Of a stretch of 47,996 bases of DNA, positions 1 to 47,996 are shown one piece after another (the stretch's first letter is position 1; every line of letters begins with the position of its first letter). Source of the stretch: Malassezia furfur (Eukaryota); the NCBI GenBank assembly GCA_052055015.1, contig JBQJIT010000033.1. One strand, given 5' to 3'. A program made the position numbers and the translations under genes. Under the pieces are notes generated by a model. The model did not search any database. It was not told where the DNA came from and was given only the letters and a program-made list of their open reading frames with translations.

Positions 1-100
1 CAGCCGCCGCGGGGGAGGCAGCGGGGGCAGGGGCAGCGTCCTGCGCGGCCACAATGGCGACCAGGGCAAACAGGGAAGCGAAGCGGAGGTTCAGGAACAT
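1..100 (-). CDS. 5' end of a putative secreted Ala/Pro-rich protein (runs off the window)
   Basis: ATG at 100 (-) reads MFLNLRFASLFALVAIVAAQDAAPAPAASPAAA, a signal peptide with an AxA-like cleavage site before QD. TATATA lies about 50 bp upstream. Not in the ORF track. Confidence 0.7.
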   Translation of the reverse strand, partial: MFLNLRFASLFALVAIVAAQDAAPAPAASPAAA

Positions 101-147
101 GGGGGAGGAAGATTGAAGGTGGCGTGTTGACTTCTGCTCGCGACTCC

Positions 148-153
148 TATATA
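148..153 (-). promoter_or_regulatory. TATA-like box upstream of the secreted-protein gene
   Basis: TATATA in GC-rich context about 50 bp upstream of ATG 100(-). Confidence 0.45.
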
Positions 154-387
154 CCTCCCCGCCCGCGCCCGCTAACTAACACCGTGTTGAAATTGGGCGC
201 CAAGATCCATTCATATGTATGGATCGTGCAGCTGCATCCTTGGCAGGGGCTTTCTCATTTGTCTGCCCTGTTTCCTTGTTCCGGTTATAGACGCATTGAG
301 TGGATTTAGTCATGCATCATACGATCACATGCGTCACGTGAGACAGCGCAACAGCGGCGGTGTTACCGCAGTGACGCGTGTCTTCCA

Positions 388-1383
388 ATGCCGGCTGGCC
401 AGCTGGTCGCGCCGTCGCAGACCGAAGAGGTCTTTGTGCTCGAGGCGCTGCAGAGCGCCGCGCTCCGCACGGACGGGCGCAAGTTTGCCCAGGCGCGCCC
501 CGTGAACATTGCCTTTGGCGAGCAGCTTGGATGGTGTGAAGTGTCGCTGGGGAAGACAGTGTAAGTACACGTGCACTGACGTAGTGTCGTCGCGTCTGTC
601 GATGCACTCGTCGTGCCCCCGCGCGAGGAGCGCCCGTACGAGGGCATGATCAATATCAATACCGATATCACTCCTATGGCCGGCATGGAGTACGACGCGG
701 GCGGCGTCGCTGGCGCAACCGAATCGCGCGAACGCGAGGCGCTCTTTGACCGCATGATGGAGCGTGCGCTGCGGTACACCGAGGCCATCGACCGCGAGGC
801 ACTCTGCATCATCGCAGGGAAAAAGGTGTGGTGCATCAACTTGACCATTCACCTGTTGTCGGACGAAGGCGCGGCGCTAGACGCTGCGGTGCTAGCGAGC
901 TTGGTTGCCCTGCGGCACTTCCGCCGGCCAGACGTAACTATCGCCGACGGCGAGGTGATTGTGCACTCGCCCGATGAACGTGTGCCCGTGCCGCTCGCAT
1001 GTCATCATCTTCCACTGTGTGTGTCGTACGCCGTCTTTTTGTTGCGGCCCAAGAACGACGAGGAACGCAGCCTGCTCCTTGCGCAGTCCCGCACCGTTGC
1101 GCGCGACGACAGCATGGATGAAGACGTCGCGCAGACAGAAGTGGCCGCTGCGTTGCTCGACCCATCCCTGCTTGAGCAGACTCTGGCGCACACGAGCATC
1201 ACGTTTGTCATCAACGCACAGCGCGAAGTGTGCGTGCTAGACAAGGCCGGCGGCGCGCCGCTGCCGTACCAGACCATTCTCGCTCTTCTGGGTGATGCCG
1301 CAAAACGTGCGGCCGAGATGGCCGCGCTCCTGGAACGTGCCCTGGCCGACGACGCGCGTCACCGGGTAGTGTCTGTAGAGTAA
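388..1383 (+). CDS. RRP45: Exosome RNase PH-like subunit Rrp45
   Basis: Exon 388-560 (LRTDGRK..R.VNI.FG..GWCEVSLGKT), then a 24-nt intron 561-584 (GTAAGT..CTGAC.TAG) joining the 613-1383 frame: RPYEG, IDREALCIIAGKKVW, ALRHFRRPDV, DKAGG. Confidence 0.9.
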
Positions 1384-1410
1384 TGCGCACGAGATACCCA
1401 CAACCTCCAC

Positions 1411-2712
1411 ATGGACGGTGCGCCGCTCGCCGCGGAGCCAGAAGGGCAATGGACGGTGCAGACGGCGCCGCTGCCCGTCGAGGACCCGGTCGTGGATGTA
1501 CGGCGCATGAATGTGCCATCGTTTGGTCCGCGGCCGAGCTACTTGCAGTCGAGCCAGGCTCAACACTGGACATTTAGTGCCGATCAGCTCGCCCAAATGC
1601 GCACGAAGGCCAACCGTCAGGCCGCAGATGCTTTGGCACAGTACGCGAGTGACGCCAAGGTAGGTACATGTCTGACACAGGAATCTGTTCCAGCGCTACT
1701 GAGCGTCGCAGATGAGCTTGCGATCATCCGCTTTTACCTGCTCCGCATCGGGCGTCTCGTGCGGGCATTCCATTTGCCGTCGCTCATCGAATCCACGGCA
1801 ATGACCCTCATGAAGCGCTTCTACCTGCGCAATTCATGCATGCAGTTTCACCCCAAACTAATCATGTATGTGGCATGCTTACCCAGGCTCACGAGCATCT
1901 ACCTCGCGTCCAAGGCGGAAAACTATCCCTTGCCCCTCGCCAAATTTTGTGCCCAGGTCAACGAGGCGAGTGCCGGGAAACAGGCGCCCGCACCCACCAA
2001 GCCCTCGCCTGCACGCGGCGACGTGACAGAAAACATCATTCGCGACCTCGAATTCGGTATGGTGCAGAGCCTGGATTTCGAACTGGCCGTACATGGAGCG
2101 CAGCGTGCGCTCTATGGCCTGATCCTCGACTTCCAGACACTACAAAACCCGCTCTCACGAGAGGACCTGACGGCGTTTGCGGCAGCAGTGCAGGGATACG
2201 TACAGGGTGCACGCCTCACCGATGCCGAATTCATCTATGCGCCTCCGCACATTGCGCTAGCTGCGTGCTGGATGTGTGAAGCCAAAGGGACGTCGGGCAC
2301 CATCTCGGGCAAAGACATCGTCCAGAAATGGCTCGCGGCCAAACGCGAGCGTGCATCCACGGCACGCGCCGCACAGCTCGAGACTCGAATGAGTTGGCGC
2401 GCCAAGAAGCACGCCGTAGAAAAGGCCCAGCAGGACGCGTCGTCCAAGCAAGCGCCGTCGCCCGTGGCGTCCGAGTCGCCTGCACCGGTGGACTACAGCG
2501 CAGAGTCTATCAAGGAATCCGGCGGGCTTCTGCCCACCGCAGAGCTTGAGCAAATCCTGGATGCGATCGCCGCGCAAATCCGCGGCCTGGCTCCGAACAC
2601 CCCTGCGGGTGCGCCGCTCAAGCCCCAGGTGGATATGGAGCAGGTGAAGAAGATCGACCTTGCTCTGCGTGCGTGCCTCACGCTCTTTGAATCCGGCAAC
2701 CAGTCCAGCTAA
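1411..2712 (+). CDS. CCL1: Cyclin H (TFIIH kinase/CAK cyclin)
   Basis: [12 protein letters not shown] and [14 protein letters not shown]. Removing the 21-nt introns 1660-1680 and 1866-1886 restores [15 protein letters not shown]. Start may be 1411 or 1509; the C-terminus may extend to 2796. Confidence 0.85.
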
Positions 2713-2812
2713 CGGAAACGCAGTGCGCAGGACGACAATGGGAGCGCCAAACGACAGCGCACGGACGCCCCAGTGGATAGTGACGACGATTTATAGCTTC
2801 TCCACATCTGGC

Positions 2813-4884
2813 ATGTCCGCGTCGAGCGAGACGCGCAACGACGCGCGCCGTCCGATCGAACGACTCGATGCTGACGTCGTGAACCGCATAGCTGCTGGCG
2901 AGATCATTCATCGACCGTCCAATGCACTCAAGGAGCTGCTCGAGAACAGCCTCGATGCTGACGCAACGCAGATCAAAATTACGTTGCAGGACGGCGGGCT
3001 GAAGCTGCTACAGATTCAGGACAATGGTAAGGGCATCCCAGTACAGGACATGCCGCTCCTATGTGAGCGCTTTGCTACGTCGAAACTGCGCACATTTGCG
3101 GACCTCGAGTCCATGACGACGTTTGGCTTCCGTGGAGAAGCGCTGGCGAGCATCAGCTTTGTGTCTGCATCGGTCACCGCGGTGAGCAAGACGCGAGACG
3201 AGGATGTAGCCTACCAGTAAGTGCCGCAACTAATGCAGAGCGTCATATTTTGCTGGCACACTGCAGCCCCCCGCCGAGGGCCAGGAAGCCAGGCCAAAGC
3301 CGTGTGCAGGAACCAATGGGACGACCATCACCGTGCGGGATCTCTTCTTCAACGCACCACAGCGGCGAAACGTGTTCAAGTCACCATCTGAGGAGTATAA
3401 TCGTGCACTTGACGTCGCGACCAAATACGCTATTCATTATGGGCATCGTGGGGTCGGCATCTCCGTCAAAAAAGCCGGCTCGTCCTCGTTCGACCTAAAC
3501 ACTCCAGGTCAACCGGGGCAATCGACGCTCGATGTGATACGGAACGTGCATGGTGCGACACTCGCGCGCGACCTTATGCACCTTACACCTCTGCACATGG
3601 AGTCGCTTGGTTGTACCGTCGAAGGTTGGGTGAGCAATGGGAATTGGGCGTCCAAAAAGACCACCTTCCTTTGCTTCATCAATAACCGGCTGGTGGAAAG
3701 CGCATCCCTTCGTCGGTCGCTTGATACCATGTATGCAACACTGCTTCCCAAGGGCCGACACCCGTGGATTTACTTGTCGTTGACCATTGTGCCCAACCGC
3801 ATCGATGTCAACGTACATCCGACGAAACAAGAGGTCCATTTCCTCGACGAGGACGAGATTGTGGAACGCATCACCACACATACCCAGGACATTGTGTCTC
3901 AGCACAGTTCGTGCCGTGTCTTCTCTTCGGGGTCTCCTATGGGGGTCGCTACCTCAGAAAATACCGTCCAGGGTACGTGTTGCCGCTTACCCAGTTCTCG
4001 GCCCGCGGCAAAAGGGCTCGGACCCCCGGCATCTGGTCCGTGTTGACCACCAGGCACAGTCTCTGGATGCGATGATGGCTTCTGAGACAACCTCGGCGCA
4101 TCGCGGCTTGCAAGAACGCATTGCAGAGAGCCCGTGTGAACTAACAAGCGTCCAGGAGCTACGGACGGCTGTGTATCTCACGCGGAGCGTTCCGCTGTCG
4201 GAAGTGATTCAAAACCACAAATTTGTGGGCGTCGTTGATGCACAGCAGGGTCAATCACTGATCCAGCATGGCACACAGCTCTATCTCGTGGACCATGCCG
4301 CGGTCATTGAGGCGTTTGCGTACCAGCTTGCCTTGCGCCAATTCGCGTCCTTTACACCAATCCGCCTGGACCCCGCTCCCTCGCTCCGTGACCTAATCGG
4401 CGTTGGATTTGATGCCGAGGACGATCCGGTCAAGGCGGGACTGGATCGAGATACAGTCGTTCAAAAGATCTACGACACACTCATCGCACGCGCCGAGATG
4501 CTTGAGGAGTACTTCGCGATCCGACTCAATGCAGAAGAGGGCACGGTCGAGACGCTACCCGCCCTGCTTCCTCGTCACGGCACCATGGGTCTCGTGCTTG
4601 AGCGCCTGCCCTCGCTCTTTTTCCGCCTTGGGCCGCAGGTGGATTGGAGTCACGAAAAGGCGTGCCTGGATGGCCTCTGCCGCGAATTGGCCTATGCGCA
4701 CGTACCTTTCTCGGTGGGGCACACGGGTGCGGAGCAGGACGACGCGTGGACCATCCAGCATGTCTGGTTTGCGAGTTTCCTTGGATCCCGCGGCAAAATG
4801 ATGGTGTCCAAGGCACTCGCTGCACAGGCCTTCGTGCAGGTTGCAAGCCTCCCCGATCTGTACCGCGTCTTTGAACGATGTTAG
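2813..4884 (+). CDS. MLH1: DNA mismatch repair protein MutL homologue Mlh1
   Basis: [40 protein letters not shown] and C-terminal FERC. 22-nt introns 3217-3238 and 3973-3994 join three ORF frames. Confidence 0.95.
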
Positions 4885-4902
4885 GGGGAGGGTATATGTA
4901 CA

Positions 4903-5524
4903 TTATTTTGTAGCGGAGCCTACGTCAAACACGCTGAGCAGCGCAAAGCATGCGTAGAACAGGCCAACAGGATAGGCGACCAAGAACCGCTGGTTGTGCA
5001 TCCCCAGGATCGACACAAAGATGCCGGACGCTGCGGTGCAACACCACAGGATGAACAGTGGCGAGATAATGTACCCGAATGTGCTGTTCAGACGGACAAA
5101 CACGTTCAGGCAGCTCAGCAGGCATAGAGGCAGCAAGCAGTAGCCCAGGACGCTCGTCACGCGCGACGCGTCGATGCCGCCCTCGGACATGAGGTTCAAG
5201 AGGAAGTAGATGGAGACCACGCCCATGAGCCCCACACCGTACACGTAACCAAACTGCGACTTGCCCGCCTGTGTAAGTGACTTAGCGGCGTACCAGCAGA
5301 AGCAGCATGCCAAACACAAAGCAGAATAGCAAGGGGCCGGCGAGGTCCGTGTCGTCCATCATGTGCGCATCCTTCGGATGGTCCGGCGAGAACTTGTGGA
5401 ACGGGTTGAGCACCGCGAGCGACTTGTCCCAAACATGCGACAAGTTAATGTCGAGCTCCTCCATCAGTGAGGGCTCGCCGGGGAGGCCTCCCGTGCCAAA
5501 CGCGCTCAGCCAGTCCATGCTCAT
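4903..5524 (-). CDS. YIP1: Yip1 family ER-Golgi membrane protein
   Basis: [43 protein letters not shown]. 25-nt intron 5269-5293. Confidence 0.92.
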
Positions 5525-5585
5525 GTTGGTGTGCACCCAACCGCGCGACGACCCGCTGACTCAGCAAGGAGCCAGGGCGCCGCCC

Positions 5586-5596
5586 AAAATTTTTTT
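5586..5596 (+). promoter_or_regulatory. RRPE-like element (AAAATTTT) upstream of NSA2
   Basis: AAAATTTTTTT about 40-50 bp before a ribosome-biogenesis gene in otherwise GC-rich DNA; matches the fungal RRPE consensus AAAWTTTT. Confidence 0.5.
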
Positions 5597-5635
5597 GTTT
5601 TCCTTTTATCTGCGCCACATCCAAGCGGGGTTGCC

Positions 5636-6424
5636 ATGCCGCAGAACGAGTATATTGAGGAGCACATCAAACGCCATGGTCGCCGCCTGGATCATGAGGA
5701 GCGCATGCGCAAGAAGGAGGCGCGTAGTGCGCACCGTGCCTCGGCCGTGGCGCAAAAGACCGTCGGTCTGAAGGCCAAGATGCTCAACAAGAAGCGCCGC
5801 GCCGAAAAGGTGCAGATGAAGAAGACGCTCAAGCAGCACGAGGAACGCGACGTGAAGAAGTCGGCTGCACCGAGCGATCCCGACACCGCGCTGCCTGCCT
5901 ACCTGCTCGACCGCGAGGGCCAGAAGGATGCCAAGGCGCTGTCGAGCGCGGTCAAGGAGCGCCGCAAGGACAAGGCTGCGCGGTACAGCGTGCCGCTGCC
6001 GCAAGTGCGTGGCATTGCCGAGGACGAGGCCTTCAAGGTGGTCAAGACGGGCAAGCGCAAGCAGAACGGTTGGAAGCGTATGGTGACCAAGGCGACGTTT
6101 GTTGGCGACAACTTCACCCGCAAGCCGCCCAAGCTCGAGCGGTTCATCCGCCCGATGGGCCTGCGTTTCAAGAAGGCACACATCACGCACCCCGACCTGA
6201 AGGCAACGTTCCAGCTTCCCATCATCGGCGTGAAGAAGAACCCGCAGTCGCCCACCTACACCCAGCTCGGTGTGTTGACCAAGGGTACGATCATCGAGGT
6301 GAATGTGTCCGACCTGGGTATGGTCACGTCCGGCGGCAAGGTCGTCTGGGGCAAGTATGCGCAGATCACCAACAACCCCGAGAACGACGGCTGTGTCAAC
6401 GGCGTGCTGCTGCTCTCGTCCTAA
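5636..6424 (+). CDS. NSA2: Ribosome biogenesis protein Nsa2
   Basis: [23 protein letters not shown]...[15 protein letters not shown]...[16 protein letters not shown]; intronless. Confidence 0.96.
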
Positions 6425-6457
6425 ATGAAGGCCTTTCTTTTGTATCATAGACACTCT

Positions 6458-7480
6458 CTACATGAATCCATTCACACTGAGCTCCATCGCAATCCGCAGC
6501 TGCTCCTCTTCCGGGAGCGACTCAAAGTTGTCGGGCAGACCCTCAAGGGTGCCTGGCTCACTTTCCTGCAGAGCGTCGCTGGCCGCCGGCTCGGCAGGTG
6601 TATCGGCGACCTCGACGGGGTCGTCGGCGTCGCGCGGCGTCGGGTCGTCGACCGCGCGTGATGGTCCAGCGTCGCGCAGCGCAGCAGTGCCTGTCGGTTT
6701 GCGGTATACGCGGTCCGTGCGGAACGCTTGCCGGAACGCTTTGGTGAGGTTGTCCACCTTGACCTCGCCCATACCCGGCAGCATGGCCAATTTTTCGGGC
6801 GGCGCACGAGCCATGTCCGCGAGCGACTGGGTGAGGGGGAGACCACGTACCCCGATGTGCGTCGATAAGGTCATGACATCCGTCTTGTTGATCCCACGCA
6901 CGCTCGTCAGCACGGCGGCGAGCTGACTCGAGTAGGTTTCGCCGACGCGCGTGCGAATCAAATCAGGCGGGCGCTGTTCAAACGCCTTGTAGGTCTCGAG
7001 GTACCGTGCCGCCTCTTCTTGTCTGGGTCAGCGGAAGCCACATACGTCCATGCCACAAGCAGCACCATGCGATTGACCAGGGCAATTTTGGTCAGTTCCT
7101 TGATCGCCTGCTGGTGATCCGTCTTGGGTCAGTCTGGACACGTACCACATCGCACAGCACGAGGAGGACACGGAGGGTATACATGTGTGCAAGTTTCTGG
7201 ATCCGCATGTGAATGTACTCTGGGTGCAGTCGAAAGTAGCGCAAACTGGGTGAGCGGTGCGCCGCACCTACCTCAGGAAGAGAACGCCGCTCGAGAGACC
7301 CACCTGGTAATCCGGCACGATGTCGGCATATTCCCAGGCGACGCCCTTGATGTGCTGCAGGATTGGATTACCCCTCTGGCAACTATTCACCAGGATCGAG
7401 TTGGAGGAGGCCTGCGCGCCGCGGATCAGCGGATGCGGCCGTGCGCGCTGCGGGCTCGCGTCTTCGCGTGCCTGGGCCAT
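6458..7480 (-). CDS. RAD10: ERCC1/Rad10/Swi10 excision repair endonuclease subunit
   Basis: ILVNSCQRGNPIL, VPDYQVG..FLSLRYFRLHPEYI, EEAARYLETYK and HhH motifs. Introns 7246-7271, 7123-7145, 7023-7045 and 6827-6850. Confidence 0.92.
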
Positions 7481-7614
7481 GCCGGCGCCGTCACGCCTCC
7501 ACTTTCCAAGTGCACGGAGATGGCGTGGTTTCTGCACGCTGAGTAAGCCAGAAAAGCGAGTTTAGAGTGCGCGTGCCCTGCTGCTTCTTCCCACCGATTG
7601 TGTTTGATTCCGAT

Positions 7615-9777
7615 ATGCCTGGAACACTCGCTCTGGCCGCCGCTGTGCTGGTCGGTGTGCTCACGCTGTACTTCCTCAGCGGGGTGCTGTTTGGTGGTGG
7701 CGAGTTGAAGCCGGTGGAGGAGGAGGTGCGCGACGACGCCAACTTTGTGGAGCGGATGGCGAGCCAGGTGCGTCGCGCGTGACTCACTCAGAAAAAACGG
7801 CTAGTCGTCTTCTTTGGTTCGCAGACGGGTACGGCAGAGGAGTATGCTATCCGCCTGGCGCGTGAAGCCAAGGAGCGCTACGGTGTCGGTGTGCTGGTGC
7901 TCGACATCCAGGACGAGGAGATGGACAAGCTCGACCAGCTGCCGGAAGATTCGGTTGCGATCTTCGTCATGGCGACGTACGGCGAGGGCGAGCCGACGGA
8001 CAATGCGGTGGAGTTCATGGAGTTCCTGCGGTCGCCGGACGTGGCGTTCAGTGAAAACTCGACGCTGAACAACGTGCACTACGTCGCGCTCGGTCTAGGC
8101 AACAAGACGTACGAGATGTACAACGAGACCATCAAGCAGCTCGACGAGCGCATGCGCGAGCTCGGTGCGCAGCGCATCGGCGAGGTTGGTATGTGCGACG
8201 ACGATGCGAGCATCGAGGAGGACTACCTCGCGTGGAAGGACCCCATGTTCGAGCAGCTCGCCAGCTACCTCAACCTCGAGGAGGGCAACACGGGCGACAT
8301 GTCCGACTTTACCGTCACCGAGGTTACCGAGGTCGCGGACGTGTCGCGCATTTACCAGGGCGAACACCACCCTCGTGCGCTCAGCGGCGTCAAGGGCAAC
8401 CACGACGCACGCAACCCGTATCCTGCTAGCGTTGTGCGCACGCACGAGCTGTTCACCGAGGGCGTTGCGAGCCGCTCGTGTGTGCACATGGAGTTCGACA
8501 TCCAGGGCTCCGGCATCACCTACCAGCACGGCGACCACCTGGCCGTGTGGCCGGTGAACCCTGAGCCGCAGGTCGAGCGCATGCTTGCGGTGCTGGGTCT
8601 GCAGGACAAGCGCAACACGGTGGTGAACATCAAGTCGCTCGACCCTGCGCTGGCCAAGGTGCCGTTCCCGCAGCCGACGACGTACGAGGCCATCTTCCGA
8701 TACTACCTGGACATCAACGCGCATGCCAGTCGGCAGGCGCTCGCGAGCTTTGTGCCGTTTGCGCCCAACGTCGCGGCGCGTGAGAAGCTCGAGCGCCTGA
8801 GCAAGGACCGTGACTTTTTCCTGACGCACGTGGGTGACTACGGCTACAAGCTCGGCGAGGTTCTCCAGATGGTCGCGGGCGACTCGACGCGCGACGAGGA
8901 CATCTCGTCGTCCACCGTGTGGCCCATTCCGTTCGACCGCGTGATTACATGTGTGTCGCGCCTGACGCCGCGCTTCTACTCGATCTCCTCGAGCCCGAAG
9001 CTGTCGCCTGACCGCATCCACGTCACGGCGGTCGTGCTGCGCTACACGCCGGCCCAGGGCAGTAAAGATGTGTACGGTCTTGCGAGCAACTTTATCAGCT
9101 CGGTCAAGATGGCGCAGAACAGCGAGACGCCCGGTCTCGAGGACCCGCGGCACGGCACGCCGCAGTACCACCTGCGCGGCCCGCGCGACGCGTACATCGA
9201 CGAGGCCGCCGGCCAGTACCGTGTGCCGATCCACGTGCGTCGCTCGACCTTCCGGCTGCCGACGAGCACCAAGATCCCGATCATCATGGTCGGCCCCGGC
9301 ACGGGTGTGTCGCCTTTCCGTTCGTTTGTACAGGAGCGCGTCGCGAACGCGCTCAAGGCGAAGGAGAAGCTCGGCGCGGACGCGCTGCAGGACTGGGCGG
9401 ACATTACGCTTTACTACGGATGCCGCCGGAGCAACGAGGACTTCCTGTACAAGGACGAGTGGCCCGAGTACGCTGAGAAGCTCGACAACAAGTTCAACCT
9501 GCGTGTTTCGCTGAGCCGTGAGGTGTTCAACCCTGACGGCTCGAAGAAGTACGTGCAGGACCTCATCTGGGAGGACCGCGAGAAGCTCGCGCACCAGATT
9601 CTCCAGCAGCGCGCGCATGTGTACATCTGTGGCGAGGGCAAGGGCATGGCGCAGGACGTGGAGCAAACCCTGGCCAAGATCCTGGGCGAGGCCAAGGGCG
9701 GCGGCATTGACGTCGGTCTCGCGGAGATCAAGGTGCTCAAGGACCGGCACCGTCTGGCGCTGGATGTCTGGTCATAG
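7615..9777 (+). CDS. NCP1: NADPH-cytochrome P450 reductase
   Basis: N-terminal TM anchor; 24-nt intron 7768-7791; FFGSQTGTAE, ATYGEGEPTDNA, RFYSISSS, GPGTGVSPF and C-terminal DVWS. Confidence 0.96.
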
Positions 9778-10589
9778 CTATGTAGTCGAATCCGGTGGTG
9801 GGAGCATTGCGCCGTGGTTGGCGAGTCTGCGTCAGTGGGTGCTTGCGTACCGGTCGGCCATCTCGTTGCCGTGCGTGCCAGCGTGCGCGCGCACGTACAC
9901 GAGCGACGGGCGCGGCGTGCGCGTAGTGAGGGCGTCGTCCAGCGCGACAATCAAATCCTTGTTCTGCACATCGCCGCCCGTACTGGTGCGCCATCCATTC
10001 CGCTTCCACGAAGGAATCCATTTTGTGACGGCATTCATCGCGTACTGACTGTCGGTAAAAATACGCAGCGGCTTGCTCGGCTCGGGGCATGTCTCGATCG
10101 CCCGCAGGATCGCCGTCAGCTCGGCGCGGTTGTTGGTCTGTACGGGGCCCGCCAGGCGACATGCAAGGTTCAGGTGGTGATAGCGATCATCGCTCCAGTA
10201 CACTCCGTAGCCTGCAACCGCACCATTGCGCCCATTGCCGCGCGACGAGCCGTCCGTGTACACCGTGAGGCCGCCGGGTGTTGCGTCAGGCAGAATGCGC
10301 ACGGCCTTGGCGGGTGTGATCGGCTCGGCGTCGTCCTCGGCCTTGCGCTTGGGCGCTGCAAGCGTCCGCGCAGGTGCCGATGCAGGTGTGGTGCGCGGCG
10401 CGTCCTCCTCCGCGACAAACGCGTCCGCCTCGACGCGCGTGGGGAACGACTTGTATCGGCTGCCCTGGTACCGCTCAACCTGTGCCTTGCACTGTTCCCT
10501 AGGTGAGACGCGCAGACATACCACGTCTCGTACACGCCTGGCTTGTGTCCGACGCGCACCGCGTAAAACTTGGTCTGACGCCGGACCAT
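9778..10589 (-). CDS. RNH1: Ribonuclease H1
   Basis: Hybrid-binding domain KFYAVRVGHKPGVYETW; VYTDGSSRGNG, QTNNRAEL, TDSQY, HAGTHGNEMADRLA. Introns 10499-10521 and 9827-9850. Confidence 0.93.
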
Positions 10590-10718
10590 GGCGCTCGCCG
10601 CGCCGTGCCACAGAATGCTCCCCCACCGCACGATGCACGAGGCTGCTTAGGTAACGCGCGGACGCGCGCGCCGCGCGCCCAAACCCGTACACACCTCCAC
10701 CCTCACAACTCCTCGTGC

Positions 10719-12836
10719 ATGTCGCGAATGCCGCGGCCGTACACACGGCAGCCTTTGCGTGTGAAGAACGGCGGTGCGGAGCTGGAGCGTGTGCCGTCGG
10801 TGCTGGGTACACCGCCGCGTAAGCGTGCGGTGCCCGCGGACGATGTGCATGTTCGCAACATCCCCGAGTATGCGAGCGGCAAGCGTAGCCGCTTGCGGTC
10901 GGCCCAGGACGTGGCGACGACGCACGCGAGCCCCGCAGCGACGACACTGCGCATCGACCATGCGACACGCATGAGCCGGGAGGAGCGGTACCAGCGCGAG
11001 CACCAAAAGGCTGCATCGCAGCGGCAGTGGAAGGAGGCGTTCGTCAAGGCCTTCCCGAAGCTCGTCTTCTACCTCGACCATGTTGACGCCGCACAAAAGG
11101 CGCAGTTTACGCATCAGATCACGCAGCTCGGCGGCACCGTCGAGGCGTTCTTCTCGCGCAGCGTGACGCACGTCGTCACGACGCGCCCCATCCCCATCGC
11201 CCGCGAGAAGGAAAACACGGAGCCACGCAGCGTGCGGCCACGCGCGCTGGCCTCGTCGCAGGCAGCGCCGCCCGCGGTCGCGGGTGGCCCGGTGCACTCG
11301 GACAAGAATCCGCTGGACGACACGACGCCGGCGCTCCCGCCGAGCGATTTGCTGTGCAAGGCGCAGCAGTTTGGGATGAAGATCTGGCGGCAGGACAAGC
11401 TGCAGCACATCCTTTCGTTGCTGCTCGCCGACGATGTGAGCACGGAGGACACGCGGCAGAACTTGTCCGAGATGCTGCACCAGGAGAAGCTGCATGGCAC
11501 GACAGAGCGCGATCCACAGGCGCTGCGGACTGACTACCACTACTTTGGCAAGCACAGCTACTATGTGCTCGTCACCGATGCCACGAACGAACACCGCCCG
11601 ATCGTGGTCGGCGAGTTTGACAAGACGGCGCACGAGGCGCAGCTCAAGCCGCCGCCGTGGCCCGTGCTGTACGGCGACGTCGAGGGCCGCGGTCTGTTTG
11701 TGTACGTCAAGCCCAAGGATCGGCAGCGCCTCGCGGCGCAGGACGCGGACGTGGCGCGGCCGACACCACTGTCGCTCCGCCGCGCCGCGTCGCTTAATCT
11801 CGCGGGTGCGCTGCCGCATGCGCCTGGGTCGTCGCATGCGCCCGGCACTCCGTCGCTGATGGCATCGGACAACAGCATCGCCTTGGCGTCGACGGTCGCA
11901 TCGACGACCTCGGCGTCGCTGCACAGCCAAAGCACGCAGCTGGGCAGCAGCGCGATCGCCGACAAGCGTCTTGCGGAGCTCACGCGCCGCATGCATACCC
12001 CGATCGACCTCAAGCGCGGCGCGGGCAGCGGCGCCGTGGTGCGCCGCATGCTCTCCATGGCACCGAACGAGGCCGAAGGACCTGGGCTGCGCCGTGCGCA
12101 CAGCCTGTCGAGCGCACGCGCGCCGCGCAAGCCGCGCGAAAAGCGGCCGGGGCACTGTGAAAACTGCCGGTGCCGCTTTGAGGACTTTGACGAGCACACA
12201 CGCAGCCGGCGGCACCGCAAGTTTGCGATGGACGAGTCCAACTTTGTCGCGCTCGATGAGCTGCTCCAGCGTGTGCAGCGCGAGCCCGTCGACCAGGGCA
12301 TCTGGGACGCATATACCTGCCACGACACACCAAGCGACGATGTGCCGAGCGCCGCGGATACCGACGCCTATGTAGCGCAGGCGCCGTTTGACTACGTCGC
12401 GGGGAGCGACGTCGACGGTGAGCCGATGGATGCGGATGCGCTCGGCGCCGGCGCCGGCGTGGCGACTGACTCGTCCATCGAGGTCGTGGGCGAGCGGCGC
12501 GCCGACATGGCGGCGCCAACGGTGGCAGAATCGGCCGCGCCGCCTACGACGCTGCGTGCGGACCTAGATGCGATCGTCGCCGAGGTCGAGCAGGCCGCAG
12601 GGGCGGCGGAGGAACACGCCGAGCCGGCAGCGGGCGCTGCCGACGCAAGTGTTGAGCCGGCGGTGGACGCTGCGGACACAGGCATGGAGCCGATGATGGA
12701 CGCTACCGTCGCAGGGGAGGAGCCGGCGGCGCACCTGTCTGCCACATCCGTGACCGAGTCGGCGGCGGCGCCCCTGGCGAGCCCGAGGGCCGAAGAGGCA
12801 TTCTCTGGCGCCATTGACACGCATGCTACGGAATAG
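10719..12836 (+). CDS. DBF4: Dbf4/Dfp1 regulatory subunit of the Cdc7 kinase
   Basis: BRCT-like motif N (FYLD..LGGTVEAFFSRSVTHVVTTR, MKIW), motif M (YVLVTD..HRPIV) and DBF zinc finger GHCENC..FDEH..SRRH. Confidence 0.9.
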   Translation: MSRMPRPYTRQPLRVKNGGAELERVPSVLGTPPRKRAVPADDVHVRNIPEYASGKRSRLRSAQDVATTHASPAATTLRIDHATRMSREERYQREHQKAASQRQWKEAFVKAFPKLVFYLDHVDAAQKAQFTHQITQLGGTVEAFFSRSVTHVVTTRPIPIAREKENTEPRSVRPRALASSQAAPPAVAGGPVHSDKNPLDDTTPALPPSDLLCKAQQFGMKIWRQDKLQHILSLLLADDVSTEDTRQNLSEMLHQEKLHGTTERDPQALRTDYHYFGKHSYYVLVTDATNEHRPIVVGEFDKTAHEAQLKPPPWPVLYGDVEGRGLFVYVKPKDRQRLAAQDADVARPTPLSLRRAASLNLAGALPHAPGSSHAPGTPSLMASDNSIALASTVASTTSASLHSQSTQLGSSAIADKRLAELTRRMHTPIDLKRGAGSGAVVRRMLSMAPNEAEGPGLRRAHSLSSARAPRKPREKRPGHCENCRCRFEDFDEHTRSRRHRKFAMDESNFVALDELLQRVQREPVDQGIWDAYTCHDTPSDDVPSAADTDAYVAQAPFDYVAGSDVDGEPMDADALGAGAGVATDSSIEVVGERRADMAAPTVAESAAPPTTLRADLDAIVAEVEQAAGAAEEHAEPAAGAADASVEPAVDAADTGMEPMMDATVAGEEPAAHLSATSVTESAAAPLASPRAEEAFSGAIDTHATE
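12621..12735 (+). repeat. Degenerate 33-bp (11-aa) tandem repeat in the DBF4 tail
   Basis: GAGCCG recurs at 12621, 12654, 12687 and 12720: EPAAGAADASV/EPAVDAADTGM/EPMMDATVAGE/EPAA. Confidence 0.6.
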
Positions 12837-13020
12837 GAGATATAGCAACGATACCCGCGTGTTGGTGTAGATGGGTGCATTGGCCAGCGAGGGCGTCGGC
12901 GAGCGGCATGCGGCAGTCAGCGCCCCGCATGGCGGCTTGCTCGGGGCGTCTGCTTCCCTTGGGCACACGCCTCCCATGGGCCCCGCCCACTTCTCTGTCT
13001 AAGCCATGCATTCTACCACA

Positions 13021-15687
13021 CTATACCCGCTGGCCTAGCGCCTGCGCCTGCAGCTGCACACGACCACGCCCGCGGCCCTTGCGGCGTGCGTCGCGGCGGT
13101 TCTGGCTGTCGCGGTCGGTGCTGCCCTCGTGCGCGCTGGCATTGGCATTCGAGCCCGTGCTGCTCGAGCGCGAGTCGCCGAGCTTGGCGTCGAGGAGCCA
13201 CTCGTTCTGCTCGAGCATCGCACTCGCACGGTCCGCAAGCGCGAGCGAGAGCTGCTGCACGCGGTTGAGCTCCATGCGCTGGAACACGACGACGTTGTGC
13301 TGCGGGTCGAGCGTCGCCGCCAGCTCGTCGTTCCAAATCATGCGCGACACGATCGAGCGCACGGTCGCCTCAGGCAGCTCAAACGTCTCGGCGAGAAGCG
13401 CGAGCGAGAGCGCGTCGTAGTGGGACGCAAAGTTGAACAGGTAGGTGCGCAGGCCCTCCTCCTGGATGTGCCGCGCGACGCGCGCAAGCACCTGGTCGCG
13501 GTCCGGAATGAGCTTCCAGATCTTGATTGCGTTCACCAGCTCGATGCACGCCTTCCAGTCGCCGTTCTGGAGCGCCTTGCACGCCTGCATCACGTGGTCG
13601 CGCGTGTTTTCGGGGGGGCCGGAGAAGACGAGGCGGTCGTTGTAGTCGAGCATCCGGCGGAAGGGGCGCGAGATGACCCGCTTGCGCAGCTCGGGGTCGG
13701 CACCGGCGTACGCCATGTTGGGCACCTCGAGGAGCATGCTCGCCACCAAGTACACGCACTCGAGCAGCTCGAGGTTGATGTGCATGTGGAAGGGCAGCTG
13801 GCGCTGGCGGTCGAGCTTCTCCTGCTCGGCGCTCACGGGGTTGTACGCCGTGCCCTTCGAGATGCCCTGGGCCAGCAGCTCCTTGACGCGGCCCGTGGTG
13901 AAGATCTCCTGGAGCGCCGCGTGGCACTCCTTGATCAGGCCCACGCGGAACGCACACAGGCCGAGCTGCACCAGCACGCGGTTGTACAGGATCTGCGTCG
14001 CGGCGTCCGCGAGGTGGATCGACTCTTGCAGGTGGCTCATCAGGAAGCGGTCGCGCGCGACGTGGTAGTCCGCGTGCAGCGCGTGGTGGTACACCTGCAT
14101 GAGCATCGCACGCGTGCGCTGGCGCTCGCCCGACACCTCGGGGCGCTCGTAGAGGTACACACACAGCGCGTGGATCAGGCGCGAGGGGCCGTCCGGCTGG
14201 TCGCGCACCTCGGCAAACGGCGGCGTAATGCGCGACGGCGGCAGGGACGCCTGCGCCTCGGCGTTGGCGCTCTCGAGCGCCAGCACGATCACGTCCTGCT
14301 TCGAGTAGATGTGCTCCAGACGGCGCATCACCACGCGGCGCAGCGGCTCCGAGACAAACGTGACCATCTTTTCGGGGAGCGGCTCGGCCAGCACGCCCTC
14401 AAAGTAGCTCTGCGCACGCACAATCGTCTGGTACAGCAGCTTTTCGTCGCCGAGACGCTCGACGTACTCGGTCGCGTGGGGGTCGATGTTCTGCAGGCTC
14501 TTCATAAACTCGTCCTCGAGGCGGTCCACAAAGCTGATCACACTCCCACGCACCGGCACCACGGCGCCCTCGCCGTTCTCGTTGGGGCGGCGCTCGATCT
14601 GGTCGTCGTAGTCGTCCGTCTCCTCCAAGACAATGTACTCCTTGTTCTGCGCCAGGAGCGTCAGCAGCGAGTTGAGCTCGTCGCGCGCCTGGTGCCACAG
14701 GTCAAACGGCATGTAGGCATTCGCCGAGCTGCTGTAGTCGAAGCGCGACGCAATCAGCGCGAGCAGCACACGCACACGCTGGTACGGCGTGCCCGCCGCA
14801 TCGAGCAGCTTGCTCAGCGTGTTGATCTGCTCGCCGCGGTCGGTGCTCTTGCGGCCACGCGCCTCCATCACCGCCGCGAGGCTCTTGAAGAGCGCGTCCG
14901 AGGTCATGCTCGCCTTGCCGCCCTTGCCGACGGTCTGGAACTCGTCGTCGTCCATGGGCTGCTCAGCAGCCGCAGGCACCGGCGCCTCGGCAACCGCCGG
15001 CGCCTTGACGCCTTTGCCAGACACGGGGAACACATCGGGAATCTTGGGCGCCGCCTGCGCGGCCTGCACCTTTTCGTCGTACCCCTCGGGATCAGCGCGG
15101 TACTGCTGCAGCGCCGCATCATTCTCCTTCACCGTCTTCTTCAACTTTTGCTTCATACCGTTCATCGCCTTGGCGTTGGGCGCCTTCATCTTCTTCACGG
15201 CGTCCTTGTCGGCAAGCGACTTCGCCAGGAAGGAGTCCAGGCTCGACAGCAGTTTGATATACGACGACGGGATCGACTCGGCCAGCTTGCGCTGGCGGTC
15301 GCACAGACGCTGCAGCGCATCAAACTCCTTCGAGATGGTCACCCAGTCGTCGATCCGCTGCGCATTCTCAATGTTGTGCACCACGCCCTCAAACTCGTCC
15401 AGGCGCTTGTCCTTGGCACTCTTGATCACCTTGCGCACCTCCTCCTCGCTGTCGCTGTCGCTGTCCGCATCACGCATGAAACGCGACATGGGCTTGCGCG
15501 TCTGCTGCGCGCCCCCATCGCTGTCGCTCTCTTCGTCGCTGTCACTCTCGTCACTCGAGTCGCTCTCGTCCGAACTTTTCTCGTCCTTCTTTCCCTGGGG
15601 CTGCTCGTCATCGGTGAGCAGCTCCTCCTCCTCAGAGGAGGACTCCGACTCGGAATCAGAGATCGCGCGGAAGAAGCGGCTGGACAT
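13021..15687 (-). CDS. NIP1: Translation initiation factor eIF3 subunit c
   Basis: MSSRFF + acidic N-terminus, KSAKDKR, RQLPFHMHINLELLE, GPPENTRDH and PCI domain. The true ATG is at 15687, not 16095. Confidence 0.95.
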   Translation of the reverse strand: MSSRFFRAISDSESESSSEEEELLTDDEQPQGKKDEKSSDESDSSDESDSDEESDSDGGAQQTRKPMSRFMRDADSDSDSEEEVRKVIKSAKDKRLDEFEGVVHNIENAQRIDDWVTISKEFDALQRLCDRQRKLAESIPSSYIKLLSSLDSFLAKSLADKDAVKKMKAPNAKAMNGMKQKLKKTVKENDAALQQYRADPEGYDEKVQAAQAAPKIPDVFPVSGKGVKAPAVAEAPVPAAAEQPMDDDEFQTVGKGGKASMTSDALFKSLAAVMEARGRKSTDRGEQINTLSKLLDAAGTPYQRVRVLLALIASRFDYSSSANAYMPFDLWHQARDELNSLLTLLAQNKEYIVLEETDDYDDQIERRPNENGEGAVVPVRGSVISFVDRLEDEFMKSLQNIDPHATEYVERLGDEKLLYQTIVRAQSYFEGVLAEPLPEKMVTFVSEPLRRVVMRRLEHIYSKQDVIVLALESANAEAQASLPPSRITPPFAEVRDQPDGPSRLIHALCVYLYERPEVSGERQRTRAMLMQVYHHALHADYHVARDRFLMSHLQESIHLADAATQILYNRVLVQLGLCAFRVGLIKECHAALQEIFTTGRVKELLAQGISKGTAYNPVSAEQEKLDRQRQLPFHMHINLELLECVYLVASMLLEVPNMAYAGADPELRKRVISRPFRRMLDYNDRLVFSGPPENTRDHVMQACKALQNGDWKACIELVNAIKIWKLIPDRDQVLARVARHIQEEGLRTYLFNFASHYDALSLALLAETFELPEATVRSIVSRMIWNDELAATLDPQHNVVVFQRMELNRVQQLSLALADRASAMLEQNEWLLDAKLGDSRSSSTGSNANASAHEGSTDRDSQNRRDARRKGRGRGRVQLQAQALGQRV

Positions 15688-15745
15688 CGTCGCTAACGCG
15701 CCCCGCCAGGACGGCGCCGCATCTTTTCTTCTGCCCCCACGTGAA

Positions 15746-15759
15746 GGGTCACGTGACCC
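15746..15759. promoter_or_regulatory. Perfect 14-bp palindrome GGGTCACGTGACCC (bHLH E-box, Cbf1-like) in the NIP1/ATP5 divergent promoter
   Basis: Seen directly; a second CACGTG lies at 15738-15743. Confidence 0.55.
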
Positions 15760-15816
15760 GCGGGCAGCGCCGGGCGCCAGCAGCCCCGAACCGGATCGTG
15801 GCTTTCCTGATCTACC

Positions 15817-16614
15817 ATGGCCTCCCGTTTCGTGCCCCGTGTGCTGAGCCAGGTACGTGCGCGATCGCGCGATGAGAGAGCCGATACTGACCGATCCTAG
15901 ACCCGCGGCTACGCGTCGCAGTCCGCTGCCGTCCGGCCCCCGCTGCAGATCAACACGCTGTCGGGTATGTTTGCGCCTGTTGCGCCCCTTCGATGCTGAC
16001 CACCAGGCCGCTACGCGTCGGCTGCCTACGTCGCCGCTCTCACCAAGGGCGAGAAGACCCTCGAGAAGGTGACCACCGACCTCAAGGGCTTCCACGAGGC
16101 GCTCGGCAGCAACTCGCCCGAGGCTGTGAAGCTGCGCACGTTCCTTACCAACCCGACCATCTCGGCGTCGAACAAGGACCAGGTCTTCTCGGCTCTGAGC
16201 ACCAAGGGTGGTGCGGATGAGATCACGCGGTACGTGGGCCTGTCTGACGCAGCAACCTCTTCGACACCCTGTCGGACAACAACCGCCTGAACCTCACCGA
16301 AAAGGTGATCGACGACTTCCTGCAGCTCATCAGCGCTCACCAGGGTGAGGTCGCGATCCAGATTACGAGCGCCAAGCCGCTCGACAAGTCGACCATCTCG
16401 CGCCTCGAGTCGTCGCTCAAGCAGTCGCAGTTCGCCAGCTCCTCGGACGTGAAGAAGGTCAAGTTCGAGTACAGGGTCAACCCGAGCATCCAGGGTGGCC
16501 TCGAGGTGCACTTCGGTGACCGCACCGTCGACCTCAGCGTGTCGAGCCGGGTCAACAAGCTCAACGCGCTCCTGCGCGGTATGTCGAAGCCACTGACCGA
16601 CAGAGTCGATCTAG
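15817..16614 (+). CDS. ATP5: Mitochondrial ATP synthase subunit 5 (OSCP)
   Basis: Presequence [70 protein letters not shown]. Introns 15853-15900, 15965-16006, 16230-16252 and 16579-16603. Confidence 0.92.
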
Positions 16615-16785
16615 ATATCAGTAGCCGCGATAGCTCGCTCGATTTCTTAGCGATTCACTTGTTGCGAACATGCGTGATTGCACTGCACAATGTGCCGCAT
16701 TGTGCCATTCATAGCACCCAGCATCGTGCGTGTTTGGCACCCGACGCGTCCGACGCCGCAGCGATCGAGGCCTCCACCTGCCAGC

Positions 16786-18246
16786 ATGGCGGATTGGCAC
16801 GCGTACAAGGCTGAGAAGGAAGCGTTTGTCGCGGGGCAGGTCGGCTCATCGGTTGCGCAGATCAATTTTGTGTGTGCTACCGCACTGGCCTCGTACGTGC
16901 TATGGGCATCGGCGCGCCGCTACGCCCTATGTGCCAGCAACCCCGCAACCACTGACTGGCTCCTCCTCGTTGTGCCCATGTCACTCGCCTGTACAGCACT
17001 TTCAGAGCATGTCGGTGCACTGTTTCTTGCGATGTTGGGCCTCGCTGTCATACTGTATACTGCAAGCGGAGCGCCATCGGCGCAGGCAGCATCCGCGGAA
17101 CCCCAACCCAAGGTGGCCCATGCGTCGTCTTCGCAACACCCAGATGATCGCACCGCTACAAAGGCGACGCATGGCCAAGCCTCGCCCGTGCTCACCATCT
17201 ACCGTACCTACCTGATGATTCTCACGGTGCTGTGCATTCTGGCCGTCGATTTCCGCGTCTTTCCTCGTGCCTTTGCCAAGTGTGAGTCGTGGGGGACAAG
17301 TTTGATGGACCTCGGTGTGGGCTCGTTTGTCTTTTCGCATGGTCTCGTCTCGGTGCGTGCCCAGCGACGGCCACAATGGCGGCGCACTGTGCGGCGGACA
17401 CTGCCGTTATGGGTGCTTGGGCTCGCTCGCGTCGTGCTGGTCAAGCGCACAGAATACCCTGAGCATGTGTCCGAGTACGGCGTGCACTGGAACTTTTTCC
17501 TGACGCTCGGCGTCGTGATCCCCGCCATTGATGTGCTCCAGGCATGCATGCCGTGGCCGATGGCCATAGCGGGTGTGGTACTCAGTGCCGTGTATGAAGT
17601 GGTGCTCATGAGGACGCCGCTCGGCGCATGGTCGCTGTCGGACATGCGCGATGCAGCGAGCCTTGTTTCGCTGAACAAGGAAGGTCTTACGAGCTTACCG
17701 GGTATGTCGCTTGCTGACCCAGGGTATTTGGCAATTGCGATGCTCGGTTTGGATGTCGGAACATTTGTGCGCGAGGCAGGCCAAGTAATTCCGCGCCTTG
17801 CATGGCGTACATGCGTGTACTGGGGCTTATATGCGACCGCCGCGGCATGGGGTCTAGTCGCGAGTCGCCGCATGGTACGCCGACGGCTGACCCAGGCGAA
17901 TCTCCCATACGTTCTATGGACGGCCGCATTCAATACGCTCTTTTTGCTATGCTTTTCGGCCTTGCACGCGCTATGGTCTCGTCACGAGCCACGCGCGGCT
18001 TCGGCGCCCGTGCTGTTCGAATGGATCAACCGGCACTCGCTGCTGGTCTTTCTGCTGGTATGCCGCACACTGACGCAGTCGAATGTCGCGACCGGTCTGA
18101 TCAATCTACATATCCAGACGATGCACTGCACGACGCCCGAAGCGATGCTCATCCTTGGTGCCTACCTCGCGCTGGTGCTGGGCGTCGCGCCGTGGGCCAC
18201 GACGCATTGGCCATCTTCGATTAGTCATCGTAAAAACCGACCATGA
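16786..18246 (+). CDS. GWT1: GPI inositol acyltransferase Gwt1 (PIG-W)
   Basis: ILAVDFRVFPRAFAKCESWGTSLMDLGVGSFVFS and EYGVHWNFF. Three 21-nt in-frame introns (17702-17722, 17875-17895, 18058-18078). Confidence 0.95.
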   Translation: MADWHAYKAEKEAFVAGQVGSSVAQINFVCATALASYVLWASARRYALCASNPATTDWLLLVVPMSLACTALSEHVGALFLAMLGLAVILYTASGAPSAQAASAEPQPKVAHASSSQHPDDRTATKATHGQASPVLTIYRTYLMILTVLCILAVDFRVFPRAFAKCESWGTSLMDLGVGSFVFSHGLVSVRAQRRPQWRRTVRRTLPLWVLGLARVVLVKRTEYPEHVSEYGVHWNFFLTLGVVIPAIDVLQACMPWPMAIAGVVLSAVYEVVLMRTPLGAWSLSDMRDAASLVSLNKEGLTSLPGMSLADPGYLAIAMLGLDVGTFVREAGQVIPRLAWRTCVYWGLYATAAAWGLVASRRMVRRRLTQANLPYVLWTAAFNTLFLLCFSALHALWSRHEPRAASAPVLFEWINRHSLLVFLLVCRTLTQSNVATGLINLHIQTMHCTTPEAMLILGAYLALVLGVAPWATTHWPSSISHRKNRP

Positions 18247-19337
18247 TGTACCTGGCGCGAGCGGTGCGGCCGATGCGCGTGCGTGCGCCGATGCGTGCGG
18301 CGCTGTGCCTGCGGACGTATGCGAACAATGCCGATTCGCTTCTGGACCGCCTTACCAACGAGGCTGCACCAGGCGAGACCGTCGAGGACAAGCGGCGTGC
18401 CAAGTTTGATCAGTACAACCGGAAGCTTGCGGCCAAGGCGCAGGAGCGCGGCCTGAGCAGCGTGGAGGAGCTTGCGCAGAAGCACCGCGAGGAGCAGGAG
18501 ATGAAAAAGAAGCTCGAGCGTGAGGAGCTTGCGCGTGCGCATGCGGACCGTGTCGCTGCCGAGACTGCCGCAAAGCAGGGCTCCGTCGAGGAGCGCGACC
18601 GGGCGCTGCAGGAACGGCTGCGGCTGCGACGCCAACAGGAGGAGGCCCGCAAGCTGCAGGCAGAGGGCGAGGAGGCGACGACTGGACCCGTGAAGCCGCT
18701 GTCGTCGTTCCTAGACGTGGTGAAGATTGAGAAAGAGTCGCCGGAGAACATCACCAAACTGTGGGCAAGCTACCATACAATGCGTGGCAAGCTGTCGGCT
18801 GTGATTCCCGCGGAGACTTATGCGCGTATGATTGATACTGCGCGCAAGTATCCCCAGTTTGTCCTGCCGCTGCCCAAGAGCGATGCGGCGGCGGACGAGG
18901 GTGCGGACAGTGCGTTTGAGATGCAGTTCTTGCAGTGGGCGTTCCTGGCGCGCCCGCCGACGGTGTCGACGACGACGCCGCCGCCGTCCGCGGTGCTGTT
19001 TACGTCACTGGCCGAGTACAAGCTGCGGCAGGAGTTTGCGCAGATGTCGCTCGTCCTTACGCACTACACCGAGCTGATCGAGTCCAAGGGCCTCGTGCTA
19101 ATGCGCGGCGACGTCACCGAGCGCCAGACGGCCGAGTCGGACGAGGTGAAGCAGGTGATGGCGCAAAAGGAGGCACAGCTGCTTGCGCTGTGTGCGCAGC
19201 GCTTCTACAACGTCGACTGGAACAAGGCGCTTGACGCACAGGACGAGCTGCGCCGCGAGCTGCTGCACAGCTTCCACCACAACCCCACGCAGTTTTCGCT
19301 CGAGAAGCTCCTCGAGGCATCGTTCCAGCTGGGCTAG
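18243..19337 (+). CDS. ATP11: F1-ATPase assembly chaperone Atp11
   Basis: Mitochondrial presequence, VKPLSSFLD, ARKYPQFVLPLP, VLFTSLAEYKL, KGLVLMRGD. Confidence 0.9.
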   Translation: MMYLARAVRPMRVRAPMRAALCLRTYANNADSLLDRLTNEAAPGETVEDKRRAKFDQYNRKLAAKAQERGLSSVEELAQKHREEQEMKKKLEREELARAHADRVAAETAAKQGSVEERDRALQERLRLRRQQEEARKLQAEGEEATTGPVKPLSSFLDVVKIEKESPENITKLWASYHTMRGKLSAVIPAETYARMIDTARKYPQFVLPLPKSDAAADEGADSAFEMQFLQWAFLARPPTVSTTTPPPSAVLFTSLAEYKLRQEFAQMSLVLTHYTELIESKGLVLMRGDVTERQTAESDEVKQVMAQKEAQLLALCAQRFYNVDWNKALDAQDELRRELLHSFHHNPTQFSLEKLLEASFQLG

Positions 19338-19353
19338 ACACCCTACATACATA

Positions 19354-21420
19354 CTACACATAACGGGGGGACACTGCAGGCCGCTCGCCCGCTGAAGGAT
19401 CGGGGGGTGAAAGCGCCGCGTGCAGCGAGCGCGTCACACTCATGTAGCTGTTCTTCCGTAGCAGGCGCGGCGCATCCGTCGGCGTGCTCGAGGGATACAC
19501 GCTGTCGGAGCGCGAGCGCCGGTCCATGGACAGGCGCCCGTGGTGCGGCGACGTCGACGCGCGCCAGTGTGGCTGTAGCTCGCGTCCACGGCGGAACGAC
19601 AGGCCCTGTGGCGAGGCAAAGCCGCTGCCCTGCGGCGACGCACACGCGCTACACGCCTCCATCGATGGCGACGCCACCGCGCGGCGGAGTACGGGCGAAC
19701 GCGCCGTGTCCTCCTCGGCGCTGCTCGTGCCCTCGTCGTCACTCGAGCGCGGCGCAGACGACGCGGGCGTCCACTCCTGTGCGTCGCGCTCGACGTCGGG
19801 CGACTTGTGCAAGAGCAGCATCTCTGCCGCAAGCGCAAGCTCGTCGGCCGTATCGAGCCGCTCGCCATACGAACCTGTGTAGTGCATCGTCGGCTCGGTG
19901 AGCATGAGCGAGTGCAGCACACTGGACCGGCGGCGTGTCCCCATACGCGGCGTCGAGCGACACGTACACACGACGTCGGGCGTGTGCGACGAAGACGGCG
20001 GTGCGGCGTCGTCCGCGTCGGCGTCGATGCTCTCGTTCGCCCACGCTGCGCACGGGTCCATGCTGAGGTCGGACGGGTTGGCGGCGCGGTGCGACGGCGG
20101 CGGGGGAGCAGGCGCCTCCTCCTCGGCGACCGCCTCTTCCTCGGCGGCCTCGTTGCTGCTCGTGCCGTAGTCACTGCACTCGTCTTCCTCGTCGTCCTCC
20201 TCGGAGCTCGTGACCTCTTCCGGCTTAGGACTCCGTGGGCGCGCCTGGACGAGGTGCGGCGAGCGCACCTGCAGACGGCATCCATCGTCGTCGTCGTCCG
20301 CAGCATCACTGCTGCACTGTGTCACTTCCGAGTCACACGACGACACACGATGCGGCGTGTCGAACAGGTTCGTCGCCGGCGACGACGTCGACGATACCAT
20401 CGGTGACGCAACCATGCGCCGCCTACCGTGCGCGCGGTGTGTGCTCAACAGACGATCGCGCTCTTTCAGCTCAAACGGACTCGCAGCAAATGCGAGGCTG
20501 CGTCGTCGCGGCACGGACTGCGACGCCCGCGTCGCGGCTGAGGGGGTATGGTCCGAGAACGACAATGCGCGCCGCTTGGTAATCTGCGCGAGCGACGCGG
20601 GGCCAGACGAGAGCGACGCGCGCAACAGTGGCGGGCGGCTGAGCGGGCCGGTGGGCACAGGCGGCGACGCTTCTTCGTCGCTACTTGTCGCCCGTTCATC
20701 CATGTTGCTTGCCTCGGAATCCTCGTCCGTTTGGCCATCTTCTTCACCGATGCAGTCGCTCTCCTCCTCGCTCTCCTCCTCGCCTGCCTCGTCATCCGAC
20801 TCGTCGTCCGACTCGCTGGCGCTCGACACCGCCGGCCCCAGCACGTTGGGCTCGTCGGTGTCCAGGGCCGAGTCCAGTAGTACCATCTGCGAGCGCAGCA
20901 ACATGCGTGGCGACGTGCTCCGCGCACGCGGATGCGGCTCCTGGAATGTCACACTGGGACACCGCGGCTCAGAGCGGTGGTGCGATTTGCGTGCCTGCGG
21001 TGAGACGGGAGCCGACTTGGTGCGTGACGCGGCGCTGCTTGCGCGCCGTGGCGGCTTGACCGGCTCGACAAAGTGTGTGCGTGTGCCTGCACCCGCTGCG
21101 CGCGGTTCGTCCGGGAAATGCAATGCGTGTGCGTCGTCGTTGTGCTTCAAAATGCCGGTTGTGCATGCGGCGCCACAGCCAGGCGCGCACCCCGACGAGC
21201 GCTTAGGTGCATGTGTGGGGTCCTGCGGCAACAGCGGCGACCGCAGCGCGTCAGACAGGAGCGACATGCGCCGCGGGCGCACGGGTGCCGGCGCGTCCTC
21301 TGCATCGAGCGGCAAACGCGGGGGCAGCTTGCGTTTGGAGAAGTCCAGCGGCGACGCATCGGCGTCGTCACTTGGCGCCTTGCATGCCGTAAACGGCTTC
21401 TCCTGTGAGTCGACCGCCAT
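19354..21420 (-). CDS. Uncharacterised disordered Ser/Arg/acidic protein (possible PP1 regulator)
   Basis: 688-aa ORF exactly filling the gap between ATP11 and PTC1; acidic tracts; GILK and R-x-L-x-F-like motifs; no recognisable folded domain. Confidence 0.7.
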   Translation of the reverse strand: MAVDSQEKPFTACKAPSDDADASPLDFSKRKLPPRLPLDAEDAPAPVRPRRMSLLSDALRSPLLPQDPTHAPKRSSGCAPGCGAACTTGILKHNDDAHALHFPDEPRAAGAGTRTHFVEPVKPPRRASSAASRTKSAPVSPQARKSHHRSEPRCPSVTFQEPHPRARSTSPRMLLRSQMVLLDSALDTDEPNVLGPAVSSASESDDESDDEAGEEESEEESDCIGEEDGQTDEDSEASNMDERATSSDEEASPPVPTGPLSRPPLLRASLSSGPASLAQITKRRALSFSDHTPSAATRASQSVPRRRSLAFAASPFELKERDRLLSTHRAHGRRRMVASPMVSSTSSPATNLFDTPHRVSSCDSEVTQCSSDAADDDDDGCRLQVRSPHLVQARPRSPKPEEVTSSEEDDEEDECSDYGTSSNEAAEEEAVAEEEAPAPPPPSHRAANPSDLSMDPCAAWANESIDADADDAAPPSSSHTPDVVCTCRSTPRMGTRRRSSVLHSLMLTEPTMHYTGSYGERLDTADELALAAEMLLLHKSPDVERDAQEWTPASSAPRSSDDEGTSSAEEDTARSPVLRRAVASPSMEACSACASPQGSGFASPQGLSFRRGRELQPHWRASTSPHHGRLSMDRRSRSDSVYPSSTPTDAPRLLRKNSYMSVTRSLHAALSPPDPSAGERPAVSPRYV

Positions 21421-21616
21421 GACGCTATGCGCTGCAACTCATCCACGGGCCTCCTGGCGAGCCCCGCCGCGATGCAGAAACGACCTGGACTGCGTAGGTG
21501 GAGCAGGTCGATCGGCCCCCTGACCAGTCGGCTGACTAATGGCACGCCAACCGCCGCAGTAGGGAATCACGTGGGTCCATTGGGGGAGAGGGGCACGCCC
21601 AGGGACGCGCCGCGCG

Positions 21617-22500
21617 CTACGCTATGGACGGGGTCGCGTTGCGCTGGAATCGGACAACCATGACAGACGTGTTGTCTGTGCTGAAGTTGTCCAGTGCGTA
21701 TTTGAGGAGCTTGTCCGCTGCGCCCTGCGCGTCGGTCTCTTTCGCGATATGATCGACTGCCTCTTGGTCGCCAATAACGTCCCACAGCTGTGTCAGTAGC
21801 GCGTACATACACCATCGCACGCGACAATCAAGAACGCATCGTCGTCCTCAAGCGCAATGCTCGTCGTAAACGGCGATCCCACCACAAACTCCTTCATCGA
21901 AAAGTCGCCGAACGACCTCGTCACGGCCAACACGCCATTCACCCGGTTGTTAAGCAGGAAACCGCCCTTCTCGGTGATGCGCCGCGCTTCAAGCTCATCG
22001 GAGCCCTTGTGATCGTAGGTTAACCGGACTGCCTTGCCGTTCCGAGCAAGCACGCTCCGAGCATCGCCCACATTCGCCGTGTATAGCACGCGCCTCTCCT
22101 TGTCTCCCTCGGACTCGATACGCAGCAGCGACGTCACCGCCGTGCAGCCGCTCCGGACGCCGGCCTTTTCCGAATCCACCTCAAGCTGGCGGTCGACGCG
22201 CATATAGGTATTGTTCAGCACTTCGCGCACGTCCATTGTGGGGTGCGCATGCAACTCTTCGGCAAGGATCGGCGCAAGGTGGTCTCGGCACCACTCCGCC
22301 GCAAACTTGCCCGCGTGCCCATCAAACACGCCAAACAGCGCCTGGCCGGGCACATGGTCAAAGTCCAGGATGCTCATGTGCGCATCCTCCATAGTGCGCC
22401 GCCAGCGCGTGTTACAATCGGTCGCGACTCCGACAGTGATCTGCCATGGATTCGCACTGCCTGTCCGTTGCCGTTCCTGCAATGAACCTTCGGCATGCAT
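21617..22500 (-). CDS. PTC1: PP2C-type Ser/Thr phosphatase (Ptc1-like)
   Basis: RRTMEDAH, FGVFDGHAG, ANVGDAR, LTYDHKG, VNGVLAVTRSFGD, ACDG|LWDV (23-nt intron 21788-21810) and STDNTSVMVV. Start codon uncertain. Confidence 0.9.
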
Positions 22501-22632
22501 GGCTCCAGGTGGATGACCCTCAGAAGCTATCTGGGTGCGTCTCCCCTGCTCCTGCTCCCACAGGTCCGCGATCGTTCCGGATAAGTAGGGGCCACCTACG
22601 TGGACAGTCACGTGATACCACTGACCCCGGAG

Positions 22633-23919
22633 CTAAGGACGCCGCCTGTTTCCGCGGCGTGCGGTGCGCGGCGTGTGCGCGACTGCCTGCGCGAGCTGAG
22701 TGAGTTGAAAGGAACGTACAAAATCGAGATAGAGCTTGGAGACATGCAGCGACCACTGCACGCTCGCGATTTGTAGACTCGGCAGCGTCTGAGGGTCCCC
22801 CGGGGGAGGCGGGAGGGTATCGTGATCGACCTCGGGCGTCGTCGCGCGCGCCTCGGCGGGCGGGGCATCAGGTCCTTCAGGCACGCCGTGGAAAGGAGGA
22901 GGTGACACCGAATCGAAGCCGGACTCTACCTCAGACTCGAGCGAAAAATAGCTCGCGTGCGGCAGACGCATCTCGTTCTCGGAGTCAGAACCCGGCTCGC
23001 CCGGCGGCTCGGGCGATGCATGGACCGCTGCGGTCGGCATTGATGCATCCATGTCGCCAAAAACCCAGCCACTGTCGCGCATTGAGCGCCACATTTGCTC
23101 GCGGTGAGTTTTGGCAAGCTTCGTCAGCTTGGCTTGGCGCTGCTCGTGCATACGCATGCGGTGCCGGAACGCGTAGTTTTGCAAGTCGGTGTACTTCTCG
23201 GCGACTTTGACCGCATTTTCAAAGTGCAATTGCGCGGTGCGGCGCACCGAGTCAGGCACACACGCCACGACGTTGACGGGTACATGCAAGCTGGGGCCCG
23301 GGGTATCTTGGGTATCGTGAGAGGCCGTGAGTGTGCCGAAGTACAGGGTGAGCAGGCCCAGGTAGGTATGCAGCTGCGGGTTATGGCGGTATGGGTAGGA
23401 GGCAATGACACTGTGTGAGATAAAGGCATACCTATTGGTCTCCTCCATGGCATCTTGATAGCGTCCGGCGGCAATGAGCTCGCGAACTAAATGGGGTAGC
23501 ACATAGGGACGCTACATGAGCGTGTGACGTACCAGGACGGTTCGCGTGCGGGCGATGTATTGCAAGTAACGCAGCGGCGCCATTGACTCGGTTTCCGACA
23601 TAGACGCCACCTCGAGACCCAATTTCCAGAGCTCGACCGGGCGCCATTCTGGCGCGTGCATCAGGAGCTTTAGGCACCGCGCAGCACGGCGGGTATCGCG
23701 ACGCAGCAGCATGAGCTGCAGGAGGTCGTACAAACGGCGCACGTGGATGCGTCGCTGGTCGGCAAGAACTTTGGGATTCACCGCATGCGGATCAAGCGGA
23801 TCCGTGTGGGGCGTGAGGTATGATGGCGTGGGGATCCCGTGCGTGTACACATAGTCGTCGCCATCCATGTACGCCGGCGGCGGCTGGAATAGTGCCGCCT
23901 GCCTGGGGCCGGCGTTCAT
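22633..23919 (-). CDS. RRN11: Putative RNA polymerase I core-factor subunit Rrn11-like helical protein
   Basis: HVRRLYDLLQLMLLRRD..RAARCLKLL and YPYRHNPQLHTYLGLL resemble fungal Rrn11 motifs (from recall). Introns 23512-23532, 23411-23431 and 22696-22719. Confidence 0.65.
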
Positions 23920-24035
23920 GGGTGGAGGAGAGGTGGAGGTACGCTTGACCGCGCATTAATTGCAGCAGATTGGACACGACCCCACGTGTAGCAAAGTTTG
24001 TCCATCCCACCCTGTACAGGAACCGCGTCGCTTGA

Positions 24036-25997
24036 ATGGTGCATGCGAATGGCGCAGATGAGCGCACGCCGCTCCTGCAGTCTGTGCAGACGTCATCGCG
24101 TCAGGAGCGTCGCCCCATGAGCGTCGGCGTCCGGGGGGCAGCGCCGGCCGACTACGTCGTCAGTGTGTTTGAGCCCGAGCACGGGGGGAGGAGTCCGTAC
24201 GCAAGCAACCGGCCTGTGAACGATGCTGCCTTCTTTCGAATGGTGGAGGACATTGAGGCGTCCATGCAGGCCGGCATCCAGCCCTGCATGATCTCGGTCG
24301 GGACCAGCGGCTCGTATGTTGTCTTTGTGAAGGAGGGCGAGTCGACGCGAATCGCCGCCGTGTTCAAGCCAATGGACGAGGAGCCGTACGGGAATCTGAA
24401 GTAGGTGCGGCGCTGACGCAGTCCCAAGCGCGTGTTCCTGCGCAAGTACTTTTGGTGGGCCATGGGCCGGCCGTGGTACGTGATAAGCTCACGCAGTTTG
24501 ATCCCCAACTTTTCGTACTTGTCCGAAGTTGGCGCGTCGTTCCTGGACAACCAGCTGCAGCTGGGCATCGTGCCGCAGACACGCCTCGTGGCTTTGTCGA
24601 GCCCGTCGTTCCACTATCTGTACCGCGACCGGAAGCGCTACGAGCGCGGCCAGGCGCCGCTGCCGCCCAAGCTGGGGTCGCTTCAGCAGTTCCTGGTGGA
24701 CTACAAAAATGCAAGCCAGTTCCTGCACCAGCACCCGCCGCCTGGGCGTCCGCGCTCGTTGATCGAGCGTGATCTCAGCGAGGAGCATGCGGCGCACCGC
24801 ATGAGCCGGCGGAAGCAGCGTGCACGTTTGCGCATGTGCTTCATTGCGATCAAGCGGCTGTTGCTGTGCCGCTACGGCCCTGGTCCATACGGCAGCCCCG
24901 GCCCAAGTGGGGCGGAGCAGGTGGAGCACCCGTCGGCGCTCCACCTCGGCGGACAGTCGACGGCGTACCCAGCGGCGGCGCCGATGGTCGCCGGCGCGCC
25001 GCGGCGCACTTTTACGTGGAATGCACGCACCATGTCCGAGTTCCGTCTTGAGCTCGAGAAGCTCGTGGTGCTCGACTTTCTCATGCGCAACACGGACCGA
25101 GGGCTGGACAACTTCATGGTCCACTACAACCCCGACGCAGGGCCGGACGAGCGGTCGGTGCGCATCGGCGCGATCGACAACTCGCTCGCGTTTCCCCACC
25201 AGCACCCGCGTGGGCTGCGCGACTACCCCTACGGCTGGCTCTTTCTGCCGACGAACCTGATCGGCGGCGCCTTCTCGGACGAGACACGCGCGCTCTTCCT
25301 CCCGAAGCTGAGCGACCCTGTGTGGTGGGCGTCGACGATCGAGGGGCTGCGCCGCATCTTCCAGCAAGACGCGCACTTCCACGACCGCATCTTCCAGAAC
25401 CAGATGGACGTGATGCGCGGCCAGGGGCTCATCCTCGTCGAGTGTCTCCAGCAGCAGGACCACGGGCCCATCGAGCTGTGCGCATACCCCAAACGCCTCG
25501 TGCGCCAGTCGGTGATGTTTTTGTCGCCGCAGGAGCTCGGAAAGCACACGTTTGCGGACCTCATACGCGGTCGCATCTCGCGTGCCGACGAGCCGGCTCA
25601 GGATACCCAGCCCGTCGCCATCCGCGCGCCGCGCCGGCCCAACGCCAGCAACGCACATGCGAGCTCTGCACCGAACGCGCTCGGCACCGCATTCCCCGCC
25701 AGCCCCGAGCAGCTGGCCATCGACGTCGTGGAGCGTATTAATGCGCGCGGCAAGCGCGCATCGATCGCCGCGTCGCGCCCGCGGCCGATCCACGCGCAGA
25801 CATCGCGCGGCGTGAACGAAAGCCCGGCGTTTTCGCGCACCTTGGACGACACCTCGCAGCAGATGCACTCGCTCGACCTCGCCGAAGGGCCGGCGCTCAC
25901 CGCTTCCACCGCCTCCGACCTGCCACAGGTGCCGGTGCCAGTGGTGGTGGAGCGTGTCGAGCCCGAGACGCGTCGTCCGTGGCTATGGTGGTATTAG
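24036..25997 (+). CDS. LSB6: Type II phosphatidylinositol 4-kinase
   Basis: GTSGSY, VFKPMDEEPYGNLNPK, GRPCLIPN..YLSE (after 21-nt introns 24401-24421 and 24476-24496), LDFLMRNTDRGLDN, AIDNSLAFP. Confidence 0.93.
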
Positions 25998-27580
25998 GTG
26001 TGCGCGAGGGCACGCGCGTCTACCGCGGCACGGAGCCGCTCACCCAGCTCGTAGCCGGCCTCTTGCATTTCTTGTACCAATGCCTTCCATCGTGGATCCT
26101 CATGCACGAGGCACGTCCAGATCATCGCGGCGTAGGTACGCCGCGACGGCACACAGTGTAGCTCCTTGATTCGCTCCAGGTTCGCAAACGCCTCCTCGTA
26201 GTCCAGCTGCCGGAGGTGCAGACGTGCCATCCGCTCGTACAGCGACGCGGTCGGCGTCAGTTTCCGCTGCGCCATGCTCTTCCACACGCGGTCGGCGGCG
26301 GCGGTGTCACCGGTGGCAATACAGCACAGCAGGAATGCCTGGTGCGTGTCGAGGTCGGGTACAAATGCCTTGCGCCGCGTCGCAGCCTTCCACACCTGGA
26401 GTGCGACGGGCATCGACGCGCGCTCCGCCGCCGCATACAGCACAGCATTCGCCACCACCGCCGGCAGTGGCCGCTTGTCGTGTAGCACGATATCGGCCGT
26501 GGATGTAAGCGCCGCATCGCTCGATGCCGCATACTCCGTGAGCGCAACGAGCGCCTTGGGGTCTGGACCCGGGTCGTCGGGAAGACGCATCCACCGGTGC
26601 ACGACCGTCAACGCTTCGTCGAGGCGACCTGCACGGCAGTAGCCTTCGAGCGCAGGCGCTAGATGGTACGACTGCAGCTTGGAGCCCTGGCACAGGGGAA
26701 AGAACGCGCGTTGGAGAGCCGCAATCAGATCCGCATCCGCCGCACGCGAGGCGCTCAGCAGCATCTGAAGGTAGAGTCCCTCGTCCATTTGCAGCGGTGC
26801 CGCACGTTTCCACGCCTCAGCGAGCGCCGGCGCATAGTCGCACTGCGCCGCGATGCGCAGCACCTCCATCCATACGGCAGGGGACGTAGTGCCGTGCGCC
26901 AGGGCGAGCTCAAAGGCAAGCCGTGGCTCCTTGGCGCGGTCAAGACACTGTAGCAGCGCGAACAATGCGTCATTTTCGAGCACAACACCCGCGTCGCGCG
27001 CCGTAAACCACAACGCGAGCGCCAGCTCGAAATTTTCCGTCTTGGCACAGAATTCCAGCGCATGGGCATACGCCTTGGGCGTCCAGCGCGCAAAGGCGAG
27101 TAGCGACGGCGACGCGGCCGACGCGGGTATCTCGGGACTGCCTGTGCGGCGCAGGAGCATCTCCATCACCTCCACGTCCTCGCCGACCTTGGCGGCCTCG
27201 ACGAGGTACTCGTGCGCAGCCGGTGTAAGCGGCACAGAACTGGCCTCGATGTCGTCGAGCACGAACATGGCGTCGCGCGCGAGCCCGCGCTCTGCGAGCA
27301 CGCTGAGCAGCAGCTCGTACGTCTGCCGCTGGATTTCATCGGCGATGGGTGATTTGGGGTGCTTCCGCACCACTTTTTTGGTGAGGCGGCATGCCTCGAT
27401 CAGGTGCTTTGCGTCGCGCCGCACCGCCTCTTTGGCGAGCTGGCGACGCACGTCATCGAACTGTGCGGCCACTAGCGAATTAGGTTTCTTGGCATGTACT
27501 GCGGAGGTAAGCAGTGAGCGCCGTGGCATCCCTAGCCCGACCCGGTGTATCCCGCCGGGCAGGGCGCACGGACGTTTCAT
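25994..27580 (-). CDS. Mitochondrial pentatricopeptide-repeat (PPR) protein
   Basis: Basic N-terminal presequence; repeated ~35-aa helical units (PDLDTHQAFLLCC, PTASLYERM, PSRRTYAAMIWTC). Confidence 0.75.
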   Translation of the reverse strand: MKRPCALPGGIHRVGLGMPRRSLLTSAVHAKKPNSLVAAQFDDVRRQLAKEAVRRDAKHLIEACRLTKKVVRKHPKSPIADEIQRQTYELLLSVLAERGLARDAMFVLDDIEASSVPLTPAAHEYLVEAAKVGEDVEVMEMLLRRTGSPEIPASAASPSLLAFARWTPKAYAHALEFCAKTENFELALALWFTARDAGVVLENDALFALLQCLDRAKEPRLAFELALAHGTTSPAVWMEVLRIAAQCDYAPALAEAWKRAAPLQMDEGLYLQMLLSASRAADADLIAALQRAFFPLCQGSKLQSYHLAPALEGYCRAGRLDEALTVVHRWMRLPDDPGPDPKALVALTEYAASSDAALTSTADIVLHDKRPLPAVVANAVLYAAAERASMPVALQVWKAATRRKAFVPDLDTHQAFLLCCIATGDTAAADRVWKSMAQRKLTPTASLYERMARLHLRQLDYEEAFANLERIKELHCVPSRRTYAAMIWTCLVHEDPRWKALVQEMQEAGYELGERLRAAVDARALAHT

Positions 27581-27696
27581 CGTTGTCTAAGGGAGGCCCA
27601 CGTGAGATCGCCGGTCATAACGTGTTACACATAAATTATCTCCGGTGACGCGATTAATCAAATAGACGCGTCGGTGGTCTGGCCTGATTCTTGACC

Positions 27697-29205
27697 ATGT
27701 CCACCACCAAGTCTGATCCACCCACGCCGGACTCGGCGAGCATCGACTCGGATATCCGCGAGGCCCACGAGGTCCAGATCAAGAATGTATACCACAATAT
27801 CGCGTACAGCTTCCTTATTAGCGTGACGCAGATGTTCAGCGTCGCGGGCCTGGGCATTGCCGCGTTCACCGCGCGCGACGTCGCCAAGGGCGTAAACGCG
27901 TCGGAGAGCGATACAGTGTGGTTTCTGGCGGCGTATTCGCTCACCGGCGGCGTGTTTGTGCTTATTGCGGGGGGCATCGGTGATGTCATTGGGCCCAAGT
28001 ACGTCTTGTGCATCGGCTGGCTCTGCGCTGCCGTCTTTACACTTATCTCGGGCTTTGCAACGAGCGCGATCATGTTTGATGTGATGCGCGGCTTGGCCGG
28101 TGTCGGTAACGCGCTCATGATTCCCAACGCCGTTGCCCTCTTGGCCCGTGCTTACCCACCTGGGAGCGCCTGGAAGAATTTCTCGTTTGCGCTGCTCGGC
28201 TTCTTTGCGCCGTCTGGTTTCGTGATTGGTGGTGCGATTGGCGCAGGAATGACCCACTTGTACAGCTGGAAATGGGGGTACTGGCTGTACGCCATCATTT
28301 GCTTCGTCTTCTGCATACTGACCTTTCTGGTGGTGCCGAGGCGGCTCGGAAACGGACTCCCACATGCGACGATACGCCAGTTCGACTTCCTCGGAAGCTT
28401 CTTTGGCGTCGCGGGTCTCCTACAGTTTGCCTTCTCGTGGAACCAGGCCGACATGGTGGGCTGGGACACGACTTATACCTACGTGCTTCTGATTGTCGGC
28501 GTTGTGATGCTATTGGCCTTTGTGGTGTGGGAGAACTACGTGGAACATCCGGTACTGCCGCCATCCATGTGGACACGCAAGGGCTTCACGCCCGTAATTC
28601 TGGCACTGCTGTTCGGCTGGATGTCGTTTGGCATCTTTTTGTATTACGCGCCGGAATACGTCATGACGTTCCGCGACGTGTCTGGTCTGGCCGCCGTCGG
28701 CGAATTTTCTCCCGTGGTCGTGTGCGGTTTTATTGCGACAATGAGTGTCGCCGCGCTTGTGGACCGATTCCCTGTGCAGTACTTCTTCATGATCTCCTCG
28801 TTTGGCTTCATGTTCGGCAACATCATGTTTGCTAATACCCCAATGGAGCAGACGTACTGGGCCATGGCGTTCCCTGCCTTCGCTTTGGTCGCGCTGGGGC
28901 CGGATTTGAGCTTCACCGCAGGAAGTATCGTCATCTCTAATACACTCAAGCACCACGAGCAAGCCAAGGGTGGAAGTATGGTCAATACGGTGGTGCTCTA
29001 CGGCGCCGGCCTTGGCATGGGCTTTGGTGGATGCGTAGAGCACTACGTGATGCGCAATCACAATGACAAGCACCTGGCCTTCCGCAGCGCGCTCTTTTTC
29101 GCATTTGGCCTCGCCGCATTGACTTTCCTAATTGTTGTCTTCTTCATCCGTGACGAGCGGTTCAAGAGAAAGGTGCCCACGGAGAAGGAAGCTGAACTGG
29201 CATAG
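27697..29205 (+). CDS. MFS DHA2-type 14-TM drug/H+ antiporter (Atr1-like)
   Basis: WFLAAYSLTGGVFVLIAGGIGDVIG, RGLAGVGNAL..PNAVALL, FDFLGS, FAFSWNQA; intronless. Confidence 0.88.
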   Translation: MSTTKSDPPTPDSASIDSDIREAHEVQIKNVYHNIAYSFLISVTQMFSVAGLGIAAFTARDVAKGVNASESDTVWFLAAYSLTGGVFVLIAGGIGDVIGPKYVLCIGWLCAAVFTLISGFATSAIMFDVMRGLAGVGNALMIPNAVALLARAYPPGSAWKNFSFALLGFFAPSGFVIGGAIGAGMTHLYSWKWGYWLYAIICFVFCILTFLVVPRRLGNGLPHATIRQFDFLGSFFGVAGLLQFAFSWNQADMVGWDTTYTYVLLIVGVVMLLAFVVWENYVEHPVLPPSMWTRKGFTPVILALLFGWMSFGIFLYYAPEYVMTFRDVSGLAAVGEFSPVVVCGFIATMSVAALVDRFPVQYFFMISSFGFMFGNIMFANTPMEQTYWAMAFPAFALVALGPDLSFTAGSIVISNTLKHHEQAKGGSMVNTVVLYGAGLGMGFGGCVEHYVMRNHNDKHLAFRSALFFAFGLAALTFLIVVFFIRDERFKRKVPTEKEAELA

Positions 29206-29215
29206 TAAATACATA

Positions 29216-30659
29216 TTATATGGGACTCTGATTCGGGCGCGCGTGGATGAGCGGCACCATCGTCCATGGACGTGGTTCGTTCACAGACGGCTCAGCTGAG
29301 CCAAGCGCGGCTCGGTAGCATGCATCGCAGCAGTACGTCACAATTTGCGCCATGCCATCCAGACGCACTTGCTGGCCATTTTGGCTCTTGACCGCGTCGC
29401 CGCCCAGCACAGCCATCGTTGCGTCCCGCATGCCGCCGCACACTTCGCACGGAATGTCCTGCTCGCCGCGGACCACGAGTTTCCGAGGGGCGTAATACTG
29501 CCGCGCAAGCGACGCCAGCATCCAGCGCCGCAAAAAAGTGGTCTGGGGATATGCATCGAGTGCTGCACGAGGAGGTAAACGTCTGGGTCAGTACGCCACG
29601 TACCGAGCCCAATCAATTGTCCAAAGGTGCTCACAGTCTCCCCCGTGGAGCAACCAGTAGGGTTGGGCAAACGCCGTTGGTGGCAACGCATCCAGCCGCG
29701 TCGTAAGCGAACCGCCATACATGGTACAGGAAGGAAGCCCTGCATCAGGTGTGCTGAGCAGCGCTCTGACATAGCTGTCGTCGGATTCGGGGTCGAGACG
29801 GGCATACAGCTGATTCTCAATGAGGACAGCGACGTCAGTCTCTAATCTGCGGCCGGTGTAGCGTGGGTATACAGTACCGTGTCCTGCATCATGAGCACCC
29901 GTCCAGTGCCCCGCAATACCGGGTGCGTCCGTTTGCATAGCCTCGCGCCAGTGCTCGCGTTCAGGGATCTCGGCGTTTCGGCACATCATTTCGTCGACCA
30001 AATCGGCCAGTGTATGCCGGGTGGTAATGTGTATGCGCTGAGAGAGAACAACCTCGCCATCCATCTCGTCCGTCGTCGGAGTATCAAAGACACCATTCGG
30101 TGTGCCTGTGCTGCTGCCCAAACCGCGAGTTTTGCGGGTGAGGGCTACGGCACGACGAGCATATACCGAAACCTGCAAGAGAGCAGGCATGCCATCCGTA
30201 GGCACGGGCCGCACCGGCTGGGACATTTGCTGAGGCTACATTAGCAAAGGCCGTACCTTGCTCTCCATGGCATCCTGGTCCTGTATAGGGAGGATGCGCG
30301 CATACAGAGGGAGGTGGTCATACCTTGGTCAGCTGCCCCACGCACTTGTCCAAACGAAATGCCGGCGGTGCCATCTCGGCAAGGATCTTGCGCTGTTCCG
30401 TGCTTTCCTCGGGTACTTGCATGGATGTGCTTGATGCATATTCCATCCAAGTGGCGGCGACGGTGGGCACCAAGTCTGAATGCGGTGCTTCACACTGTGC
30501 CACTGCTGCCTCGCAGCGCTGCTGTACAAGGTGCATAGCATGACCGTCCAGCTCCACCGTATATATGGGCTGTGTGTGCTCTAATGTAAGCCGCTGCTCG
30601 GCCTCTACGAGCGAGGCCGGCTCCGTTGGGACACCGAGCTCAACCTGCGCCGTGCTCAT
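29216..30659 (-). CDS. SNAPC3: snRNA-activating protein complex subunit 3 (SNAP50)-like zinc-finger protein
   Basis: Introns 30324-30345, 30236-30256 and 29583-29603 join four exons. PYWLLHGGDCEHLW + YP + CEVC...CCDACY match the SNAP50 C-terminal zinc-finger pattern (Y.H.GDCEH..C..C..C..C). Confidence 0.75.
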
Positions 30660-30871
30660 GCAAGTCGTCCACGAAGAGCACACAGGCCTCCACATCAGGA
30701 AGCTTCGTCGCAGCACGCACCGCCGCACGCCGCGGTGTGCCCGTCAATGGCGTAGCATGCGCCGTAATCTACAAGCTAGGTAGATAGTCTGTGACCGTTC
30801 ACATACGAACGATACAATCGTGTGATTGGCATAAACCTGGTGGACATCGCATAGCACCTATGACACATGAT

Positions 30872-31179
30872 TTACAGGTGCACGCCAACAGCGTTGAACA
30901 AAGCAACGACGCCCGTACCCGCAAACAGACTCGCGCCGATCGCGAGCAGGACCTTTGGTAGAGACCGCTTGCCGCGTGGGAAACTGGGTAAGCGTTTCAC
31001 ATACGTCGAGAAGAAAAACGCCAGCGCAAAGGACAGCACGAGCGAAACCAGCGCTATGGCGCGCATGGCATGCACCGGAATCATTAGCCGCGCATCTGGC
31101 AGTGTGCGAAACTCGTCCTGGGGTCAGCTCCTTTCTAGCGTGCCTGCACTGCTTTGTACGCCGCGTAGTCCACCGTCAT
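30872..31179 (-). CDS. OST5: Oligosaccharyltransferase small subunit Ost5/TMEM258
   Basis: Small 2-TM protein ending ASLFAGTGVVALFNAVGVHL. GC-AG intron 31118-31143 and 21-nt intron 30984-31004. Confidence 0.78.
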
Positions 31180-31297
31180 ACCGCTCGGAGTCGATGTGGG
31201 ACGTGCGGAGATATTCGGCCGAGGCGAATTTATGACCCTGCAGTGTATTGCATCAGGCGATTTTAGGAGGGCACCACCACCCGGCGAGCATACAGCG

Positions 31298-32813
31298 ATG
31301 AAAGTAGTCGCGGCGGTGGTCAACCGCGGGTTCCGCCGTGTGGAACGCGCGGCCGAGGGCGTAATCGGTCGTGCCGGCCCTCTGTTTGTTGCCATTTACC
31401 TGGGCCTGGTTGGCACAGGCGTTTGGTTGTTCTGTACGTGGCACGTCTGACACAGTCGCGTGTGTTTTTCCGACACTCGTCTCACTTCCTGCGCCACTGC
31501 GGCGCCTGTTTTCGATTGGAAACCCGGGACATATTCTGCTCGGCCTACCTATGGCAGTACATGACAGCTGCAGGCAGGAACCGCGTGCGATGTTCCGTTG
31601 TGTTTGGCTCACTGTGGGCTGTTTCTACCTGGCAACCATGATGGGCTGGTCGTACTACATGGCTTGCACTGAGCCGCCTGGGTCGCCATCGCACGGCATG
31701 TCGGAGAAGCTCCACGAGCGCCGCATAGGGCCTGGGAGTGCTATGTGGTGGCAACAAAAGTGCGAAAGCATCACCCGTGCGACATTTGGACTGCCCTGCA
31801 GAGATGAGGATGAGCGACACGCAAACGACTCGATCCCCTATGCACACTCGACGTGCCATCGTCTGACTCCGCGCAAGGCTGTGCCGGGGCCCAAGAATAC
31901 CTACCAGCCCAACGCCGACCTCTCCACTTCCTACCGCTACTGCAAAAAATGCCCGCGGGTGCCGCTCGCAGAGGCCATTGCGCGGCTCCCGCCGGAGCTG
32001 CGCAAGGTGGAGAAGTGGAACCGTCGTGACCATCTACTCCGCGTAAAGCAAAAAGCAGCCGAGGATGGCGCTGCTTCGGCGCAGGATGTCGCAGAGCTAT
32101 CCTCCAGCCTGCCTCCCGAGCTGTTTATCGACAATGACGAAGAGAGTCTGAGCGATATTTCCCAATGGCTTGGTGAGGATGCACAAAAGATTGTTCTCCC
32201 GCCCAAACCTGAGCGTGCACATCACTGCAAGACGTGCAGGATGTGTGTGTTCAAGTTCGACCACCACTGCCCCTGGATCAACCAGTGCGTCGGGCTGGGC
32301 AACGAGCGCTACTTTGTCTTGTTCATGCTCTGGTTCTCGCTAGGCACGTGCGTATTTGGCGTGACAGCCTGGGAAATTGTGAACGAGGCACTGTGGCACT
32401 ACAAGTGGCCCTACCGCTATGCACCACGCGTCCTGTTCATTGCGATGTATGCCAAGGCAGTCGTGATGGGTGGGGCCGTATTTATACTGGCACTGTGGCA
32501 CCTCTACCTCGTCTCGAAAGGCGAGACGAGTGTCGAGAGCCAGGACAATGCACACTATCGGAAAATGGCCAAGGAGCGGAACGACCGCTTCGTGAACGTG
32601 TACGATATGGGCCGCCTACGGAACCTCCAAATCTTTTTTAATGTCGGACGCGGCCTGAAATATGGCTATTATACCCTCCTTCTTCCATGCCGAATCGAGC
32701 CCTACTCGGACGGCTGGCGTTATGCCAAGAGCCCGGGCCTACTTGGACGCCACATGGGCATCAAGCAAGAGGAAGAGTTTACCGACGACGACGGCGAGCC
32801 ATTGGAAGGATAA
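31298..32813 (+). CDS. DHHC palmitoyltransferase
   Basis: [53 protein letters not shown]. 22-nt intron 31434-31455. Confidence 0.93.
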
Positions 32814-32836
32814 ATCGTTCTTCACATCTATGAGAT

Positions 32837-32856
32837 GCCAAGCTTATGTATAGTGC
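32837..32856. terminator. Putative 3'-end processing element GCCAAGCTTATGTATAGTGC
   Basis: Lies between convergent genes, contains a TATGTA efficiency-like element, and has an identical copy at 35701-35720 within otherwise decayed DNA. Confidence 0.5.
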
Positions 32857-32948
32857 TTAGTGACCAATAGAAGGATGGTCCGATGGAGACGAAACATGTG
32901 TGCTGGATCGCGCGCCAGGCTGTGTTCCAACGCAAGGTTGTACTCATA

Positions 32949-34541
32949 TTAAGATTTTTTTGTCGGACGACTTGTCGTCACGAATGTGAATGCCTTTCTC
33001 GTAGTCGTACGCATCAGAGTCCTTAATGTATTCGCTGGGATCCCGAACACGGTGTGATGCTTCGATGTCCTGGCCCTCGATCCGCGCAAGCACTTCTTCT
33101 GCTTTTGTCTCCTCTGGTCGTCGATCTTAAGTTCATCACCTCGATGTTCAAGGCCAAATATTATCAGGACGGTGAGGTACCCCACCACACATGCCAGTAA
33201 GATGGCACTGACGGTAGCATAGTCAGCAATTGTCTCGCCAGGGTGTTTGGGATCTGCCATACGAATACTTTCGCCCCCACGTGTCTCAATCGTCGACGAC
33301 GCAGAGCTGGCCATGTTACCCAGCTGATACGTAAAACCAGAAAACGTTGCACGGAAAGCCGCAGGCGAAATCTCGCTCAGGTACACTGGAATCACGCCCC
33401 AGGCGCCTTGGACGCCAAATTGGACAAGGAAACCACCTGCAGCCAGCCCACCAAACGAGTTCGGTACAATCCAAACAGGGATCATGCATCCAGCAAAAAT
33501 AATAAACGTGAGCATAGCGAGACGGCGGCCAATATATTGAGAGAGGTATCCGGCAACCATACCACCAGTGATAGCACCACAGTTTGCAATAATTGTCGCG
33601 ATCGACGACTGGTTAGACGTAAGCAGCTTGGCTTTCTGCAGCATCGTTGGGTACAAGTCTTGCGACGAGTGGCTGAGGAAGTTGAAGAACGTCATCAGAA
33701 AGATGGAATAAATGAACATCTTCCAATGCTCTTGAAGCATGCCCCCCGTGTCCTTGAAAAACTGCTTAGCGGGATTTTTATTCACTGACTGCAATTTTCG
33801 CAAGCGCTGTTGTTCAATAAACTTGGGGCTCTCCGGAAGTACCGCACGCAGGATACAAGCAGCAAACGACAGGCCTGCACCAAGGTAGAAAAGCACCTCC
33901 CACTCGCCTTCGCCATTCCGAGCCTGGTTGGCCCAGCCCAAGTTGACCGCTGCCGCAATCAGATATCCAATGACACATCCTTGCTGGAGGATACCTGAAA
34001 AGAGACCTAGTGCGGCTGTCGGCATGTTCTCCAAAGCAGTTGCAGTCGACATACCCCAGATACCACCCATGGCAATGCCAAAGATAGATCGGACGGCGAG
34101 GAATTTGCTGTAAGTATTGGCATAAGCGGTTCCCAACGAAAGAACTGCCACGAATAGCATGTCAGCAGTAAGGACCCAGCGTCGACCGAGACGATCCGCA
34201 ACCAATCCAAAAACAACGGCACCAAGCGAGCGGAAAAGAAGAGTAAGCATGATTGAGTAATTCAAATCCTTGATTTTTGCGTCTTTCTCTGCTTGCGTTT
34301 GGGGGTCGAAAAAATAAACAACGAGTTTGGGAACACTCATAGTTACAGCAAAAAAGTCGTATGAATCCATAGTCCAGCAAAGTAGACCACACAGGAACCA
34401 TACCCACTGCATGAGATTGAGCATGGCAAAAATCTTGATCGGGTTCAAGGGAGCACCCGCACGAAGATGCTCGCGTTCTTTCTTGTCTGGCAATCGGAAT
34501 AGACCATGAGTGGGATCCTGCGTAAAGAAATTGGACAGCAT
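32949..34541 (-). CDS. JEN1: Jen1-family carboxylate:H+ symporter, copy A (frameshifted C-tail)
   Basis: DSYDFF, ADRLGRRW and the TM7 motif NFLSHSSQDLYPT; its ATG aligns with that of copy B. Confidence 0.88.
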   Translation of the reverse strand: MLSNFFTQDPTHGLFRLPDKKEREHLRAGAPLNPIKIFAMLNLMQWVWFLCGLLCWTMDSYDFFAVTMSVPKLVVYFFDPQTQAEKDAKIKDLNYSIMLTLLFRSLGAVVFGLVADRLGRRWVLTADMLFVAVLSLGTAYANTYSKFLAVRSIFGIAMGGIWGMSTATALENMPTAALGLFSGILQQGCVIGYLIAAAVNLGWANQARNGEGEWEVLFYLGAGLSFAACILRAVLPESPKFIEQQRLRKLQSVNKNPAKQFFKDTGGMLQEHWKMFIYSIFLMTFFNFLSHSSQDLYPTMLQKAKLLTSNQSSIATIIANCGAITGGMVAGYLSQYIGRRLAMLTFIIFAGCMIPVWIVPNSFGGLAAGGFLVQFGVQGAWGVIPVYLSEISPAAFRATFSGFTYQLGNMASSASSTIETRGGESIRMADPKHPGETIADYATVSAILLACVVGYLTVLIIFGLEHRGDELKIDDQRRQKQKKCLRGSRARTSKHHTVFGIPANTLRTLMRTTTRKAFTFVTTSRPTKKS

Positions 34542-34684
34542 CCTCTTGCGAATGCCAAACGGAGGAATGCCACTAAGGGAATGACATACGTGAGGAGCCA
34601 ACCCCCTTTTAAAGTTCCTTAGTTGACTCAGCCAGAGCCGATGCTAGCTTAATGGGGTCCCTGATTGATGCCACTTCACAGAGC

Positions 34685-34697
34685 CCCCGCAATAAAA
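34685..34697 (-). promoter_or_regulatory. Mig1/CreA-like site (TTTTATTGCGGGG) upstream of JEN1 copy A
   Basis: AT-box + SYGGGG consensus; the GC box is conserved in the copy B promoter (~37558-37565). Confidence 0.5.
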
Positions 34698-35241
34698 CCC
34701 CGCAGGCATGGCACATCCATGCAAGACCTGATGCACAGAGTGCGGGATTTGTTTTGCAGAATCGTCCACTGTACTCAACATTTTAGCTATATTCAATGAA
34801 GACAGTTTCTACGAGAAATATTTGGGGGTAGATCTCAATTTCAGATGTCCAAAAGTTCAAATAAAACTTTTCAAGAATGTAATCATCTAGTGCGTGGTTT
34901 TCGTTACAATAGCAACAAATTTACGATGTTTCGCAAATTCTGTGCGCAGATCCCCACAAAGTTGTTCTTTGCATAAACTTGAGAAATTATTATAGACACT
35001 ATGCGATCAGGCACTGTCTCAATACTGTCGCATCGCAACTCCACATGCTTGCGGATGACATACGAAACGTGATGCGTAAAGTGTGGAGTTATTGCCAACA
35101 ATGTGTCGCACGAGGCTTTATAATTAAAACCAATTAAATCAAGCCTTGACATTGTGCTCTAAATCGAAATAAATTTCGCTCGTATCCGATCGTCTTGGTG
35201 AGGGGTTTTCATTACGTCCTAAATGCGATAGCATAATACAC

Positions 35242-35673
35242 TGTGAACGAGGCGCTATGAAATTACAAAGGCCTTCCGTTATGCTTCATGAGTTCTATTC
35301 ACTACGCGCAATATTAATGCAACCGTAATGAATATGGTCATATAGTTACCAACATTATGCGCATCTACTTCGTCGCGAATTGCAAGCAAACTTCGAGAGC
35401 CAGAATAGTGCTCGTTATCGAAAAACAGTCTTAGAATACAACGACCGCTTCCTTCCCGTGTATGATATGGGCCGCCTACGTAACAGCCAAATCGTTTTCT
35501 ATAATGTCGAACGCGCCCTGAAATATGACTATTGGACCTTCTTTCGGCGCCGGATTGAACCCCATTCTGACGACTGGCGCTACGCTAAGGGCACAGGCCA
35601 ACTTTGTTGCCACATGGGCATCAAAGCAAGAGGGGGAAAAGTTTACCGACAACAACGACAAGCCACAGGATAA
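35242..35673 (+). pseudogene. Decayed duplicate of the 3' end of the DHHC palmitoyltransferase
   Basis: [43 protein letters not shown] matches 32378-32813, with stops and indels, no DHHC domain and no start codon. Confidence 0.9.
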
Positions 35674-35815
35674 ATAGAATTGTTTCTCACATTACGAGAC
35701 GCCAAGCTTATGTATAGTGCGTAATGGCCCATACAAAGATGGTCTGATGAAGAAGAAACAGGTATGTTAGATTGCGTGACAGGGTATAGTCCAGAATGGG
35801 ATCAGATCATATCTT

Positions 35816-37417
35816 TCACATGGGGTTTTTCTTGTCGTCTGACTTGTCATCACTCAGATGGATGCCTTTTTCATACTCGTACGCGTCGGGATCCTTGATG
35901 TAAGCGTCGGAGTCCCGCACCTGGTGTGCCGCTTCAATGTCCTGGCCCTCGACACGAGCCAGAACCTCCTCGGCATTCGTGCCTTCGACGTGATCGTCAA
36001 TCTTGAGCTCATCACCACGGCGCTCCACGCCAAATACAATCAGAACGGTGAGGTACCCCACAACACACGCAAGCAAGATAGCACTGACGGTAGCATAGTC
36101 AGCAATCGTCTCGCCTGGGTGCTTGGGGTCTGCCATGCGGATGTTTTCACCCCCGCGCGTCTCAATCGTCGATGACGCAGAGCTGGCCATGTTACCCAGC
36201 TGGTACGCAAGACCAGGGAATGTGGCACGGAAAGCCGCAGGCGAAATCTCGCTCAGGTACACTGGAATCACGCCCCAGGCACCTTGCACACCGACCTGGA
36301 TAAAGAAGCCGCCCGCGGCGAGGCCACCGAACGAGTTGGGCAGAATCCAGGCGGGGATCATGCACCCAGCAAAAATAATAAACGTGAGCATAGCGAGACG
36401 GCGGCCAATATATTGAGAGAGGTATCCGGCAACCATACCACCAGTGATAGCACCACAGTTTGCAATAATTGTCGCGATCGACGACTGGTTAGACGTAAGC
36501 AGCTTGGCTTTCTGCAGCATCGTTGGGTACAAGTCTTGCGACGAATGGCTGAGGAAGTTGAAGCCCGTCATCAGAAGGATGGCATAGATGCACATCTTCC
36601 AGTGCTCCTGAAGCATGCCACCGGTGTCCTTGAAAAACTGCCTGACAGGATTCTTCGTCGCCGGCTGCAGCTTCCGCAGGCGCTTTTGCTCAATAAACTT
36701 GGGGCTCTCGGGAAGTACTGCACGAACAATACCGGCAGCAAGCGAGAGGCCTGCACCAAGGTAGAAAAGCACCTCCCACTCGCCTTCGCCATTCCGAGCC
36801 TGGTTAGCCCAGCCCAAATTCACCGCTGCCGCAATCAGGTATCCCATGGCATAACCTTGCTGGAGGATACCCGAAAAGAGACCACGCGCAGCCGTCGGCA
36901 TATTCTCCAGAGCAGTGGCCGTAGACATACCCCAGATACCGCCCATTCCAATACCGAAAATGGAACGAACGGCAAGGAACTTGCCATAGGTGTCTGCATA
37001 GGCAGTACCTAGGGAAAGGGCCGCCACAATTAGCATGTTGATGGAGAGCACCCAGCGACGACCAAAACGGTCGGCAATCAGTCCGAAAAGAACGGCGCCG
37101 AGCGAGCGGAAGAGAAGGGTAAGCATGATCGAGTAATTGACTTGCTTCGTCTTCGCATCCTTCTCCGCCTCCGTTTGTGGATCAAAAAAGAACACCACTA
37201 GCTTGGAAACGCTCATCGACACCGCGAAAAAGTCGTACGAGTCCATGATCCAGCAGAACAGACCGCACAAAAACCACGCCCACTGAATACCATTGAGCAT
37301 GGCAAAAATTTTAAGCGGGTTCATAGGAGCACCCGCCCGCAGGCGTTGACGCTCCTGCTTGTCTGGCACTTGAAAGAGACCATGGGTGGGGTCGTTTGCA
37401 AAAAGCTTAGACACCAT
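35816..37417 (-). CDS. JEN1: Jen1-family carboxylate:H+ symporter, copy B (intact)
   Basis: ADRFGRRW, ARGLFSGILQQGY, NFLSHSSQDLYPT, FRATFPGLAYQLGN and an acidic tail. Confidence 0.92.
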   Translation of the reverse strand: MVSKLFANDPTHGLFQVPDKQERQRLRAGAPMNPLKIFAMLNGIQWAWFLCGLFCWIMDSYDFFAVSMSVSKLVVFFFDPQTEAEKDAKTKQVNYSIMLTLLFRSLGAVLFGLIADRFGRRWVLSINMLIVAALSLGTAYADTYGKFLAVRSIFGIGMGGIWGMSTATALENMPTAARGLFSGILQQGYAMGYLIAAAVNLGWANQARNGEGEWEVLFYLGAGLSLAAGIVRAVLPESPKFIEQKRLRKLQPATKNPVRQFFKDTGGMLQEHWKMCIYAILLMTGFNFLSHSSQDLYPTMLQKAKLLTSNQSSIATIIANCGAITGGMVAGYLSQYIGRRLAMLTFIIFAGCMIPAWILPNSFGGLAAGGFFIQVGVQGAWGVIPVYLSEISPAAFRATFPGLAYQLGNMASSASSTIETRGGENIRMADPKHPGETIADYATVSAILLACVVGYLTVLIVFGVERRGDELKIDDHVEGTNAEEVLARVEGQDIEAAHQVRDSDAYIKDPDAYEYEKGIHLSDDKSDDKKNPM

Positions 37418-38200
37418 CCTACAGTGGGAACCAGGCAGAAGTGTGGTGTGTGGGAGGGACAAACACGCGGGCTTGTCGGTTTTTAAGTTCTCTTCACGTC
37501 TTCGGCCATAGCCGATACTAGTCCAATGGGGAGCCTCCTGGCGCTAAAATCACAGCACCCCCCGCACTGAATTGCCGCAGGCATGCCAAATCCATGCGCT
37601 GCCTGATCCAGAGAGTGTGGGGTTTTTTTCTAGCTGGCTCGTATGTGTCACTCAACTTTTAAAATACAGCGAATCACAATTGGTTACGAGTGAAAAAATG
37701 GAAAAAATGCTCAGCTTTGGACGTGCGAAGTCGAAATAATTTTAGTCAATATGTGATCGGCTCGGTGAGGGGTTTCAACTGGGCCCCACAGTGGGGGAGA
37801 TATTCAAGACGTTGGGTGGGCTTATCATGGCCAGGTGACACCTTGCTCACAATTCCATTGGTCTGATCCGACAGGGTTACGAGGAACGGGAGAGTAGATA
37901 CGCCATCCTCGTATACGCGTGCCTGTTAAGGCCTACAGGAGAGAACGAACGTGTTCACCTAGGGCCTTCCAATTTTGATAATCGGCGTCTGCCATGCAGC
38001 CATTTTGCGTAACACCGTAGTCTTGGGATCTCTGAACCAGTTAGATCTGCGCCCTTTCCTATCTGCTTGGAAATCCCTGGTGGCTTCAGATAGATCTGGA
38101 ACTACGTGCTGTAGGATCACATTCGATCTCTTTCGATGGCGTATAGCCGCAGCCGCCCGTTGACCGCCTCCACTGCAACCTCCACACGGCGTCCGCCCTC

Positions 38201-38867
38201 ATGTCCTCAACACGGCCGTCATGGGATTACATTTTAAAGTTTATCATCATTGGTGATGCGTCCGTCGGCAAGTCATCGCTCCTGGTCCGTTTGACCGAGG
38301 ATCGGTTCTTGGTAGATTCTGATGCGACGATTGGGATCGAGTTTGGCTCGCATATCATTTCACTCGAGTCCGGTGAGCGGTTAAAACTTCAGGTGTGGGA
38401 CACGGCGGGAAGCGAGCAGTTCCGCAGCGTATGTATCCGTACACGCTTACACAGATTACACGCTCGTATTACAAAGGTGCAGCTGGGTGCCTGCTGGTGT
38501 ATGACGTGACCGCGCGCGACACCTTTGCTCATCTGCCCTCCTGGCTACACGATGTGCGCGAACAGGCCGAAGAAAACGCAACCATTGCACTTGTGGGCAA
38601 CATGGCCGATCGCCCAACAGATCAGCGCGCTGTATCCAAGGAGGAGGCCGAGACGTTTGCGGCAGAGAACAAGTATGTGACGTCCATTCATGCAGCCTCT
38701 TGTTTTTCGAGACAAGCGCCAAGACGGGTGAGAATGTCGTCGAAGTGTTCACGGCCGTGGCAAGTGCAATCCTCGCGCGCTACAAAGCCAACCCGCCCGA
38801 GGAGCAACCATCTTCCACAACAGTAGACCCGCGTGCGCGTCCTGCACAGGGCGGATGTTGCTCGTGA
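38201..38867 (+). CDS. Rab GTPase (Rab2-like) with atypical switch II
   Basis: GDASVGKS, TIGIEFG, WDTAGSE, ITRSYYKGAAG, GNMAD, ETSAK and C-terminal GGCCS. Introns 38429-38454 and 38673-38695. Confidence 0.9.
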
Positions 38868-38904
38868 TCTATGTGTACAGTAGGTAGACACTACCTTTTT
38901 CGGC

Positions 38905-39663
38905 TCACGCGGCAGCGGCTGCCGGCGCCTGTGACTCTGACGGTGCTGGCGCCACACGCCAGTCGCCACCGCTTGCGCCCTGCCGCCAGTCACGCGGCGC
39001 CGGAGGCGGCAGCGGCAAGTGTTGCCGTGCAGCTTCGGCCTCCTGCATCGCGAGGCGCTCCTTCCAGCCAAGACGCAAGAAGGCCTCGCGTGCAAATTGT
39101 TCGCGCCGGCGCTCACGGCTCTCGACCTGGAGCTCGTGGTGCAGCTCGCGCGCCAGTTCTGGGGATGGGTGGCGCAGGTGCATAAAGTTGCACAACCCGC
39201 CGCGGTTGCACTCGTTCGTCTCGTTCTGCCGGCAGCACGCCTCACGGAAGTCGGTGACGGGTGAGAGCTCTGCAAAGAGCGGCTTGCCGTTGAACCAGCG
39301 CATGTTGAGTTCGTCAACGGCATGCTGAGCATCGTCTTCGGTCTTGAAGCGTGCATAGACATTACCGATAAGGTGGTCGCCGACGTTGTCGCAGACGTGC
39401 ATCTCGACAAGGTCGCCGAGTTTCCCGAGCTCGACAAACATGTCCTGGTAGAAGTCGTCGAACTGTGCCTGGAGTTCGGCGTCGGTGAGGGTACAGTTCG
39501 GGTTCAGGTGACGTGGGTTCTGGTACACGTTCGAGAGGAGGATCGTGCGTGAGGATGTCGGTTCAACGTGCCGCCGCGAGCACCGCTCGCCATGCCGGCA
39601 CGCGCCGATCTTGAAATAGAACGAGCAGTTGACTTTGTCCTGCTCCGAACCAAAGTTGCTCAT
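38905..39663 (-). CDS. U2AF1: U2 auxiliary factor small subunit (U2AF35/U2AF23)
   Basis: DKVNCSFYFKIGACRHGERCSR, UHM (VCDNVGDHLIGNVY) and ELSPVTDFREACCRQ..CNRGGLCNFMH. Confidence 0.95.
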   Translation of the reverse strand: MSNFGSEQDKVNCSFYFKIGACRHGERCSRRHVEPTSSRTILLSNVYQNPRHLNPNCTLTDAELQAQFDDFYQDMFVELGKLGDLVEMHVCDNVGDHLIGNVYARFKTEDDAQHAVDELNMRWFNGKPLFAELSPVTDFREACCRQNETNECNRGGLCNFMHLRHPSPELARELHHELQVESRERRREQFAREAFLRLGWKERLAMQEAEAARQHLPLPPPAPRDWRQGASGGDWRVAPAPSESQAPAAAAA

Positions 39664-39756
39664 CGTGGTGGCGCGCCAAGCGCCGACGCCGGCGGCCCTC
39701 CACATAAAACCACGTGGCACCCGCGCCGGCGACGCGACACGGTGCGGACGACGGCG

Positions 39757-41726
39757 ATGACGGTGAGCCATCGGAAGCCGCGGCCGACGCAGCCGAATCA
39801 GGACCGGACTGGTACGTGTAATCTGCTGAACATGCAGCTGCGGAGCCTGGCGTGCGCTACCACTGCGATGTGTGTGGTGCCGACATCACGCTAACCGTGC
39901 GCATTCGGTGCGCGGGTGGGTGCGAAGACTTTGACCTGTGCGGGACGTGCTTCTGTACGGGCGCCGAGGTCGGCAAGCACAAGGCATGGCATGACTACCG
40001 CGTGATTGAGCAGCACTCGCAGCCGATTTACTGCCCCGACTGGGGCGTCGACGAGGAGCTGCTGCTCATCGACGGGTGCCAGCTGTATGGCCTGGGCAAC
40101 TGGGCCGATATTGCGGACCATATCGGGAATCGGACCAAGGAGGAGGTCGAGCACCATTTCATCAGCGTGTACATCGAGGGCAAGAATGGCCTGCCGTCCG
40201 GCAACGCGCGTGCGGCCGAGGCGGTGACGGCCTGGCGCGAGGCGCACCCCGAGGCCGCCGATGCACCCGGGGAGGAGCCCCTGCCGATCGTGGGCCCCGA
40301 CCCCAACTTTGCCTACGATATTGCGCCGGAGGACTTTTTGCGCGAGCGACGCGAGCGCATTGAGCGGCTGCGCGAGACACAGGCCGCGTTTGTGCCGCCG
40401 AAGCCGAACGCCAAGCCGCTGGTGTCGGCGCCGACGACCCACAGCGAGCTCACCGGGTTCATGCCTGGGCGCCTCGAGTTTGAGCACGAGTTTGAGCAGG
40501 ACGCCGAGCACCTCGTGAAGGACATGGAGTTTGGGCGCGTGTATGCGTTTGGCGGTGATGCGATGCCGAACGAGTTTGACGCGCTTGGCGAGCAAGGCGC
40601 GACGCAGGGGCATGCGCGCATGGAGGCCAGCGGGCGCGGCGGCCCTGTGAACCAGCGCCCCAGCGAGGGGTCGGCGGACGAGAACGAGGACGAGTTTACC
40701 GATGCGCCCGAGGAGGCGGCGGCCGACGATGCTGCGTCGGCGGCGCCAGCGTCCAAAACGCACACCAAGGCCGAGGCCGAGGCACTGGGCACGGCGGCGG
40801 CGGATGAGGCCGAGACGGACGTGCCTGCAGATGCGGCGAATCCCAAGGCCGAGGGCGACACGGCCGGCGACAAGCCCGAGGGCGACAAGGATGCCGCCGA
40901 GACGACCGACGACCGTGCGCCCGACTGGGACGAGGACCCGCTGGACCTCGACCTGAAGCTGGCGGTGCTTGACATGTACAACGATGCACTGGACAAGCGT
41001 GGGCGCAAGAAGCGTTTCCTGTTTGAGCGCAACCTGGTCGACTACCGGCGGAACGTCGCCGCCGAGCGGCGGCGGCCGAAAGAGGAGCGCGACCTGCTGG
41101 CGCGCATCCGGCACTTTGCGACGCTGCAGACGGCGGCCGACTTTGAGGAACTGTACCATAATCTGTGCTACGAAGAGGCACTCAAAAAGACGGTGCACCA
41201 GCTGCAGCAGTACCGGCGCATGGGCCTCACGACCTTTGCCGAGGCCGCGCGCTACGACAAGGAGGCGGCCGAGCGCACCAAGCGGCAGCTCGAGGCCGCC
41301 GAGGGCACGCTGGCGCTCGGGGGTGCGCATGCGGGGCGTGTGCGGCACCGCGAGCGGAGTGTGTCGGCGCTGGACGACACCAAGGCGGACGATTTTTCGT
41401 TTGCGAATGCGCCCGGCATCCAGCTGCTGAGCGCGCAGGAGCAGCAGCTGTGCTCGCTGCTGCACATCCTGCCCGAGCCGTTCCTGGTGCTCAAGGCGGC
41501 GCTGCTCACGTACGCATACGCGCACCACAAGGCGCTCACGCTGACGCACTGCCAGGCGCTGTGCAACATTGCGCCGCGCAAGCTGAGCCGCGTGTACGAC
41601 TTTTTCGTGCAGCAGGGCTACGTGCACGCCGTGCTGGATGCGTGCGACTGGCGCAGCGAGCGCGCGGCGAAACGCGCGCGGCGCAGCGCCTCGTCCGGGA
41701 CGCCCGTATACCCCGCTGATACCTAG
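39757..41726 (+). CDS. ADA2: SAGA transcriptional adapter Ada2
   Basis: MTVSHRK exon + 26-nt intron 39812-39837; ZZ zinc finger, SANT (WGVDEELLL..GLGNWADIA), GFMPGRLEF and SWIRM. Confidence 0.95.
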
Positions 41727-41736
41727 ACTGTAGCGA

Positions 41737-44700
41737 CTACTTGTGCTCGGCCAAGAACGCGTACGCGTTCTCAAACATGCGGAACCACGGCCCGTGGCCG
41801 CGCCACTGCGCCGCCTCGGGCGGCGCGTAGCTCAGCGCGGTCGCCGCCGTGGCGCGCTCCGGGTGCGGCATGCAGACGAGCACGCGGCCGTTGAGCGCCG
41901 TGACGCCCGCAATGTTGCCCGTGCTGCCGTTTGGGTTGAGCGGGTAGCGCTTGTCGACGTAGCGCATCGCCACGAGCTGCTCCGCCTCGCACTGCTGGTG
42001 CAGCGCGTCCGAGTCGAACGCCGCGCGCCCCTCGCCGTGCGCGACCGGCACCGCGAGGCGCGAGCCGCCCATGCCCCGGAAGAAGATGCTGTTGGTCGTC
42101 TCCGGGATCTCGACTGGGAGCAGGCGCGCCTCGAAGCGCCCGCTCTCGTTCGGCGAGAAGGCCGGCCAGACGCGGCCCGCGCCCGGGATCAGGCCGTGGC
42201 GGCCGAGGTCCGAGAGCATCTGGCACCCGTTGCACACGCCGAGCGCAAACGTGTCGGGCCGCGCGAAGAACGCACGGAACTCGGCGTTGACGTCCTTGTT
42301 CATCAGCACCGTGCTCGCCCAGCCGCGCCCGGCACCCAGCACGTCGCCGTACGAGAAGCCGCCGCACGCCGCAATGCCGTGCACCGCCTCGAGGCGCACG
42401 CGGCCCGCGAGCAGGTCGGTCATGTGCACGTCGAGCACGGTGAAGCCCGCGCGCGCAAACGACCACGCCATCTCGACGTGCCCGTTGACGCCCTGCTCGC
42501 GCAGGATGGCGACGCGCGGCGCCGCGGCGAGCGGGCGCTCAATGTGCGCGTCGCGCACCGAGTCGCCGGGCGTGTAGGTCAGGCGGTACGTCAGCTCCGA
42601 CACGCCGCCGGGCGCCTCGTCGACCCACTGGCGCTCGAGGAGCGCCAGATCGGGGTTGTCGCGCAGCGCCTGCATCTCGTACGACGTCGCGGACCACGCG
42701 CGCTGCAGCTCGGCGCGCGTGCCGCTGTACAGCGTCGTGCCGTGCGACACGATCTCGACCTGCTCGTCGGCGTCGCGCACCGTGCCGACAACGTGCAGCG
42801 CCGAGGCGGGCAGCCCAAACGTCGTGAGCAGCGTCTCGACCGCCTTGACGTCCGGGCGGCGCACCTGCAGCACCGCGCCGAGCTCCTCGTTGAACAGCGC
42901 GGGGGTCGCCGGCGTGCCCGCCTTGTGCAGCGCCGACAGGTCGAGCGTCACACCGACGCGGCCCGCAAACGCCATCTCGAGCACGGTCACGAGCAGACCG
43001 CCGTCCGAGCGGTCGTGGTACGCGTGCACGAGGCCAGGCACGTCGCGCTTGCCGACCTGCAGCTGCTTGAGCGTCGCCATGCCGTTGAAGAAGGCGCGCA
43101 GCACATCGGCGCTCTCGACGTCCGGCGCCGCGTCGCCGAGCTGCTTGTACACCTGCGCAAGCGCCGAGCCGCCCAGGCGCTGCTGGCCCTGCGCCAGGTC
43201 CACAAACAGCAGCACCGAGTCGCGCGTCGGCAGGCGCTGCAGCTGCGGCGTCCACGTGTTGTGCACGTCGACCACGGGCGCAAACGCCGTGATGATCGGG
43301 CTCAGCGGCGCCGTCACCTCGCGCCGCTCGCCGTTCTCGTGCCAGGCCATGCCCATCGACATCGAGTCCTTCCCGACGGGGATCGCCAGGCCCAGCGCGG
43401 GGCAAAGGCCGAGACCCACGGCCTGCACGGCGTCGTACAGCGCCGCGCCGTCGTGCTCGTGCCACGACGCGCACATCCAGTTCGCGCTCAGCTTCACCTG
43501 CTCGAGCGCGTCGACGTGCGCCGCCGCGAGGTTCGTGAGCGACTCGGCGACCGCCATGCGCGCCGCCGCCGCACCGGACAGCAGCGCGAGCGGCGTGCGC
43601 TCGCCACTCGCGGTGGCGTCGCCCGTGCGCGACTCGTCAAAGCCGTACGACGTGCGCGTCACAGCGACGTCCGCGACGGGCACCTGCCACGGGCCGACCA
43701 TCTGGTCGCGCGCCACCAGGCCCGTGACGCTGCGGTCGCCGATCGTGATCAGGAACGCCTTGGACGCGACCGCGGGCAGGTGCAGCACGCGGTCGATCGC
43801 GTCGCGCAGACGGCCCGCGTCGTCGCCGTCGACGTACGACGCAAGCGTCGCGTCGAACGGCACAAGCGCGGGCTGCGCGTGCGTCGCGGTGCGCTCCATC
43901 TTGGGCGGCTTGTTGAAGAGCGTCGCCATGGGCAGGTCGATCGGCGTCGTGCCAAACAGGCGGTCGGTCAGCACGAGCTGCTGCTCGGCCGTGGCGTGGC
44001 CGACGACGGCAAACGGACACCGCTCGCGCTCGGCGAGCGCCTCGAAGCGCTCCAGGTTCGCCGGGCGCACCGCTAGCACGTAGCGCTCCTGGCTCTCGTT
44101 GCACCAGATCGCCGCGGGGCTCATGCTCTTGCTCCCGAGCGGGATGTCGCGCAGCTCAAAGCGCGCACCAAGGCCCGCGTCGTGCACCAGCTCGGGGAAC
44201 GCGTTGCTCAGACCGCCAGCACCCACGTCGTGGATGCTCACAATCGGGTTCTCCGCCGCGGAGCAGCACGCGTCGATCACCTGCTGGCACCGGCGCTCCA
44301 TCTCGGGGTTCTCGCGGCTGACGCTCACAAAGTCGAGCTTCGCACGGCCCGACTCGCCCGCGCCGCCCGTCACCTGCGACGACGACGTGCCGCCGCCCAG
44401 GCCGATCAGGTAGCCGGGGCCACCGAGCACGATGAGCGCATCGCCGGGCTCAATCTTGCCCTTGAACACGTACTGCGGACGCACCGTCCCGACGCCGCCC
44501 GCAAGCATAATCGGCTTGTGGTAGCCACGCAGCTCGGGGCCGTTGGCTCCGGGCACGCGCTCACAGAACGTGCGCCAGAAGCCGCCCAGCGCAGGGCGCC
44601 CAAACTCGTTGTTGAACGCCGCGGCTCCGATCGGCGCATCGCACATGATCTCGAGCGCAGACGCAATGTGGCTCGGCTTGCCCACGTCCTCCTCCCATGG

Positions 44701-45915
44701 CTGCACGAACCCGGGCACGAGCAGGTCCGACGTCATGAATCCGGCGAGGCCCGCCTTGGGCTTGGAGCCCTGACCGACGGCGCCCTCGTCGCGGATCTCA
44801 CCACCGGAGCCCGTCGCGGCACCGGGGTAGGGCGACACGGCGGTCGGGTGGTTGTGCGTCTCGACCTTGGCCAGAATCGGCATCTTCTCTGCGTGGCCAA
44901 CGTACACGTTCGGCACCGCCTCGTCGCCGAGCGGCGTCGCATCGGGCACCGGCAGATAGCGCACACCGACCGCGCCCTCAAACACCGCCGCATTGTCCGA
45001 GTACGCGCTCAGCGTGAACTGCGGCGTGACCTTGTGCGTGTTGCGGATCATGCCGAACAGCGAGTGCGGCATCACCGCGCCATCGATCGTCCACGTCGCG
45101 TTGAAAATCTTGTGCCTGCAGTGCTCCGAGTTCACCTGCGCAAACATGAACAGCTCCACGTCCGTCGGGTTGCGGTGCAGCGGCAGCTCGCCCGACGCGC
45201 CACGCACAAACGCATCCACCAGATACTCGATCTCGTCGGGCGACAGCGCCAAGCCGTACTTGGCATTGGCGCTCTCGAGGCGGTGCCGCGCGCTCTCCCA
45301 GTCCTCGCGGCAGTCGTTCAGCGCGCCCAGGTCGACCGTGTTGAGTGGCTGCGGTTCCGCACTCACGAACAGCGTCGCACAGCTCTCCGGCGATACGTTC
45401 CGCGCAACGGTCTGCGTCATGCGGTCGTGCACCACCGCCGCGAGCGCATCCACCTCGTCGTCGCTGATCGGCGTGCGCGTGCGGATCACCAGCGCGTAGC
45501 CGCGCTCGATGCGCTCCACATACTCGTCCAGGTGCGTGAGGTTGGCGATGTTGGTCGCCTTCGACGACCACGGCGACACAGTGCCCGCGCGCGGACCGAC
45601 GAACAGCACCGTCTCGAGCGGGTCGTGCTTCCCGTGCAGCGCATTGCGCAGGCACTGGACGGTGCCTTCGACCTCAACGTGGTCACCGTAGTTGAGCAGC
45701 TCGTCGAGGCGCTTGCTTACGTCGCTCGTGGGGTCCTGCAGCGTGCGCATGGCCGACTCGGACGTCGCCTGCACAAAGTGCAGGAACACGCCGTCCAAGC
45801 TCTCGACCTTCTCGTTCACGCTCTGGAGCTTGCGCAGCCCCTGACGCCGCTTCGCCTCGAGCGCCGTCGAGGGGCCCAGCAGCGTGAAGCAGTACAGCGG
45901 CTCCGTGCAGGCCAT
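41737..45915 (-). CDS. ADE6: Phosphoribosylformylglycinamidine synthase
   Basis: MFAQVNSEHCRHKIF, KVETHNHPT, GATGSGGEIRDE-like motif, CGGFSYGDVLG, GVCNGCQM, MPHPER. ATG placed at 45915. Confidence 0.96.
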   Translation of the reverse strand: MACTEPLYCFTLLGPSTALEAKRRQGLRKLQSVNEKVESLDGVFLHFVQATSESAMRTLQDPTSDVSKRLDELLNYGDHVEVEGTVQCLRNALHGKHDPLETVLFVGPRAGTVSPWSSKATNIANLTHLDEYVERIERGYALVIRTRTPISDDEVDALAAVVHDRMTQTVARNVSPESCATLFVSAEPQPLNTVDLGALNDCREDWESARHRLESANAKYGLALSPDEIEYLVDAFVRGASGELPLHRNPTDVELFMFAQVNSEHCRHKIFNATWTIDGAVMPHSLFGMIRNTHKVTPQFTLSAYSDNAAVFEGAVGVRYLPVPDATPLGDEAVPNVYVGHAEKMPILAKVETHNHPTAVSPYPGAATGSGGEIRDEGAVGQGSKPKAGLAGFMTSDLLVPGFVQPWEEDVGKPSHIASALEIMCDAPIGAAAFNNEFGRPALGGFWRTFCERVPGANGPELRGYHKPIMLAGGVGTVRPQYVFKGKIEPGDALIVLGGPGYLIGLGGGTSSSQVTGGAGESGRAKLDFVSVSRENPEMERRCQQVIDACCSAAENPIVSIHDVGAGGLSNAFPELVHDAGLGARFELRDIPLGSKSMSPAAIWCNESQERYVLAVRPANLERFEALAERERCPFAVVGHATAEQQLVLTDRLFGTTPIDLPMATLFNKPPKMERTATHAQPALVPFDATLASYVDGDDAGRLRDAIDRVLHLPAVASKAFLITIGDRSVTGLVARDQMVGPWQVPVADVAVTRTSYGFDESRTGDATASGERTPLALLSGAAAARMAVAESLTNLAAAHVDALEQVKLSANWMCASWHEHDGAALYDAVQAVGLGLCPALGLAIPVGKDSMSMGMAWHENGERREVTAPLSPIITAFAPVVDVHNTWTPQLQRLPTRDSVLLFVDLAQGQQRLGGSALAQVYKQLGDAAPDVESADVLRAFFNGMATLKQLQVGKRDVPGLVHAYHDRSDGGLLVTVLEMAFAGRVGVTLDLSALHKAGTPATPALFNEELGAVLQVRRPDVKAVETLLTTFGLPASALHVVGTVRDADEQVEIVSHGTTLYSGTRAELQRAWSATSYEMQALRDNPDLALLERQWVDEAPGGVSELTYRLTYTPGDSVRDAHIERPLAAAPRVAILREQGVNGHVEMAWSFARAGFTVLDVHMTDLLAGRVRLEAVHGIAACGGFSYGDVLGAGRGWASTVLMNKDVNAEFRAFFARPDTFALGVCNGCQMLSDLGRHGLIPGAGRVWPAFSPNESGRFEARLLPVEIPETTNSIFFRGMGGSRLAVPVAHGEGRAAFDSDALHQQCEAEQLVAMRYVDKRYPLNPNGSTGNIAGVTALNGRVLVCMPHPERATAATALSYAPPEAAQWRGHGPWFRMFENAYAFLAEHK

Positions 45916-45920
45916 CGTCG

Positions 45921-45977
45921 TGACTCGCGAAAACGTGGTGGCTCTCGCCCGGATGCCGGTGCGGACATGCTGAGTCA
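45921..45977. promoter_or_regulatory. TGACTC (45921-45926) and TGAGTCA (45971-45977) Gcn4/Bas1-like sites in the ADE6/CWC24 promoter
   Basis: Two sites in a 91-bp divergent gap directly upstream of a purine biosynthesis gene. Confidence 0.5.
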
Positions 45978-46006
45978 GCGACGCCAAGCCTCCACCCGTT
46001 GCCACC

Positions 46007-46963
46007 ATGACCGACGTCGTGTTCAAGAAGAAGGCGCGCGGCGTGCGCGACGTGCGCAAGCGCACCGCGGAGGACGACGCAGAGGACGCAGCAGGCATCG
46101 CGCCGTCGGCGGTCGTCACCAAGAAGCGCCGCGACGCGCCCGCCACCGCCGACAACGCAGATGCACCACGCGCGCCCGACCGGTTCGGGCAGACGACCGT
46201 GCACGCGGCGGCGCACGCCACCCACACGCCCAGCCACGCCCATAACACGAACCGCGACGACGCCACGCGCAGCACCGAGTGGGATCTCGAGCAGGAGTTT
46301 GCGCGCGAGCTCGGCACGGCCGCCAAGCCCAGCAAGCCCGCAGCGACGAACGACGACGGAAAGTACCGCGGCATGGCCCACTACGCCAAGTATACCGAGG
46401 AGCGCGACAACGGCTCGTCGGCCAAGTTCCGCACCAAGGGGCCGATGCAGGCGCCCACCAACGTACGCACCATCACCGTCGTCGACTACCAGCCCGACAT
46501 CTGCAAGGACTACAAGGAGACCGGCTACTGTGGCTTTGGCGACACGTGCAAGTTCTTGCACGACCGCAGCGACTATCTCGCGGGCTGGCAGCTCGAGGGC
46601 AGCGACGAGGTCGCCGACGCGCGTGCCGGGACGTACGGCGCGGGGCTCGATGACGACGACGACGAGGAAGACGTGCCGTTTGCGTGCCTGATCTGCCGTA
46701 AGCCGTTTACGGACCCGGTCGTGACGCTGTGTGGGCACTACTTCTGCGCGTCGTGTGCCATCAAGCGTTTCGCCAAGACGCCCAAGTGCTTTGCGTGCGG
46801 CGCCAAGACGCACGGGCTGTTCAACTCGGCGACGAAAATCCTCGACCGCATGGCGAAGCGCAACGCGCGCCGCGCCGACGAACGGCGCGAGGCGCGCGTG
46901 CAGCACGGCCTCGACGACCCGAACGAGGTGCTGGATGGCGTGGTGATCGACGCCGAGGCGTAG
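46007..46963 (+). CDS. CWC24: Pre-mRNA splicing factor Cwc24 (RNF113)
   Basis: VDYQPDICKDYKETGYCGFGDTCKFLHDR CCCH finger + RING (PFACLICR..CGHYFC..C..CFAC). Confidence 0.95.
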   Translation: MTDVVFKKKARGVRDVRKRTAEDDAEDAAGIAPSAVVTKKRRDAPATADNADAPRAPDRFGQTTVHAAAHATHTPSHAHNTNRDDATRSTEWDLEQEFARELGTAAKPSKPAATNDDGKYRGMAHYAKYTEERDNGSSAKFRTKGPMQAPTNVRTITVVDYQPDICKDYKETGYCGFGDTCKFLHDRSDYLAGWQLEGSDEVADARAGTYGAGLDDDDDEEDVPFACLICRKPFTDPVVTLCGHYFCASCAIKRFAKTPKCFACGAKTHGLFNSATKILDRMAKRNARRADERREARVQHGLDDPNEVLDGVVIDAEA

Positions 46964-47011
46964 GACGCCTGACATACCCTATAGACAATGCACTCTGTAT
47001 TTTAGCGGGCC

Positions 47012-47996
47012 CTACTCGCGCATGCGCCGCTTGTACTCGGCGGGCGTCTCAATGTTGCGCCCGTGCGACCACATGCCGAGGCGCATCAGCTTGGCATACT
47101 CCTCGGCACGCTCGAGTGCGCGCCGGCCCGACTTGGCGTGCAGCAGCGTGCGCTGCAAAAACGTCGGCGCGCCGTAGGCGGCCCCCGCGTTGCGGTACAC
47201 GGTCGCGAGGCCCTTGCGCACCATCGCCAGCGACACATTGGTGCGCCCAAACACGTACGGCCAGCGGAACACGTACGGCGTCGCGACCAAGCGCTGGTAC
47301 TGGTCGATGTGGGCCACGTCGAGCCACACCGTCTTGCCCTCGACGAGCCGCTTGAGCTCCTCCTTGGCCTCGTCCGCAAACGGCTGTGCCTCGCGCCCAA
47401 AGTGCGCGGCCTCGGGCGCATCCGCGCCCGCCAGGCGCACCGATATGGTCTGGTTGCGCAGTGCCGCCTTGGACGTCGGCACGGGGTGCAGATAGTTGCG
47501 CAGCAGCGGCAGGCCGGGGGTATGGTAGAAGCGGAAGCCGTCCGCGTCGCCAACCGACGTCACGCGGCCCACGAGCGTGCGCCGCATCTTGAGCACACGC
47601 GGCGTGAGATCGTTGACCGTCGCATAGCGCCGCAAGTAGCGCACGTACAGCAGCCGCCCGCCCACGAGCGCCGCCCCCGTCGTGAGCGCCGCGCCGACGG
47701 GCGTCGAGATCGTCGCGAGCACGAGCCGCACCGGCGTCGGGAACGCATCCGCAGGCGCAGCCTCGTACGCGGCGTGCACGGGGTAGGTGGAGTCGTCGCG
47801 CTTCGCGCCGTCGTCGTACGTCCGCCGCGCAAACTGGCGCAGCCAGTCGTCGCCGGCGTCGCCACGCAGCTGCTCGATGCGCTGCTTGAGGCTCTCGGAG
47901 CGCGGCAGGCCAGACGGCGCCTCGGGCGCGCCGGGCGCAGCATGCTGTGAGGGCGGCGGCAGCTCCGAGCGCCGCGGCTTGCGTGGCCGCTCGGCA
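47012..47996 (-). CDS. LCL3: Lcl3 staphylococcal-nuclease-like endonuclease; 5' end unresolved (frame open to the window edge)
   Basis: GRVTSVGDADGFRFYHTPG, TISVRLAGADAPE, DQYQRLVA, GLATVY and ETPAEYKRR; TM helix upstream; no in-frame ATG before it. Confidence 0.85.
   Translation of the reverse strand, partial: AERPRKPRRSELPPPSQHAAPGAPEAPSGLPRSESLKQRIEQLRGDAGDDWLRQFARRTYDDGAKRDDSTYPVHAAYEAAPADAFPTPVRLVLATISTPVGAALTTGAALVGGRLLYVRYLRRYATVNDLTPRVLKMRRTLVGRVTSVGDADGFRFYHTPGLPLLRNYLHPVPTSKAALRNQTISVRLAGADAPEAAHFGREAQPFADEAKEELKRLVEGKTVWLDVAHIDQYQRLVATPYVFRWPYVFGRTNVSLAMVRKGLATVYRNAGAAYGAPTFLQRTLLHAKSGRRALERAEEYAKLMRLGMWSHGRNIETPAEYKRRMRE

Follow-up and report, generated by a model that had tools for sequence, protein, structure and literature searches.

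Mostly 21- to 26-nt spliceosomal introns with an apparent 21-nt minimum in a 48-kb stretch of Malassezia furfur DNA

Genes along a 48-kb stretch of DNA, here called the window and analysed over its whole length, are interrupted by very short elements which, judged from sequence comparison, are almost certainly real introns. They are very probably ordinary U2-type GT-AG introns, shrunk to the smallest size that the spliceosome of the skin yeast Malassezia furfur accepts. The window comes from M. furfur or a very close relative; its eIF3c protein is 98% identical, and its RAD10 C-terminal exon 100% identical, to the respective M. furfur protein. After gene models were built, 33 introns were kept: twelve of 21 nt, three of 22, six of 23, five of 24, two of 25, three of 26, and single introns of 42 and 48 nt (mode 21 nt, median 23 nt), a density of ~1.2 per gene. 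A sequence-only reading of this DNA had counted 35, of which 33 were reproduced and one 22-mer and one 26-mer were not; possible sources of these two are 19329–19350/19354 (−) and 29749–29774 (+, antisense to a gene). The two introns that it had spelled out, at 18058 and 24401, lie exactly where it put them.

We scanned both strands for GT(A/G)NG(T/C) ... CTNA(C/T) ... YAG at lengths of 12–60 nt and compared the matches with those in 100 dinucleotide shuffles. There were 12 matches at 21 nt (shuffle expectation 0.60), 3 at 22 nt (0.65), 4 at 23 nt (0.75), 5 at 24 nt (0.73), 2 at 25 nt (0.91) and 3 at 26 nt (0.79). Pooled over 21–26 nt there were 29 matches, where the shuffles averaged 4.43 and never exceeded 11; this is a 6.5-fold excess. 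In addition, 27 of the 39 copies of the fused 3′ word CTNAYNYAG on the two strands have a strict donor 21–26 nt upstream. Between 12 and 20 nt the scan returned two matches, both of 19 nt and both alternative donors nested within 23-nt introns. High GC produces long spurious ORFs on both strands of the window, and three strict or near-motif matches that lie antisense to genes, at 16320–16340 (−), 29749–29774 (+) and 33197–33217 (+), are probably chance. The idea that all of the elements are such chance matches in GC-rich coding sequence, and none an intron, is nevertheless already refuted by the excess over shuffles, by 23 frame restorations, by exact gaps in homologues and by presence or absence at orthologous sites.

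Position counts over the 33 introns bore out the layout proposed earlier, namely GT(A/G)NG(T/C), a spacer, CTNA(C/T) and NYAG. G1, T2, G5 and the terminal AG were found in 33/33, and A3, a T or C at position 6 and a pyrimidine at −3 each in 32/33. In 28/33 introns the motif places the predicted branch A 5 nt from the 3′ end, and in none does this A come before position 16, counted from the 5′ end; it falls at position 16 in twelve introns, 17 in four, 18 in six and 19 in five, followed by a tail. All twelve 21-mers have it at position 16, where the sequence-only reading had placed it. Length variation between 21 and 26 nt is confined to the spacer from donor to branch, and these spacers of 6–11 nt have no common sequence, so that the splice signals alone match.

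Most introns had been described as restoring a reading frame or a motif and a few as standing on splice signals; in 23 of the 33, retention would indeed cause a frameshift or introduce in-frame stops. The spliced models yield full-length RNase PH, MLH1, RAD10, CPR, RNase H1, OSCP, PP2C, PI4K2, DHHC, Rab and ADA2 proteins. In an exosome subunit gene, a first exon of 58 codons becomes continuous with the RNase_PH ORF once a 24-nt intron with in-frame stops (561..584, +) is removed. Two 22-nt frameshifting introns of MLH1 join its HATPase_c_3 ORF to the DNA_mis_repair ORF (3217..3238, +, also with an in-frame stop) and the latter to the Mlh1_C ORF (3973..3994, +). Removing a 22-nt intron with a frameshift and an in-frame stop (31434..31455, +) connects a 68-codon first exon with the ORF of a DHHC palmitoyltransferase. 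In ADA2, the first exon has 19 codons and is separated from the ZZ/Myb/SWIRM ORF by a frameshifting 26-nt intron with an unclear branch motif, CTGAA (39812..39837, +), whose removal joins the two. A Rab-type small GTPase gene contains two frameshifting introns, one of 26 nt whose removal gives ...WDTAGSEQFRS-ITRSYY... (38429..38454, +) and one of 23 nt with the branch TTCAT (38673..38695, +), whose removal gives a complete 205-aa ORF with a CC-type tail. Removing a 23-nt intron from a PP2C phosphatase gene (21788..21810, −) extends the ORF from 235 to 286 aa (...ACDGLWDV...), and a 21-nt intron with an in-frame TGA (29583..29603, −) links two ORFs of an unnamed 329–336-aa gene.

Syntenic loci from related yeasts (L001, and L002 and L003 from a lower-GC relative) gave an interpretable pair at 15 of 21 sites compared, and at every one of these 15 the relatives either lacked the intron precisely or carried a GT...AG insert that differed in length. 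Length shifts include 21 to 24, 26 and 26 nt and 23 to 25, 37, 56 and 77 nt; where the window has 21 nt, the L002/L003 introns have 24–26. Three ATP5/OSCP introns illustrate this: one of 48 nt with an in-frame stop (15853..15900, +; 41 nt in L001, 45 in L002/L003), one of 42 nt with an in-frame stop (15965..16006, +; ~105 nt in L001, 40 in L002/L003) and one of 23 nt required by the frame (16230..16252, +; 56 nt in L001, 25 in L002/L003). In the type II PI 4-kinase gene, a 21-nt intron with in-frame TAG and TGA (24401..24421, +) has a 24-nt counterpart in L002/L003, and a stop-free, in-frame 21-nt intron (24476..24496, +), directly 3′ of which the PI4K2A alignment begins, has one of 26 nt there. 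A 25-nt intron with an in-frame stop in a Yip1-domain gene (5269..5293, −) is matched by 24 nt in L003 and by none in L001. RNase H1 has a frameshifting 23-nt intron that is absent in L002 and L003, where flank identity is low (10499..10521, −), and a 24-nt intron with an in-frame stop (9827..9850, −) for which no orthologous pair was found in L001–L003.

The four introns of RAD10/ERCC1, all on the minus strand, can also be compared with public Malassezia proteins. The 24-nt intron at 6827..6850 is in frame and stop-free, corresponds to an exact 8-residue gap against human ERCC1 (6sxa_G), has 37 nt in L001, is absent in L003, and leaves a junction that fits 4/4 public Malassezia RAD10 proteins. 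Two 23-nt introns are required by the frame: 7023..7045 (~77 nt in L001, absent in L003), whose junction fits the M. brasiliensis, M. psittaci and M. vespertilionis proteins, and 7123..7145 (AAG acceptor; 37 nt in L001, 25 in L003), whose junction fits those of M. brasiliensis and M. psittaci. The 26-nt intron at 7246..7271 has an in-frame stop, is absent in L001 and has 25 nt in L003, and again fits 4/4. Over all four junctions the resulting 308-aa model agrees with the proteins of M. brasiliensis and M. psittaci, and it agrees with that of M. furfur in every part that the latter covers. Faulty public protein models confirm the earlier expectation that gene finders miss such introns.

Could these be copies of a recently spread mobile intron-like element (an "introner") instead of old introns that shrank independently? 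Their size and ends are uniform, and three introns are missing from every interpretable relative locus, which could mean gain: a 24-nt intron with an in-frame TGA in NADPH-cytochrome P450 reductase (7768..7791, +; precisely absent in L001 and L003) and two 21-nt introns of an unnamed 389-aa gene, one stop-free and in frame (23411..23431, −) and one with an in-frame TAG (23512..23532, −), both precisely absent in L001, L002 and L003. However, the spacers are unrelated in sequence, and an intron is present at 9/15 comparable sites in L002/L003 and at 6/12 in L001. Because many of the relatives' sites thus hold introns of different sequence and length, most positions are old, and a mobile origin is highly improbable.

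Ten of the 19 multiple-of-three introns lack an in-frame stop, and therefore their retention would be invisible in the reading frame; Paramecium, by contrast, reportedly avoids such introns. For seven of the ten, either homologues have a gap of exactly 7 or 8 residues at the site, or relatives lack the intron or carry it at another size. GWT1 has three of them, each of 21 nt and each matching an exact 7-residue gap: 17702..17722 (+; 11 of the 17 nearest homologues, with the PDB alignment broken at the junction), 17875..17895 (+; 8/17), removal of which gives SRRM-ANLPY to match SRRF-ANLPY of yeast Gwt1, and 18058..18078 (+; yeast Gwt1 8xij_A and 7/17), which has 26 nt in L002/L003 and is absent in L001. 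A 21-nt intron of a cyclin H/Ccl1-like gene (1866..1886, +) likewise coincides with an exact 7-residue gap against human cyclin H (1kxu_A, 8orm_I). We considered whether some of these 21- and 24-nt segments are at times retained or alternatively spliced as coding insertions of 7–8 residues, since retention would leave the frame intact and would not set off nonsense-mediated decay, and since close relatives keep the in-frame state. This is improbable: distant homologues show exact gaps at 1866, 6827, 17702, 17875 and 18058; relatives hold 26 nt, which is no multiple of three, at 18058 and 24476, and have empty sites at 23411 and, in L003, at 6827; and the splice signals are perfect and conserved as ...LTQ in relatives.

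For five elements the evidence is the splice signals, or nearly so. A second 21-nt intron of the cyclin H/Ccl1-like gene (1660..1680, +) is in frame and stop-free with perfect signals, and the weakly homologous cyclin H alignment is gapped there by 5 residues. A 25-nt candidate two codons 5′ of the ATP5 stop (16579..16603, +) has the OSCP domain match ending at its donor. A 24-nt intron-like element with perfect signals, in frame and stop-free (22696..22719, −), lies close to the 3′ end of an unnamed gene or within the PP2C 5′ leader; for neither this element nor the ATP5 candidate was an orthologous pair found in L001–L003. Two 21-nt intron-like elements complete the set, one with the donor GTACGG at the 5′ end of the unnamed 329–336-aa gene, where the start codon is uncertain (30236..30256, −), and one with perfect signals, in frame and stop-free, in a small membrane-protein ORF (30984..31004, −). 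Across the window, restored frames and motifs, exact homologue gaps, and relatives' sites that are empty or of other length all agree with the original identification of spliceosomal introns; that the elements are spliced in the cell is what we infer from them.

No intron shorter than 21 nt had been claimed, and none was found among the 33 of this 48-kb window, where twelve sit at 21 nt itself. We consider it somewhat probable that 21 nt is a hard minimum genome-wide. The contrary possibility, that the introns are real and the floor is a small-sample impression with a genome-wide tail below 21 nt, as in some ciliates, is less likely. In its favour, the sample is 33 introns from one window, and Stentor splices introns of 15–16 nt (cited in PMC13644364), so that, on that account, 21 nt is no universal physical limit. 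Against it, the mode equals the minimum, and the only matches at 12–20 nt are two natural decoys, perfect nested donors at 21788 and 16234 that would give 19-nt introns out of frame and are not the productive form; at 16230..16252, removal of 23 nt leaves 187 open codons downstream versus 31 with the 19-nt alternative. In addition, two closer relatives keep GWT1 inserts of exactly 7 residues at all three sites. Weak sub-21-nt candidates in eIF3c were conserved coding sequence in 3/3 cases examined.

The reading we favour, of U2-type introns reduced to a minimum, suggests how such a floor might arise. Each intron consists of little more than three signals, donor GTA(C/T)G(T/C), branch CTNA(C/T) and acceptor YAG, and two distinct minimum spacings, added together, would make up the floor. 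The first would set the branch A 5 nt from the 3′ end, leaving 2 nt between branch motif and AG; because a polypyrimidine tract has no room there, branch site and acceptor would have to be recognised together. The second would hold the branch A at position 16 or beyond, that is, 6 nt from donor hexamer to branch motif, which would imply a lariat loop of roughly 16 nt. The floor is presumably steric.

Nucleomorph introns of Bigelowiella natans measure 18–21 nt, similar in absolute size to those of the window, but they belong to a relict endosymbiont nucleus, unlike the host here. Within Malassezia, short introns were already known, as the sequence-only reading noted: the curated annotation of M. 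sympodialis ATCC 42132 lists 5350 introns with a mean of 30 bp, 99% of them RNA-seq supported (Zhu et al. 2017, PMC5389616, Table 2), the M. restricta median is 30 bp, with annotators needing a minimum intron length of 15–20 (PMC9241646, PMC6473144), and a review treats the subject further (PMC7426719). As far as these sources were available to us, they describe the same genus, a compact genome and a like density of ~1.2 introns per gene, and give means or medians; the minimum, the 21-nt mode, the branch-A position and the missing pyrimidine tract do not appear in the portions available. None of the papers found describes a 21-nt floor or the present layout. Very short introns are thus already published for the genus, whereas the 21-nt minimum and the layout behind it are not.

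Fused branch and acceptor recognition, proposed earlier, stands as a spacing and not as a new design: in Yarrowia lipolytica a strong branch motif is followed by the same fixed 2-nt gap to the terminal AG, which likewise sets the branch A 5 nt from the end of the intron (Irimia and Roy 2008, PMC2483917). Its introns, however, run to hundreds of nt with only the 3′ half compact, while those of the window are mostly 21–26 nt, and its branch motif is ACTAAC versus the looser CTNAY here (PMC2483917). In Trichomonas vaginalis and Giardia lamblia, too, a single conserved word holds branch and acceptor at a constant distance, but the gap is 4 nt (ACAC) as opposed to 2, and their very few introns are not size-minimised (PMC2483917). 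Tiny introns are documented in Paramecium (~25 bp), Stentor (15–16 bp), Encephalitozoon (23–24 nt) and myxozoan and dicyemid animals (median 22 bp), and the available parts of these accounts describe, as in the window, narrow lengths under 30 nt at the lower limit and introns made of signals only (PMC5014332, PMC13644364). A 2026 survey of ultra-short introns includes ciliates, microsporidia and dicyemids and, in the parts available, not Malassezia (PMC13644364). The introns of the window thus belong to a known type, at its extreme, and they differ from those of the other tiny-intron lineages in coming from a basidiomycete yeast that can be cultured and transformed.

The window is GC-rich (~61% over 48 kb), and fungal housekeeping genes are crowded on both of its strands. 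Pfam matches comprised RNase PH, a cyclin, MLH1, Yip1, ribosomal S8e, a helix-hairpin-helix protein (RAD10/ERCC1), NADPH-P450 reductase, RNase H1, DBF4, eIF3c, OSCP/ATP5, GWT1, ATP11, PP2C, a type II PI 4-kinase, a PPR protein, MFS transporters, DHHC, ADA2 and FGAM synthase, among others. The encoded eIF3c shares 98% identity with an M. furfur protein, 84% with that of M. psittaci and 75% with that of M. vespertilionis; the C-terminal (last) exon of RAD10 matches 'RAD10 [Malassezia furfur]' at 100% identity, and the closest named matches of GWT1 come from M. psittaci, M. yamatoensis and Malassezia sp. On these grounds we assign the window to M. furfur or to a yeast very near it, and the sequence-only reading was right to name Malassezia. 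Some 27 genes over 40 kb carry 33 introns, mostly shorter than 40 nt, as in Malassezia-type short-intron genomes. An Rfam search over the window returned no family at gathering score, and hence no snRNA there. The window also holds two intron-free MFS/sugar-transporter paralogues in tandem, at 32949-34643 (-) and 35816-37543 (-), which share 86% identity over 481 residues and occupy a low-GC island (42-56%, compared with 59-65% in the surroundings).

Because joining open reading frames across all GT...AG pairs proved too noisy in GC-rich DNA, we used motif-anchored scans instead. A strict motif (GT[AG]NG[TC] donor, CTNA[CT] branch motif, YAG acceptor) was sought on both strands at lengths of 12-60 nt, with expectations taken from 100 dinucleotide shuffles. 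Matches numbered 12 at 21 nt (0.60 expected), 3 at 22 nt (0.65), 4 at 23 nt (0.75), 5 at 24 nt (0.73), 2 at 25 nt (0.91) and 3 at 26 nt (0.79), for a total of 29; the shuffles averaged 4.43 and reached 11 at most. Between 12 and 20 nt there were only two matches, both of 19 nt and both nested 4 nt within 23-nt introns. The word CTNAYNYAG, which fuses branch motif and acceptor, occurs 39 times, 27 of them with a strict donor 21-26 nt upstream. A relaxed scoring scan at 15-34 nt gave its top score to these same elements, one 34-nt match and one nested 19-mer, and to nothing else.

The set that we retained comprises 33 introns: twelve of 21 nt, three of 22, six of 23, five of 24, two of 25, three of 26, and single introns of 42 and 48 nt, both in ATP5 (overall median 23 nt, mean 24 nt). 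The sequence-only reading had reconstructed 35; 33 of these were recovered, including the two 21-mers that it quoted, which lie precisely at 18058 and 24401, while one 22-mer and one 26-mer found no match. Candidates for these two are an element at 19329-19350/19354 (-) and an antisense match at 29749-29774 (+). The latter, together with 16320-16340 (-) and 33197-33217 (+), is antisense to genes, and we rejected all three as introns. Further intron-like candidates lie, as 19329-19350/19354 does, in 3' ends, leaders or unassigned DNA: 21494-21527 (+, 34 nt), 23939-23965 (+), possibly in the 5' leader of PI4K2, and, ahead of the gene for ribosomal protein S8e, 5525/5529-5564 (+).

When candidate introns were removed and the longest open reading frame was taken, 16 genes yielded full-length proteins. 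Twenty-three of the 33 introns either are not a multiple of three in length or carry an in-frame stop, and therefore must be removed. Removal of 21788-21810, for example, extended the PP2C protein from 235 to 286 residues and formed ...ACDGLWDV..., and removal of 38429-38454 gave the Rab GTPase its ...WDTAGSEQFRS-ITRSYY.... Nineteen introns are divisible by three, an excess (binomial P = 0.0036) that arises because of the pile-up at 21 nt. Ten of these nineteen, each of 21 or 24 nt, are free of in-frame stops, so that their retention would lengthen the protein by 7-8 residues and would not trigger nonsense-mediated decay. In ciliate-type tiny introns under translational surveillance, stop-free introns of a multiple of three are depleted; by contrast, no such depletion is seen in the window, and half of the in-frame introns have no visible nonsense-mediated safety net.

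Stop-free introns can be read through as protein, and for seven of the ten (1866, 6827, 17702, 17875, 18058, 23411 and 24476) there is independent support for removal. Aligned with yeast Gwt1 (8xij), the unspliced GWT1 reading frame opened a gap that matches exactly the 7 residues which 18058-18078 encodes, and removal of 17875-17895 converted SRRM-VRRRLTQ-ANLPY to SRRM-ANLPY, facing yeast SRRF-ANLPY. Among the 17 nearest database homologues of GWT1, exact 7-residue gaps occur at 17702 in 11 sequences, at 17875 in 8 and at 18058 in 7. Inserts of 7 residues ending in ...LTQ or ...DPG, the translation of CTGACNCAG, are kept by the closest three, namely the window's own unspliced reading frame (P0001) and two relatives at 83% and 95% identity. 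Exact gaps were likewise found at 1866-1886 against human cyclin H (7 residues; 1kxu, 8orm) and at 6827-6850 against human ERCC1 (8 residues; 6sxa). The intron at 23411-23431 is precisely absent from three related loci, and the site of 24476-24496 is occupied in a relative by a 26-nt intron, which makes read-through impossible there. For the stop-free elements at 1660, 22696 and 30984, as for 30236 and largely for 16579, the evidence consists of the splice signals. The element at 30984 is a 21-nt in-frame interruption of a ~64-codon reading frame, 30890-31084 (-), for a two-helix membrane protein, presumably resembling the small oligosaccharyltransferase subunits.

Syntenic metagenomic loci from related yeasts (L001, L002 and L003) were retrieved by scanning metagenomes with eIF3c, to which they show 73% identity; their GC content is 50-52%, and L002 and L003 represent one species. 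For 21 window introns, the 40 flanking residues were placed on these loci by tblastn. An interpretable pair was obtained in at least one locus at 15 of the 21 sites, the others being 9827, 16579, 17702, 17875, 21788 and 22696; the MLH1 intron sites lie outside the coverage of the three loci. At all 15 sites the relative has either contiguous coding sequence or a GT...AG insert that differs in both length and sequence. Coding sequence is contiguous at 23411 and 23512 in all three loci, at 7768 in L001 and L003 (every locus with a pair), at 6827, 7023 and 10499 in L002/L003, and at 5269, 7246 and 18058 in L001. Resized inserts occur at 24401, 24476 and 18058 (21 nt in the window; 24, 26 and 26 nt in L002/L003), 7123 (23 nt; 25 and 37 nt in relatives), 16230 (23 nt; 25 and 56 nt), 7023 (23 nt; about 77 nt) and 6827 (24 nt; 37 nt). 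In ATP5, the 42-nt intron at 15965 corresponds to about 105 nt in L001 and 40 nt in L002/L003, and the 48-nt intron at 15853 to 41 and 45 nt.

Such absence and resizing at orthologous positions is the classical comparative signature of introns. The interpretation of these elements as spliceosomal introns whose removal restores frame or protein holds for the 23 required by the frame and for the seven stop-free introns with homologue gaps or with orthologous absence or resizing. Judged by donor consensus, branch motif and restoration of frame or protein, the window introns appear to be of the U2-type GT-AG class.

The same comparison touched on intron turnover. The introns at 7768-7791, 23411-23431 and 23512-23532 are precisely absent from the two related lineages, one or other of which also lacks several more. 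Intron presence varies widely among Malassezia lineages, whether by gain or by loss. The first two ATP5 introns (15853-15900 and 15965-16006) are long in all three lineages, with minimal introns adjacent. At some orthologous sites the relatives use acceptors other than YAG (…AAAG, …GAAG and …GTGAG); the window has one AAG, at 7123-7145.

The splice signals of the 33 introns follow a nearly fixed layout. In the donor, G1, T2 and G5 are invariant, A3 is found in 32 of 33, position 4 is variable (C16/T12/G3/A2), and position 6 is T27/C5/G1, that is, T or C in 32; the last exon nucleotide is G in 22. At the 3' end, C at -9 and T at -8 are each present in 28 introns, A at -6 in 29, C/T at -5 in 31, C/T at -3 in 32, and AG in all. 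A [CT]TNA[CT] branch motif is present in 32 introns; in 28 of them the predicted branch A is 5 nt away from the 3' end, in the other four 6, 7, 7 and 10 nt away, and in the one remaining intron its place is ambiguous. Counted from the 5' end, the predicted branch A falls on nucleotide 16 in twelve introns; four have it at 17, six at 18 and five at 19, and the rest form a tail. In each of the twelve 21-mers both spacings are minimal (16 nt from the 5' end and 5 nt from the 3' end), so that introns of 21 to 26 nt differ in length wholly through the donor-to-branch spacer of 6-11 nt. The spacers show neither pyrimidine bias nor a common sequence, and inspection of spacer columns 7-9 and -12 to -10 revealed no consensus of the kind that introner-type similarity between copies would leave. 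These column counts agree with the layout first described by eye: donor, branch motif, NYAG, branch A at position 16 of the 21-mers, and no polypyrimidine tract.

In this sample of 33 introns in 48 kb, the modal length and the minimum length are both 21 nt. Two nested decoys bear on the floor: 21788-21806 (-) and 16234-16252 (+) would be 19-nt introns sharing branch and acceptor with the 23-nt versions, but they are out of frame, and only the 23-nt version keeps the frame. The decoy donor at 21788 is top-scoring, and that at 16234 is strict but lower-scoring. In eIF3c, three weak candidates below 21 nt were examined and rejected as introns, all three being coding sequence conserved in nine relatives. 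In GWT1, two closer relatives hold all three inserts at exactly 7 residues. The coincidence of mode and minimum, the 19-nt decoys, the eIF3c candidates and the GWT1 inserts speak for a real lower limit. As the sequence-only reading proposed, no window intron falls below 21 nt; that 21 nt is a hard minimum throughout the genome of this species we consider somewhat likelier than not, given the 33 introns in 48 kb. Introns of 15-16 nt are reported to be spliced in other eukaryotes (PMC13644364), which counts against over-reading the floor. A separate candidate, 4225-4266 (+), is 42 nt long, in frame and stop-free, with a strict donor and a perfect CTGATCCAG word. An uninterrupted Mlh1_C domain match spans this segment, which looks like coding sequence and was rejected as an intron, a decoy presumably ignored by the cell.

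Tiny in-frame introns corrupt public protein models. Our 308-residue RAD10 model (6458-7480, -) is gap-free at all four junctions against the M. brasiliensis and M. psittaci proteins and is identical to the M. furfur record wherever that record has sequence; 50 residues around two 23-nt introns are missing from it. In M. vespertilionis RAD10, one intron site has been read through as 9 residues (…VRPSEALTQ…). For GWT1 (16690-18246, +), the M. psittaci record continues through the third intron and so enters another frame, and three records fuse GWT1 to ATP11 or OSCP. Such faulty RAD10 and GWT1 models (P0241, P0244, P0004, P0011 and P0013) bear out the expectation that gene finders miss these introns. 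One comparative study took M. sympodialis as intron-poor (PMC8476143).

With only 2 nt from the branch motif to the AG, a pyrimidine tract would have no room, and branch site and acceptor would thus have to be recognised jointly; the second splicing step would then take the first AG directly after the branch. The 16-nt minimum on the 5' side would leave ~5-6 unpaired nt between the donor (bound by U1, then U6) and the U2-branch helix, a stretch that, from general knowledge of spliceosome structure, may be the shortest tether still permitting both helices to dock. The comparison with the three loci places the window species at the short extreme of intron length; the strict-motif introns of L002/L003 measure 22-34 nt, their branch A lying 3-10 nt before the 3' end. 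We entertain, tentatively and at somewhat less than even confidence, that the M. furfur lineage runs a complete fungal spliceosome at a sharp limit (a donor-to-branch distance of no less than 16 nt and a tail of exactly 5 nt), tighter than in sister Malassezia, where, by contrast, orthologous introns are 24-26 nt long with branch-to-AG distances of 3 to 10 nt. If so, we would expect lineage-specific changes in 3' splice-site recognition, with branch and AG read jointly without a pyrimidine tract, and a culturable, transformable yeast would become the first tractable model of minimal-intron splicing.

The minimum of intron length is usually studied in ciliates, nucleomorphs and microsporidia, and we know of no easy genetic system among them. 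The same extreme is found here in a yeast: mode and minimum of 21 nt, a predicted branch A 5 nt from the 3' end, and no pyrimidine tract. M. furfur is described as culturable and amenable to Agrobacterium and CRISPR genetics, and its gene models were reportedly built with RNA-seq (10.1101/638429). The limit is thus directly testable by shortening the spacer base by base.

That Malassezia introns are short was already known, as the earlier reading acknowledged: M. sympodialis is reported to have 5350 introns with a mean of 30 bp and RNA-seq support for 99% (PMC5389616), the median in M. restricta is given as 30 bp, its annotation requiring a minimum intron length of 15-20 (PMC9241646, PMC6473144), and a review mentions 'very short introns' in Malassezia genes (PMC7426719). 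In literature outside subscription journals, we found no stated minimum, 21-nt mode or branch-to-AG spacing for Malassezia, and a survey of ultra-short introns from 2026 names ciliates, microsporidia and dicyemids but leaves Malassezia unmentioned. The observation is real and well described, and its original interpretation is sound; what we add is a quantitative layout, evidence for a lineage tighter than its relatives, and a tractable host. The genus trait is published and some junctions are in public annotation, and the window introns are an extreme case of a known kind. The joint design of branch and acceptor is not new in itself: Irimia and Roy describe a branch-to-AG gap fixed at 2 nt for Yarrowia lipolytica and at 4 nt for Trichomonas and Giardia (PMC2483917), and in 28 of the 33 window introns, as in those of Yarrowia, the branch motif and the terminal AG are 2 nt apart.
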